Shown: in pieces, positions 1 through 64,000 of the stretch | Position numbering within the stretch: position 1 is the first letter of the stretch | How the letters are laid out: every line of letters begins with the position of its first letter | Assembly (NCBI GenBank): GCA_907165135.1 | Contig: OU015568.1 | Location: 5,766,001-5,830,000 of the forward strand | Reading direction: 5' to 3' | DNA from: Oikopleura dioica | Lineage: Eukaryota > Animalia > Chordata | Length of the DNA: 64,000 bases | Notes under the pieces: model-generated | The model's database searches: none | Told to the model about the DNA's origin: nothing | What the model saw: the letters and a program-made list of their open reading frames with translations, nothing else | Position numbers and translations under genes: made by a program

Positions 1-1430
1 CCCGATTATTCGACAGATTTCGCGGCAGTTTGTCAGGTCCTCCAGCTTTGTGAGACTTGTTGGATCGCAGAGGGTTCGGCAAAGAGCGGTTTCGATTGAG
101 AAGAGATACATGCATTGGTTTTTGTTTTCTTCGTTTTCGAAATCAGTAAAGGTTTCATTTTTTGCTTTGCGCTTTTTGACGAGCGCGATTTTCGGGCTTG
201 GAAAGATGAATTCTCTGTAGTTGTCGTTATAAATGTCGCCGCAGTCGTACAAAGAAGCAGCGCATGCATCGAAATCGTAATCGTTTTTGATGCAGCTCTT
301 GAATTTCATGACACAGGCGGATCCAAAAGAAGGGCGATATTTGACCATATCCCAGTGGATCAAATTCGAAGCGATCATGATCAGAATCCAAAAGATGGAA
401 CCGAAAATTACCAGGTTGATGTATTGGTTCAAGGTTCCAAAGCCATGGTTCGAGACAGAGCTCCAAATTCACCTCACTCATGATTCACCTTGGTGAAGGT
501 GGGTAAAGGTGAAAAAATTTCACCTCACCTCACCTAAATTTTTCGAAAATCGACTTTCACTCACCTTCACCTTGGGGTGAAATAGGGTGAAAATTTTTCA
601 CCTCACCTCATCTCACCAATATTTTTTTGAAAATGAATTTTCACCTTATTTCACCAGGTGAAGTTGAGTGAAAGCCGATTTTTGGAAATTTTTGATAAAA
701 ATGAGGTGAGGTGAAAATTTTTCACCTTCACCCACCTTCGCCTAGGTGAATCTTGGGTGAAGTGAATTCGGAACTCTGGTTCGAGATTTTGAACCTTTTT
801 TCTCGCTTTCGATAGAGCTTCGGCTCGATTGGATAGAGATAGACCTCGTTGTTGGAGACAAATAACTCGCCCTCTGATTCGCAGCAAATGCAACGAACCT
901 TGATTTTGAAGAAAATAGAGAGAATGTTAAGAAGTTACCTTTTCGATGCGTTCTCGTTGTATTTTTCTCATGATTTGAGCTCTGAATGAGGAATAGTTCC
1001 AGTGAACAGTTCTTTTCTTGAGAAAATTTAATCCTCCGCGGAGATAGATATTTCCTGGCTCCGAAGTTTCAAGAATATGACAGTGTAGTTCAGGAAGGTT
1101 CGAATTTGAACTCGAGCATTTTTCTTCAGATTTCGTCAGCTGTTATATGAAATAAGTAATAATTTTTATGCTCAGGAAACTGATAAAAATAATTCAAAGA
1201 GAGCCAAAATCGACCGATTTTTGCCCCCTGAGACTTCAATTTGGTTCCCAAGTCCGGCAAATTATTCCTTCATGATTTTGCCGAAAGATCTTTTTACGGA
1301 GAGAAAATGAAAATGACGAGTAATGAAGAGGGCGGTGCAAGTTGCTGAAAAATAGCGAAACTAAATACCTTGTTGCCCTGGCATTGACATTGACTTGAGC
1401 GGTATCTTCATCGCTTATTCTGAGGAGAAT
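1..1430 (-). CDS. Uncharacterised multi-exon protein with one hydrophobic segment; runs off the window start; exon interrupted by a MITE
   Basis: Removing 456-778 plus one TSD gives a continuous frame VRCICCESEGELFVSNNEVYLYPIEPKLYRKREKRFKISNHGFGTLNQYINLVIFGSIFWILIMIASNL...CRIIG to position 1. A GT-AG intron at ~900-939 joins an upstream exon (...MRKIQRERIEK). 5' end unresolved. Confidence 0.55.
456..778. mobile_element. hAT-like MITE, 323 bp, 8-bp TSD
   Basis: Long imperfect TIRs starting CAGAG(C/T)TCC, TTCACC-rich interior, perfect direct repeat GTTCGAGA at 448-455 and 779-786. Confidence 0.9.
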
Positions 1431-2042
1431 CAGTAAAAAGAAAAAACTAAGCGGTTAGAGAGAAAGATAACAGAGCGTGAAAGAGTTTTGTAAATTATTT
1501 ATCAAATATATTAATAAATTTATTTTATATAACTCAAAAGTAAAAGGATGAACTTGGTCTTGAGTAATTACGAGCCGGTTCGAACAACAAGCAATAAACA
1601 GTGAGTTTATAAAGTTTCGAGTCGAAAACACTAATCCATCATGATTCATGACCTTCAGTGATTATCGAGACTGGACTGGCGTCTTCAAAAGTCAAAATTT
1701 GATCAACCCACTTCGGCCAAATTCCCCAACTCGTCGGGATGCACCTCATCCTCCAGGACCGGTTCTCCGTTTCTCACTTTCTTCTCAATTCCAACTCAAG
1801 AGCCTGAAAAAGGGATGTCGATTCAACGACCTTACAACTCGGGAAACGAAACTTTTTGGATTTGGAACCCTCCTCGACGGAGAATTCAAGAGAGGTTCTC
1901 TTCCTTGTTTTCAAAAAATCTTGATTCTTTAGATATCCAGCGACGCTTCCCTACATGTCTTATCAGAACTTTACTTGTACTCATAATTCTGGTAAGATGA
2001 AAAAAAAGGAAAGATGATCTGAAGGGATTAAGATCGCCCGTT

Positions 2043-2358
2043 GGGCTCGGCGACCTGTGAACAAAACCTGAGTCAGGATCTGAAAAATCTCTTGCGAAAA
2101 GCCGCGTAGCGGCTTTTTTAAAAACGAAGATTTGGGTGGAAATTTTCAACTAATCAGAAGCCTGGATTCGGCAAACCGGCCAATCAGCAGCCGAGTAGCC
2201 GCCCACGCATAATTTGTCGAAATTTTTTTGTCGGTTCCAGACAACATCTCTGGCGAACCCGCTTCGCGGCTTCGTTTTCAAAAAAAAGCCGCCACGAAGC
2301 TTTTCGCAAGAGATTTTTCAGATCCTGACTCACGTTTTTTACACAGGTTGCCGAGCCC
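2043..2358. mobile_element. Family A hairpin MITE with a family B element nested inside (~2125-2260)
   Basis: TIR GGGCTCGGCGACCTGTG...CACAGGTTGCCGAGCCC, subterminal CCTGAGTCAGG, internal AAGCCGCnnnGCGGCTT hairpins; the insert matches family B. Confidence 0.85.
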
Positions 2359-3059
2359 AATTCGCCTGTACGAACGAGTAAGAAATTACGGCAACCGGGA
2401 TATTTCGCTTCACTCATCAGTTTGGAATGTTCCAAGACAAGGTACACCCCCTTACTTAACAGCTTCGGAAGAACAAAGGTAAAATAAGAACAATGCGATG
2501 AATTTTTCAGTGCACAATTCTGTGGACTTTCCAATCCTTCCGCCGCCGCCAAGAAACACGCGCTTTGGCCGCCGCGATCTCAACCCAACTCTTCAGGGAA
2601 TCGTCCCAGGTAGTACATCCTTAAATTCGCGACGCTGCCCAGCGACATGCATAATCCGCAGCAGATTACGGCGCCGCAAATTAACTAATAATGAACCTGA
2701 CTGTGTGTCCGAGTGAGAATCTATTTATGAATATTTTAGGGAGTAACCGTAATCGTCTCGCTTCGAATTCTGTCGACTTCATCTGCTATCCTTAATTGAT
2801 AATTTACACTTCGATTTTTCACTCAGAAATGGCTATCTACCAAATTATATTATATTCATCATTCTAATAATTTTTAAATTTAAATCTGATCTACTAATTT
2901 AGTTAACTGCTAGTCATCGTAACTAGAAATAATAAAGACTTTAAAAAATCATTTTTCTCTTCGACTTTGTACAGCTACACCCTTATTTTTTCTGATTTGA
3001 AAGAAAATATTTCGATTTCTGGTCAAAGAAAATCTGGTCAAAGAAAAATACCGGCAAAT

Positions 3060-3310
3060 TTTGGGATGGCGTCTGGAACCGACAAAAAAATTTCGACAAA
3101 TTTTGCGTAGGCGGCTACTCGGCTGCTGATTGGCCAGTGAGCCGAATCCAGGCTTCTGATTGGTTGAAAATTTCAACGCAAAATATTTCGAAATTTTTTG
3201 TCGGTTCCAGACACCTCCCCCAAATTTTCCGTGGAAATTTTCAACCAACGAGAAGCCCGGATTCGCAAAACCGACAGATAAGCAGCCAAGAACCCGCCCA
3301 CGCAAATTTT
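3060..3310. mobile_element. Family B MITE plus partial second copy
   Basis: TIR GTCTGGAACCGACAAAAAAATTTCGACAAATTTTGCGT...GTCGGTTCCAGAC with paired CTGATTGG cores; similar copies at ~12825-12945, ~23060-23237, ~50028-50200, ~61945-62118. Confidence 0.8.
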
Positions 3311-4276
3311 TTCTTGATTTTTTGTCGATTCGTAACCGCGGCCCATCAAAATGGCTCTCAGACGATACGATATTTAAATTGTTCATAAAATATATATTAT
3401 ATTTCTTATTTTATAATACCTTTATTATATAATATAATTTCTATATCATATATTGCTTGTAGATAGCTTTTCTTACAGTACATAAAATCTGAAAATATAT
3501 CCTGCTAGAAGGAACCTGAAACAGAATCTTCCACTGTACAGAACTGTAACTACTAATTTATCCTTCAAAAATGCTGGTGACTTCATCTCATTTCATTTCA
3601 ATTTTTCTGCTTCTAGTCATCGACTCATATTCTGCTCAGAGCAATAAATATATCAATATGTGTTAAAAGAATTTATTCACTCACACGCACGTATACAGTA
3701 ATGAATGTCAGTAACGTCTGCACAAAATCGAAGTTCAATAATATCCATCCTCGAAGCCTGAAAAAAATGACGTTTTTTTTTCCTTTTTCATCAATTTTGA
3801 CCTGATTCAAAAAGGGACTTACTCGGACTTCGTTTACTAAATTTCATATTCGTAAACTTCTTCAAATTACGAGCGATGCCAGCATCGGACAATAATCTCG
3901 AAATATCTCCATTTAGCGACGGATCCCAGCCCTGAAAAAACCATATTTTCGACACGGGAGACGTCGATTTCAATGAATGTTAATTTCATTTTGATGAGCA
4001 AAGACAGCTTCGATGAATTATTGGCTGGTACCTGACTGGCGGCTGTGCTGGCCCACTGGTCTAAGTTGTTGTTTCGTGTATTGACCTTGAATGCGTCCAG
4101 TGATAGAACAAGGAACTAAAGGAGAATTTAAAGATACAGTAGTCGAAAATATCAAGAAATTGATAGCATTTTTGACATTTCGGGAAAAAATTTCTGTAAA
4201 AAATAATGAAAAAACAAAAATGATGATTTTTATCATAAAAATAATCGTAAAAGCCTTCTTTTTAAGCCAAAAATAA

Positions 4277-4429
4277 GGGTGTCACAATGATAGTTAGGAG
4301 TTTTATGATCAAATATTGAAGAAAAAATTTCTCGAAAAACATCTTTTTTGCCAACTTAAGGGGGTATCCTTCGATAATCGAGATTTTCAAAAAGATTTTT
4401 TTTTTCGATAAGTTAACATTATGACACCC
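4277..4429. mobile_element. Small TIR element with GGGTGTC termini and (A/T)TAA flanks (Kolobok-like MITE)
   Basis: ATAA|GGGTGTCACAATG...CATTATGACACCC|TTAA; same terminus as 42316-43151. Confidence 0.65.
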
Positions 4430-5832
4430 TTAATTTTTTCCAGAAAAGATTTTTTGACTGTTAATCTCTTGATTTTCAATATTTTGAACTTACGAAAAGT
4501 CTCATGAGCGAATATTCTGTTCTCATCAAATTTGCGTTTCATCGACTTGACGGTGTTTTAAATACACTCGTAGTTCGCGCTCTCGCGCCATCTACGAAAA
4601 CATTTTATCAATTCTGCAACTCGCTGGAACGTTGAATCAGAATTCTGCCTACTTAATTTGCTGTGGTTTTTTTTGTTCTGATTATTGATGCATTGTTTTT
4701 AGAAAAATGACACTCAGACGGTGCTGTCTGGGGCGAATTCAGTTTATTTTCTGATTATTTTTTCTTATGCAATAATTGATTTTGACGAAATCAGTGATTT
4801 AAGGGGGGGTCCTTATTTGATAAAATTAATATTAGGATAAGTAATGATAAAACTGCTGAAGGTTAGGGTTGAAAATTCAGGGGCTAGGGTGATAGTTTTA
4901 ATTAAGGGCTCCAACCTTCGATTTGAAAAACTTCCCCCTTGAATAACTCTGAACCTATAAATGGTTGAGCCTTTTTTATGGGGTTTATGGATAGATTTTT
5001 ATTTTCCCTTAAACATGTCAGAGCCGTTTTCTGTTTTCTCAATAAAAAGTCGGCAAAAAACTTTAAAAAAAAAATACCAATTTTGACGGTCAAATAGCTC
5101 GGAAATGAGCCTGACTAGAGAATATTTTCTTGTGAGACTAGATAAGGGGTAATTTATTTAAAATGATCGCTTACACATAAAAAATTTTTAATTCATAAAT
5201 ATCAAATGATTGAAATTTCCGTCCTTTAGTTGAAAAAAATATCCGTTTTTTGGTAAAAAGTATGTAAAAAATGCATATTTGAAAATCTGTCATTTCAGTT
5301 ATTGGAAAATCCACTATTTTTTATCGGAAATGCTATACTGTATTATTGGGTTTGTACAGTAAGAAGAAAGTATCGCAGAAAATCTGTCACATCGACAAGA
5401 ATAATTGAACCTGTCAATATACACTCGGTGACTTTAGTATGGCTGTAGTCATGACATGCGCATAAATTATGCAGTATAATGAACAGTGTCAGCAGAATGA
5501 TGGATGAGCCTTTTCTTACAGTCATCCCTTTTTTGTCCTGACCGCCGAAAGAAAATACAGGGAGAGCAGATAGTACAGTATCTAAACTGTTATTTTAGCT
5601 GAAAAAGAGCTCGAAAAAACGCGGTTTTCTAGGCAAAAATGGCAAATTAGAACTTGAAATAGCGAAATTAAAATTCGAATGATAAATTCATCGAAATCGG
5701 ATTAACCGAAAATAACAACAGAAACCGCAAGTTTTGGCCGGGGAATTGACCAACGCCCTTTATTCCCTCATCTCTGGCGGGCGCCTTTAGAATTCGACAT
5801 TCGCTCGAAAAGAAATCGAATAATTAGAGATA

Positions 5833-6049
5833 ATGCATTTTTCTGACCCAGGTTCAAATTTATTATTTACATTTATATGAATTCATTAAATAATTTGCTG
5901 TTTACTTTTTTTTGCAAAGAGTAAAAATGTCTTTTATCAATTAATTTGCAGACGATATCGGCTCCTGCCCTGGCGGAAATCCAAACTGCACCTGCGGTTC
6001 TGCCTGTGGATGTGGCGCTGGCTGCACTTGCGGAACAAGCGAAGAATGA
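5833..6049 (+). CDS. Putative 38-aa metallothionein-like protein (7 Cys)
   Basis: Exon 5833-5851, GT-AG intron 5852-5951, exon 5952-6049 give MHFSDPDDIGSCPGGNPNCTCGSACGCGAGCTCGTSEE*; three CxC motifs; AATAAA ~65 nt after the stop. First exon less certain than the second. Confidence 0.65.
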
Positions 6050-6719
6050 ATTAAAATTTTATTTCAAAGGAAATCTTGTCAGAGCCTGTTTTTTGGCAAT
6101 TTTACTTTTTAAAAGAATAAACAAGAAACTTCTTTTCGTGGAACATTTATTTTTCATTTGTTGATTTTTGTTTGTCTTCGGCTTGCCAGACATCGAAAAG
6201 GTCGATGTATTCGCCGCTAAAAATGAATTCTTAAGGACTTCCTCGATTGTTGAAAAGATCTTTCCAGAAGCTTTTTGAAGGATATATTTTCGTTCTCTAA
6301 TATTGACGGGAAAACTTCAGAATTAGCGCCGAAAATTCTCGATTGAAACGCGCGCGCCCAGCTCTGATTGGTCAAAAACGCGAAATAACGTCTAAGCCTA
6401 ACCCTAACTCTTATCATAATCAAGGGGGCCTCATCAACGATCCTGGACTCTATTCCTTAAGTTTAAGCGACAATCAAAGCCCCTGTGCCGTCAGCACTGT
6501 AGGATGGAGCAACTGTAGCACTTTGTCTATCCACCAAATTGTAGTTTCGCTAAAGTAGTTCGCATCCCCAGAGAAATGGACGAATTTATTTCGTCGTCAT
6601 TTACCTGATGTACTCGTCTTTTTCAAGAATGTCGACTAAAACTTTAATTTGGGTCAAGATTAAAATACAAAGTTTACTGTACTTTTACAGTCTTATCAAT
6701 ACAATGAAGACTGTACTCT

Positions 6720-7928
6720 GGCCTCGGCAACCTGTTTTGAAAAACTGAGTCAGGATTTTGAAAAATAAAAATAAGAAGCCGCGTAGCGGCTATCTGCAAA
6801 ACGAAGCCGTTAAGCCGCTTCGCTAGCATACAGTTTGAAGCACTTTTAAGGCCGACCCTTTTAAGGCCACTTTTTCGAAAAATTCCCAAAATGTGTCATC
6901 CTAAAAAAATCCACTTTAAGGCCACTTTCCCTTCAATTTCAGTTCAAAATCCGAAAATTACAGTGTCACTTGAAAAAGCTTTTTATCTTCGACTGCGTGA
7001 TGCCTTGTGTTTTTATCTTTATTTTTCTTTTTGGTATTTTTCGATGCTTTTTTCTCGATTTTTTCAATTAACCCCCATCGGCCAAAATGTCCAAAAAGAA
7101 GGTATGATATTTTTCGTTGTTTTAGACCTCTTCGATTGAAAATTTTGTGTGCTTTCTGATGATTACTTGTCATCATGTTTATCTAATGTGACCAAAAAGA
7201 TATGGCCAAATAAAAATTGTCCACAATGGACGCTGGCCGATGGGGGTTAACGATAATTTCTTTTGGTCTTGTTTGAATTTTCACTTAGATTTTGAGTCCA
7301 AGTGTTTCAATCTATAATCATTATATAGGCGTGTAAAAATACGCAGATGAATGTCTTAACCATTTTTTGTTTGAAAAAGCCCAGCAACTGTCTTCTTCAC
7401 GTCACTATTCTTTGACGTCTTCACTAGAATCTCTTCATATCTTTTTTCTAAGCATTTGCCATGTTGATTCTTTTTTAAGACATGCTTTACGAATATTATT
7501 TTTGAAAAAATGAAAGAAAGAATCATTTTGAGTTCAATTTAAAGGACACATTCTGAAAAAGGATACAATTCATACTTTGTTCGAACGAAAAAAATAATAC
7601 TATTTCTATTTTTTAGGAAATAAATTGAAAGTATATTCCAAAAACAGTGAAAGAAAGTTAAGTTCCGAATAATTTTATGAAGCCTCATTTATCTTTTTTC
7701 CCAAGAAAGGAAAAAATTTGTTGTCATCCAACTCGAGACAAAAAATATCCATTTTAAGGCCACTTTTGAAATTCGCTGTCATCCGAAAATCGGCCTTAAA
7801 AGTGCTTCACACTGTAAATAATTTCTTGAGTGATAAACTTTGGCGAAGCCGCTTTGCGGCTTCGTTTTTGAAAAAGCCGCTACGCGGCTTTTCATAAGAT
7901 TCTAAACCCTGACTAAGGTTGCCGAGGC
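6720..7928. mobile_element. Family A MITE split by a nested element
   Basis: Left arm GCCTCGGCAACCTG at ~6720-6828; right arm ending GGTTGCCGAGGC at ~7840-7928. Confidence 0.8.
6831..7814. mobile_element. TA-flanked non-autonomous Tc1/mariner-like element, 984 bp
   Basis: TA|CAGTTTGAAGCACTTTTAAGGCCGA...TCGGCCTTAAAAGTGCTTCACACTG|TA (25-bp TIR, one mismatch); no transposase ORF. Confidence 0.85.
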
Positions 7929-7944
7929 GACACTACTGTTTTTC

Positions 7945-9162
7945 TTATGGCAAGTAGGAAAAAACAGTTGCTGATTTAATTACTTCTGTAAAATTCGATC
8001 CATTTTTAAAGGAAAAAAATCTCCCGAAAACAGCTTCAGCCATTTATCTGGACATAGATTCGGCTTGAGTGTCGGTTGAGTTAATTTGGGCGAAAAGAGA
8101 TTACTGTCTTGAAAATGGACCCGCTCCCTTTGGCAGACACGGCCGTCTTGACAGGTTGCATGTTGCGCCACATTTCCGCATCTGTGTCCGTTTTAATCAT
8201 CGTTTCCTTCATGTAGTGGAACATTGCCGTGTCCATTGGACCAGGCGCCCAGTTTAGGCAGCGAATTGAGGGTTCTTCTAAGGCGATGACTTTTTCAACG
8301 GGCTATTTTTCATCACCACTTTATCAATAAGCCAATTTTATACAGCGTATACTGAGCTCGGCAACCTGTGTAGAAAACCTGAGTCAGGTTCTGAAGAGAT
8401 CAAATGAAAAGCCGCGTAGCGGCTTTTAAGAAAAGAAGCCGCATAGCGGCTTCGCTAAATCAACATTACAGTCTCTTTTGATCTACTGGCGTAGCCGCTT
8501 TGCGGCTTTTTTGAGAAAGCCGCAACGTAGCTTTTCATTGGAGCTCTCTAGAACCTAATTGAGTTTTTCTACAAAATTTGCCGAGGCAAGAAAATGATAC
8601 CGTTTCCTTCAAGAAGACAATTTCTAGCTCTCCTGGAAGCAGAATAAAGTGAACATTTTGGCACATTGACTTTTGACAAGAGAGTCGTTATGTTCACGAT
8701 ATGAAGTTTGCTCTCAGAAAAGGTATTCTTGAAAGCGGTCGCGAGAGGAATGAATTGAGCGACATTCGATGTCCAGAAATTACTCAGCTCCTCTAAAATT
8801 GACCTAGAAAAAGTTATTTATTCTCAAATCAAACCTAAAGAGTGGCCTGTTTCCAAAAGTGGCTTTTCGATATCACCGCAAGTGCCTGCATTTGAAATTA
8901 AAAATGCACTTCGATACGACTTTCTTGTTGTTTTGATAAGTTCCATCCAATTCAGGGGCTCGCCAAGGTCGCCCTTCAAAATCTTCACTTCGCATCTTTT
9001 CTTTTCTTCTTTCTCTAGCCAGGGAATCGTTCCGTTTCTACTGTGAAGAAGCAGCAATGAATCCTTATCAAGACGGGAAAGAAACTCTCTAGCAATAGCT
9101 TCGCCATAGCCCCGATTTGCTCCTGTTATTAAAACGGCTGAGTTTTGACCAAAAATGACCAT
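7945..9162 (-). CDS. SPR: Sepiapterin reductase-like short-chain dehydrogenase/reductase
   Basis: VLITGANRGYGEAIA Rossmann motif, LISNAGTCGDI, VNITT, YSASR (YxxxK-like), ALEEPSIRCLNWAPGPMDTAM. Last exon uncertain. Confidence 0.75.
8354..8587. mobile_element. Family A MITE in SPR intron
   Basis: GAGCTCGGCAACCTGTGTAGAAAACCTGAGTCAGG...TTTGCCGAGGC with AAGCCGC hairpins. Confidence 0.85.
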
Positions 9163-9531
9163 TTTGTATTTTTTCGAAAACACACCCTTGGAAGAAGAAA
9201 AAGCAAAAAGACGAAAAAACAAATCAATAAACAACAGCTCGTTAAATTGGGCTCGATCATATCGCGATCATTTTTTTATTAATTGAAGATATTTCATAAA
9301 AAGAAAAAATTGGGCATCTTGGCGGGAAAAAGAAGTTTTCTTCAATTGTCGACCGGGTATTTGGCGTGTTTTTTCAAAGCAGCATCCATCGCCACTGAAA
9401 ATTTTTTGAATTGTTGTCAAAAAATTAAAAACTTTTGCTTCTTGAAAAACTTGAAAAATAATTTTCAAAAGTCGAATTTCGCACCATAAAAAGTGATCGA
9501 ATTTTCGGAATAGGGATTTTTCAATTTGTTT

Positions 9532-12500
9532 TCAAGCCGATAAATAAGCTCTATCTTTATAATCATTTTTAGATTTCTTCCTAAAACTTAAAAACTTGAA
9601 GCACAGCAAACCTTTGAGCATCGTCGGAAAATTCGGGTTCCCAAGCCCAGTGACAGGATCCCAGCCTTTCTGAGCATAAAATCCTCGATCGTAGTACTCC
9701 GACAAATCGCAGCCAGCGTTGTACCCTGAGTAAGCCCTGTTAGTAGCTATCTTTTCTTTGATAGGGCTCGGCAACCTGTGTTTAAAACCTGAGTCAGCTT
9801 CTGAATAGCTCCAATAAAAAGCTGCGTAGCGGCTTTTTTTTTAAACGAAGCCGCAAAGCTTCTTCGCAAGTTTTTTATGGCGAAGCCGCTTCGCGGCTAC
9901 GTTTTTAAAAAAGCCGCTACGCGGCTTTTCATTTGAGCTATTTTGAACCTGACTCAGATTTTCAAGACTGATTGTTGAGCACTTCTCTTAGATAAAACCT
10001 TGGGTAACGTCGGTAATCGCGTCAGGATTCTTGTAAAGCAGCGGGTTGACAAACCCAAGCGGCGGGAGATTCGATCGGAGTCGGTAGTCGTTGATGTGCG
10101 CTAGAATTCCAGCGACGACGGGGCAGGAAGCGGAGGTGCCCAGAACGCCAGGGACGGGAACACGGTTGTTGACTACCCAGTAGTGGTTGGAAACAGCGGC
10201 GATGTCGGGATAGCCTCGGCCCGTGGGGCGGTAGTAGTCATCTGATTCACTTTTTGACTCGCTTTCGCGCTTTTCTACCTACCTGGTGGAAGTTTTTCGG
10301 AAGTTCCAAGAAAGCTCGCGACAAGTTCTTTTTGATATTCTGGCATTTCGAAAACATCAGAAAAGCCGCCGCCAGAAATGTCGTATCCTTCTTCTTCGCC
10401 AATATCGAAGGGATGAATAAATGCTGTTCCACCTTTTTCCAGTTCAAAAATAACCCGAATTTCAACGCGAAGAAACAGTTAAATTTGAACTTTTCCTACA
10501 GTAGTGACGTACGGCGAGGTAGATGGCCACTGCGGCTCGAAGCGTTTATTTTCCTGGCATCCGGCGCCGTCGTCTCCAGAAGCAAAGAGCAGCGTCAGGC
10601 CACGAGCACCTGCCTTCATAAATTCCACGTTGATTCGTTTCATGTAATCTGGATCGACAGAATTTTCTTTGTCCGAGTAACTGGCGGAATTGACCAGTGG
10701 CGGGTTTTCTTCGTTAGACAGGTCTTTTTCAAGGGTTAAAAGGAAATAGGAAAAAAATTTTTTCTAGAGCAAATTTGTTTATTTTCAAAAATTGGTTCTA
10801 AAAAAATGATTTTATGGGTTTTTTAGAGATTCAAGACCGTGTGAATTGGTTTTACTAAAAAATTTATAAATTATTAAAAAAACAAAAAAAATAACTTTTT
10901 TATTAAAATCAAACAAAGCTTATTTTTCGATCATAAATGCACACCTTCATTTGCTATTCTTTCTTTCGGCTCGAAAAGCTGTTACTGAGGTTGAAAAAAC
11001 ACTCGTTTTTAGAATTTTCGATTTGCTAAATTTAGCAGAATGATTTCTTTCTTCTTATGCTCTGATGAAAGAAAATATAAATTTGACGCTATTTTGATTT
11101 TAACTTCACTAGTAAACATGTTTAAAAGGACGATCTCTCTATATACAGCGAAAAAAGCATGAAGTATTCAAAGTCAATTTTGTTTATGGAGAAATATTTC
11201 TCTAGAACATTTTTTTTAATTATCTCTAGAAAATTTTGTCCTGAGATAAAAGTGTCAAAAATCGAGAAAAGATTATTTTTAGCTACAATAACAGTATTAA
11301 ATAAACTCAAACTAGCTTTATTATTAGTTCTAACATCATAAAAACAGAAGGACGAAGAAATTTTTTCGGTGAGTTCAATAAACCAAAATAAAAAAAAATG
11401 ATGTTTTCTTCATTTTCCATCAGTGGACGTAAAATAAAAGGAAACGGGGAATGAAATTCTTTATCTGATAGAATAAAGCATGAGAATTCTCGTTTGAGTT
11501 TAATAAAATTGCTTTTTTAAATATTTTTTAATAATATTCGAATTTCAAATTTCATATTTTAGGCCATTTTTGTCTAGTCGACTTATTATCGAGAATCAAA
11601 ATTCTAGAACAAACAAATTCGCTCTAGAAAAAATCGAATTCTCTCAAAAATTTTAACCCGTGCCAATAAGCCACTGCAAAAACGGCTCCTGCTGCTCGTG
11701 TCTTCCCGCAGTGTACCAAAACCAAGTGGTGATGTTGTTCCCTGTCGACATGATGTACTGCGTATCCAAAGAAGCTTCGATTCCAGACAGGCCTCCAGGA
11801 ACGTCGCCGACTACTTTGTCGATTTCTTGACGGTGCTCGTAGCCTTTTCCGTAAAGTCGCCAGAAAAGGTCCAAATCGCCTTGGTGGTAGTATTGCTCGA
11901 GAAATTGAGGAGTGCATTGGCTGAAAAAAAATGATAATTTTTAAGTTTTCGTTCAAATTTTCGGATTTGAGTCGAAATTTTCAAGAAAAAACTCGATTAT
12001 TTGGACATTTTCTGGCTTTCTCAACTTTTCAACCAATAAGAAGCGGGTAAAAAGCCCGCCAGCCAATCAAAAATCGGCATTTTTCTAACCTGTTGTCTGG
12101 ATGGCGCCCTGTTTCGGAAGAAATATTGTATCTGGCTCGAATGACTTCTGGGTAGTTTCCAATGTGTCGGACGTTTTCTTTGATAGTTTTTCCGAAATCT
12201 TCTCTGTCGATTGACAACTTCTGGTGCACTGATGGAAGTTTGGAAACAGCGCCACCAATGTAGTCAATCATCGCCGCCGCTGACTGCGGAATCTTCAGAT
12301 ACGATGTTGTTCTGATATATTTTCTAGTGCTTCCAGGCTTCCGAAAGACGTGGAATTTTTGAATGTCAAAAAGTCGCATCGCATCTCGGACGGAAAACTC
12401 GCACGTGACCCAATCCATGTTCGAGTTGACGGTGCATTTTGAAGCGCTTTGCTGGGAAAGATACACTTTTTCTTCATCTTCGACGAAATTTTCGCCAGAA

Positions 12501-13220
12501 AGTCGGGCGAGGAAAAGCTCGACGAAATGCTTATCTCGTCCGACAAGTTTACTGAAACACGATTTGAAAGAAGAAAGGAGAAGAGGCTTTTTTACCTGAT
12601 TTGAGAGTTCTTGAGAAAATTGCCGTATTGGGAGCTGTCAGGGTCGGAAACTTGCCAGAATACTCGCTCGAGGATTTCCACGTTTTTCTGAAATGAATTG
12701 ATCAAAAGAAGATTTTCGAGTCGAAAAAGTACGAAGATGAAGTCCAAAGTTGACGATAAACTTCCTGATTTTTTGCTCGAAATAACCTTCAAAAATTTAA
12801 TCGACAATCTTGGGCAGAGTTTTTCGACAAGAAAATTTCGACAAATTTTGCGTGGGCCGCTACTCGACTGCTGATTGGCCGTTGAGCCGAATCCGGGTTT
12901 CTGATTGGTTGAAAATTTACACGCAAAATAAGTCGAAATTTTCACCTCTCAGTTTTTCACCTACTTTTTCAAAAAAAAAATTGTCTGGCAGACAAAATCT
13001 TCACTCCCTCATTTTTCCCGATTTTCGACGGTACCTGTTTCAATCCAAAGATAAAAACGGCCGTTTCGTCTAACGGAGCTGTCCCCAAATTATCCCAAAG
13101 CTTGGTGTTTTCATTAAAATGCTGCTTGAAATGCGACTTCCAAGTCGCTCTCTCCTCAAATGCCAATTTCTCTGCGCTAGAATTCAGCGCCAGCAGCCCT
13201 AGAGCCGCCAAAAACCTCAT
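9532..13220 (-). CDS. TPP1: Tripeptidyl-peptidase 1 (sedolisin family S53)
   Basis: Signal peptide MRFLAALGLLALN, prodomain VSDPDSSQYGNFL, EASLDTQY, LFASGDDG, YVTTVGGT, GRGYPDIAA, GTSASCP (catalytic Ser), GWDPVTGLG. Terminal exon uncertain. Confidence 0.93.
9764..9982. mobile_element. Family A MITE in TPP1 intron
   Basis: GGGCTCGGCAACCTGTG...TTGTTGAGCAC with hairpins. Confidence 0.85.
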
Positions 13221-14230
13221 TTTTGAAGGAAGAAAGATCGAGTTTTGACGAAAAAAAAACGAAGAAATTTGCTTTTGCGCGGAAAGATGCAATCATCAGC
13301 AGTTTTGAGCAGCGCGGGACGCTGAAATCAGGAAAACAACGACCGTCTCGTGCGCGCGAACCTACGCCCAGCTTCAAAATTCAAAATTGAACTTCTAGTG
13401 ACCTTCCTTTTCATTTTGAAAAACCTGAAAAAATCGAAGATCAAGGAAATTTTTTTCTAGAATCAACCGAAATTTTAGGTTTGTTATTATTTCTAAATTT
13501 TAAAATATCGGCAAAAAACTTGAAATATATTTAATGAAAATGTAATATAATTTTTTGATTAAATTCAAAATAAGCTTTTTATTATTTGTTCTAAAAATGC
13601 ATGGTGTCTTTTCGATTTTCTTGTGATATTGTTTGACAAAGTTCTCGATTCAAGATTTGAGACTAAACTCCTCTTCAGTCACCAAACTTTGGTGAACCCA
13701 TGAAGATTCTTTTTTCTAACTATGTTGTTATCATAAAGCAAGTTGTTATTGAGCCATTTTGATTTCAAGACTTTTATTTTTATTCACAAAAATGCGAATT
13801 ATATGAAAAAACTTGAGAAAATATCCATTTTAACCAATAGATATATCATCGTTCTATATATCGTTTTAGAAGTTCTAGAACATGTTTGTTTATTTTCTCC
13901 CAAAAGCCCTTTTATAGGATAAAATTAAAAAAACTCCATATATTCTACGATAATTTTGCTAAATTTAATCTTTTTTTCAACATAAACAAAAAGATTAAAC
14001 TCAAATTAACTTCGTTGTTGCTCAATTTCTAATAAGAGCTTCACAAAAACAAATCTATCTAGCTGAGTTACGAAAACCGAAACTTTCAAAATGAGTTTTT
14101 TCATTTAAAAATTTTGTTCTAGAAAATTCCATGATTGAATAGTTTTAGGATTTTTTATTTATTTTTATTACAGAATGAAGGGATAGAGAAAAGGAGAATC
14201 AATTAGAATTAAAAACAAGCAGAAAAAAAA

Positions 14231-15021
14231 TCAGAAAATTTTGAGAATGTCGGTCATCTGGAAGGCTTTTCTGCAGCTTGGGCAGATCTTCGGGTCGAGC
14301 GCGCCCAAGCAGGAGTGGCAGAAGGAATGACCGCATTTTGTTATGCACGAGCGGTGGTGCAGATTCGTGTCGAAGGGCGAGAAACAGACTTTGCAGCAGT
14401 TCTCGTCAACTTGCCCTAAAAGTTTTTTGAGAACTTCTTTTTCTTACCTTGATTTGCTGGTCTCTCCCGAACTCGCTCTTTTCTTTCCGTCAAAATTTTG
14501 AGCTTTCTTTCAATGTCAGTTTCGTCTCGTGCAAGCTCTTCATTTTCGAGCAGCAGACTTTCAATCGCTGAGGAGTTATTATTCATTTTTTCCCTGACGG
14601 CAGAAAGTCTCACAGTCAATGATTTTTCTTCGATGTAGATTTTCTCGAACTCGTTTCGCATTGATTGAAGTTCATTTTCTCGTGAATTGAGGTCTCTTTC
14701 AATGTCGTCGGGAAGACGCACTTGAGGAAGAAGATTGGCTTTGTGCTTTGGTTTCGGTTTTATCGCTTGGTCTTCGGGAAAACGAGGTTGGCCAGATGAG
14801 GAGTTTGGGCATTGTTGATAATGCTCAAAAAACTCGTTGAAGGAGAGAGAGGTGTTGCACTCCATGAAGAAGCATTTGAATTGAGGAACCCGAGTGCCAT
14901 ATTGCTTATGAAAATTACAGACTTTGCAATTGCAGTACTGCCCATGCTTAAAATTCTGGACAGAAGAACAATCCATACAAAATACATTATTGCCATCTTT
15001 ATCCTCGCTGCAATAAAACAT
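14231..15021 (-). CDS. C3HC4 RING finger protein with N-terminal Cys-rich region and coiled coil
   Basis: ORF 14416..15021 spliced (GT-AG) to GQVDENCCKVCFSPFDTNLHHRSCITKCGHSFCHSCLGALDPKICPSCRKAF*. Confidence 0.85.
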
Positions 15022-15522
15022 GTAGAAATTCTCCGGAATAACGCTAAAAATTTATCAATAAATAAAAATTCTCTCATTTCTAAAGCAATAACTTACGAGC
15101 AAATTTTGCATTTATGAACCCATATTGCTCCTTTCGTCTTATTCCGCCACTCAAAATAATAATTTCCATCATCCAAATATTTCTCCGGAATCTCTCGTTT
15201 TTCAACGCTTATTTTTCCCACTTTCGGCGACATCTCGAACAAAAAACGATCAGAATTGAATTTGAGAAAAGGAGATTCAATTTTTAGTACCGCGTTCTAT
15301 TTACCAAGTGAAATTTGCTCAGAAAAATTCCAAATATTCTGATTTTCACTGCTTTTTACGATTTTCGACTAAATAATCTTTCTTTCGATCGGAGTCAGTG
15401 GATTTATTTACACATTTCACAAGTCATTATCAATTTTCAGGGGAAGGAAAGAGCATGGGCAGATTATCATGTCATTTTTTTGATGCAGGTAGAAACTGTG
15501 GCATGTAAAAAGGCCAGTTGAA

Positions 15523-17418
15523 TTATCGACAATCTTCGTTCCACGGATCACAAGCGGCGTCGTTGAGCTTAGTCAGAAACTTCTCGATTCGTCTTGGCCA
15601 CCAGACCGAACCGATCTTGCACTCTCCAATGTAAGCTTCGATCAAGCCTCGAAGCGCTGTGATCCCGTCTTCAATTTTTTTTAAGAAAAAATCGAGAAAA
15701 AGCAGACTTACGGTCGAAATTTAGGATTGATCTGGGCGAATTTTCAAGCGTCTGAAACTTGGATTGAATCCATTCTGGGACTGGCTCTGTATCGGGCACA
15801 GCACATCTTAAAAACTTGGTTAGGGAAGAAAAAAGAAGGAGATTACTTTCGCATTTTGTTATTCGGATTTCGGTGGATAGCATCAGCAGCTTTTGAAATG
15901 AGCTTTTGAGCTTTTCTTGCGTCTTTTCCTTCGCTAAAAATATTTTTTGAGAATTTTTATGGGGAAAAATTGGGTTTCTCGCGATTTTTAACAAAAAATA
16001 AAAAAATTGACCAATTTTGGTCTCTTTTCCGAGATTTTCTTCATTTTTTCGAGCAGAACTCAAGAAATTTGAATGAAACAAACCTCTCATATTTTGGAAG
16101 AAAACATCCTGAAGCTGCCGTTCAAGATATTCCTTCGCAAAGTCGATGCAGTCATAAACATCCGTAAAATTCGTCTGAACGTTCTCAACCGCGTTCCATT
16201 TCAGCGTAAATCCGCCGAAGTGGTTTCGACTTTGATCGAGATCGACGCCGATGACAGCTTCATTCGTGCCCATGTCGTAGGGAATGTCCCAAAAGGGCAT
16301 TTTTCCGTCGATCGGGACGATTTTGCCGGATCCATCGTAGGGGCCTTCGTTTTTCGTGTCGGCTTTGCCTTTTGGGCCGCAGAATCTTATTTTTGTTTTT
16401 CAATTTTTATCGTTTTTGGTCATTTAAAAGTTGATTTTTGCCCAAAAGTTAGGGTTGGTGGCATGAATTGATCAAAAATCGACAATTTCAAACAAAAATT
16501 TTTGTCAAATTTTTGACCAATCAGATGCCCGACTTTGATTTGTTGGCCAATCAGATTTCAGAAAAATTTTCTTAAAAACTCGATTTTTTTGTCCAAAATT
16601 TAGTCAAAATTTTAGACATTTTTCACGAAAAATAAGAAAAAATATAAGGGCGTCAATACGTTAGCACAATTTGGGAAAGAATTTCGAAAAATCGAAAAAC
16701 AAATCTTGCATGTCTATAAATCTCGCTCGATGGGCTCCCCGAAAAGATATGCAGCTTATCATATCCACAATATTCATGATACTCGAGCCCAAAACCATCA
16801 TCCCTTTCAAACTCAAAAACGAGTCGATGCGTCGCCGCCACCCGAATCGTCCAGAGACAGCTGCGTCGGTTTTCGTAGTTTGAAGTGTCGATTTTGATTT
16901 CGCCCGAAAGAGCGGTCGTTTCAATTTGGCAGGAAGGATCGCAGGCGGGGTTGGACGGATTCGCCAGGCAAATGGGGGTTTGCCAGATGAATTTTGGATC
17001 CGAAGAGCCGCGCGGGTCGGAGAAGACTTTTCGGCCGTGCTTGCCCTGGCGATCTCCCTTTTCTGAAGGAAATTAGCGATTTGATACCCTTATTTTTCGA
17101 GTCGAAGAATCATCATTTGAAAATGTTAAAAATATGTCGTGAAATATCGAGAAGCCGCTTGGCGCTTCGAAAATTTGATATTCTAGCCGCGCTTCGCGCG
17201 GCTTTTTTTATAAAATTTCGAAGCCGCAAGCGGCTTCTCGACATTTTACGACATATTTATTACTATCGTCAAATGTTTTTACTTTTAGTTGAAAAAATAA
17301 GGGTATCACTTCGCTAATTTCTTGGTGTATCAAAAATTTGAGTTATCGAAGTCTACCCCCTTAATAAAATCTAACCTGCGATCGTGGAAGCGGCAAAAAG
17401 AGCGGCGACGAATTTCAT
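15523..17418 (-). CDS. Secreted CUB-domain protein
   Basis: Signal MKFVAALFAASTIA; CUB motif SNYENRRSCLWTIRV...LVFEFERDDGFGLEYHEYCGYDKLHIFSG...RFCGPK; continues into ORF 15671..16300 and ends ...DPWNEDCR*. Confidence 0.8.
17080..17310. mobile_element. Foldback MITE in CUB-gene intron
   Basis: GATACCCTTATTTTT...AAAAATAAGGGTATC arms around a central GCCGCGCTTCGCGCGGC; similar to 37905-38130. Confidence 0.7.
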
Positions 17419-17719
17419 ATCTCAGAAATAAAAAGCCACAAAAAATGATTTAAAAATTACGAATCAAGAAGTCAGTTTGAACTTCTTTTATAATTTCCTT
17501 CGATCGCCTCCTTGCGGTCGAGTTTTCTGTCTTGATGACAATTTTTTTAATTTACCCGAGCTGCACTTTCCAACGCGCCAGGTCACGCAGCTGAGAGACC
17601 TGAGGTAACCAAATTACCGTTCTTTTTTTCGACAAAGGATTAGAGACTTTTTTGCGCGAACATTCATTTTCATTTTAGAAGATTTAATTTTCTAGTGCTC
17701 GTGACCATCGTGGTCGAAG

Positions 17720-18276
17720 ACGATTGGTTTTACGAAGGAAGGAGAATGGATATCATCCAAGTATTTTTTGAACTCTTCATCGGAGGCTTCGAGGATGTGG
17801 CTCATCGGAACTCCAATTAACTCTAGAAAAATAAAGAGACTGAATATTATACAAATTAATTTAAAAAAATAATTAAAAAATAAAATAATGAGAATAATAA
17901 TAAATTGTAATTAAATTCTTAATAAATAATAATAGTAAAGAAAAATGACCTTGAATCGCAACTCCAATTGGTTCTTTCTCATTTTTTCGAAGAGCATAAT
18001 CGTCAATGTTTTCCTGATGTTTTCAAAATCTTCACCATTCTGACAAAATAATTTTTCTTTCTCCCTTCACGATAATTCTTCCTTTTACCTAATCAATCGT
18101 TTTGCTTGGTACTCGTCGTCTCGATCTCTTTGGTAGATGCAAAAGTAGATGAAGCACAAGCCCGCCAAGATCCAAAACCAGACCAAAAATGTCCGTTTCT
18201 TAATGTCCTCAAGCTCGATTCTCAATCTCTCCAGGGTTTCTTCGTGATCATCGACTGCTATTTCGATCCATCCCAT
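17720..18276 (-). CDS. Small single-TM protein, unknown function
   Basis: ORF MGWIEIAV...FLVWFWILAGLCFIYFCIY followed by short exons with GT-AG junctions; model incomplete. Confidence 0.4.
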
Positions 18277-18649
18277 TTTAAAAATGGCAGAAAAAAAAGC
18301 GAAAAGAAGAAAGAAAAAATCAGGAAAGCATTAAATTGTCGATAAATGCTCCTGAAATGACCGCAAATGCATTTATGCCGATTTGCCCGTCTACTGTATA
18401 TACTGTATTTAATTCAGATAAGAATACAGTGATCCAGAAAAAGGGCATTTTCTGATCATTTCTGACTAAAAATCTGACCGCTATTTTTAAGAATTTTTTT
18501 ATATAATTCGTCTATTTTGCCCAGCCCCAATTTTCTATTTATACTCTCTAGTAAACCGCAAAACACGGCTATTTTTGAATCACTGGTCGGCTTCTTTTCA
18601 ACAAACAGAATCAGTCTAAGAAAAAGCAGCTTCCTTTTTTTTTTTAAAT

Positions 18650-21600
18650 GAAGCTAGTAGCACTTTTCGTAAATTTCAACTTTTCGCTAGCTTGTGAGGA
18701 TCCGGGCTGGGTGAGTGGGATTCAGAGATCGCCGGGAATAGAGAAGCAGTTTTGGGAAGAAGGAGACAAAGTTGTTTATGCTTGCGAACCGCCGAGTTTT
18801 GGGCACAATGGCGGGTATACTCAGGAAATGCTTCGAAAAGTTTATTTTCTACATAGTTTTGAAGGCGGAACTGGGCTCAGCAACCTGTTAAGAAAACCTG
18901 AGTCCGGGTCTAGGCTAGAAAAAGGTTTCTTAAACCCTGACTCAGGTTTTCTACGAGTTCTTCAATTTCAGAAAGCCTGAGTCAGGGTCTGAGAAATCTT
19001 CTTCTATCCTTGACCCTGACTCAGGCTTTCTGAACTTGAAGAACTTGCAAAAAACCTGAGTCAGGGTCTGAAAAATAGAAAAAGATTTCTCAGACCCAGG
19101 TGACTTAGGTTTTCTGCAAGCTCTTCAAGTTCAGAAAACCTGAGTCAGGGTCTAGGATAGAAAAAAAATTTTTCAGAGCCTAACTCAGGTTTTCTTCTCA
19201 GGTTGGCGAGCCCAGAGGCAGAAAAGACGGGTAGTTCGATGAGAACTTCTTCTCCAAGCTTCTGAATCCAAAATTGAAAGATGAAAATGAAAAGGATCCA
19301 TTCGAAAAACATGAAAATATATTTGAAAACTCGGAAAAACTCGTCGACTTTTGATCGTTCAATGATGTCGTCGAACTTTTGCCGCGCCTAGAAATTTTCG
19401 ATGAGAGTCGAAAAAAGGGGTTGAAAAAGGTACCTTTTCGATGAAATCGGCGCTGATCCAAGTGTACTGAGAAATATTCGTGTTTGTCTCAGCTACCGAT
19501 GGGGCTCTGGATGAAATTTCATTGCACGTGACAAATTCGTCTTTTTTGAATTCGACTTTGTTAAAAATTTTTTCAAAGAAAAGTGGGTAGAATCCATTCC
19601 TGAGCTTTCTTTATTCAGCATAAACGTGCCGTAGTTTATCTCTTTATTTTTCGTATTCATTTTTTCCCAAATACAGTTTTTCCATCGCCAGAAAACATTC
19701 CCCCTTTCTAGAAATTTGAAGCATAAAACAGTCAATTTGCGAAAATGGCCGATGGCGCGGGCTGGTTCCTTCAACTGGCGGAAAAATTTGTGTCCAGTCT
19801 GAAACACTCGACTTGCTGGGCTTTATGAAAATCGACATTGGGTCGCAGCTTTGGAAGCAAAAATTTCGCGCGAATTTCAAACATGCCTTCTTGGCGGAAG
19901 TGAAAGAAGAAAGGGTGAGAAAAAGAGTTTTGGCGAGAAAAAGTCCAAAGCCGGAAATGACGTCATTGCTGGTCAGGAGGAATCAGTTCGTAAAGCCGGC
20001 AGAAATCAAGGAAGAGAACCAGCTGGAAGAGGAGGCGGCTCTGGAAGACGCGCCTCTTGAATTGGAAGAATTCGACCAAGAAATTGATTTTTTCTCAGAA
20101 GAAATTCCATCAAAACCAGTGGGAACTGCCAGTAGCTGTCCTGCGCCACACTCAGTTAAAAACGCTTCTTTTGATTACAAAGCCAATAGTAGTACAGCTT
20201 CGTATTCCTGTAATCCCGGCTTTTGCTTTGAAAACGAACGGACAAGGACCATCATCAGTGATTGCAAAGATGCTAGTTGGTCCGCTGTTCCATCTTGTCA
20301 GCCATGTGATGCTTGTGAGCTTCCAGAAGTAGAGACTAATCAGAACAGCGTCTGGAACGAGAATGATTGGACCGCGACGATTTCTTGCGTCGAAGAAGAA
20401 GCTGTTCTAAAGCCAGGGACGGACATTCGAGAGACGAAAATCAGCTGCATCGAGGGGAAAAGATGGAACAAGCCCATGCCCGTTTGTTCAAAACCCAGCA
20501 AGATCAACTGCGGCGACGACCACATCGAAGTCATCGTCGACAAGAACCTCTTCAAAGCGAAAAGATGGGAGGCCAGCTCTTCCAACGTCTTTCTTCACGG
20601 AAATTCGAATGGGCTCATGAGCATCGATGAAGTAGACAGCTCCTGCTTTGCCAAAGAAGATGAAGAAGGAAACTACCGAGTTCGAATTCAAGCTCCTTTC
20701 ATGGGCCAGTGCGGTACGAAAGCGACAGTCGAGGATGGCAACTATGTTTTTGAAAACAAGGTCAAATGGCGAATGGAAACGGATTTTACTGTGAAAGATG
20801 CAGAGGTGCTCGATTTTAGCTGCAAATACAGAGGAGTCTTTATGGCTGGCATTTCTCAGCCCGTCAAGATTGCGATCAACACCAAGACTTACCAGGATCC
20901 AAGGTTTGCTTTTTCCAACGCTTTTTTCTTATACCGTTCTTTTTCTAGGACAAATCAAGACTTCACGGTCTCCATGTCCGTCTACGACCACGCCAACTTC
21001 ACTGGCTTAGTGAACAACATCCCCCTCCTCCACCGCGGAAAGCGATATTTCGTCGATCTCCACCTCCACAGCGAGCAAATCGGAACTCCTTTTCTCAAAT
21101 ACTGTTATGGCTCGAAAAACTACGTCTCCGAAGCAGAGCTGCGGGAAAAATATAAAACAGAAACATCAAGCTCTGGAATTCGAAGCATGGTCGTCAATGG
21201 TTGCCCCGCTGCTGGAACACTCGTTCGACTGGAAGAGTCGCCAAATTCGTTTCAGTCGAGATATTCGTTCATGTTCCCGAAAATTGGAATTCAAGGGCGA
21301 GTCGATCTTCAGGTGCAGTTAAATATCTTGCAGTATCTAACAGTATGCTTTAGTTTGTCTATCTCCACTGCGAAATCGAATTCAAACCGGCCGGTTTCAA
21401 ACCCAATTGCGAAAACTCCATGTTCGAGCAAGTCCTTCGACAAAATTTCGACACTCTCAATGGACCAGCGCCTCAGAAACTCCTTCGAAAATTTGGCCCT
21501 CGTTTCAACCAAGACTCAACCATCGACGGGGAGTCGAGGCAGGATGCAGTCTGGAAGATCAACTGTCAAGTTCCCCTCTTTAAAAATGCTCCACGATGCT

Positions 21601-22080
21601 TGAAACAGCAAGAGGAAGCCAAAAATCGACAAAGAAGAAGTCTCAGGAGGACAAATATGGCGGTCGGATTTGGTAAGAAAAAAAAGAAAAGGGGAAATTT
21701 TCAATAAATTCTAGGGCCAATTATTTTCCCCGAAAATGAAAATGATGAGATTGATGAAGAAGTGGTCGTTGAGGAGGTTCTTCGATCATCAAAATTGTTT
21801 GTCGATGAAAATTCTGGAGAAATTGAAGTAAAAGAGGAAGAAGTAGAAGTTATCCCGAATTCCCAGGTCGACCAAATTGGTAAAAAAATTTCTTTTTTTT
21901 CAAAAATTCATGTTCTTTAGAAATTCTTTGGAAGCAACATCGGACGAAGAAATCCCTCATCATTCGAGGAATGGCTTTTGGCTGCGTATTTTTGTTTTTC
22001 TTATCAATGTTCGTCTCCAGCCGAGTCAGCTGTTTTCCCAAGTCTGATAAAGAGCTAAATATTTCGTCGAAATTTTGACT
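18650..22080 (+). CDS. Sushi/CCP-repeat plus zona pellucida (ZP) domain membrane protein
   Basis: Sushi motifs (CPAPHSVKN...YSCNPGF...C..W..VPSC), ZP-N INCGDDHIEVIVDK...QCGT...FSCKY, ZP-C VNGCP...RYSF, furin-like RQRRSLRR, hydrophobic segment near 21965-22020. Both ends uncertain. Confidence 0.8.
18873..19213. mobile_element. Family A MITE with internally duplicated arms
   Basis: GGGCTCAGCAACCTG...CAGGTTGGCGAGCCC with repeated CCTGAGTCAGG/CCTGACTCAGG units. Confidence 0.8.
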
Positions 22081-23264
22081 TGAGTTTTTTGCTTGATTTT
22101 TTGTACATTCGCTATTTTTTACTCAACAAAAATAAATTTGAAAAAAACGTTTTTTTTTTAATCAGAAAAAGCAGCAAGAAGGGTTAAGTAAGAAAGTGCT
22201 TAAATTACGCGGCATCTGGTCGGGTTAATCAGTTTCTGGCTTAGCCAAAGAACTTGATCTCTTTCAAGGTGCCGAAAGTTGAGAGCTTTTCTCTTTTTTA
22301 AAATGCAAGTCTGAGCGACAATGAATTTAAGAAGATCAATTTTATCAGATTAGCAATTGAGACCATTAGAAAGATTAGCGTGAGCATAGAAGGTTTATCA
22401 AAAGGCAGATTTTGATTTATAAAGGTATCGAGTTTCTGATTAACGAGTTTAACCAAGAATAAACTTAAGAATCGACAAAACAGATTTTTTCTCCGAGAAC
22501 TTACTGATTACGACCTCTTTTTTCTTATTTTTCTGCGGTGTAAGATTAATTTTCGTTTGAAAAATAAGGATCCCCCGTCGATTTTGCTGAGTTTTCAAAC
22601 ATCGTTTTCTCCGTGTATATCCTTAAAAGTCTTTTTCATTTTGATATCAAAATGTAGCTAAGAAAAAGCTTAAAAGTAAAAAATTGTTTTCTTGGTGATA
22701 CCCTTAAGTTAAAACACTGAAATCGACAAATCAAAACCTGCTCATTTTGTTTATTTGGACAAAAAATATTTTTCATTTGTCTTTCTCCGTTCTTGATAAT
22801 GTTCAACTTAAAAGTTCATCTTATGTTTGATATTAAAATTTAGAATCTAAATACAATAGTTTAGCATCAAAACAAGAACAATGTAGGAGACAGCGCCAAA
22901 GCAAGAAAGGGTAATCCTGGTGGTGCACCTGAGTTGGTTCTTTTTAAATTCGAGACAGAGCAACAAATGCTCATTTTTCATACTTTTTGCATAAACAAGA
23001 GAAGACCTTAATTTATTTTCAAATCAATTTTCCAATGGAAGATCTAAGGTAAAAACACTCAGAATTTTTGGGTTGGTGTCTGGAACCGACAAAAAAATTA
23101 CGACAAATTTTGCTTGGGCGGCTACTCGGCTGCTGATTGGCCGGTTTGCTAAATCCAGGCATCTGATTGGCTGAAATTTCCACGCAAGATTTGTCGGAAT
23201 CTTTTTGTCGGTTCCAGACACCTCCCCCAATTTCTGAGTCAGAAATGGGCTCTATCGAAATTTG

Positions 23265-23530
23265 ATTCTAGAGGCAACGAAGTATCTCGATCAATTCCAA
23301 CCTCTCTTCAAAACTTAACAGAAGAGCAGCGAATTCTCCTCAGGCAATTGAAAAGAACGATGATAGAGAAAAACGACCTGGAATTTGCTTTCGAAGAATT
23401 GGAAAAACTCGACCGCCGATTCCAAGTAAGATAAATTTGACAATTCTTTGATGATGAACAGCACGTTTATTTAGACAATATCAACGAGTGGATCTACTGT
23501 CAAGTCGGCCAATAAGCTCTTTACCCATCT
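23265..23530 (+). CDS. Possible small coiled-coil protein exons
   Basis: Frame RGNEVSRSIPTSLQNLTEEQRILLRQLKRTMIEKNDLEFAFEELEKLDRRFQ bounded by AG and GTAAG; no start identified. Confidence 0.3.
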
Positions 23531-23701
23531 GTAAATCGTCATTTTTTAAATGAAAGTAGACTGCTGGAATTTTGCGCAAACATGTTTAAATCGAATACAA
23601 AATAAAGAAATCGCGAATTTTTTTCGAATAACGGATAGGCATGCTTTAGTTAATGATTCGAAGGTTAGTCAGAAAGTCGTAAGAAGCAAGGCGACTCATA
23701 T

Positions 23702-26700
23702 TTACGACCGAAGCCGCACTAAATCTAGGTATGTTTTGGGTTTGAGACTGAGTGAGTAAGCAGTAGGAAGCAGATACCAAGTTTTTTCTTCCATGTTACC
23801 GAAATTGTTGTTCACCAGATTTACTCGAATATTTGCATCTTCATAAAACAATCCAAAGCTTTGGAGCTCGTCGTCAGAGGCAAAGTATGGATTATTCAAA
23901 GGGATTCGAATGACTAAAGAGCATTCGTTTTTATAGATATTGACAGACTTACGAGGAGGTTCATTTGATGAATGATCAGTATTTTGTAGAACGTATTCAT
24001 TGTTGTCTACTCTGTCGACAGTCATTTGATGGTATGCGACGACACCGTTTTGCAGATAAGCGCCAGTAACAGTAAGAGGACGAGTGAAAGCGAATTTTTC
24101 GTTCAAAGTAACTTTTAATATGTTGAACGAAGGAGAATACATTACTAAACTTGCCTCTTTCATAGTGACAGTCTGATGGAGGGGGTTTTTTGTCAAAATA
24201 TTTCCCAAGTCGTCGGATAATTTCCCATCCACTTTCCATAAGATACGTTTTCTGACAGAAATCTCAAATATAAATACGTATTGAGCTAGCTGAGCTGAGC
24301 AAAGCTGATTCATTTCTCAAAGTCATCACCTCTGCTCACTCAGTTTCCTAAGTTTTCGATTCCCTTCCTTACACATACGATCAAGGAGAACTTCTATTTC
24401 ATTCAGCTGGAAATCCTGTTCTTTTTTGTTGGGGTTCAAGTTCAGCCCAGCCGAACTCCGAGGATAAACAATCATCGTCAAAGTTGCAAGAATCGATTCT
24501 AACGAGTGCGAAGTCTCCAGATCCTTGAAGCCGAGATCGGTTCTCATCGCGTATCGAAGAAGTATTGTAACTGAGATTGGAACACAGAGCTGACTCGATT
24601 TTTGGTCGAGGATATTCTTTGTGAAATTTTGCATATCTTGCTCGAAGAACTTTGTCATCCGGTTCTTCAAGCTTGACATGTGGCACGATTTCGTCATGTT
24701 CGCATCAAGGCAAAATTGAGTTGAAGAATTTTCAAGGGAAATTATGTTTGTGATCTTTTCGATAAAATTTTCTTGGGTTATATTGATATCCTCGTAAAAG
24801 TGTTTTGTTTCATCATTCTTCATATATTTTTTAATCGAGGATGCATCGCAATCCTTAAAAACATTTATTTTTTCTAATTTATCTCAAATGATTTAACCTC
24901 AATAATTCGGTCGATTTCCTTTCGTTCATTATCATCAAGAGGCTTGTAAAGGAGAGTCCATGATGTTTTCCAGTCACAAAAAAGGAATAAAAGAAGATTA
25001 TGATTCTCATATCCCTGTCCACGCCCAATTTGATGTTGAACTGCAAATCCAGGTGAGCCACCGGCTAAAAATCTATCATTTGTTTAATTTTGGGTTTTAC
25101 CAAGAGACTGAGAAGCTGTGTACTTTGAGCCTTTCCTCGTATATCCCATTTTTCTATAGCCTTTTGACCAAGATTTATCAATAACCAGACCATAATCAAT
25201 TATTTTTGGAATTCCATCGGCAAGGAGAATGTTTTCCAGTTTCCGGTCGTAATGGTAAATTCCACAATTTTTCCATAAATAATTAAATCCCTTCAAAACG
25301 CCTTTTGCAATTTCCTTTCGTTGTTTAAGATCAAGTACGTCTCCTTTTAAGACTCTTCGCAAATTGTCTTCAGCAAATTCCATTATTGTAACCCAACCAA
25401 GGCAGTCTTCTTGCTTTGAATCTTGCTTGTAAAAAAACTCGATGTTCGCAAAATGACGAATCACATTTTCGTGATATGGAATAATCCTATCTGCTCCATA
25501 TAGAGAGTTACCAGTCAAATGGTTTTTTGCCACCGTGTGAAGGAAATCTTCAGAAAAAAATGCTTACAAAGTGCTAGCACTAATGACATTTACCTTCTGA
25601 AAGACGAATTTTATATGTAACTGCATCTTCTTCGAACTTGTCCGTGAAAAGAAAAGGATCGAATGCTTGAACGCGAACTGCAAAATCTTTTTCGCCAAAT
25701 TTTTCTTTAAGAATAATCGCCTCTCCACCATAAGAAATAACTTTTCATCGCTCAACTCCCATTCTCCAGTTTCTTCCTTGATATCCGAGCGCTCAATAAG
25801 TTGACCATAAAGCATGTTTTTCTCAAGTAGCATTCGTTGAAAACTGGTTATTTTGAAATTTTCTTTGATATTTTTCTTCTTAGAATCGTTGTTTATATGA
25901 ATTTCACCACAAGCGTTCTTCGTTAATGATTCTTTGATGAATTTGACAAACCGCCAGCGAAAAGAAATTCCAGAATTTTTGAAGTTGAATCTCTCCATTG
26001 ATGCGATTAATCGACATTTTGGAGTTCGGGATGTTGTCCTTTTCAATTTCGGTAGAAAGTCATTCAGCCAATGTACAAGTTGATCTTTTCCTAGGTCACT
26101 TGGATGTTGCGATATCTTTTCAGGTGATAGAGAACAAATTAGTAAGAGGGCTAAAAGAATTGCAATAGAGGCATATAAAAGAGATTCAAAAAGTTGAAAT
26201 CCTACGCGATCCATAAGAATGAATATTGAAAAAAAGGAAGAAAGGAGTATAAAAGATATAATAAACAAAAAAGTTGGCACAAATCAAAATCAGTAAGTCT
26301 GGAGCTAGGACGTGACAGCGCAGGACCAAATAATAAAGTATCATACATTGAAGAACGGAATAAGAAAGTATCATACATTGAAGAACGGAATAAGAAAGTA
26401 TCATACATTCAAGGACCGAGTAAGAAAGTATCATACATTGAAGCGTCAAATAAGAAAGTATCATACATTTAAGGACCGAGTCTTTTTTGGAGCCAATAAG
26501 ATTGCTGTATTTGGCCTACCGGCCAATAAGAAACCCAGCCTTTTTGGATTGTTCCTTGTATGACCGATCCAATTTTGCATCGTCCTTGGATTGGATTTGC
26601 ACTATAGCTCCATCCTTCAATGTATGATACTTTCTAATTCGGTGCTTGAATGTATGATACTTTCTTGTTCGGTCCTTCAATGTATGATACTTTATTATTT

Positions 26701-26903
26701 GGTCCTACAGTGTCACGTCCTAGCTCCAGACTTACTGATTTTGGTTTGCCCCAAAAAGTTTCTCTTTTATAAGCTCCAAAACTTAAAAAGATACCAGTAA
26801 AAACGAGATAAAGAAGAAGAAGGCATAAGCAGGCTGAAAGTACGACAGTAAGTAAAAAAGTAAGTCTCTCTTTAAGAGGAAGCTCTGACAATTCTTCATC
26901 CAT
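23702..26903 (-). pseudogene. Multi-TM + protein kinase + papain-like fusion gene, disrupted by a TE and a 1-nt frameshift
   Basis: Hydrophobic N-terminus; kinase GGEAIILKE...AVRVQAFDPFL, HENVIRHF, IMEFAEDNL, HYDRKLENILL, KIIDYGL; C-terminal DQKSSQLCVP/HQMTV/LQNT. Insertion 26276-26752 and a frame change at an A-run near 25742-25745. Confidence 0.65.
26276..26752. mobile_element. Foldback TIR element with 30-bp subterminal tandem repeats, 8-bp TSD
   Basis: Inverted arms carrying 5 and 3 copies of an AAGAAAGTATCATACATTGAAG-type unit; TSD AAAAAGTT at 26268-26275 and 26753-26760. Confidence 0.9.
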
Positions 26904-27215
26904 ATTTTCACTCTAAAAAAAACTCTCGAGATGGCTGTTCAAAGTCGCGCTTCTCATGAAGAATGATTTTACGACGCGAGCCGTTGGTAACGATCGTTAA
27001 AAACGATTAAATTTTAGTCAGAAAACAGGATGTCTTGAACAATAAGGCTCGCTAAAGAAGTAAAAATTGGATCGACCATCCCTAGGGTTACTTTTGAATT
27101 GAAATCCAACGCTTTGAGTTCTGTGCAGCTCAAACATGTTAAATCGAATAAACAAAAAATTGTTTATTGACACGGAAACTGAGTAACAGTTCATTTTCGC
27201 AGTTCTTGGAATCGG

Positions 27216-29289
27216 ATGAGAAAAATGAAGCTCTTTTTACTTCATTATTTGTTGAGATTTGGCGAGTCGCTAGACAGAGAATGCCTCGATCGAAACGATC
27301 CTCTTGGCAAAAACTACAACGGAGTTCAAAGTACAACTGGCGCAGGCCTTCGATATCCACAGCGAAAATGCGGCATGTGGAAGCCTCGAAGCGGCATGTT
27401 TCACAATTACTGTAGAAATCCAGATAACAGCCCACAGGTTTGAACGCTGATAAAATGATGCCTAAAATGACGGTAAGGGACCGTGGTGCTGGGTTGAAAG
27501 AAGTGAGTGGCGCGCTGGTATGCCCAAATATGTCGGTGTCAAAATTAAAACACGATTTTTTCTAAATCTTACATTTGAACTAAAAGTTTTGCAACTTTGC
27601 TGTGTTCTTTTGACAACCAAAAAGAGGGATACTGTAATATACCTTTTTGCGATGAAATAAATCCACCAACAACTAAAACAACAACAACAACGACTCGAAC
27701 GAGAGCAGCAACTCGACGAACAACTACGACTAGAAAAACAACAACAACATCGACAACGAGAAGAACATCATGGGCAAGAAATCGGGTTTTCAAACAATCT
27801 TTGCCTCAAAAAATTTCACTCTCTAAAAACCAAAAAAAGAGCAAGTTGGACTCCTCGACCAACAACTCTCCCAACAACAAGAACTACAACGAAGGGTTAT
27901 CGTCGTGGTTTTTCCCGCTGTCACGTGGATTCCCAGTCCTGCGGCAAGATTTCTGGAATTTCCTGCATTTGCGTTGGAAAACGCTCCGGTCCAAGATGCA
28001 ACTGTAATTTTCGAGTTGACTGCCTCGAATTAATTTTTTTAGTCAAAGATCCGAATGATCAATTTTCGCACCAGCGAGCGGCTTTGACATTCATCGAAAA
28101 CGGAGAAATCGCGAAAGAAACCTTCGAAACATGTCCTGATCATTATCGCCGGAAGCGACGATCAGTGGATTACGATAACTTATACGGCGACGATGGTGAA
28201 CAAGAACAATCGCACGAGTACGACATCGGAGAGGAAGATTACTCGGACGAACTGTCGGATGACTACATCGATCAGCATTACGACGAGCTGGAGGAGAAAT
28301 ATGATGCCTACAGAGCCGAGAAAGATGCAAAGAGAAATTCATCGCAGCACATTGTCGCTGGACATCGTCGAGTCCACAATGGAGAAGAAGGGATTTTCCC
28401 TTTTTTCGTCGCAATTCGGACTTCTACAAATGTCCATTTCTGCGGCGGAGCATGTGAGAACGCAATGAATTCGAGAAATCATCATATTTTTAGTGTACGA
28501 TGAAAATACAGTTATAACAGCAGCTCACTGTTTCGCCGACCGAGGAACCAGGGCATCTCGATTTCGAGTGACAATGGGCCACAGGCAAAGAAAATGGAGA
28601 ACTGCAAGAAGAGAAAATGGATTTCAAGAGTTTCGAGTCAAAGAAATCATCAGTAAGAGTACTGTCAAGAGCGTCAGTTTCAGTTTTTAGTGCATAAGCG
28701 ATTCCAACACGGTGATTTTTTGAATGATATTGCGATTGTGAAGCTCAGTAAATCAGGTATTCAAAGCTTCCTTGACCTCCTTTTCCCTTCCTTCCTAGCG
28801 AAATTCACCGAATTCGTCCGACCAGTTTGCCTGCTCCCGGATTGCTACGAGCTTCCACCTGGTACCACCGCCATCGTAGGCGGCTGGGGGAAGAACGAAG
28901 GAGACGAGTTCACCCAAGTCTTCAATTTCGCCACCGCCCATGTTTTTGACAGCGAAGAGTGCAACAGATTCGCAGGCGCGGATTACACCAGAAGGGACGG
29001 AAGCCAACTTTGCATTGGGTACAAGGAAGGAGGGATTGATACTTGCCAGGTGAAAGAAAATGAACTGATAGAGGGGGAATTTTCTAGGGCGATTCTGGAG
29101 GACCTGCAATTGCGAATATCGATGGCAGTTGGACCTTGATTGGCGTCGTTTCTTACGGGTAAGGATTAAGGGTATCTCTTCCGACTTTACGAATTTTCTA
29201 GCGATGGCTGTGGGCAATTCAACAAACCAGGAGTTTTCACGAACATAATTCATCGATCTATTTCCGGCTTCTTGAAAGCAAACTTGTGA
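27216..29289 (+). CDS. Kringle + Thr-rich linker + EGF-like + trypsin-family serine protease
   Basis: NYCRNPD...GPWC kringle, poly-Thr stretch, CICVG...PRCN, triad TAAHC, NDIA, GDSGGP; S1 Asp in GIDTCQ. Confidence 0.9.
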
Positions 29290-29480
29290 ATAAAAATATT
29301 CTGACAGAAAATTCTGATTTCAGCAATTTATCGACTTCGGGGGAAAGTCGTTGATCCCGGAAAATGCCAAGGCCGATTTGACCAAGAGTGGTTTTAATTG
29401 TTTTTATGGTCTTTCAAATAGCATTTCCGAAGTGAATGCAGAAGCATCATTTTTTTCAGCACGCAAATTGAAGATTATAA

Positions 29481-31919
29481 ATGACGAGTACGACACCGAG
29501 CGTTCCTCACAGAAGAACTACTGTAGTTGAGCGTGAGTTTTTAAGGGATTTAAGGATGTTTGAGCGGCTGGTTTTCAGAGATTCTGGTCGATGAAGCAAA
29601 TGACAAAGATGAAACATGTTTTGGGTTGAGTTTTAAATCTAATTGAAAAAATTTTCACTTATTGGAACTAAAATTTGTTTTATTGGATTTGATATTAAAA
29701 CTCGTTAAAAAGTTGCTTGAAATTAAAAGTTTCTTCATTTCTTCACCACCCCGTTTTCCACGGATTCTACATTTTAGTCGTCATCGTTGACATCATGTGC
29801 ATCTACACGGAGCTCTTTGTCGAGCTAGAGCGCCTCAACTGTAAGAATTTCTTCATTTTCTTCACTTACAATCTTCAGTGGACGTTTGTGACTGCCCAGA
29901 AAATTTGGGTGAGCACGCATGCTTCGGGGCCGATTCACATCACAGAGAAGTTTTTCCCTTTTCTGGCAATTTAAGCGGAAACGATGATGGTTCTTGTACT
30001 GCTTATGAGAAATTCGAATGCGCCCAGCATTATCTTATTTTTATTTCTTTGGTGAGCACTTTTGATTTCCGGAAAACACGATGATTTCAGGGCTTGCTTT
30101 CTTTTTTCGCCTTCGAAATCATCATGAAGACAATTTTCGCGATCGATTCATACCGCCACCGAACGGAAATCGTCGATGCCATCGTTGTCATTGTCGCCAT
30201 CATCGTTACAGGTAAAATACAGTCAGGAAAGATCGAACTATCGAAGATAGTAGCTCAGTAGGAAGCCGCAAAATATTCCGTTCTGACCGCATTTCTTTGA
30301 AAACAATTAAAAATATGGCTTCTTTGAGTTTCAGTGAAATTCGAAATTGCCCAAATCAGGGATGTAAATCACCACAACCACCCCACCACTGTGGTGGGGT
30401 GATTTTCCACCACCACCTTTTTTCAGTGGTGGTGGTGGGGTGATTTTTCACCAACCACCATTTTCAGTGGTGGTGGTGGGGTGATTTTTCACCACCACCC
30501 TTTTTGAGTGGTGGTGGTGGGGTGATTTTTCACCACTCAAATGGTGGTTGTGGGGTGGTAAATCTATTGGCAAAATTATCTAAAAATATTCTTCAAAAGT
30601 GAAAACAATAAATAAAATCGAGATAGCGGTACTCGAAAAATGATACCTGGCCCTTTTTTATTGAAAAATAGGCTTTGATGATAAATTTATCACGTCGAAA
30701 ATGGTTACTGTGGGGAAATTTTTCACCATTTTCAGTGGTGGTGGTGGGGTGATTTTTCACCATCACCATTTTCAGTGGTGGTGGTGGGGTGATTTTTTTC
30801 ACCACCGACCACCCCACCATTTTGCTGTGGTGGGGTGAAAATGGTGGGGTGATTTACATCCCTGGCCCAAATATAAACGTAAAATGCTGTTTTTAGTCAT
30901 CGAAGTCGCAGAAGAAGAAGCAAACTTACACTCCCATTTGGTCTTTATCATTCTTTTTACTCTTCGTGTTATCAGGTGAGAAGTCGAAAATTAGTCGAAA
31001 AGTCGAAATTTAGTCGAAAGTCGAAAGAGAAGTCGAAAAGTCGAACGCAAGAATGTTATTCTTTCGACTAGATTTTCGACTTTTTCGACTAAATTTTCGA
31101 CTTTTTCGACCATATTTTTCGACTTTCTCAGAAACTTTGCCCTCGACTTTTTCGACTAGTCGACAATCTCGTTGACTCAAAGTGTCAAGTCGAGTCGACT
31201 TATTTCCACAAGCAGTCTAGTCGAGTCGACCTAGTCTTTTCGACTAAGACTCGACTCGACTTCGACTTTAGTCGAAACTCGACTAGTCGATTTTGAACCC
31301 TGGTCGTAATAGAGGAGAAAAATCAATCTTTCAAGGCTGGTAAATGGAGTGGCTACGCTGATTATCAACAATATCGAAACCAAAAAAGACGTTGTAGAAT
31401 TGAAATACAAAGAAGAGCTTGAAAAGTCAACGATTCTGCTCCTTCTTCATTCCATCGAAGAACATGCAGCGGAAGGAAAGCGCAATGAAATCAAGGAAGA
31501 AAGCCCGCCTCAAGAAAAAACGCCGGTGAATCCATACAACGACTCCAGGTAACCGAAAATGGCCATTTTTGACTGAAAATTTATCGATTTTCAGCTCGTC
31601 GGAAAACGACAATAACTCGGAATGGGTAACAACCACCACGATCAAAAGACAAATGTCTCAACGAAAGAAAAAGAAGCAACAAAGTAAGTGTTTCTCTGAA
31701 GATCCTCTTTTTTCCAAACAAATTCTAGAGCCATTGATTCACACTCGTCACGACTACGAAATCCGCCGGATGCTGAAGTTGAGAGAATACTGGGTCCGAC
31801 AACTGGAAGAAACGATGGCGAAAAATGACGAATCCGCTCATGAAATTCTCGAAGTCCATGCGTCAGAAATCACTTATTCTTCGAAAAAATCGTCGACAAG
31901 AAAAGTTCATCCTGCCTGA
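29481..31919 (+). CDS. Voltage-sensor-domain-only protein, Hv1/HVCN1-like (divergent)
   Basis: S1 VVIVDIMCIYTEL, S2 FFAFEIIMK, S3 EIVDAIVV, S4 LFTLRVIRLVNG, then a charged helical tail; no pore domain. Confidence 0.8.
30356..30864. mobile_element. hAT-like MITE, 509 bp, 8-bp TSD, in Hv1-like intron
   Basis: CAGGGATGTAAAT...ATTTACATCCCTG, CCACCA/GGTGGT-rich interior, TSD GCCCAAAT at 30348-30355 and 30865-30872. Confidence 0.92.
30975..31302. repeat. GTCGA/TCGAC-rich degenerate foldback, probable MITE remnant
   Basis: Dense GTCGAAAA and TTTTCGAC units; only one hAT-like end (TTTTGAACCCTG) visible. Confidence 0.6.
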
Positions 31920-32183
31920 AATTATTTTTCGAATAAAATTTGATAACTAAAGTCGGATTTTTTAATTGTCGCTCAAAACTCATGGGCTGAGAATTTCAAG
32001 CTACTGGTCAATTACTGATATTTTCTCTCAATAAAATAACCGTTAATTTTGACAAAAATTTATCGATTTTCAGATTTCTCAGGCTCTTGAACTGTAGTTT
32101 CTGGATCAGCAGTTACAGTAACAACAACTTCTTCTTTTTTCTCCTGCTCTTCGTTTGATTTGCTCTTAAACTCAAAAATAACA

Positions 32184-32910
32184 TCAAAAAGAAAAGCCGG
32201 GAAAAAGTACCTTTGGCGCGGCGGAAGGCTTTCTTGAAGATTTCCTCGCGTTTTTCTGAATTAGCTCTTTTACTTTCTCTTTCTTGGCTCCGACGAATCT
32301 GTCAACGACCTTGTTTTTCGAGTAAAAATGAAAAGTAGGGACGGCTTTGACTTTCATTTTCTTCGCGTAACCGGCGAGGATGTCGGTATCGACTCGGATG
32401 ACGAGGGTATTTGGGTGCTCGTGCTCGATTTGATCGATCCATTTTTCAGATTCTAGGGGTTTTATGCGAGGAAAAAGGGGATTGATAGGTTTTACCTGTG
32501 CATTGCTTGCACCACTTGGCAAAATATTCGACGATTGCAAGGGAACTCTCTTAAATTTTTGAAAGTTTAAGGGGAGGTCATTGGAAAACTCGATTTTTGA
32601 GAGCATTTATCATGGTGACACCCTTATTTTTTCGACTCAAAATGGAGGTTTGACATTAACAGTCTTTCGAGTCAAAAGTTTTGACAAAATAAAATATGGG
32701 TGTCTCTCTGTTAAATGAAAAAGACTGGGCTCAGCAACCTGTGTAGAAAACCTGAGTCAGGTTCTAAAGAGGTAAATGAAGCTCTTCAGAACCTAACTCA
32801 GGTTTTCTACACAGGTTACCGAGCCAAGGCAATAGAATCGGCTGTCAATCATCACCTGCAGTAGATAACTCATCGTATAATTCCTGCCTTGTGTTCACCA
32901 AAACAGGCAT
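32184..32910 (-). CDS. Thioredoxin-like protein (WCKQC active site)
   Basis: Exons give MPVLVNTRQELYDELSTA/ESSLAIVEYFAKWCKQCT/ESEKW...VIRVDTD...VKAVPTFHFY...DRFVGA. 3' end uncertain. Confidence 0.85.
32727..32825. mobile_element. Short family A MITE in thioredoxin intron
   Basis: GGGCTCAGCAACCTGTGTAGAAAACCTGAGT...ACTCAGGTTTTCTACACAGGTTACCGAGCC. Confidence 0.85.
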
Positions 32911-33719
32911 ATTTTCTCCTGACTTTTTACGTCTTCGATGTCTCCAACTCACAAGGCAACTTTTTCTCGAGTTCGATTTTCGCGGAAATAAATCCTTCCT
33001 TTTACAAGCCGCTAATTTGGCGCTCACAAAAGCATCTCTATTTGCGCTACTGGATACAATTGTGTCGAACGAGAATTCAATTCTTGCCCCTCTCGAATGT
33101 TGGGTTTCGTCGTCGATACTGAAAGTGTAAAGAAAGAAACAATCTGAAGAGTAAACGTAAAGATACTGTCGCGATTATACTCCGCTATTGACTCTTGCTA
33201 GCCTTGAGCATTTGAACAGCGGACTGTTAAATAACAAGTTTAACGAAGTTTAAAATACTAGTTCGGTCAATCAATAGTTTTTGCGTCAAAATGTAGCGCC
33301 CCCTTGTTCATCCTCTTTCTTTGTGCAAGTGTGCCCTTGTTCATCCTTGAGCCACGTGGCCTTCATCGTGAATGACCGAATCTACAGATCGAAGATAAAC
33401 TCTTTTGCGGCGCGATCCAAAATTTTCTAGATTTCTAGAGAGGCAACGTGGCCCAACGATGAACAAGGGGACACATGCTGGAAATTCATGTATGAACAAG
33501 GGAGCCCCCTTTTTATTTGACAGATAGAATACCGATTATCGATAATTCTTTTAATAATTAAATAATAAAAATTAATATTCTGTAAAAAATTAATTTTTCT
33601 TAAGATGACCAAAATTTATTATTGACACCCTTATCAGTTGTTGCAAAAGCGCAATTAGTTATTTAAATTTATTTTACTAAAACTTTCGCTTCCAGGCCAA
33701 GCTTGACAAGCTCGACCTG

Positions 33720-33800
33720 AATTGATCCGCGCGGCAAGCTTATCTCGCCATTTGATTGGTCGACAGCAATCGCGCGCGAATTCGGTTGCCTCGCTCGCCA
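33720..33800 (+). promoter_or_regulatory. Candidate cell-cycle promoter of the FoxM1-like gene
   Basis: ATTGG (CCAAT box) and E2F-like CGCGCGAA / TTCGCTCGCC motifs ~100-150 nt upstream of the ATG; motif inference only. Confidence 0.4.
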
Positions 33801-33893
33801 TTTTCGCTCGCCGATGGAAAACAAAATGGCCGTTTTTTAAGAGATTTCGACGCGAAAAAAGAAACGAAGAAAACGACAAAAACGAGAGAAAAT

Positions 33894-35758
33894 ATGGCGC
33901 TTTTGACTGAAAAACTTCCCGTCATGGATTTTGCTGGTCTCAGGTAAAATTATCGAATTTTTTAGTCGAAACCAAATTTTTCGTTCAAGAAGAAAAAGTC
34001 TTGAGCGACTTTCGCGAATTCCCTTGATTTTGCGAAAAAATCGACCAAGAAAGATCAAATCCGAGCCGGTTGTTTTTGAAAATGAGAATTTCGAGTCGAA
34101 AAAGATCGTGCCAGTAGAAGACGAACGACAAGAGAAAGAATACGACTGTGCCAAGAAACCGCCTTATTCTTACATGGCCATGATCGAGGTAACCCCTTAT
34201 TCACCCCTTTTTCCCAGAAATATGAAAATTTATTCGCTAGATGGCGCTTTCTTCGACCCCCGAGCACCGAATGTCGCTTCAAGAAATTTACCGCTGGATC
34301 GAGAACCGCTTTCTTTATTTCAAAACTGCCAAGCCGGGATGGAAAAACTCCGTCCGCCACAATTTGTCGCTCCACGACATTTTCTACAGGGACAGTCAAA
34401 ATACTTCCAAAGTGTCGTTTTGGTGCATGAAGAAGAAAGTTCAACAGCTGCCGAATATTGAAGATCTTGAAGGTAGCCCCTTAACTAATCCACCAAGCCT
34501 CTTAATGTTCCTTCGTTTCAGGTCCCTGCATTCCACAAAACCGCCTTCCTCGCCCCGATCTCGCTGCTCCTTCATCATCCGACAGCTTTTTCCTGAAACT
34601 CGAGCCTATTTCCGAAAACGCAGCTGAAAGCTTCGAAGCCTTCCAAACGCCGAAAAACCGCCAAGTCCTCTCGCAAATTTCCGTCAATCGATTGCAACCG
34701 CGCAATTCGCAGCAAAAGGAAAATATCTCGCCGACGATCTGCTCGAATTTGGAAAAGACGCCGACCATGCCATTTCGAAAACGAGTTCTGGGGGAGAGGA
34801 ATCTCAATTCTAGCGCGAGCCCGATTCAACAAAAGAACAGTCTTTTGGAGGTGCAGAAAGGAATTAGCCCCCCGAAAAGCCAGGACTCAGGTAAAAACTG
34901 CATATTTCTGAGATGGGCTCGGCAACCTTTGCTCAAAACCTGACTCAGGGCCTGAAAATGCTTGCTACGCGGCTTTTCAAGCCTTTTTGGGCCTGAGTCA
35001 GGTTTTGATACAGGGTTTCGAGCCCAGTTGACGACCTTGGACGGGGCTCGAGAACCTGTGTAGGAAACCTGAGTCAGGTTTCTGAAAGAGAACTCGGCTA
35101 TTTTTCAAGCTCTTTCAGACCCTGACTCAGGTTTTCTATACTTGTTGCTAAGCACTATCCAGGGAGTTCTGCTATCTTGAAATCATGAATTTTGTTTTCA
35201 GGTTTTCAATCGGATGCTACTTCCTCGACAACGCTGAACAACATGAATTGCGATCCAGCGACGCCAGTAAAGAACTGCTCCTTCGACGCGATCGTCGATC
35301 GATACTACGTCGACGACATCAACGAAATGAACTTCAGGTAATTCCTTCATCTCCCCGTCCTTCTTATTCTCTTTTCCAGTCGAGATTCGTTCATGGACTT
35401 CATCAACGACCTTGCCACGCCATTTTCTGCCCTGAAGAGTTCGACGAAAAAAGCTCATTCCTCGACGAAGAAATATCGATCGCCTTTCAATCCTATCCAC
35501 AGGTACTCAACTAGGCCACTTGCATTCTTCTGTAATGATGGATTCAGCTCAACTCCAGCGAGAAAACTCGACTTCGGGAACAAAAGAAAAAGCTCCTCCC
35601 GCGCTTTGTTCCAAGATGATGCCAATTCCAACAAAGAAAATCATGACGAAAGTCCCATTCCTTTCAAACGAGTCCCAACTGTAAGTCTCCCTCCTCTTTT
35701 CCTTCTTACAGTAACACTTCGTTTTTAGGCTCACAAGATAGAAGACCTCTTGCCCTGA
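33894..35758 (+). CDS. FOXM1: Forkhead box M1-like transcription factor
   Basis: KPPYSYMAMIE/MALSSTPEHRMSLQEIYRWIENRFLYFKTAKPGWKNSVRHNLSLHDIF...KVSFW, FoxM-type; S/TP-rich C-terminal exons. Final exon uncertain. Confidence 0.9.
34915..35155. mobile_element. Two adjacent family A MITEs (34915-35025, 35044-35155) in FoxM1 intron
   Basis: Both show GGCTCG...AACCT...CCTGA(C/G)TCAGG inverted arms. Confidence 0.8.
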
Positions 35759-36185
35759 CAAATCAACGACATTCCACGAAAAACGAACCAGAACCTCGAA
35801 ATTGCTCTTACATTTCCAAAAAAAGACAGCGACAGTTCAAAATGTTATGAATCTTACAAATATCTATTCTCCCTGTTTGTGTAGCAATCGGTGGCCCAAG
35901 AAAAAAACAAGTTCCAACTTCTCGGAAACCTCTCCTTTATCTCCCTCCTCTCTCTTTCCAACAGTTTCTAAGACTGACTTACCGTTATCCTCACTCTGAC
36001 AATTAGTATCAATTGCTCAGATTTTGTTCCTGTGTATGAAATTTAATAAAAAGTTCAACACTCTCTCATCCTTTTTTTGTGTTTTTTTTAAGTTTTTAGC
36101 CGAAAAAAGACTGCCCTCAAAAAGAGGTCAATAGAGCGCAAAAATGGTGATTTCTTACAAAAAATCTTCATTTTAATCATTTTTG

Positions 36186-36365
36186 AGGTCATTCGAGGTC
36201 ACATGACCCCGGAGAAAAAATTCATATGACCTCAAATGACCTGAAAAAGATGAAATGTATAGTTTTGACCGAGATAAATAGAGTTTAAAGCTGATAAGAT
36301 CATTTTCGGGGTCATTTGAGGTCACGTGACCTATTCTTTTGGGAGCACATGACCTTAGATGACCC
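36186..36365. repeat. Cluster of four RGGTCA-N4-AGGTCA (DR4) motifs
   Basis: AGGTCAttcgAGGTCA 36186-36201, TGACCTcaaaTGACCT 36227-36242, GGGTCAtttgAGGTCA 36309-36324, TGACCTtagaTGACCC 36350-36365. Confidence 0.8.
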
Positions 36366-37360
36366 CGCCAAGGTCAGTATTTTTTGTATGGCGGACCATA
36401 TCGCTCAAATTTAATGTATATGTTATAGCTATACTTCCGGTTTGAATTTATAACAAAAATATTTCTTTCGAATAATAAATTATAATTCAAATTCAAAATA
36501 AAAACGTCCGTAACCCAGGGTTATGGCCAGAAAAACGCTAATTCAGCCAAAAAATATAAAAAGCATGAATGTCTTTTTTTATTCGCGCGTTTTTTTTTCT
36601 TCCACTTTTATTGTCCCGCTGCTTTTCTTGCTCGGCCTCGTTATTTTTTTCTCAAGTTTTTTTGCTCTTTTCACTTCATTATTCAGCGCGCTTCAAAAAA
36701 TTGAATATTTTGAAATTAGCGAGATCGTTCTTTTTATTCGTAAAAAAGGGTCAAAAAAATCAGAAAATCAAAAAGTCAGTCAAGCGGCGTAAAAATCAGA
36801 TTTGGCGAAAAAACGAGGCCGAAAGAGAATTTGAGAAGAAGCCAAAAAAAAGGCCAAAAGCGAAAAGTGAATTTCAAGGGGGGAGCGAAGAGACTGAGAT
36901 TGAATAAACAAATGATAAAAAGAAGAGATTTTTGAAAACTGGATTGAAGAAAACTGGTAAGATCTGAACAGAAATATTATTTTTTCATTGAATTTCAACG
37001 GTAGAAAGTCAGTAAAAGGCTCAAAAATTTAGATATTTTTGACGAAAATGACCAAATTTTTCTGACCAAAAAACTGAGTATTTTTCGATCTAAAATTGGA
37101 CAAATTTATGATAAAAAAAATCTGATGAAAAAATGGAATTTGTAACCGGAAATGGCCAGGTTCTTTAATTCAAGATATTTTTTGGTCATAAATTTGCTCA
37201 ATTTCATAATTCTTGCGTAGTCTTTGTGACAAGAGCTGACAAAATTCAATGTCCTTTTTCTCGACCCCTTTTTATATAGAACTTCAGATACCATTCCCTC
37301 CTCAATATCAAAACCAACAACGAGCAGCTACTGTAGCCTCCAAATCTACCGTAGCTGTAA

Positions 37361-40300
37361 ATGAACGATGCTTACTGTATTCTACCATCGTGGGCGCTTG
37401 AAACCGGCCACTTTGATTCCCGCCTCGCCACCGCCGCCAAAATCCAGCAAAAACTGCCTTCCAACGAAGTCTCCACCGCGAAATACACGAAATGGAATTT
37501 CTTTCCGAAAAACTTGTTTCTTCAAATGCACCGATTTGCGAACGTCTATTTCGTTTTCATCGTAATTATCAATTTTGTTCCGGCGACGCAAACGCTAGAT
37601 CCGACTTTGGCGCTTTTTCCGCCGGCTTTCGTGATCGGAGTCAGTTTGATAAAAGGTAAGCATGGAGGTTCTTATCGTTTTTGATGATCGTCCTTTTCAG
37701 ATTTGTACGAGAACATCCGATTAACTCGAGCAGACGACTCGGTCAATTGCACAAGAGCGGAGCGCATCAACAAAGACAAAAGAGCGGAAGAAGTCAGCTG
37801 GAAAGGCGATCCGGGCTCTATTCGAACTTAGCAGAGCTTCAGAATACATTAATCCTACGATTATGCACCCTTAGCGAATTCTCAAGACATCATGAATCCT
37901 GATTTTCCCTCTTGCTTCCTACAAAAGATAACATAAAAGTGACACCCTTATTTCGGTGGATGACAGAATTCTGAAGCCGCTTTCGTATTCGATCTTATAA
38001 TAGAAAGACCGCGCTTCGCGCGGCTTTAATATCGGTTTGACGAAGCCGCGAGCGGCTTCCGGATTCTGTCATTCACCGAAATAAGGGTGTCACTCTTATG
38101 TTAACTTTGGTAGGAAAGGAAGAGGAAAGAGCCTTATCCTTCAGGTCTTTTGGTCGATTCATTCTCCAGAAATGATGCTAACAATGATCGATCGGAACCA
38201 ATTTCGTTTTACCGTTTTTCGTAAATACGGCGTAATAAAAGAAATCCAATAAATCGAGCGCCAGCTTTTTTAAAGAACCCAAACAAAGACCTCCGCGCTG
38301 GCGACGTCATCCGTCTCTATGTCAACGACATCGTCCCCGCCGACATCGTGCTTCTCTACACCACAGACGAAAGGAGCATTTGCTACGTCGACACGATGGA
38401 TTTGGACGGCGAAACCAACCTGAAACAGAAAGAAATCGTCGTGAAAAAGGACTCGTCGCCGTTTGAATTGACGGATTTTCTCGACTTCGGGTTTTTTATT
38501 CGCGCTGAACCGCCAAATGTCGACTTGAATAACTTTCATGGGAGCTTTGAAAGCTACTCGCATCAAGGAACGGGGTTTACTAATTGTCAAGTTTAATGAG
38601 CGGATGAGTGCTTGACTCCTCTCCGACTTGTGACGTTTTACGATAATTGAGTATTGCGATTGCTCTCAGGCAGACAAAACCATGATTAATTTCTTTGATA
38701 AGCTATTCGAAGATCCCCTGAAAAGACCAGTCAAGCGTAATCTACCAGAAAAACATCCTCCTTCGCGGCAGTGCCATCCGAAACACGGATTACATCTTCG
38801 GAATGGTCATCTACCCCGGTCGTTTGAGCAAAGCGGTGATGAACAACGGCGAAAAGCGGAAGAAAGTATCGACTTTTGAAAAAGTAATCAACGGCGACAT
38901 TGGCTACGGAATTCTGTTTCTCTTGCTCATGTGCTCAATCACAGCGTCGATGATCATCCACAACGACGAAGAAGTCCATTGGTACATTCCGGAAGAAAGC
39001 AAAAGAGCGGATTTTATTCAATGGGTTTTTGCGTTCTTGACGATGCTGATTATTCTTCAGAACATCATTCCGATCTCGTTGTATGTTTCCGTCGAATTCA
39101 TAAAACTCGCGCAAGTCTGGATGATCCAACAAGATATCGAGCTGTATTCAGAAGTTTCTGATTCTAGCGTTACTTGCCGAACACTGAACATTGCCGAAGA
39201 ATTGGGGAACATCCAGCATGTTTTCTGCGACAAAACCGGAACGCTCACTGAGAATTCAATGGTCTTCAGGGAAATGTCAGTAGAAGGGATCAAATACCTC
39301 CACCCGGAGCAGGCAAAGATGATCAAAACTGTGACGAAACAAACAAGCGGCCAGAACACGGAGCAGTCGAAAAGCAGTCTTCAGCGAATGCTCTCTGGTA
39401 ATTCGGGAAAAAGCGGAGCGATTCCTCTCAATGGAGGTTTTTCTCGATCGCGACCTGGATCAGCCAGAGCTAGCTTCAGAAGACCAAGGGGAAATATCCA
39501 GCGCTCTCGGCCGAAGAGTCATCATCGTCGAGTTATGAGCGACACGAACTCGATCCGCGATCAAATCATCTCCGATCGGATGAAACAAGTCGACGACGGC
39601 GACGACGACGAGCTCCTTTTCGACGAGAACTTCGTTTTGGAATCAACTGTAAAGCCAGATTTCGAACTGAAAGAACGGCTGACCGAAGAACTGGCGATCC
39701 ATGGAAAACGACGGGGAATGTATTCGTCGAAAACGCTGGATATGTTCCTCAGCCTTGCGATTTGCAATACAGTCGTCATTTCTGTCGAGCAGCAGCAAAA
39801 AGAAGTGAAGCCTTCGAAGAGCAAGCTTTCAAAGCTCTCCTTGCTCACTCCAAGCAGCATCAGAGACAGCGCAAAACGACTCTTCACTCTTGGTCGAGAC
39901 AGCAAATCGGGCGTTGGAAATCCATCTTTTCATATGAACGAAGAAAATGGCGAAAACGGCGGCAGAAACTCGCAGAAAACGGAACTTCCAGCGATTAACG
40001 AGTCGATGGAGCCTTCAGAGACGATTTCTTCCGGCTCTCTTCCCAAAGTTGCTACTCCTGTTAGATTCAAGCCGAATCGACCGACTTCACTTTTGATGCT
40101 TCCGGAAACTCAGGGAAACGTAGCCAAGCCGTCATTTGACAATCTCGCCGTTACACCTCAACTTGCGACCGGCGCAACGACACCAGGAGGAGTGGGAGAA
40201 AATGGGGCGTCTAATGAGTTGCGGCCGGAAGATGCGCTTTACGAAGCAGAGTCGCCGGATGAAGCGGCTTTGGTTAATTGTGCAAAGGTAAGCTGCTAAC

Positions 40301-43300
40301 CATTTATGAAAAAAGACATCGTAAAAATCTTTTTAGGGCTACGGCGTCTCCCTGATGAAACGAGAACTAAGCCGAGTTCTAGTCCAGTGGCCAAATGTTG
40401 AGCAAACGACCGAATACAACATCTGCGCGACACTTCCTTTTGATTCAACTCGAAAAATGATGTCAGTAATCGTCCAAGAAGAGATGAAAAACGCAAATGG
40501 CGAGCGAGCAGATCGCTTCATTCTGTTGACGAAAGGAGCTGACTCGGCCGTTTTTGCGCGACTTCGGAAAGATCAAAATTTTGAAAAAGCAAATGCGGAT
40601 AGCCACGTGGACGATTATGCGAATGCAGGGCTGAGAACGCTCGCTTTTGGGAGAAAAATTTTGGAAGAAGAAGAAGTTGTTCGGGCAAAAGCGGCGATTC
40701 ACAAGGCCGAGAAAGATTTGGACAATTCTGAGGCGCTTCTTCAGGACGTTTACAAGACCATCGAAAAAGATCTGGAACTCCTTGGCGTTACTGCAATCGA
40801 AGATCGTCTCCAAGACGGAGTTCCCGAAACAATCCGGGATTTGCGCAAAGCAGGGCTGGCTGTCTGGATCCTTACTGGCGACAAACTTCAAACCGCGACA
40901 GAAATCGGCAAATTGTGCAACTTGATCAAGCCAAAAGACAGTTTGTTCACCGTCGATTGCGACAGCAAAGACGAGCTGATTCAGAAAATGCGATCGATGA
41001 TGTCTTTCTTCATCGAAGAACTCCCTCGGGCGCAGAAGAAAACGACCAGTTTCAAACCCTTCGATTCCTGTCGAAAGAATAATGAAGAAAAGCCGCACAA
41101 GCCGAATACGATCATGATCATTACGGGAAAGAACCTGAAATGGGCCTTCGACGGAGAGTTCGACAAGAAATCGGACACCTACGAAAACTTCTTGAAAATC
41201 GCTTCTGCTTGCGAAGCCGTCATTTGCTGCCGAGTCACGCCGCTTCAGAAAAGACAGGTTGTCGAGAAAATTGCGAGGTTCAAGAAAGTTAGGACGCTGG
41301 CGATCGGGGATGGCGCTAATGATGTTTCGATGATTCAGGTATATGAAAGAACTGAAGAAAGCGACTGCAAACAATTATTTAGGCCGCAAATGTTGGAATT
41401 GGAATTTCGGGGAAAGAAGGTCGCCAAGCGGTTCTCGTTTCTGACTTTGCTGTTCCTCGATTCAAGTAAGAATACCCCTCTTTTTGCTTTTGATGATGGT
41501 TCTAGATTTCTCTCTCGACTGCTGTTCGTGCATGGACACTGGAACTATGCTCGACTGGCGTCGATGATCAAATACTTTTTCTTCAAAAACACCGTTTTCG
41601 TCCTTCCTAGCTTCTTCTTTCAATTTCTTTGCTTGTCTTCCACGGAGAAAGACCGGCTCGAGACGCATCTTTACTTGTATAATACTGTATTTACTAGGTA
41701 AGGATGATTCAAAGCTATTTTTTTATTAATTTTACAAGCACAATTCCAATTTTCGTCGCCGTCTTCGACAAAATCCTGCCGGCACACATGCTCGCCACGA
41801 ACCCTCAAGTTTACGATCCCTCTTCAAAGATGACCTACTACTCGCACATGAGCTACGTCGGCGCCATGTTCGAAGCTCTCTGGCACGCGATCGTTCAATT
41901 CTGCTTTCTGTACTTTGGATATCGAGAATCGAGAGGAGGAGGCGAAAATCCCTATTTTCATACTTCCATCGATTTGGCCCAGTTTAGCCAAGTTTCCGTG
42001 TTGCTTTCTGTCTTGTCTGGATTCTTTTCCTTCGCTTTAGGTAAAATACTCCTCAATATCAAAATTAAAACTCATCATTGTTTTCAGATATTTACGCCTT
42101 CAACTGGATCATTTGGCTGTTCTTTGCACTCTCCATTGTTGTCCTTATCTGTGTCGACTTTACTTATGGCATCGTAATAACAGACAGCACCCTTATTTAT
42201 CAGTCTTATACGCCTCTTTTTGTTCATGGAGTTCTTTATTTTATTGGTAAGTTTCTCGATTCTTTGAAGATTTTTGGCGAAGTATCGATAATTCGAGCTC
42301 AAAATGGTCGATTAAGGGTGTCCCCAACGATCGAGGCCGAGACTGTCTAATTCGGTGACTCAAATTTTTCTTCTTATTTAGGAAATTCTGATTCCGAACC
42401 TTTTTTCAGATCTTCAATATCTTATCTACTTCTCGAGATATGGCATTTTCTATGAGCCCGCTAATGCACTAGCCTTCGATAGAAATGCACTGTGAAAGTG
42501 GCTATTTTGAAATTCTCAATAAGGTGAAGCAAATTATATATCTCCTGAAAGCTTGGAAAATTTCCTTTCTGCTGATACCATTTTCAAAAAGATCCGATGA
42601 ATTTTACTTATTGTTAGAGCGCGTCAAAACTCGAAAACACCTGCTCTTTGGCGCCGGAAAAGGGGATTAACCTACTTATCGGTGCACAATCTGAGCTCAT
42701 GGGAGCCTTGTTGAAGGATCGAACTATATTCTGACTGAAATTCGGAAATAAATCAAGCGAGAAGATCCCCAAATTTGGTTCAAATTTTGTTAAAATCATC
42801 ATTTTATATATTGTATATTTATATATGCATTTGATATAATTATAAGAAATCTGTCTCGATTAATGCAGAGAGAAGTGTTCAAGCAACATAATTCTTTTCA
42901 AAATTTGAAATTTGAACGAGTAGATTTCGAGAAAAACGATCTCAAAGTTACCCGAGATTACAGAAGTCGACCTTCTTTGAAGCGGCGGTAGGGGATTAAT
43001 GGATCAAAATCTACAAAATCTGTCTCGATTAATGCAGAAAGAAGGGTCCAAATAATAATATTCAAATTGATTTTTTATGTAAAAACTATCCGATTAGTAG
43101 AATTATTAACTCAAAGTTGATCCTGTTTCAAAAAAATCGTTGGGGACACCCTTAAATGGGTGAATGAGGCTTAAGTTAATTAGCCAATCAGAGGAAAGCG
43201 CGCTTTTTAAAATCCTATATTGCGCTAAAAATGTCAATTTTCGCTAAAAATCTATAACTTCTTTTTTGAAGTGCTACAGTAAATTCCCATTTTCAGTCCC

Positions 43301-43454
43301 AATCGTGATCCTGATCTGCATCCTTCCAAAAGTCATCCTCAAACTCTACCGCAACGAGTTCAAACCCTCGCCGACGACGAAATTAAAACTGGCGAAGCGC
43401 GAATTGAAAAATCAAAAGTCAAAAAGTACCTATTGCGTTCCAACCAAATGCTGA
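37361..43454 (+). CDS. P4-type ATPase phospholipid flippase, ATP10-like
   Basis: NEVSTAKYTKWNFFPKNL, DLDGETNLK, IIPISLYVSVE, DKTGTLTEN, ESPDEAALV, GVTAIEDRLQ, LTGDK, AIGDGANDVSMI, LLFVHGHWNYAR. Confidence 0.95.
37905..38130. mobile_element. Foldback MITE in flippase intron
   Basis: ~75-bp inverted arms (AACATAA(A/G)AGTGACACCCTTATTTCGGTG(G/A)ATGACAGAAT) around CCGCGCTTCGCGCGG. Confidence 0.8.
42316..43151. mobile_element. TTAA-flanked non-autonomous element with GG termini (Kolobok-like), 836 bp
   Basis: TTAA|GGGTGTCCCCAACGAT...ATCGTTGGGGACACCC|TTAA, perfect 16-bp TIR; inside a flippase intron. Confidence 0.85.
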
Positions 43455-43774
43455 AAAGTTCTGCTACTACTATTTATTCTTTCATTCCTTTTTTTTATGC
43501 AAAATTTACTACTCAAAAACAAGCGTGCAATAAATTTTTAACGACAATCAATTTTCCAAATAAATGACGAAAAATTTAAATAATTAACCGTTTATTACTG
43601 TAAATTGAAAAAGTTTGGAATTTCAGAGAAGAACTTTTCTGCGCATGGAATTGGTAAGTAGGGCAGTTTCCTCGTCCGGGCTCGCCGGCACTCCGGAGGA
43701 AGAAATTCGGCTCATGCTCGGTTGACTCAGACTCGTTATTCGAACCTATGAATTGATAGAGCCTTATTTCAAGA

Positions 43775-46330
43775 TTAAAATTTTACCGCTGGTTCGAATG
43801 CAGTAGGTGTCGCTGTTTTCGAGCGAGCCAATGATCGAGCGGATGCGATTTTAGATGGAATTGGCGAAAGTGAAGCGTAGCCACCGGTAAAGCCTGAAAG
43901 AAGGAAAGTAAATATTGACCAATCAGAGGCGGGATGGGCATTTTCGTTATTGGGACAAGCTCGAGTAGCGTTTTTTGGCAATAGATTCTCCTCATATTTA
44001 AAAAAAAAAGTTGCCCGATTTCTTCATTCATATTGCGCGCGAGGCCTTCTGATTGGCTAATTGCTCGTACCTGTCGGGGAATGTGGACTCATGGATCTTT
44101 GAATGAGTGGATCTTCGTCAGCTCTGATCTCAATTTTCTCCATGTTGGAATTTGAATTATTTTTCGTCTTTTTCGAATTCGTCGAGTTTCCGGAAGTGAT
44201 GATTGCTCCGTTTTCCAGCTTTTCTTCCTTCTGTTTCTTTCTTCTGAAGCTGATGAACTTCCAAAGCGTGAAGAGAAAGACCGCAAGAGTGAGGGCGATA
44301 AAACCAGAGAAGAATTCTAGCGCGTTTCCGCAGTAGAGCGACTTTTGATGAGTTTCGTAGCTTTTGTACTCTGCAGTTTTCAGCGCCATTTTTTCTGAAG
44401 AATAAGTTTTAGCGATGATTGTTGAGTGACCAAGATTGTCGATTCCATTTTGATGATGAGGCCCAAGATTGTCAATTTTTGAATTTGATCAATGATAGGC
44501 GAAAATTGACAATCTTGGACGATCTTCTCGAAGATAAATCTACAGTTTTTGTGTTTATTTTTGTTAGGTGACCAAGATTGTCGATTTCAATTCAAAGTCG
44601 AGGCCCAAGATTGTCAATTTTCAGATTTCTAGCTGCTTGATTTTTCGCGCTCATTCATCGAAAATCAACAATTTAGGGCGCCGTTTTCGAGATAAATCAA
44701 TAATTTTAGGACTCTTGGATTTTCCTTACCGTTGTGAATTTTCAGCTCATGCCTCAGTTCTTCCAGTTCCTTCTCAAATTTTTCAATTTCTCCTTCCAAT
44801 TCTTTCTTTTCCGCTTCAAATTTCCTCGCGTTATTTTCAATCGCAATTTTCAACTGCGAATTTTCGTCGAATAGATTTTGCGATTCTTGAATCTTTTCAC
44901 TGAGCGCTGTTTCGGTTTCTTTTTGAGTTTTGAGATTTCGGTGGAGAGCCATTTCTACCTTTGTTTTTTCCATGAAGGCTGAGGATAAGCGCTCTTCGCA
45001 GCCCATATTTTTGTCTGAAGAAGATTTTCATGAGGAGATTTTTGAATCATGAGGGGGTTAAAAATTGATGGAGCTGGTCATAAAGGGGGCTCCGGGGCTC
45101 GGCAACCTGTAAAGAATATCTGAGTCAGGGTCTCAAAGATCTTAAATGAAAAGCCGCCCAGCGGCTTTTTCGACAACGTAGCCGCGAAGCGGCTTCACGA
45201 GATTTTCTATTGGACCTTTTTTTTAAGCAGCTTTTTATTAAAGATCTGTGAGACCCTGACTCAGCTTTTCTATACAGGTTGCCTTAAGGATGTCCACCCC
45301 CTTATTTTCATCTCGGCCAATTCTTACCTTTTGAATCAAAAATCTGCAGCTGCGTCGGGCTCTGCATGAAAAACGCCTTTTCCGTAACATCGACTTCGTA
45401 GTTCATTTTTTGCGTCTTCAAAATCACCTTGTTGTCTTCAAAATGCTCTTCGTCGATGTAAAGGCCGTAATTTTCGTCACTTCCGAAGCTTGTTTCGATT
45501 TCTTGGCCGTTTTCGCGCAGCCACGTGACTCGTCCCGTCAAGTTTGAAATTTGCACTTTCATCAAATAAAAACTGCGAGGGATGATCGGCTCGAGCGGGC
45601 ATCCCCAGAGAGAATTGGCAAAGTCAACAGGCGAGCAAGTTCCATCTTTGAATCGACATTCCGGGTCTTCAAGAGCTTGGCACGCCGCACAATCGCTGCC
45701 GGCTTTTTCGCAACTGGAAAGTGCAAATTTGTTCGAATTGGCTTCTTTGAAAAGGACGCCGTGCTCGTATTGCCATTGTTCGTCCGAGTCTAGAAACAAA
45801 CTCTGCTCTGACGGAAGCGATATTTCCTGCTCGGCCACGGTTTTTTGGCGACCTTCTTTTGAAACTAGAATTTTTGATAGAAGGGACGTTGATTCGTTGT
45901 AAATGACTGTTTTTCAGATTCTACAATTGGTCAGCTGAATAACGAATATTCTCATCAAGCCTTCTGATTGGCTCTTTTCCCGACCAATCAGAATGCGTTC
46001 CAAGGGAGCCTTAAAGCATCATGGTTGGCTTTTTTTCCGGCAAATCAAAAGGCGTTTCAAAAGAGCCTTTAAGCGTTCTGATTGGTTGAAAAAATGGACC
46101 AATCAGAATCATGATTAAAAAACTCGTTATTGAAACATCAAGCTGTAGAATCCGATTCCTAAAACTGTAAATTCTTCAGTAATTTTCGAAAACAATACGA
46201 TTGAAGAAGTCGAAATTTCAGTTATAAAGTCAGCTTCGCATTCCGTAGCATTTTTGCAGAGCAAATTCAAAGTCGAGTTTTTCGTCCAAGTTCCCAAAAT
46301 TGAGTCTGGAGACTTTATCAGAGCCAATCT
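43775..46330 (-). CDS. Single-pass membrane protein with PSI-like Cys motif and coiled coil
   Basis: Exons CEKAGSDCAACQALEDPECRF..C (45308-45838), coiled coil (44665-45006), TM FFSGFIALTLAVFLFTLW, tail spliced to ...FEPAVKF*. 5' end unresolved. Confidence 0.6.
45095..45283. mobile_element. Family A MITE (intronic)
   Basis: GGCTCGGCAACCTGT...ACAGGTTGCC with AAGCCGC hairpins. Confidence 0.8.
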
Positions 46331-46772
46331 TCTCCTTAGGTTTTTAAAATGAAAATTTCTTAGTAATTTATTCTCAGAATTTTTTCAATAAAAAACCCTT
46401 TCCTGGAACTAGAACATTCTCCATTCCTACTGCAGCAGCTCGGAATACAGTCATTTTTTCCTTCCTCTTCATCCTCGCTCATCTCTTACTGTACCCTCTC
46501 TCTGTTTTTGTGACTGTAGCTAAAAACGATGATGGAGCAGGTGTTTGTCAAAATTTCAGTCTTTTTCGCGCGGTCGGTTCTATTCCGATTCTCCCCGAGC
46601 GCGGTCACCGGCCGCTTACTCCCCCGACTGGCATTTCTATCAAATGCATTTTTGATAAACACCCGCTCTTTCTCGCTGTAGTGGGGGCTCCCCAGGGGAC
46701 ATTCAAAATTTAAAAATTCCCTCTTTCAAAAAGCCTCTTTCAAATTAATTTTTAAAAATTAATTATTGATTA

Positions 46773-47508
46773 CCGTGGTTTTCCATTTTAAGAGCGTTTT
46801 TTGGATGACAGGCCTCGCTCAAATCGCTCTTAGATTGGAAATTTTTCAATCAAGGTAGGATGACAGTGGGATTTTCAATTTTTCCGTTTGACAAATTGTA
46901 AATATCGCTCGGTCATTTTCAATCCTGTGACAACCTTGTGTTCTGCAATTACAAAAAAAAAGATCCGATGTTTTCTTGACGATTTCATCGTCGATCATGA
47001 TCATCTGAACATCAAGGAGGAAGATCTAGTGAACAAAGCGAACGAAATCTTCATGAACATGAATCCAGCAATCTTCAAGCGCTCTTGGATCAATACTGGG
47101 CTGATCAAGGAGGAAGAATTCGAAGGAGCTGTTGAAGATTTTGAGGACTTGGATGTTTTGGAAAGTGTGCTGGAGAAAGAAGACGAGGAAGAGCTGGTCG
47201 AGCATTTTCTGGCGCTTCAAATCGATGAAACACGAGCCGCAACCCCGATGGAGATTGAAAAGGAACCTCAAGTTCAAGTGATAGAGAGTGCCGACACTGC
47301 GAAGCCTTCGACTTCAAAATGGCCAGAAAAGCAGTCGAGGATTACAAAATTTTTTAATAAATGATTCACTGTAAGTCTAAAAATTTTTTGATTTTTAATA
47401 AAAATCTTAAAAAACGCTCTTAAACTGGAATTTCGGCAGATGACAACATTTTCAAAATATACGCAAAAACGCTCTTAAAGTGGGCGCTCTTAAAATGGAA
47501 AACCACGG
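46773..47508 (+). mobile_element. Internally deleted pogo/Tigger-like (Tc1/mariner) element
   Basis: TA|CCGTGGTTTTCCATTTTAAGAGCG...CGCTCTTAAAATGGAAAACCACGG|TA; residual frame IFKRSWINTGLI...KQSRITKFF resembles pogo transposase C-termini. Confidence 0.8.
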
Positions 47509-48137
47509 TATTTGATTATTAATTAAACATTCGGTATTAATTTTATCGAGCTTATTTTTTAAGGGTGTCACCATCTTAACTGATTTTTACTCTCTCCAAG
47601 TGATCGCTATTTTTAAGGATTCTAGAGCTCCATAAAATCCGTTAAAAAAGGGCATTTGCGAAAAATTTTCCGTTAACATGGTTACCCCCTTATTTCAATT
47701 TTTTCAAAGAACGAAGAACATTTTAAACTTCATTTACCTTCTACCTTTTTTGATTGAATGTTGTCTCTATTGGAATGGTAGAAAAATCTGTGAAAAATTA
47801 AATTCTAGCGAGGTTACTAACAGTGTGATTTCGTCGAAGAGTTTTTTTCTTCAAAGAAGACAATGGCTCAATGGCCACCTGAGTCAAGCGCTTTCACACT
47901 CCACCACCTTTTCTTTTTCTCTCTCGAGATCCTGACCTGGCAGAATTCAAAAATTTTTAAGAATCTAATTTTAAATTTTTCTTACAAATAATTATTTATT
48001 TCTCCAGAATCAAGGTTTGGTCAAAAAACATTTATTTTCAGCTAAACAGGGTAAAATAACGAGCATTTTTGTAAAGAAAAGTGTCAATTTTTCCGGAAAA
48101 AAACATGAAAATTTAGGTGAAAAAATGGAGGAGAAAT

Positions 48138-49234
48138 TTATTCTGAAGTTTTTTGCTCTTCGTTTTCGCACTTTTTGGGCTGAGCATAGGCTGAATCCAT
48201 GACTTGTCGATCCATCGTCATCAGTTCTTTGATCATCTCCTCAATTTGGGCGGACAAGTCCTCGTTGTTGGCAAAAACTGCCATTTTTTCGCGAAAAGTC
48301 GTGATTTTTGGATATTCTAAGGAAGAAAAGCGTCATTTTCAAACAGCAAAAACGACCTACTTTCCGGGCAGAATTGGTAGCCAACGTAAGTAGCGTTGTA
48401 GAAAGAGCAGGAGATGGAAATATCAGCGATTGTTGGCGATTCTCCGGTAAGATAGTCGCCTTTCTTGAAGAGGTGGTTTTCCATGAAGTCGAATTTTTCC
48501 TCCATCACCTGAAAAATGCATATTTTTCGGCCCTCTTGAGATTTCTACCTTGAGTTTTTCCTGATCAGGAGCGGCGTTGTGCAACCAGATCGGATAGATG
48601 TACTCCCCGATGGCTCGGTAAAGGGTTCCGAGATCGAAGTTCAAGAGGTAGTCGACTTTTGCACGAGCTTCAAGATCGGCTTGATCTAGGGTGGGCGAGA
48701 GCTTTGGCGGAAAATGAGAGACTCTTCCTTCTAAAAAGGTGTCTTCCAACAACGACCGGGGTAATTTCCATCATGGTCCATTCATGGAGCTTTATCACAC
48801 GCACTGATTGGTCAATCAGCCCGTTCGTTGTTGGAGGACCCCTTGTAGGAACGACTCAAGCTTTTGCGCACCCTAAGACCTGGATAGAACTTGTTTTCTT
48901 TGTCGAATTTGTTGCATAAGTACTGCATGATCGCCCTGAAAATTATCCCTATCGCTCAATACTCGCTCTTTCTACCTTGATTCCCAGAGAACAAAGTCGC
49001 CATCCTTGATGGTTGGAACGAGATGAGCCGGATTCATCGCAACAAAATCATCCGCCATCTGCTCTCCCTTCATCAAGTGAATTTGTTTCACAGAGTGCTC
49101 GATTTCCAGCGCTTTTGCTGTCTTTTTTCGGGTTTACCAGGAAATTTTTTTTCGCGAATTTTTTGATTATGAACCCGTTTCAGGAGAACTGCTCTGCAAG
49201 GAGCAGAAACGACCATCGCGTAAATTTCGACCAT
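48138..49234 (-). CDS. Glutathione S-transferase (theta/delta-like)
   Basis: [65 protein letters not shown]. Confidence 0.92.
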
Positions 49235-49711
49235 TTTCAATTCAAATCTAAATATTTTAATCAATATTTGTCTCTTACTTTTTGTGCTGAAGACGAAGAG
49301 GAGTCGGAGAGGAAAAAGTAAAGTTTGAGAAGTAACTTCCAAAACATGCCTCATTTGATGCGTGGGACTCAAGAGATACGGAAATTATTATTGACTTCTG
49401 CAGAGTGCGGTGGTTCTTCGGCCCTTAGTTTGAGGCATTCAGTAATTTTTTCATTTGCTTTTTTTAAGTTCGTAAAATGGCAAGTGTCGTCTGATTCGAA
49501 ATTCAAATTGCGTGTTTTTAAAGTTGATCCGTGATCATGTGTTATTACGATCTCAGCCGGGATTATTAAATGTCACGGCGTAATTCAAACTATCGTGGAC
49601 CGAGCTTTGATTTCCAGCTTTTGACTTTGATCCGCGGTCTACAGCGCCACCTGAGCTAATCGCGAGTTCTATATAAAAAAGTTCACGCAGCGAGTTACCA
49701 TAAATCGCAAA

Positions 49712-50420
49712 ATGAAGATTTTCGGATTTTTTGCCACTGTTGCCCAGGCCAACATCAGGGACAAACTTGATCAGCGACATGAGAATTTTCTCACGTGAGA
49801 AATTTCCCTCTTCCCTTTTTAATATTTTTTTCAGGAAAGTGAGAGGAGAAGGAAGAAATGGATTTGCAAACCGGTTCGACAACAAGATCAAAAAAGCAAT
49901 CAGATCAATTCCTGAGGCTCATATGTTCGTCAAAAACTGCGAGACGGCCTGGCCAGAGGATGAGGATGCTGAAGCTGATGCTCCTTTCAACGAGGATTCG
50001 GGTAAGAAAATAACATTTTCCGCCAAAATTTTGGGGGTGGTGTCTGGAACCCATTAAAAATTTCGACAAATTTTACGTGGAAATTTTCAACCAATCAGAA
50101 CCCTGGATTCGGCAAACCGGCGAATCAGCAGCCGAGTACCCGCCTACGCAAAATTTGTCGAAAATTTTTTGTCGGTTCCAGACACCACCCCGAATTTTTG
50201 AGGGAGCTCTTTTTTTGAAATTTTTTATTTGATTTATTCAGCCACAACTTGCCAATTTGGCCGAAAAGTCGCGCGATCCTACCTTCGCTGGGTTTCAAAC
50301 AACCTCTGCCTCGACGATGTTCCAAATGCAACTCGAAAAGCGAAAACTATCGAGCGAAAATTCGACAATGTCATCAATCTCATGTGGAAGGACATTTACT
50401 GCGCTGATGAGGAGCCCTGA
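49712..50420 (+). CDS. Small secreted protein, unknown function
   Basis: Signal-like MKIFGFFATVAQA; three exons with GT-AG junctions ending ...KDIYCADEEP*. Confidence 0.6.
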
Positions 50421-50605
50421 AAACCGGTAGTTTGAAAAGCAGATTAATGAAATTCAATCTGGTCATTTTTGTCATTCAATAAATTTCTCCATTGGAAACT
50501 TTTTCGATCAAATAATGTTCTCATTGTTCCCAAATCTGTCCATTCTCTTTTCCATTTTCTCATTAACCAGTCCCAAAAGATCAAATATAAAAAATCAAAA
50601 AAAAA

Positions 50606-52446
50606 ATGCCCTGTAATTTTGACAAAGAGAAATGGAAGAAAAACGCGAGTTTGGCGATTTATGGACTGACTTTTTTGTTTATTGGAGTTGATTATGCTAT
50701 TCACTTGCCAGGGTTGTACAGTTATTTTATTTCGATTGGGACTGATGGTGCTTATTTTTCGGAAAGTTTGAAAGATAAGAGATTATAGGATAAATTAAAA
50801 AAATTCTTTTATTATTTTTGATAAATTAATTATATAAATAATTTATTTTTGATTATTGATGACTAATTATTTTAAAAAATATTAAAAAAAAACTTATTTT
50901 TATAAATAAAAATGAAAAAAAATCTGAGAAAAACTTTTAAAAGTACGCAGTAGCCATGTTCGCTTCTGGATCCCTAATCGGTGGCCCTTTATTTGGCCTG
51001 TTTTTCGATCGCTGGAACATTCCAAAATTGATCACCGCTTCCGGAGTGCTTTGTATATTTCTCGGGAGCTTCTTGTTTGTTTTACAAAACGAAGTCGCGA
51101 TTCTTTTCGGTCGATTTTTGGCTGGAATCGGCGCTGGAATCGAGGGAGGCATTGTTGGGCTGATTTCGAAGTCGAGCTCGCCTGCGTCGCGGTCGAAGAA
51201 AATTAGTATACTTTATGGCTTGAAACAAATCGGAGTCATCCTCGGCCCCTTGATGATCTCAATCTTCCTCGGCGGGGTGGAAGAAAAGTGCTTCAAGCAG
51301 AATTCTTACGATGATGACTTGTGCATTGTTGGAATCAACAACCACAACTCGACGGGCTACTTTCAATTGGGCTTCTCTGGAATCTTGCTTTTACTCGTCC
51401 TTGTTTTCGCGCAAAATCACGAAGTCAAGCAAATCGAGCCAGAGGCGCAGAAAACAGCAGTTTCTGAAATCAAGCTGCGGCAAATCAAGCCGTTCAAAAT
51501 CATCAACGAAATTTCGATTGTTTGTTGTTTCTCGACCATGGCAATGTACAGCTTACAGTCGTCGACGGAAGCGATTTTACCGCAGTTTACAAAGTATTTT
51601 CTCGGTTTCGGCGCGGTGGAGAATTCCTATGTTTATGCAATTGCTGGTGGGAGCGCGATTTTCGGCTTTTTAGGAAACATTTTTTAAATTTTCCCTCATT
51701 GAAATCAAGGAAGACTCTCTCTCTCTCTCATTTTGAAAATGTTCTTAGCGCTTACTATCATCGTCCGATGCCTCAAATCTCACGAAATTCTGCTCACGGG
51801 CTTGTCGTTTGAGCTCTTTATTTCAGTCATTTTGATGATTGCTCTCGTTTTTGTGGATTTTCAAGCTCCCTGGTTTATTCCCGTCGCTCTTCCTGGCATC
51901 GTCATCGTAAAATTCCATGTCCCCAGGCGTTTCCCTTAACCCGTTTTCTTTCAGTACGCGCTTTTTCTATCATTCATCATCTCCAGCGCTTCAACGATTC
52001 TCTCTAGATCTTCGCCGCCCGAACGACAAAGTCTCATGCAGGTACTCCCGAACACCCCTTAAATCATCATTTCTGTCATTCAGGGAATCAGAATCGCGCT
52101 CGAAAAAGTGTCGATTATCTTGACGAATCTCTTCAGCGGGCAAATTTACAACATCACCACCTCTTTCGCGTCAATTTTTATTCTAACAACGACCTTATTG
52201 ACTCTTGCCGTCGGCTTTGTCGTCACTAGTTGGCGAGTTTTGGATGTTGACGCTGTCCAATTTCTCCACCAGGTATTTCTCGAGAAAATTCGAGTTTTTG
52301 AACGATTTCAGATGCGAAAAATGGAGGAAAGCGAGGTCTTTGAAAACTCAGCGTTTGAAGAAATCTCGACAAAACCTGCTTCTGTTCCTCAAGGAAGTAG
52401 ATTAAGACGGCAAACAACGACAGAAGTCCGTGAAGAGTACCTCTAG
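50606..52446 (+). CDS. MFS transporter, MFSD8/CLN7-like
   Basis: Multiple TM helices, PLFGLFFDRW (MFS motif A-like), GRFLAGIGAG, GVILGP. Confidence 0.85.
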
Positions 52447-52611
52447 AATTTTCTTTCTTTGAATAAATTAACTTTCTATCGATTTTGTTCAAAATAAAAT
52501 TCATATTTTCTCCATCATCGTTTTCAAAAAGAGATTTTATTTGTGTCAGGTTTAAGAAGGTACAGAAGAAAACAATAAATAACGAAGCAAATTATTCTAT
52601 TTCGAGTCGCA

Positions 52612-53012
52612 TCAGTCTTTAAGTTTCTCACATTTGTGTCCTCTGTGGCCTTCGTCGCATATGCATTTGAAGCCTCTTCGCCGTCCTTTTTTGATGGCTA
52701 AAAGTTCAACTGTATATTCTTCAGAACATCTGCTTTTTCGTAAATAGTCGCAGGCTTTGCTTATTTTTCGCCGGATTCTTTTTTCCAACCAAGGGAAATC
52801 GGAATGGAGCGAATTGCACTAAAAATAAAAATAATTCAGATAAAACTTAAAATATCACTTACCAATTTGTGTGGTTGAGGTATTTGTGCTCCTTTTGATT
52901 CCCATACTTGATCGAGTAGATCACAGCTCGAATCTTTCGGCTGCTGTAGATTGGTCGGAAGAGGGCTGGCAGAAATCGTTATCAAGAGATTGAAAAAAGT
53001 AAAAAATTTCAT
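52612..53012 (-). CDS. ~118-aa secreted protein with C-terminal EGF-like motif
   Basis: MKFFTFFNLLITISA signal; one GT-AG intron; ends FKCICDEGHRGHKCEKLKD*. Confidence 0.7.
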
Positions 53013-53542
53013 TTTCAAAATATTTTTTTTTTGAGAAGAATGATTGCTCGAATTGAAACCTATTTCTTTTATCCACCTTTTCCCCTTAACCACTTTTCCT
53101 TCTTCCTTTCCATTTCCCCAAGTCTATTTTCCCTCCCCCAGCGTTCAGCCTAACATGCTCCTAGATAGGGAAAAACGACTGAGCCTAAATAACTAAGAGC
53201 CGCTTCGATTTTTATTGCTCTCGCGCTCGAAAGGATAGCTGACATCACAGGCAAAAATTATCGCAAGGAAAAGGAAAATGTGAAATGCACATTATTTCGC
53301 CAATAAGCCCTTTTTTCAGAAGAAAAACGAGCAAGAAGTCGAAGAAAAATAGAGGAAAAATGTAATTCCATGATCGTAAAATGATAACTCCTCGAAATGT
53401 CAGTTAAATTAACGCTGGAATTTGAAGTCTTTCCTCGGGTACGAAAAGATAGAAATCTTCTTGTTTTTTTTCGAAGAGAGAAGATTTCGAAAAGCAGGTT
53501 GATTTTTTCGCTAATCAAAAAAGACTGAAAAAATTTAAGAAA

Positions 53543-56500
53543 ATGATCCAACCTTGGATGACTTGGAAACAAACATGCGCGGAGACTCAGAAAAGCATGC
53601 AGACAGCCTATGAGCACAACAAAGCATATGGCTTCGACGAGCGTTTGAAATCAAGGAAGACTTCTTTTCACCTCTTTTTTCAGGTTTCTGCCAAGACCAA
53701 GACCCAATCGCGATCGCCTATCAAGCGAAAAAGATTCACGAAGAATGCGTCCTGGTAATTTTTCGTCAAATTTATTTCCGACAGTTTTTTTTTCAGTACA
53801 ATCCTTGTGGTGGTGGAGCAGCGTCAATGAAGATTTCGGTCAATACTGAAAATGGCACGAATGGCACGAATGGCACGAATGGCACGAAATCACTGAAAAT
53901 GGCACGAAAACAGAGACACATTTTTTTGCGAATTAACCTTGAGGAATATTATGAATTAAACTGGAAAATTAACGGATTGATTTGAAACGATAGTTATTAA
54001 ACAACTTGAAAAGTTCATTAATCATGATCAAAATCAAAAAAAAAAAAATTTGAAACTTTTTTAAATTGACCGCAAATTCAGGCCCAAAGAGATTATTTTT
54101 TGAGTGAAATTCCTCAATTTTGCCATTGTCATTGATAAAAAATTGAAATAATAGTGATTTTAGCATAAATGATCAATTTTTCATTGAATACTCAAGTAAT
54201 AAACGCCCGCTCCGCGGGTTTAATGGGAGGAAACTCAAGGGTTGAAAAACAGGATGGTTGGACATTTCCCTTACACAAGCTACCACACATCCCTTACGGG
54301 CTACTAGACAATACAAGTGGCGCAACGGAGCACTCAGCGCCCCAGACAAAGATTCCTTTCGAGCAACTATCTAATGAATGCCTCTCATGCAAGATAAACT
54401 CAGAACAAAGGATTTTTGATTTTGATTTTATTTTTTTATCAATGTAGGTTACAGTATCAGTTTTATTCACAGAATATAAAGAAAAGATAAGGCAGTTTTA
54501 CAAGTTAGGCACAATAGGAGGAAAAATAATGTTGTGAAGAGGCAGTGAAAGCTGTTTAGTCAGAAGAATAATATTTTTTTTAACAAAGTCATTAGGAGCC
54601 ATGAATATAAATTTATTAATTTCGAGAATCCTCTCATACTTATCAATGACTTCCTTTCGGCGAAAATTGAAATCATCATTTTCAACAGAAAGGTTATTGT
54701 CATATTTGAAATCAAAGATGTTCTCAGCTGATTTGGCAAGACTATTAGCACCACAATTATAGAGTTGTTTCAACTTTCCATTAATGCTCTCACAACAATT
54801 ATTTGTAATATGAAATTCTCTAGAATTGAGGTGATAATAATAATTCCAACCATCCATCGATTCTTTTTTCAAATAATTGTCTTTAAAATATTTCATAAAT
54901 TTCCTGAATCCAGGCCTCAATTTCTTTGAAAAAGAATCGACATGAGTCGAGAGCGCCGACATAAAGTCAGAGTGAAAATTTGGGTCGAGAAAGGAAAGAC
55001 CTTTAAAAAGAAGATAAAACTCACAAACTTCAGAATTCGACGTAGGTGTCTCATTTGTGAATTCCATCAACTTTTTCTTGTATGATTTTACCTCGTGAAA
55101 AAAACACTGAGTTACGTGAGCATTGTACATTTCTTCCGCTGCTTTTTTGAGTCCCGGTTCAAAATCGAATACAAAATAACTTATTTTCAATTGTCTACCA
55201 AATCGAATTTGGAATCGATCATTCAAAATGGTAAATAATTGTTTGTAAGTCGAAGTAAGCCGATTTTTCATGAAACAGAAAATAACAGGAAATGCTCGCA
55301 TTTTCTCAGGATTTTTTTGACTAGGTAAAAGGATACATAAAATAAATAACTGAAGAAAATCTAATCCTCTCACCGGTTCCCAAGTTCCGTCTCCGAAAAC
55401 TCCCTGATGCTCATTTATTTGAAATCTTTCTTTCGATGAGTCATCTATGAGTTCCAATTCACTTTCCAGAAAAAACGCGGTCATATTTTCGTTCTCGAAT
55501 TGAAAAAAGGGTACAGATACATCTTTTTCCAAAACGGGATCGTAAACAAGCATCGTTTTTACTGAATCGGGAATTTCATCTTTAGAAGTGTGCGCTCCCG
55601 GGGCTCTCTGAATGGCTTTGTATGCGGATTCTCGAATTTTTCTCTTATCAAAATCAATTTCATTAGCTAAGCGACGACTCGAAATGGCTTTGTTAATATT
55701 AGATGTTTTGAAAATTGAAACAGTTTGATTTTGATGGGAAATTGCGGAATTTTGTTTTGTCAGTTGTCGAAATTTTTGATCGATAATTTTCATAGGAGGA
55801 GGTCCATCTGTACAAGTATGAGTATTTTCGCAAGAAATAACTTCATAGAAAGAAATATTGAAACGATCAGAAGATTGAAAATTGAAATCATTTTTCTTTC
55901 GTTCACACTCCTTTTCGACTCCTGTTTTCGGGTGTTTTCGCATGTACTTGTACTTAGCTGTAGTAATCATCGCTGGACATTTGAGCTTTGCAGAAGCCTT
56001 GCACTTCGAATTCGAGCAAGTCAAAGTGATTGTGGTTGCAGAGGTGGTGTTTCGATGGACGAGTTTGTATCTCTTTTTTCTGTCGCCGTGCTCGAACCAC
56101 CATGCGACTCCATCTTTTCTGTCGGATGTTGTGATCTCGATGAGAAATCCTTTTTCGTCGCTTCCTCTCTTTGCGTCAGTGTCAAGTTTTTTTATTTCTT
56201 TCAAAAAATCCATTTTTTGATTTTTTAGGAATGAGCAAAATGAAGAAAAAGTTCCCCTTATATGAGGAAATTTTGGTGAATCGGCATTCTATTTTTAGAA
56301 CTGAATCGTCCGGTATCGAACTAGAAAGACGGCAAGAAAAGGTGACAACTCTCACGCTCCATTCGAAAGAGCTATCTATTCGATTGAACTCGCTTCTCCA
56401 TCGCCAATTCATTTGAAAGTTCGCTGGGACTTTCGTGATGTCGTCCATGATATCAGCAGAAAATTATCAAATCTAATAGCCCCTTACCTCGGGGCTTCGC

Positions 56501-56992
56501 CCCTTAGGTCCTAAAATGCCGGGGTCTAGTCTAGGGTTACTTAGGGTTACCGAAGGTAACCCTAACTAACCCTAGCCTATCCCCCTCGGGTAAGTTTGTT
56601 CCGTCATTTTTGCAGGTGCCCCCTAACCCTAACCTTTATTCTAGCCAGTACTTGAAACTGGAAAAGTCTTGATCGAAGTTGGAGTCTTGGTAGAAAAGAC
56701 CTGGTGTGAGTGTTTCAATTCGGCGGGGCGGCTCACGGGCGCTACTTTATAACGTCTAGTAGGGCGGTGTGGTAGCCCCTCTCAAATTTTGTGTAAGGGA
56801 AATGTCCAATCTCCCGAAAAACAATAACAAAAAAGTCTCTAGAATTTTACTGAAAATGGCACGATGAAAAGACATGTTTTCGTGCCATTCGTGCCGTTCG
56901 TGCCATTCGTGCCATTCGTGCCATTTTCAGTACTGTCGAAGATTTCTTACTTCTTCTTTTTGATTGTGATCTTTCTTTTCTTCAAAAAATAA
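53543..56992 (+). CDS. Small Cys protein, family member 1, hydrophobic C-tail; last exon interrupted by nested transposons
   Basis: WKQTCAETQKSMQTAY...FCQDQDPIAIAYQAKKIHEECVL/YNPCGGGAASMKIS, then after 56946 YFFFLIVIFLFFKK*; colinear with the paralog at 57834-58167. Confidence 0.75.
54252..56815 (-). mobile_element. Full-length Mutator-like (MULE) DNA transposon, 2564 bp, 8-bp TSD
   Basis: ~100-bp imperfect TIRs (TTGGACATTTCCCTTACACAA...), TSD GAAAAACA at 54244-54251 and 56816-56823, intact transposase ORF. Confidence 0.92.
54498..56213 (-). CDS. MULE transposase, 571 aa
   Basis: N-terminal FLYWCH/WRKY-like Cys/His region, FGDGTW (D), FPVIFCFM, VFDFE (D), CFFH, TNNCCES (E). Confidence 0.92.
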   Translation of the reverse strand: MDFLKEIKKLDTDAKRGSDEKGFLIEITTSDRKDGVAWWFEHGDRKKRYKLVHRNTTSATTITLTCSNSKCKASAKLKCPAMITTAKYKYMRKHPKTGVEKECERKKNDFNFQSSDRFNISFYEVISCENTHTCTDGPPPMKIIDQKFRQLTKQNSAISHQNQTVSIFKTSNINKAISSRRLANEIDFDKRKIRESAYKAIQRAPGAHTSKDEIPDSVKTMLVYDPVLEKDVSVPFFQFENENMTAFFLESELELIDDSSKERFQINEHQGVFGDGTWEPVRGLDFLQLFILCILLPSQKNPEKMRAFPVIFCFMKNRLTSTYKQLFTILNDRFQIRFGRQLKISYFVFDFEPGLKKAAEEMYNAHVTQCFFHEVKSYKKKLMEFTNETPTSNSEVCEFYLLFKGLSFLDPNFHSDFMSALSTHVDSFSKKLRPGFRKFMKYFKDNYLKKESMDGWNYYYHLNSREFHITNNCCESINGKLKQLYNCGANSLAKSAENIFDFKYDNNLSVENDDFNFRRKEVIDKYERILEINKFIFMAPNDFVKKNIILLTKQLSLPLHNIIFPPIVPNL

Positions 56993-57102
56993 ATTCCCGA
57001 GAATAAAATCATCAAAGTCCATTTTCAGCAAATGATCCAAAAAAAATTAATGTTCCGTAAAAAGCAGTGTTAATTTTTCACTGCTTCTTCATTTCGTAAA
57101 AA

Positions 57103-57573
57103 ATGGCTCAGAGACCGGAATGCTTAACTTATCAAAACGACCTAGATAGCTTGTATCAAGCCTGGACTACTGCTTGTGAGATTCAAAGGTCATGTGGGGA
57201 AGATGGTGAGTAAGAAAATTAAATAGTTATGACTTCTGATAATAAGATTTCTGCATGGACAAACAAAATCTGCTGCAACTTGCTGATAAGTCGCTGTATA
57301 ATTGTACAATAGTAAGTTTTATCAAAATATTATCGTAGGGTGGGCAAAGCCTTTGGGGTTTCTTGCGGGAGGAGAGGGAGGCTAGAGGAGCTAGCATGTA
57401 ATTGGTTGATAGGCAGAATACTGAAATCTGATTGGCGGAAAGGATCAGATCTATCCCTATTGCGCCGATTATTGCTAACCCTAACCCTAGCCGACTACGA
57501 GAACTTTGCCCACCCTAAGACCATCTTTTTCAAAATAGTTTTTCAGAGATGGCCTTGCGATGACTTTACGTAA
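57103..57573 (+). CDS. Small Cys protein, family member 3 (divergent, may lack the tail)
   Basis: MAQRPECLTYQNDLDSLYQ...GED/DFCMDKQ...YNCTI/RWPCDDFT*; same intron phases as members 1 and 2. Confidence 0.5.
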
Positions 57574-57833
57574 GTTAACTATTTTTCTCCTTCGCTTTGG
57601 CAACGCATGATTAAAAATGAGAATTAACGAAATTAATTATTAATAATGCTGCTTTGAAATTAAATTTCAAAGCTGAAGAGGATTATTGAAGTCTATTAAC
57701 ACTTTACTCTTCCGTAAAATGACCTTTGTTGTCGTTAATAATTAGCAACACTCCTGAAGAAAGCGCTCATTCGAGTGTTCTTCAACTGTGAAAATTATCC
57801 TTTTTAGTTATTTTTTCATAAATATTCTTCAGA

Positions 57834-58167
57834 ATGTCAGTCTGGGAAACTGCCTGTAACGTGCTTCAATCCACTGTTGATACTGCATACGATCTTGCTG
57901 AGACTGCTGGAAAGCAAGGAGTTGACGGTAAAAAACAGCAAGTATTTCTTGTTGAAAATTTTTAAGCTTTCTGCCTCGAAACAAGCAAAGAATTGTACAT
58001 GGGTCAGGCGAAGGCCGTCAATGCTGACTGCAAAATTGTAAGTTCCATCGTTTTTTTTGGCGCCGAAAAATAAATTCCTTCAGGACTGGCCCTGCTCTAG
58101 CGCTGACTCGATGAAGATCTCATTCCTTCTTCTTGCCATCTTTGCATTTCTGATGATGAAAAACTGA
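57834..58167 (+). CDS. Small Cys protein, family member 2, intact hydrophobic C-tail
   Basis: MSVWETACNVLQSTVDTAY...GVD/AFCLETSKELYMGQAKAVNADCKI/DWPCSSADSMKISFLLLAIFAFLMMKN*; an upstream signal exon is not resolved. Confidence 0.75.
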
Positions 58168-58468
58168 AAATCATCTTATCCAAAAAATCAACTCTGATTC
58201 ATTTTTGATCTCCTTGATTTTAATAAAGATTTTGGGAAATTTTACTTACATTTTTTTGCATTTTATAAGTAAAAAACTCAGAATATCCTGCGAAAACGCA
58301 GATATTGGTGAAAATCAAGCAAAGAAACGATGTTTTTATAGAGAATATATCAAAAAGGTTATTCATGTACGCATATTTAACGGTTGAGCACCTCAACTAA
58401 TTATAACCTCGATTCTACAAGAATAAAAGAACGATGTTTCCAAAAGTTACACAAAATTGAAAACAGAG

Positions 58469-60010
58469 ATGGCTCACGAAAATCGACTCGATTTGAGTTA
58501 CAAGATCGCGATTTTATTCTGGTATTTGGCTTCTGGAGCTGAAATGGTCTGCTACCAGCCGATTTTGCCGGAGTTTTTGGATAAATTGCGCATCAGCCAG
58601 GTTTGGAAATCGGTTTTGATTGGATTAAGCAGATTTTAGGCGCATTTGGGCACGCTGGTGTCGATGTTTGGACTCGCTTCGATGATTGCTTCCCCAATTT
58701 TCGGCAAAATTGCTGATAAAATGGGCCAAAGTCGCCTCCCAGTTCTCATCGCCAATCTCTTTTCCATCTCTGGCCATTTGACAATCCTCCTCAAACGCGA
58801 TCTCTTTTGGCTTTGCGTCGCGAAAATCTTCATCGGAATCGGAATGAGCTGCGATGGCTGCATCCTCGGACAGGTTGGCCGGCAAGTGGCGAAGAGCAGC
58901 AGATCGAGGTTGTTTTCGATATTTTTGGGATTCGGCAAGTCGGGTTGATTTCTTTCCCGATGTGTTTTTATTCTACTGGATTGTATAAATGGCCCGGATT
59001 GGAGAAGTTTCTCGGCGTGCTGATTGACCGATTCAGTTTGCCATCGCTGGTGATGTTGCAAATTTGGACAGGCGTTTTTGCTTGCAATTTTATTTACTAC
59101 ACCAAACAGGTTTGAACTTTCATCAAACGAATTCGACAAAAAAGCTCTAGAAAATCATCAAAATCGAGGAAATCGAAGAAAATTCTGGAACCCTGATCAC
59201 ATCTCAAGCAAGTCTTCTTGAGAGAAATTTCAAAAGCCTGAAAGACAATCTTCTTCATGAATTGGTCATTGTTGGAATTCTAGGTACTTCTTTATTGAAA
59301 TCAACAACGACTCACTCATTCTTTTAGGCTCTGTTTCCGCTGCAACGACGGTTGTGACGATGGAAGCTGTCATTGGTCCGATTACGACTCGATATCTCGA
59401 CTGGACGGCGAACGATTTGGCAGCACTTCACATTCTTTGCGGGACCAGCTCGATCTCTGGATATGCGCTGATCAAGCCCCTTTCACGATGGGCGAACCAG
59501 CCTCGACTCATGGCAAACGCAGCTCTTTCAATAAGTATCAATCCAACTTTGAACAAGTTTTCGACATTTTTTCTAGACATTTCGGTGCTTGTTCTTGCGA
59601 GCATCTTGTCAGTTTCGACGTCGAACCAGAGCATCGTCACTTTTTTATTCATGATAGGAGCGGTCATCTTCAGCTTTTACATCCCCCATCTTTACGCTCT
59701 TGGAGCCTCGTTGGTCTCTAGAAATTGCCACCCGGACAATCAAGCAGCTATTCAAGGCAATGGCTCAAGTCTCAACCATTTTATCATCCCGAAAAAAGGC
59801 GTTGAAAGCCATGAAAAAGGCATCCGAATCGGGCTTGGAAACACTATGCTTGCAATCGGACCATTATGGGCCGGGCACACCCTACCACTCGCGATGTACT
59901 CGAATCTTTTTCTGGTGATTTTCGTCTGGGTCATTCTTTTTCTTGGGATTTTTCTTGTTTTCTTGTTTTTCTCGAGGGAAATACTGAAAATCGACTGCAA
60001 ATCAACTTGA
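58469..60010 (+). CDS. Second MFSD8-like MFS transporter with an apparent 1-nt frameshift
   Basis: SPIFGKIADKMG, KIFIGIGMSCDG; aligns with 50606-52446; frame shifts at ~58927-58930. Confidence 0.8.
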
Positions 60011-60104
60011 CTACTGATCCAAGATCTTTGAATAAGTGTGTTTTTATTAAAATATACAAAAGAAAGAAAGAATAAATATACAGCTAAAAATCGAGAATGT
60101 CATT

Positions 60105-63100
60105 TCACTCCTCGGGGCAAGAAGAATTTATTGGGACAATAATTCCATTCGCGCAGCAGTTTTCGTTGTTGATTTCGAATGTTGATGACTTGGATAAAAA
60201 CAGATTAGCTTGATTCGATCGGTTCATTAAGCCGCTAATTCAAAGTTGATATAATAAACATACCCCACAACAGAAGGCAAAAGGATCGCTGAGATCGTAC
60301 AAATGTCCGCCACAACAACCTTGAATCTGAAAAATGAGAATGAAAATGAGCTCCTTATTGTTTGAAGAAATACCTCTGAATTGTATTTTTTGCTCCCACA
60401 GCAAGAATCTGTCTTCACCAGCTCTACGAATTTGTCTTCGCTGGATCCCATCAGCAACTGCCCGGTGAAAACGGAGGCGAGAAAATCGGGAGAATTAGGA
60501 GCCATGATCTGCTCGTCGTGGAGGGCGAAGACGGAAACGGTGTATTCATCGTAGGGATCGTATTTTTGCCCGGAAAGAGCAAACTAAAAATTTTCATGAA
60601 AAATTTTTTTGAAAGTTTTTTCACCTCTTTTGTATTTTGATTGACGTCCACAATCCATGGTTTTTGATCAATAACGCTGGCAAACGGCGCGAAGACCAAT
60701 CTGTATCCATTTTCCGGCTTCTTTGCTCGCGGATGCTCCCACGTGACCTCCAACTTTGGCTCGCCAAAGATCCCTCTTTTGACTCGCAGCGCTTCTGGAC
60801 GGAGATAGGTGGGTACTTGGCAGTTTTGTTGATGCGGGAAGTGGCCTTTTGCATCCGCAACGGCGACGCTGATGGTTTCTGCTGGGCCCTCGACGTTGTC
60901 CACGACGAATCGGATGCTGATCGTGTAGACCACATTTTGATACAAGCCTTGAAAAAATATAATAATAACAGGCCTCAGCAACCTTTGTAGAATACGGTAT
61001 TCTAAATACCAAAGTCTGATTTTAAGGAGCTAAAATGAAAAGCCGCATAGCGGCATTTTCTAAAAATAAGCCGCGGAGCGGCTTCGATTTCAAAAAAGCC
61101 GCTTAGCGGATTCAAATTTAAGCTCGTCAAAACCTGACTCAGGTCTTCTAGGTAAGATTCCGAACTTAAGAAATAAACTGGGGGTAAAAGTTACCTTCAA
61201 GAGTCGCTTGAGTATCCCAGGCATTGGGAAAGAAAGTCGGCGATTTTGTGTAACCTTGAGGAGTATTCGGCGAGTACTCGATTTTGACTCAAAAAGCTTT
61301 TTTCAAGTGAATATTTTCAACAATCATTTCTTGTTCCGAAGCGTTTTCAATCAATGTCTACCAGACAAACGAACGTCATTTTTCATAAAAACATGAAAAA
61401 AAGAGGGGGCGCCTTAATTTTTCATCACGTTTTTTTTCATAACGAAAAAAGGGCTGGCTCCCGTTTCGTTGTGTGATGAAAATAGTCGGCGTCAGGATAG
61501 GAAGGGTTGTTGACGATAAAAATTCAAAAGGGTTGACGGTGAAAATAGTGATAGAATCACGTTATGTGTTTCAAAATATTGTTGGTGATTAGACACGGTT
61601 TCTCTAATTTTAGACTTATGCTAAAAATCCATTTAACAAGAAACCGCAAGTGCTGTTTTATCAGCCCAAGAGAGGTGATAATGATATCATAATAAATTTA
61701 CATAAAATGTCGATTTTTTAGAAAGATTGAACGCTTCTAAGGTCGAAAACCTGTGTAGAAAACCCGAGTCAGGGTCTGAAAGAGCTCAAATGAAAAGCCC
61801 CGCAGCGGCTTTTTTTAAAAAAGAAGCCGCGAATCGGATCCGCAAATCTGACAATTGCGGCTTCTTTTAAAAAAAGCCGCTGCGGGGCTTTTCCTTTCAG
61901 CTCTTTCAGACCCTGACTCAGGATTTCTGCACAGGTTTTTGACTCGAAATTTTCGGGGAGGTGTCTGGAACCGACAAAAAAATTTCGACAAATTTTGCGT
62001 GGAAATTGTCAACCAATCAGAAGCCTGGATCGGCAAATCATCAGTCGAGTAGCCGCCCACGCAAAATTTGTCGAATATTTTTTTTTGTCGGTTCGAGACA
62101 CCATCCCAAATTTTCGAGCCGAAATCAATATTTTTTGTCTTTAAAAATTTGAAAAAGCTTTCCTGAATCATAGTCAATATTCGGATTTTCCCACCCAACA
62201 ACGACATTCGCTCTTTCCAAATCCGAAATGCTCTCTTCAACAATTTTCAAATTCGCCGGCTTTGGAGGCAACGACGTGACTTTGAAATTCAGCGGCGGGG
62301 ACCAGGCTTCGTTGGTCGGATTTTCGCAATCGTCGCAGGCAACTGATTGGATTTTGTAATCCATTGAGACGCCTTTGCCGATGGTGAGTTGAATGCCTGT
62401 TTCGGTGGTGAAGTAACGCTCATTTTTGTCTCGAGCATTGGTGATGACGTATTGGTCTGGGTCGCCTTGGTCGCCGACGTAGCTTTTGAAGGGTTCAAAT
62501 ATTTTGCCGATCAAACAGGGCGACATGAGGTATCGGCAACCTTTAAAAATACCTGCGTCAGGGCTTAAAAATATTGAATAAAAAGACGCTTAGCGGCTTT
62601 TTTAAAAACGAAGCCGCGAAGCGGCTTCGCAAAATTATTTCTCTGATTAATTTCGAAATTCAGGCGAAGCCGCTTCGCGGCTTCGTTTTCAAAAAAGCCG
62701 CTACGCGGCTTTTTACAAATGAAACCCTGACTCAGGTTTGCTACACCGGTGTCCGATACCGGGTTTTCCCAGCAAAGAATCTTTGAACCCTGGCTTGGAG
62801 GTTGCCATTCGATCCAAACTGTCGAGGAAAATCTTCCAACTGTAACGACCTTTTCGACTGCTCTAGGACTAGTCCACGCGGTGAAAATGCTCTCTTCGCC
62901 TTCATCTGTTTTCGAAACCGGCGTTACGGAAATTTCGTATTTTGTGTGAGGCTTGAGCTTGTCCACGGCCATCGATGGTCGGTCGTTTTTTATTTTGAGC
63001 TTGGAGCGACCGGCTTTTCTGCCAGTATCGCTGTCGGTGATCGTGACTTTCCAGTCGGAAACGGAATCGGATCCGATCGTGTCCCAGTTGAAAAAGAGAC

Positions 63101-63471
63101 GGGTTCCTCGAGTCATGAAAATGTTGAAATTTGTGATGGATGCATCAAGTAATGCATCGGAACCGACTAAATAGCAAATTTTGAGCCAATATTTTTCAGA
63201 AATTCTAGCAAAAAGAGCTCGAGATTGTCGATTTCTCGAAAAAAATCTCTTTCGCACTGATTTTTTACCTGAAAAAACTGACAAAATAGAAGACAGCTTC
63301 ATTTTCTCTGATTTTTCTTTTGAAAATAAAAAAATTTATAAAAGGCGAATTGATAAGAAAGGTCAGCAGCGTAGTGTGAAAGGCTACTGGGGCTAGAAAT
63401 GGGACCGATACGGAGCGCAGCGGCTCCTGAGCGCTGCTTAGTAGAAACATCAACGTGGTCACAACACACAA
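60105..63471 (-). CDS. Secreted fibronectin type III repeat protein with C-terminal CCG (galaxin-like) repeats
   Basis: FN3 motifs (FNWDT...LKPHTKYEISVTP; VGWENP...YDSVKIEY...LEGLYQNVVYTISI; VTWEHP...GYRL) and SCCGSKKY, GCCGGHLY, FCCG, NCCANG. Start codon uncertain. Confidence 0.8.
60971..62759. mobile_element. Three family A MITEs (~60971-61165, ~61741-61940, 62530-62759) and one family B (~61945-62118) in FN3-gene introns
   Basis: Same TIR, TGA(C/G)TCA and AAGCCGC hairpin motifs as the other copies. Confidence 0.8.
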
Positions 63472-64000
63472 CCGAGCAAATCCGGGGGTCCCGATCCCCT
63501 AATGTCTATTTTTCCTTGATACAGCTGAAAACTCACTTCTGATTGATATTTTTTCGTCATTGTATATTTCAATCTTTACTAAAGACGAAAAATTTTAAGT
63601 AAATTTTGCTCATTGAAATCCTTATTTATTTTAAATAAAAAATTCATCAATAAGAACCTTGATAAAAATAAGGGTGTCGAAATCTTATCTTGTTCAAAAT
63701 TCCAGATTCCCATGATCCGACCGCCGCGTCAAAAACTACATTGAATGTTTGAAGTGTTCTTTTTTACTCAGAGTTCGCTTGAAATTTGCCGAGTCTTAAA
63801 ACTGAAATTGTTTTTCCACTAATTCCATTTTTTCGTCATGACAAAAAATTTTCCAGTGATGAATTGAAAGAAATGATTTTTCTGAAATTTTTTCTCTTGA
63901 ATATAGCTGTTGGGGAATTACAGTCAGAGAATTTTAGTAGGAGAAGAGTAAGAAGACAAGAACTGCCAGAAGAACCGGATAAAGAAGATGTAACTACTGA

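What the first reader, a model, noticed from the sequence alone, without database searches (positions are those of the whole stretch)
8290..62162. Recurrent non-GT introns, many paired with an A-rich AAAAG acceptor
Seen: GA-AG introns at TPP1 10433-10495 (forced by YVTTV/GGT), MFS 51674-51748 and 50762-50943 (lengths fit the paralogous MFS), FN3 gene 61288-62162 and SPR 8290-8606; GC-AG introns at TPP1 10724-11663, flippase 37806-38288 (W-K-D-L-R-A-G-D) and kinase gene 24112-24154. Six of these eight end in AAAG (GGAAAAAG, TTAAAAG, TGAAAAAG twice, AACAAAG, TTAAAAG), whereas most GT introns here end TTTCAG/TTTTAG. Established: Oikopleura has unusually many GA-AG introns. Inference: non-GT donors and purine-rich acceptors may form a coupled intron class with its own recognition rule. 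The coupling is not absolute (two GA introns lack it; a likely GT intron of the Hv1-like gene has it), and I cannot tell whether it has been described.
Basis: partly seen in the sequence, partly recalled or inferred. Interest (0 to 1): 0.75.

Follow-up and report, generated by a model that had tools for sequence, protein, structure and literature searches.

The report
Clamped non-GT introns with A-rich tails
In this Oikopleura-type genome, introns that begin with GA or GC instead of GT usually have two ends that base-pair into a short helix, followed by an unpaired A-rich tail before the final AG. Related lineages keep this architecture, and it probably helps the spliceosome use weak splice sites.

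Summary
Seven junctions have some independent support: sister-lineage RNA reads (SPR), gap-free homolog continuity (both TPP1 introns), ortholog conservation (both MFS introns), a paralog family (the 'kinase' case) and, on the acceptor side only, an ATP8B1 alignment (flippase). FN3 rests on frame logic alone.

The coupling is real locally. Six of the eight end in AAAG, against 1 of 48 strong-donor GT introns (Fisher p = 6e-6). An acceptor-blind parser repeats the result in the adjacent 200 kb: 5/10 against 7/95, p = 0.0015 (conservatively 3/8, p = 0.03).

The coupling is not absolute. Four paralogous GC introns have TATTTTCAG acceptors, and one GA intron changed AAAG to CTTAG in the window's lineage. 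All intact U1 genes are canonical.

The main new result is that non-GT introns have complementary ends (-8.3 against -4.4 kcal/mol for mismatched pairs, p = 0.0004), and GT introns do not (p = 0.56). The two ends co-evolve across lineages, and the three short GA introns tested are single-copy.

Two earlier notes of this scan reported the same clamp elsewhere in this genome. I found no description in the papers I could search. It resembles Fritillaria and euglenid structured introns, so I class it as a new variant of a known kind.

The parts
10433..10495 (-). TPP1_a: GA-AG intron, 63 nt, phase 1. Helix AGTTCAAATTTAAC / GTTATTTTTGAACT, tail GAAAAAG.
   Evidence: Boundaries. It has an in-frame stop. 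P0008 reads PYVTGVGGTEF across the junction. My parser called it independently. Own-end duplex -8.4 to -11.8 kcal/mol (16/26-nt and 18/28-nt end windows), better than every mismatched partner. Whole-intron fold z = -2.9. Single copy in the genome.
10724..11663 (-). TPP1_b: GC-AG intron, 940 nt, phase 1. Helix GGGTTAAAA / TTTTAACCC, tail AAAAG.
   Evidence: Boundaries. P0007, P0008 and P0009 show the same W-to-NPPLV spacing with no gap. Own-end duplex -12.1 kcal/mol, better than all mismatched partners. A further 43-nt inverted repeat lies about 35 nt inside both ends.
8290..8606 (-). SPR: GA-AG intron, 317 nt, phase 1. Helix AACGG / CCGTT plus an outer arm, tail AAAAAG. A palindromic MITE copy sits inside at about 8351-8591.
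   Evidence: Eight sister-lineage RNA reads end at 8607, and their tails are homologous to the exon after 8290; the +6 GT is not used there. adh_short profile hit on the upstream exon. MITE copy. Duplex -6.7 to -8.4 kcal/mol (16/26-nt and 18/28-nt end windows).
51674..51748 (+). MFS_a: GA-AG intron, 75 nt, phase 1. Helix AACATTTT..AAAT / ATTT..AAAATGTT, tail TTAG (AAAG or GAAAG in diverged lineages).
   Evidence: The GA donor is conserved in window, L003, L001, L004 and L002 (A1). Own-lineage pairing beats cross-lineage pairing, with a C:G to G:C swap. Single copy.
50762..50943 (+). MFS_b: GA-AG intron, 182 nt, phase 0. Helix GAAAGTTT / AAACTTTT, tail AAAG.
   Evidence: The GA donor is conserved in the three lineages that cover it, and AAAAG is invariant in five, while interiors cannot be aligned and lengths are 182, 178 and 59 nt (A2). 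Own-lineage pairing beats cross-lineage pairing. No repeat family.
61288..62162 (-). FN3-gene GA-AG intron, 875 nt, phase 1. Helix GAAAGCTTTTTCAA / TTGAAAAAAGCTTTT, tail GAG. It holds several MITE copies.
   Evidence: Boundaries and frames. The second parser called it independently. Own-end duplex -11.9 kcal/mol, better than all mismatched partners. MITEs. No homology or RNA test of the junction.
37806..38288 (+). Flippase (P4-ATPase) GC-AG intron, 483 nt, phase 1. Weak helix, tail AACAAAG.
   Evidence: The downstream exon aligns to ATP8B1 residues 195-278 from its second residue. The upstream exon is too short to score. The W-K-D-L-R-A-G-D spacing fits the family motif, recalled from memory. 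End pairing is not significant.
24112..24154 (-). 'Kinase'-neighbour GC-AG intron, 43 nt, phase 1. Donor GAG|GCAAGT, acceptor TTAAAAG. The exon belongs to a domain family of at least 124 copies, not to a kinase domain.
   Evidence: Family homology begins at residue 1-2 of the downstream exon. Four paralogs share the frame SGW(E/Q)I and the donor AG|GCAATTT, but they have TATTTTCAG acceptors. End pairing is weak.
9726..9998 (-). Control: ordinary GT-AG intron of TPP1 (273 nt) holding a MITE copy at about 9763-9983.
   Evidence: A sister-lineage read tail at 9727 continues at 10001 with third-codon-position differences. Sequence read. The cut is ambiguous by 2 nt, and GT..AG is the canonical reading.

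Best explanation
The GA-AG and GC-AG introns here form a structural subclass of ordinary (U2-type) introns.

Their first nucleotides are usually purine-rich (CAG|GAAAG...). These pair with a pyrimidine-rich stretch near the 3' end to form a terminal helix. The helix starts at intron position +1 to +4 in most of them and leaves 3-7 unpaired nucleotides before the 3' AG.

Shown here: the helix, its geometry, its absence from GT introns, its co-evolution across lineages, conservation of the GA donor and the A-run, and a canonical U1.

Inferred:
- The helix brings the two splice sites together and so makes up for a 5' site mismatched to U1 at +2 and for the lack of a T-tract next to the AG.
- The tail is A-rich because A cannot pair with the purine-rich 5' strand or with the CAG exon end, so the AG stays exposed.
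- The class may have begun as hairpin-forming insertions, as proposed for Fritillaria. The ones studied here are old, single-copy and kept by selection.
For: - End pairing in the 8 claimed introns: own -8.3 against mismatched -4.4 kcal/mol, permutation p = 0.0004, and 6 of 8 beat every mismatched partner. In 28 strong GT introns: -3.8 against -3.8, p = 0.56.
- Geometry: helix start at +1 to +4 in 16 of 19 introns and orthologs, tail 3-7 nt in 17 of 19, mostly AAAG or AAAAG.
- Whole-intron fold z-scores: -1.10 (non-GT) against 0.01 (GT), Mann-Whitney p = 0.017; MFE structures pair the two ends in nearly all of the short non-GT introns.
- Cross-lineage test on MFS_a and MFS_b: own -9.5 and -8.6 against cross -5.7 and -4.8; the true assignment is the best of 6 permutations in both, joint chance 1/36.
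- GA donor conserved wherever covered, and AAAAG invariant at MFS_b, with interiors that cannot be aligned.
- AAAG acceptors: 6/8 against 1/48 strong GT (p = 6e-6). Replication in the extension: 5/10 against 7/95 (p = 0.0015), conservatively 3/8 (p = 0.03).
- Replication introns lie in a sulfatase and a cadherin, with abutting Pfam coordinates.
- The three short GA introns tested are single-copy.
- All intact U1 copies read ATACTTACCTG.
Against: - The sample is small: 264 kb, about a dozen non-GT introns and three lineages.
- Flippase and kinase show no significant end pairing.
- Pairing in the replication set alone is only a trend (p = 0.09).
- Whole-genome motif counts gave no enrichment over the built-in controls.
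- A helix that includes G+1 should compete with U1 binding, so it might hinder rather than help.
- The helix model does not by itself explain why the A-run is conserved as a sequence.
- No same-lineage RNA was available, so splicing of seven of the eight introns is inferred rather than observed.
- GT introns were defined by my own parser, not by transcripts.
Confidence: 0.55

Rival explanations
1. Relic of origin only. These introns began as insertions of hairpin-forming elements (MITE-like, with terminal inverted repeats and a target-site duplication). The complementary ends and the A-rich tail are leftovers with no role in splicing, and the coupling reflects how such introns are born.
For: Fritillaria non-canonical introns carry TIRs and TSDs and are attributed to MITEs (PMC11282704). 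MITEs are abundant here and sit in introns. An earlier scan note reports a MITE-made GA-AG intron nearby. Some helices start at +4 or +5 with GAAA outside, like a duplication flanking a TIR. MFS_a lost its AAAG in one lineage.
Against: The three short GA introns tested are single-copy. They are shared by lineages with only about 70% exon identity, yet the pairing persists through different letters. For TPP1_a, no register of TIR plus duplication gives back an in-frame exon (direct reading). The exon ends do not match the intron ends as a TSD would require.
Confidence: 0.2
2. A true second 3' splice code. The A-run itself is read by a dedicated protein, or by a second binding mode of U2AF, which acts specifically with GA/GC 5' sites. 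The helix is secondary.
For: AAAAG is invariant in five lineages at MFS_b while neighbouring intron sequence is free to vary. The motif YTTGAAAAAG recurs (SPR, TPP1_b and one GT intron). Duplicated U2AF subunits read non-canonical 3' ends in Fritillaria (PMC13326754).
Against: GC paralogs work with TATTTTCAG. MFS_a works with CTTAG. FN3 ends TTTTGAG. No factor was examined here. In Eurytemora, GA donors come without altered acceptors (PMC5714493).
Confidence: 0.12
3. Mis-drawn boundaries. The real introns use nearby GT donors or other acceptors, and the pattern comes from how the reader chose splice sites.
For: A GT lies 6 nt inside both the SPR and the TPP1_b introns. My first parser drew the flippase and kinase regions differently. 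FN3 and the flippase donor side have no independent support.
Against: Sister-lineage mRNA joins SPR exactly at the GA site. Homologs show no 2-residue insertion at TPP1_b. The GA donor is conserved in the orthologs, where no GT alternative is conserved. Paralogs confirm the kinase-case frame. An acceptor-blind parser reproduces the coupling.
Confidence: 0.05
4. Chance or local base composition. A-rich stretches make GA starts and AAAG ends co-occur without any biology.
For: Whole-genome motif-pair counts are no higher than the reversed-pattern controls. GAAA and AAAG are both common in Lys/Glu-rich coding sequence.
Against: The mismatched-partner control removes composition, and the pairing stays significant. 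The signals are conserved in orthologs. The introns are needed to keep conserved reading frames.
Confidence: 0.03

Closest known systems
Oikopleura dioica non-canonical G(A/C/G)-AG introns (11-12% of introns; Denoeud 2010 as cited in PMC8008620; Frey & Pucker 2020, PMC7072748)
   Same: Same organism type and same intron class: GA-AG outnumbers GC-AG, exon AG lies upstream, A sits at +3, and the introns are constitutive and needed for the reading frame.
   Different: The texts I could read describe the donor side only. Neither an A-rich 3' tail nor complementary ends is mentioned in words. Frey & Pucker show 3' logos only in a figure I could not see, and I could not read Denoeud 2010 or Henriet 2019.
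Fritillaria borealis non-canonical introns (Henriet 2019, as summarised in PMC11282704 and PMC13326754)
   Same: A larvacean relative. Its non-canonical introns carry terminal inverted repeats, are removed by the U2-type spliceosome, and U1 keeps its 5' end.
   Different: There the termini are AG-AC or AG-AT, the 3' site comes from a TAC duplication, the introns are recent and lineage-specific, and U2AF is duplicated. Here G...AG is kept, the introns are old, single-copy and shared by diverged lineages, and no duplication fits.
Euglenid non-conventional introns (PMC11282704, PMC3935182)
   Same: Pairing of positions near +4..+6 with -8..-6 brings the intron ends together. The helix geometry relative to the two ends is strikingly alike.
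   Different: Euglenid borders are variable and lack G...AG, and the removal mechanism is unknown. Here the borders remain spliceosomal.
Yeast intron 'zipper' stems and structure-dependent 3' site choice (PMC2536676, PMC3239191)
   Same: Intron secondary structure shortens effective distances and affects splice-site use.
   Different: The yeast stems join the 5' site region to the branch site, or the branch site to the 3' site, in long GT introns. They are not tied to non-GT donors and do not pair the very first intron bases.
Eurytemora affinis GA/GG donors (PMC5714493)
   Same: Abundant GA donors with an obligate exon AG, A at +3 and a canonical U1.
   Different: The author states that acceptors differ little from those of canonical introns, so the A-tail is not a general companion of GA donors.
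Introners / MITE-derived introns (reviewed in PMC11282704)
   Same: Inverted-repeat ends and non-canonical borders in some lineages.
   Different: Introners are multi-copy families with target-site duplications. The three short GA introns tested here are single-copy, and no duplication fits.

Membership tests
U2-type non-canonical G(A/C)-AG introns of O. dioica | Intron starts with G then A or C, and ends with AG | tested here: met
   All eight.
U2-type non-canonical G(A/C)-AG introns of O. dioica | Donor context otherwise fits U1 (exon AG at -2,-1; A at +3) | tested here: met
   Exon AG in 6 of 8 and A at +3 in 7 of 8. The replication introns read cag|GAAAG.
U2-type non-canonical G(A/C)-AG introns of O. 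dioica | Removed from mRNA at these exact boundaries | tested here: inconclusive
   Seen only for SPR, and in a sister lineage. Six others are supported at least partly by homology or conservation, and FN3 by frame logic alone. No same-lineage RNA run was listed.
U2-type non-canonical G(A/C)-AG introns of O. dioica | No compensating U1 variant (canonical U1 5' end) | tested here: met
   Four intact copies read ATACTTACCTG, and one further copy is interrupted.
MITE- or introner-derived introns | Member of a multi-copy sequence family | tested here: not met
   TPP1_a, MFS_a and MFS_b match only themselves in the 64-Mb genome. The MITE copies in SPR and FN3 are nested inserts, not the intron ends.
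MITE- or introner-derived introns | Terminal inverted repeats | tested here: met
   Complementary ends in 6 of 8.
MITE- or introner-derived introns | Target-site duplication such that element plus one copy equals the intron | tested here: not met
   Exon ends do not match intron ends beyond the AG consensus. For TPP1_a no register restores the frame (direct reading).
Euglenid-type non-conventional introns | Helix joining the two intron ends a few bases in from each border | tested here: met
   Helix from +1..+4 in most, tail 3-7 nt in most.
Euglenid-type non-conventional introns | Variable borders without G...AG | tested here: not met
   All have G at +1 and AG at the end.
U12-type (minor) introns | 5' consensus RTATCCTT and a TCCTTAAC branch site | tested here: not met
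   None of the eight 5' ends resembles it. Larvaceans are reported to have lost the minor spliceosome (PMC13326754).

The most novel reading that the evidence does not exclude
A chordate runs a second, structure-based splice code. A terminal helix plus a sequence-specific A-run tail defines a class of introns whose 5' site is mismatched to U1, and the A-run is read by a dedicated factor or by an alternative U2AF mode. This would be a working intermediate between ordinary spliceosomal introns and the helix-defined introns of euglenids.
Probability: 0.2. Interest if true: 0.85.

Novelty: new variant of a known kind. Interest (0 to 1): 0.62.

Why it matters
How a spliceosome with an unchanged U1 handles thousands of GA-AG introns in Oikopleura is an open question. 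A terminal helix that co-evolves across lineages, together with a conserved A-run tail, gives a concrete hypothesis that can be tested by mutation. It links this animal to the structured non-canonical introns of Fritillaria and euglenids, and it suggests how transposon-like insertions could settle into stable introns. On the practical side, gene finders could use end pairing to call non-GT introns, which current models of this genome often miss.

Tried and rejected
- RNA reads: the listed runs come from a lineage 5-10% diverged, so few reads laid. Their 'GA..AG joint' at 8642-8745 is only diverged coding sequence. That was the single read-laying run.
- Pfam on single short exons: too insensitive for most junctions.
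- Enumerating every XY..AG segment that bridges two open frames: all 16 dinucleotides score alike.
- Frame-compatibility excess per donor class: too noisy at dinucleotide level and too sparse at motif level.
- First self-trained parser: fragmentary models. The second, with a donor matrix, was used only with vetting. Its 726-nt GH47 call was dropped after Pfam showed a gap of about 70 profile positions.
- Whole-genome motif-pair counts: no enrichment over the reversed-pattern controls. A by-eye count of extended stems among the matches is qualitative only.
- SPR ortholog search: no candidates. The TPP1 exon B search gave homologs but no sister-lineage genomic contig.
- Atlas search on the 135-aa exon: uninformative.
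- U1 variant hypothesis: rejected.
- TSD model: rejected for lack of matching repeats.
- Phase-1 bias (7 of 8): not distinctive, because phase 1 is also the commonest among GT introns.
- Papers: I could not read Denoeud 2010, and Henriet 2019 did not turn up in my searches.
- Joined exon models were not sent to any search tool. Predicted coding sequences were joined only inside my scripts, to train codon statistics.
Full report
**What the window is.** It is G000:C1:5,766,001-5,830,000 of a 64.28-Mb assembly in 19 contigs. It is about 40% GC and gene-dense, and my intron calls have a median length of 49 nt. This fits Oikopleura dioica, for which 11-12% non-canonical introns and an excess of GA-AG over GC-AG are published (PMC8008620; PMC7072748). 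I did not confirm the organism's name or the strain by any tool.

**Observation.**
- All eight introns begin with GA or GC and end with AG at the stated places.
- Each joins two open frames, and seven of the eight are phase 1.
- Six of the eight end in AAAG.

**Are the junctions right?**
- SPR: the only RNA runs offered come from a lineage 5-10% diverged. Even so, eight reads stop exactly at 8607, and their unaligned tails encode V-I-A-S-E-D-A-S-L-R. The exon after 8290 encodes V-I-A-L-E-E-P-S-I-R, so the tails are homologous to it. That mRNA joins at the claimed site and not at the GT six bases further in.
- TPP1: three homologs, one from a transcript catalogue, read across both junctions without a gap. 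They have ...LHWIT-S-VNNDPDAALVHS... and ...QWPASNPYVTGVGGTEF..., against the window's ...LQWLI|D|LSNEENPPLVNS... and ...YVTTV|G|GTAF....
- MFS: I fetched four orthologous contigs at 93%, 77%, 73% and about 70% identity. At both introns the GA donor is conserved in every lineage that covers it. The interiors cannot be aligned, and lengths run from 59 to 182 nt.
- MFS acceptors: the MFS_b acceptor AAAAG is invariant in five lineages. The MFS_a acceptor is AAAG in the two diverged lineages that can be aligned there, and CTTAG in the window and its 93% relative.
- Flippase: the downstream exon aligns to ATP8B1 from its second residue. The donor side rests on the family's W-K motif, which I recall from memory.
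- 'Kinase': one open frame runs through the claimed intron, and my first parser read it that way. However, the downstream exon belongs to a family of at least 124 copies whose homology begins at residue 1-2.
- FN3 has only frame logic.

**Is the coupling more than chance?** I built a self-trained parser. It uses a 3-periodic Markov coding score, a donor matrix that ignores position +2, and no acceptor information. I ran it on 264 kb, made of the window plus the only 200 kb I could still fetch.
- Among 48 strong-donor short GT introns, positions -8..-3 are 54-69% T, and one ends in AAAG. In 13 non-GT introns, positions -4 and -3 are 85% A.
- Six of 8 against 1 of 48 gives p = 6e-6.
Dropping one unreliable call and one paralog gives 3 of 8 (p = 0.03).
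- Two of these new GA-AG introns lie in a sulfatase and one lies in a cadherin. Pfam coordinates abut across one sulfatase junction and the cadherin junction, and the second sulfatase junction falls at the end of the domain profile.

**Limits of the coupling.**
- The four GC paralogs end in TATTTTCAG.
- MFS_a kept GA while its tail changed.
- FN3 ends TTTTGAG.
- In Eurytemora, the other animal rich in GA donors, the acceptors are said not to differ much from canonical ones (PMC5714493).
- All four intact U1 genes read ATACTTACCTG, and a fifth copy is split by an insertion. No compensating U1 exists.

**What lies behind it.** The boundary sequences looked complementary, so I tested that.
- Duplex energy between an intron's own first 16 and last 26 bases averages -8.3 kcal/mol in the eight introns. 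For ends paired across different introns of the same class it averages -4.4, which controls for composition (permutation p = 0.0004). Six of the eight beat every mismatched partner.
- Twenty-eight strong GT introns show nothing: -3.8 against -3.8, p = 0.56.
- The helix starts at intron position +1 to +4 in 16 of 19 introns and orthologs. It leaves an unpaired tail of 3-7 bases in 17 of 19: AAAG, AAAAG, GAAAAAG, and TTAG in MFS_a.
- Whole-intron folds pair the two ends in nearly all of the short non-GT introns. Their z-scores are lower than for GT introns (-1.10 against 0.01, p = 0.017).

**Relic or selected?**
- The three short GA introns tested match nothing else in the genome. The MITE copies in SPR, FN3 and a GT intron of TPP1 are nested inserts.
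- In the MFS orthologs the helix persists with different letters. For MFS_a the window has AACATTTT/AAAATGTT, L001 has AAAGTTTCTC/GAGAATCTTT and L002 has GAAGAT/ATCTTT, including a C:G to G:C swap.
- Each lineage's 5' end pairs better with its own 3' end than with another lineage's. The true assignment is the best of six permutations for both introns, a joint chance of 1/36.
- This favours selection on the helix, though it rests on three lineages.

**Mechanism (inferred).** The donors fit U1 everywhere except +2 (CAG|GAAAG), and the T-tract does not abut the AG. A helix at the intron base would place the two splice sites side by side. An A-run cannot pair with the purine-rich 5' strand or with the CAG exon end, so the AG stays free. 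Two points remain open. Pairing of G+1 should compete with U1. The invariance of the A-run suggests that it is read as a sequence, which the helix alone does not explain.

**Comparison with what is known.** Fritillaria non-canonical introns have inverted-repeat ends and duplications and are ascribed to MITEs. Euglenid non-conventional introns pair +4..+6 with -8..-6 (PMC11282704). Yeast uses intron stems for distance control (PMC2536676 and PMC3239191, listed). The present class keeps G...AG, is old and single-copy, and carries an A-tail. In the papers I could search I found no text describing this for O. dioica. I could not read Denoeud 2010 or Henriet 2019, and Frey & Pucker show 3' logos only in a figure.

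**Earlier notes of this scan.** Two notes on other parts of this genome report the same clamp (s1-371336) and a 3' motif of GA-AG introns explained by a stem (s1-363070). I reached the result, before reading them. They are AI notes and not independent proof.

**Verdict.** The best reading is a helix-clamped subclass of non-GT introns (confidence 0.55), which I class as a new variant of a known kind. The evidence comes from 264 kb, and RNA support exists for one junction only, so the claim needs a genome-wide junction table.

Noticed in passing
window 2043-2361, 6720-6826, 7835-7895, 8356-8585, 9728-10000, 19172-19213, 32727-32825, 34905-35086, 45095-45283, 61028-61151, 61748-61937, 62533-62756: A palindromic repeat of about 200-240 nt (70-80-nt inverted arms, core rich in AAAGCCGC/GCGGCTTT) occurs at 14 places in the window. 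Copies sit inside the SPR and FN3 GA-AG introns and inside an ordinary GT-AG intron of TPP1, so it inserts into introns of either kind.
   Followed up: partly
L009/L010 = G000:C4:6603540-6604297 (-): One U1 snRNA gene copy is split by an insertion: its 5' part matches at 6604182-6604297 and its 3' end at 6603540. The four other copies, on C2 and C5, are intact.
   Followed up: no
window 23705-24109 (-); paralogs at C1:5886291-5886635, 5891442-5891795, 5930303-5930653, 5970390-5970737 and over 100 other places: The 135-aa exon next to the claimed 'kinase' intron is a domain exon with at least 124 copies in the genome and no Pfam match. The window copy and the four neighbouring paralogs examined have a GC-AG intron just upstream. 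It is probably not part of the kinase gene at 25087-25533.
   Followed up: partly
L018:3058-3124 (+) and L020:2250-2299 (-), i.e. C1:5903058-5903124 and C1:5922250-5922299: Two sulfatase paralogs 19 kb apart, on opposite strands, carry the same GA-AG intron with tail CTCTC(G/A)AAAG. In the second, the motif CTCTCAAAG is duplicated, giving two candidate acceptors 10 nt apart, and the upstream exon end has diverged.
   Followed up: partly
window 54498-56213 (-): A 571-aa open frame with a MULE transposase domain (E = 1.8e-5) lies next to the MFS genes.
   Followed up: no
window 7500-13400 against runs X1, X4-X6: RNA runs filed under the same species label are only 90-95% identical to the window in coding sequence, with differences mostly at third codon positions. 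They come from another cryptic lineage.
   Followed up: partly
L026:2693-2786 (+), i.e. C1:5982693-5982786: A cadherin-gene GA-AG intron sits exactly between two cadherin repeats. It has a helix ATGGTCA.TTTTT / AAAAA.TGACC and the tail AAAAAACAG, which is A-rich but ends in CAG. The AAAG definition therefore undercounts A-rich tails.
   Followed up: partly
window 103-105 kb of the extended sequence (C1:5869000-5871300): A repetitive Gly/Pro-rich gene makes the parser call many 30-40-nt 'introns' with GA, GG or GC starts. They look like artefacts of the repeats and were excluded.
   Followed up: no

Follow-up and report, generated by a model that had tools for sequence, protein, structure and literature searches.

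The locus considered here raises the question of whether a transposon complex lying inside a coding exon of Oikopleura dioica is an intron being born or an insertion that breaks its host gene. A preliminary description of the window, the whole 64,000-nucleotide stretch that was analysed (contig OU015568.1, positions 5,766,001–5,830,000; positions below are those of the window), had proposed the former, with the complex spliced out in frame. The reading preferred here, held with reasonable confidence, is that of a young cut-and-paste insertion, most likely gene-breaking, rather than of an element built to become an intron.

The host gene and its interrupted last exon

The host is a small conserved gene of three exons on the forward strand, and the insertion falls in the last coding exon. 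Exon 1 (53543–53642) is an open frame of 33 codons plus one nucleotide, ending in phase 1 before a GT donor at 53643, and exon 2 (53684–53754, 71 nt, encoding FCQDQDPIAIAYQAKKIHEECVL) has the length and phase of its counterpart in a nearby paralogue. Exon 3 is found in two parts: the left one (53797–53837) encodes YNPCGGGAASMKI and the start of an S codon, its final 8 nt being the first copy of the target duplication, while the right one (56947–56992) encodes the hydrophobic tail YFFFLIVIFLFFKK and a stop codon at 56990–56992, with AATAAA at 56988 and 57002 after the tail-encoding part. The paralogue (57834–58167, forward strand; exons 57834–57927, 57967–58037, and 58084–58167) lies 0.9 kb downstream, shares the intron positions and phases of the host gene, and carries SMKIS followed by an unbroken hydrophobic tail, as the preliminary description had noted.

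Further comparison is provided by a marine-metagenome contig (L033) from a relative diverged by ~15%, which is collinear on both flanks (identity 85% and 82%), matches all exons of the host gene as well as the next gene, and has an unbroken last exon. Exon 1 is 87% identical to this orthologue (pN 0.10, pS 0.32) and exon 2 is 91% identical (pN 0.02, pS 0.38), corresponding to pN/pS ratios of ~0.3 and ~0.05, respectively. Collinearity with an unbroken last exon, together with purifying selection on exons 1 and 2, thus indicates that the insertion is the derived state and that it sits in a real gene. A hydrophobic C-terminal tail, which looks like a tail anchor or a GPI signal, is shared by host, paralogue, and orthologue (reading FLFLLLVIFFAFKK in the latter). 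No protein containing exon 1, 2 or 3 is on record except the genomic open reading frame of L033, none of cDNA origin was found for any of the three, and a word search with exon 1 returned no match; these searches used single exons or genomic open frames, and hypothetical splice products were translated locally only.

The nested structure inside a coding exon, its duplications, and the split between SMKIS and the tail were all borne out on re-examination. That the complex is nevertheless an assembly artefact, or is private to the one male that was sequenced and absent from the population, could be argued from the nature of the reference assembly, which is haplotype-merged and derives from one individual (PMC8008620), and from the fact that, one study apart, no empty or filled allele of the same lineage was found in other data. 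However, an independent short-read contig from DNA run X3 bridges the left junction (53676–53874) with no mismatches at a depth of 10.3, compared with 11–13.5 in single-copy flanks, so that the insertion is genuine and, in that sample, no minor variant. Contigs of the inner element are also present in DNA run X4, from another study, and both nested elements are flanked by perfect 8-bp duplications, leaving an artefact or private variant extremely improbable. When either flank was searched against the assembly for a second haplotype, self matches alone were returned, and the one metagenome match to the 22-nt empty site, a bacterial contig with unrelated flanks, was dismissed as chance.

A transposon within a transposon

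The outer element (53838–56938, forward strand, GGTCAATACTG...CAGTACTGTCG) is split by the inner one into a left arm (53838–54251) and a right arm (56816–56938), and measures ~507 bp without it, the whole complex reaching 3.1 kb. Its inverted ends (53841–53888 and 56888–56935, 48 nt, 96% complementary) are built of 9-nt AATGGCACG units, and it is short, non-coding, and multi-copy with target duplications, as expected of a MITE. The family occupies ~23 loci in the genome; uninterrupted copies span 262–522 bp and have no long open reading frame, and in the DNA runs the flanks of other copies diverge exactly at 53838 and 56938. The target duplication AAGATTTC is perfect, with copies at 53830–53837 and 56939–56946, the second containing an AG at 56940–56941. 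It measures 8 bp, not the 9 bp first reported, the ninth matching G being the last base of the MITE itself, and duplications of the same length flank all eight other full copies fetched (one with a single mismatch). Aligned to L001, a 507-bp copy that is not interrupted, the arms show 5 mismatches and three gaps; so few differences, along with perfect duplications around both elements, point to a recent insertion. Among the nine full copies only this one lies in a demonstrable exon; another (L035) is found inside a 141-codon open frame, in which a Pfam search found no match.

The 8-bp duplication led to hAT being considered as the superfamily of the outer MITE. Elements of that superfamily have short inverted ends beginning with a YARNG-type motif; the assignment was rejected, as the ends of all copies begin GGTCAA and CGACAG and the search for a partner, hAT or other, that could mobilise the MITE gave none. 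The MITE's end sequences are not shared with the inner element, and a candidate partner beside a related transposase on contig C3 was discarded when the MITE-like pieces there proved to be separate complete MITE copies. A candidate MITE intron 13 kb downstream belongs to a different MITE family.

The inner element (54252–56815, reverse strand, 2564 bp) was located by alignment to L001. Its ends (GGATGGTTGGACATTTCCCTTACACAA) form imperfect inverted repeats of ~27 nt with a perfect 21-nt core (54258–54278 and 56789–56809), its 8-bp duplication GAAAAACA is perfect (54244–54251 and 56816–56823), and its borders agree with loose ends at 54251 and 56816 in the DNA runs; no other full-length copy occurs in the genome. 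Antisense to the host gene it holds an intact, intronless open reading frame of 571 aa (54498–56213, reverse strand) that is weakly MULE-like: against a cut-off of 27.6 bits, its match to Pfam PF10551 scores 25.5 with hmmscan, falling short, and 28.3 in a six-frame scan, exceeding it. Intact relatives within the genome, at ~50% identity, score 25–27 bits for the same domain, and a word search with the 571-aa transposase found no homologue outside the genome; exact-protein look-ups of this frame and of the read-through frame described below also gave no match. The designation as a MULE is upheld weakly, on a borderline PF10551 match, and for the inner element only, which also displays terminal inverted repeats and a duplication within the 8–11 bp of MULEs. 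The inner element is possibly autonomous, and the 3.1-kb complex would then carry a possibly active transposase gene on the strand opposite to the host. A segment of it (56444–56656, with a palindrome at 56521–56585) is homologous to an abundant ~200-bp repeat with at least 40 matches at ~90% identity and very high depth in the DNA runs; since it also occurs upstream of related open reading frames, it has probably long belonged to the inner element's family.

Reading through the insertion or splicing it out

In the preferred reading, a ~507-bp MITE landed, in the Okinawa lineage, within the final coding exon, separating the SMKIS spacer from the hydrophobic tail at the C-terminus. The default transcript would run from exon 3 into the MITE, where translation would add 48 element-encoded residues (VNTENGTNGTNGTNGTK...) before a stop codon at 53983–53985, and the left arm holds ATTAAA and AATAAA signals that may direct polyadenylation of this transcript. 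The preliminary description had likewise given the unspliced product as an NGT-repeat sequence lacking the tail, and the translation agrees. With the membrane tail lost the allele is probably null or hypomorphic, though it may be tolerated because of the intact paralogue 0.9 kb away. Should the spliceosome act on the element, the likeliest acceptor would be the consensus TTTTCAG (56924–56930) in the inverted end, and its use with the element's own donor at 53839 would yield a frameshifted 10-residue tail (product SYCRRFLTSSF*), consistent with the earlier remark that this acceptor is out of frame with that donor. An element whose likeliest splicing gives a frameshifted tail does not appear to be built to become an intron.

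The proposal of a functional 3.1-kb nascent intron holds that 53839–56941 is removed, two residues (IS) are added, and the tail is kept. Its arithmetic is correct, as joining across the GT at 53839–53840 and the AG at 56940–56941 does give MKIS-IS-YFFF in frame. The donor (tcg/GTCAAT) scores 0.15 on matrices that are rough, noisy, and contaminated with false sites. It ranks at the 73rd percentile of all GTs and, among putative donors, at the 42nd, and these ranks are uninformative: donors carry little information in this genome, so that GTCAAT is unremarkable and not disqualified. On the same rough matrices the acceptor scores −0.47 (62nd percentile of all AGs) and lies 11 nt downstream of TTTTCAG, which at 2.20 (93rd percentile) is the best acceptor in the region; the context of the proposed AG, ctgtcgaAG, is devoid of the T-rich tract present at all six acceptors of host, orthologue, and paralogue. 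Six canonical GT–AG pairs preserve both frame and tail, and an in-frame pair is no more than chance gives.

At the level of the family, the MITE's own signals in this orientation, a GT at its second base and TTTTCAG 8 nt from its right end, would leave 1+8+8 = 17 nt and thus a frameshift wherever it inserts, and it is not built like an introner. As read from the sequence, the in-frame route depends on an AG present by chance in this target duplication, peculiar to this site and absent, for example, from the duplication of L035.

In favour of the in-frame route is a local RNA hairpin predicted at the right end of the MITE (56848–56932, forward strand), with perfect 17-nt arms (56848–56864 and 56916–56932) and a minimum free energy of −36.9 kcal/mol (z −4.5). 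The predicted fold buries TTTTCAG and leaves the duplication's AG free just outside, and it could shift acceptor choice towards the latter. Rapid intron turnover and ~11% non-canonical introns in O. dioica (PMC8008620) likewise speak against the gene-breaking reading. That the hairpin masks the element's own acceptor, that the first free AG is used instead, and that the whole nested complex is thereby removed in frame at the cost of two residues is a scenario given very little credence. In Micromonas introners, it is established that the element can supply the donor and the duplication the acceptor (PMC11282704). Set against the weak acceptor, the site-specific AG, the 17 nt left by the family's signals, and the lack of a transcript of any form on record, these points still leave a functional nascent intron highly unlikely.

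Imprecise splicing of DNA transposons from exons is established for Tc1 in C. elegans and for Ds, dSpm, and Mu in maize. By analogy, the TTTTCAG of the inverted end might be used cryptically in some transcripts, making the allele leaky rather than null. Besides the frameshifted product from donor 53839, three exonic GTs (53807, 53810, and 53813) in a GGTGGTGG run share a frame with TTTTCAG, and splicing from these would keep the tail (e.g., YNPCGVLSKISYFFF...). The rank of this acceptor favours such an outcome, and transposon insertion is a reviewed route to introns (PMC3443670, PMC11282704). However, the acceptor is sequestered in the predicted hairpin, the exonic donors score poorly on the rough matrices (−2.2, −1.3, and 0.2), and an intron of 3.1 kb is far from the genome median of 49 bp (PMC8008620). 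Leaky cryptic splicing is therefore considered unlikely, and the gene-breaking insertion is retained as the preferred reading.

Two oligo-dT RNA runs of 2026 bearing the same species label yielded almost no matching reads, 5 partial ones in the first and 1 in the second, and the intact paralogue received none. These runs may stem from another cryptic lineage, or host gene and paralogue may both be silent. An apparent 'goes back' joint in X10 rested on 22-nt partial matches and was set aside as noise.

Relation to known systems

If in-frame removal were true, the locus would offer a dated and polarised birth of an intron from a DNA transposon in a chordate, to be compared with the empty site of the orthologue and with the unbroken paralogue. 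An animal intron that carries a transposon would have been caught as it arose, and RNA structure would have a testable role in the choice of a new acceptor. As the evidence stands, the locus adds another young, probably deleterious insertion to a compact, transposon-rich genome, and is useful mainly as a candidate for holders of Okinawan O. dioica RNA.

The inner element resembles MULEs in its intronless open reading frame matching a transposase domain, and both elements do so in beginning with GG and in their 8-bp duplications, a length at the lower limit for MULEs. The inner element departs from them in its borderline domain match and its short inverted ends, and the word search yielded no relative beyond this genome. 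The parallel with Tc1 and Ds/dSpm/Mu is a cut-and-paste transposon that interrupts an exon and has cryptic splice sites of both kinds within or close to its ends; a mix of frameshifted and in-frame products could result in a leaky allele (PMC3443670, for the general mechanism). Those cases were demonstrated with cDNA, whereas the splice products considered here are hypothetical.

Introner elements of Micromonas were reportedly described by Huff et al. 2016. Like introners of Micromonas and other protists (PMC9860276, PMC11282704), the outer element is a non-autonomous, multi-copy DNA transposon with 48-nt inverted ends and target duplications, inserted in coding sequence, and here too, on paper, the element could provide one splice site and the duplicated target the other. 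Introners, however, are short, have hundreds to thousands of genic copies, and can be spliced at any insertion site (PMC9860276, PMC11282704), while this family has ~23 loci and signals that would leave 17 nt. In-frame removal here would call for an AG specific to the target site, and the candidate intron is 3.1 kb long and carries a second transposon.

A further comparison is offered by the larvacean Fritillaria borealis, in which a permissive U2 spliceosome excises MITEs that have inserted into genes (Henriet et al. 2019 via PMC11282704; PMC13326754), the two ends of the intron being drawn close as the inverted ends pair. That system comprises thousands of established, expressed introns with AG-AC or AG-AT ends (PMC11282704). 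The present case differs in being a single young insertion with hypothetical GT-AG sites, but its host is likewise an appendicularian tunicate, a close relative of the species in which that system operates.

Host gene, paralogue and orthologue

The outer element, a MITE at 53838-56938, interrupts the last coding exon of a small gene whose three exons (53543-53642, 53684-53754, and a third starting at 53797) were read individually, no joined exon model being used in any search. Taking the insertion out gives a last exon that reads YNPCGGGAASMKISYFFFLIVIFLFFKK before its stop. An intact paralogue 0.9 kb downstream (57834-58167) matches the host gene in the positions and phases of its introns, has an exon 2 of 71 nt, shares four aligned cysteines with the host gene, and, as the preliminary description had it, encodes SMKIS and the hydrophobic tail without interruption. 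A search with the genomic open frame spanning exons 2-3 returned one related ORF, P0001, located on a 730-bp ENA metagenome contig (L033) that is collinear with both insertion flanks (85% and 82% identity), contains the same three exons, and extends to the start of the next downstream gene. Its last exon ends, uninterrupted, in ...SAASMNISFLFLLLVIFFAFKK and a stop. Conservation between host and L033 is higher in exons than in introns, with pN and pS of 0.10 and 0.32 for exon 1, and 0.02 and 0.38 for exon 2. Because L033 is collinear, uninterrupted and constrained in its exons, the comparison shows that the host gene is real and constrained, and that the insertion is the derived state. The hydrophobic tail is conserved as well, its mean hydropathy being close to 3 in each of the three homologues.

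Directly downstream of the host gene another gene begins with MAQRPECLTYQNDLDSLYQAW... (57104-57205, also L033:662-730), its position conserved in the metagenome relative, and carries the W..(T/A)C motif of host and paralogue. By sequence these genes appear to form a small tandem family whose products contain cysteines and have hydrophobic tails, and for which no Pfam or database relatives were found. At ~340 nt the first intron of the downstream gene is unusually long for a genome with a median of 49; its segment 57324-57529 contains an inverted repeat (26 nt, 85%; GGGTGGGCAAAG...CTTTGCCCACCC) together with a CTAACCCTAACCCTAG stretch and, being single-copy by genome search, is not an obvious MITE.

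The nested elements and the allele

The inverted ends of the outer MITE (53841-53888 and 56888-56935, 48 nt, 96% complementary) are made up of 9-nt AATGGCACG units. All eight other full copies fetched (L001-L008) start with GGTCAA(T/G)ACTG, end with CAGTACTGTCG, and are flanked by 8-bp duplications, with a single mismatch in one. The target duplication at the host gene is therefore the 8-bp AAGATTTC (53830-53837 and 56939-56946), and the ninth matching G counted earlier belongs to the element, as its last base. In the DNA runs, flanks of other copies part from the window exactly at 53838 and 56938. Uninterrupted copies measure 262-522 bp; the closest, L001 (507 bp), aligns to the arms of the host-gene copy with 5 mismatches and three gaps. 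With ~23 loci in the genome, this is a small, young family. A MITE 13 kb past the window (L009:840-1017, G000:C1:5843239-5843416), with ends CCTGAGTAGAAAAC..., belongs to a different family and has no bearing on this one.

Alignment of the host-gene copy to L001 places the inner element at 54252-56815, within its own 8-bp duplication GAAAAACA (54244-54251 and 56816-56823), and loose ends at 54251 and 56816 in the DNA runs confirm these boundaries. Of the nested MULE described earlier the nesting thus stands, while the MULE match is borderline: the intact minus-strand ORF of 571 aa reaches 25.5 bits with hmmscan, below the Pfam cut-off of 27.6, and 28.3 bits, above it, in a six-frame scan. No second full-length copy of the element was found in the genome, which does hold three ~50%-identical relatives of the ORF, two intact and one broken by four stops (G000:C5:10116282-10117985, C3:264387-266066, C4:5923490-5925187), each apparently single-copy. 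A word search of public proteins found no homologues outside the genome. Together these ORFs would form a diverse, low-copy MULE-like family in O. dioica. A ~200-210-bp stretch of the inner element (56444-56656), containing a TTAGGG-like palindrome (56521-56585), matches a very abundant short repeat with at least 40 genomic matches at ~90% identity; in X4, a DNA run from another study, summed contig depth (mean_word_depth) in the bin 56509-56669 reaches ~73,000. Since the same stretch also precedes each of the three related transposase ORFs, it is probably not a third recent insertion but an old part of the inner-element family, and may be a MITE derivative of the MULE-like family.

In DNA run X3 one contig spans the left junction with the depth of single-copy sequence. 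This speaks strongly against an assembly artefact, an explanation to which we attach hardly any credence. No empty allele of the same lineage was found in the DNA runs, the metagenome scan or the assembly. Over the flanks, run X4 shows two haplotypes (2 versus 11 differences at 56957-57147, a span of 190 nt; 13 differences within the 170 nt of 53557-53726), and its unique inner-element contigs have a depth close to that of one haplotype. This hints at a possibly heterozygous insertion in this run, but no junction or empty-site contig is listed.

Proposed splicing across the insertion

The sequencing-run search listed no RNA run that contains the stretch. Two RNA runs contributed very little, 5 partial reads from one and 1 from the other across 4.8 kb, with the intact paralogue uncovered, and are silent about this allele. 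In a 5.8-billion protein collection only the genomic ORF of L033 contains exon 1, 2 or 3, and no assembled cDNA of any host-gene splice form is on record. The insertion event itself is ordinary, and we favour with fair assurance a recent insertion allele, probably loss-of-function or hypomorphic: insertion would remove the membrane tail, and the intact adjacent paralogue may make it tolerable. Unspliced read-through gives VNTENGTNGTNGTNGTK..., with 48 added residues and the tail lost.

The preliminary description, accurate overall in structure, join arithmetic and read-through, proposed instead a nascent intron from donor GT 53839-53840 to acceptor AG 56940-56941. By local translation, removal of 53839-56941 is indeed in frame and yields MKIS-IS-YFFF, whereas the same donor joined to TTTTCAG (56924-56930) gives SYCRRFLTSSF and a stop. 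However, among all G-start donors and AG acceptors near the junctions, six canonical GT-AG pairs retain both frame and tail, and many more do once G(A/C/G)-AG introns, which the species also has, are admitted, so that an in-frame pair is at chance level. By rough splice matrices (from 264 kb of genome, noisy, with false sites mixed in) the donor, at the 42nd percentile of putative donors and the 73rd of all GTs, is indistinguishable from background, and the proposed acceptor, 11 nt past TTTTCAG, stands at the 62nd percentile against the 93rd of all AGs for TTTTCAG. T-rich tracts precede all six acceptors of host, orthologue and paralogue, and the ctgtcgaAG context is without one. The intron would span 3.1 kb with an antisense transposase gene inside, against a median intron length of 49 bp for this genome. 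Of the introns in this genome, ~11% are non-canonical (PMC8008620).

The predicted fold is on the side of the proposed route: the right end of the outer MITE folds locally into a stable hairpin of -36.9 kcal/mol (z -4.5), which would bury TTTTCAG and leave the duplication AG free. RNA structure masking an upstream AG can shift acceptor choice downstream. All considered, the proposed intron is possible but unsupported, and in our estimate very improbable. The chief alternative to a probably disabled insertion allele is partial cryptic splicing via TTTTCAG, with either a frameshift or, from exonic donors, the frame kept; it has the stronger acceptor, though one buried in the predicted hairpin, and we consider it unlikely.

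Nor is the proposed route a property of the family. In host-gene orientation the best signals that the outer MITE itself provides would leave 17 nt (1+8+8) wherever it inserts, and the in-frame route depends on an AG present by chance in the host-gene duplication; by its sequence, the family is thus not built like an introner. A second copy in the same orientation (L035:2210-2729, G000:C4:13694509-13695028) lies inside a 141-codon open frame, its duplication without AG; the upstream ORF runs into the same VNTENGTNGT... peptide, and no Pfam match was found in the flanks. In reverse orientation, the element's own GT (CGACA/GTACTG) and TTTTCAG would leave 5+8+8 = 21 nt, frame-neutral at any site, the inserted stretch being open in two of three frames; no reverse-oriented copy in a demonstrable exon was found among L001-L008 and the window copy.

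Comparison with known systems

Three known systems come closest. Imprecise splicing removes Tc1, Ds and Mu elements from exons, and by analogy the host-gene MITE could be removed likewise; the general mechanism is covered in PMC3443670. In Micromonas introners, one splice site lies in the element and the other in the duplication (PMC11282704); the host-gene MITE could work in this way, yet its family does not give frame-neutral removal. Closer to O. dioica, the larvacean Fritillaria, a relative, has established introns that derive from MITEs, as summarized in PMC11282704 from Henriet 2019, and the host-gene MITE could by analogy behave as they do.
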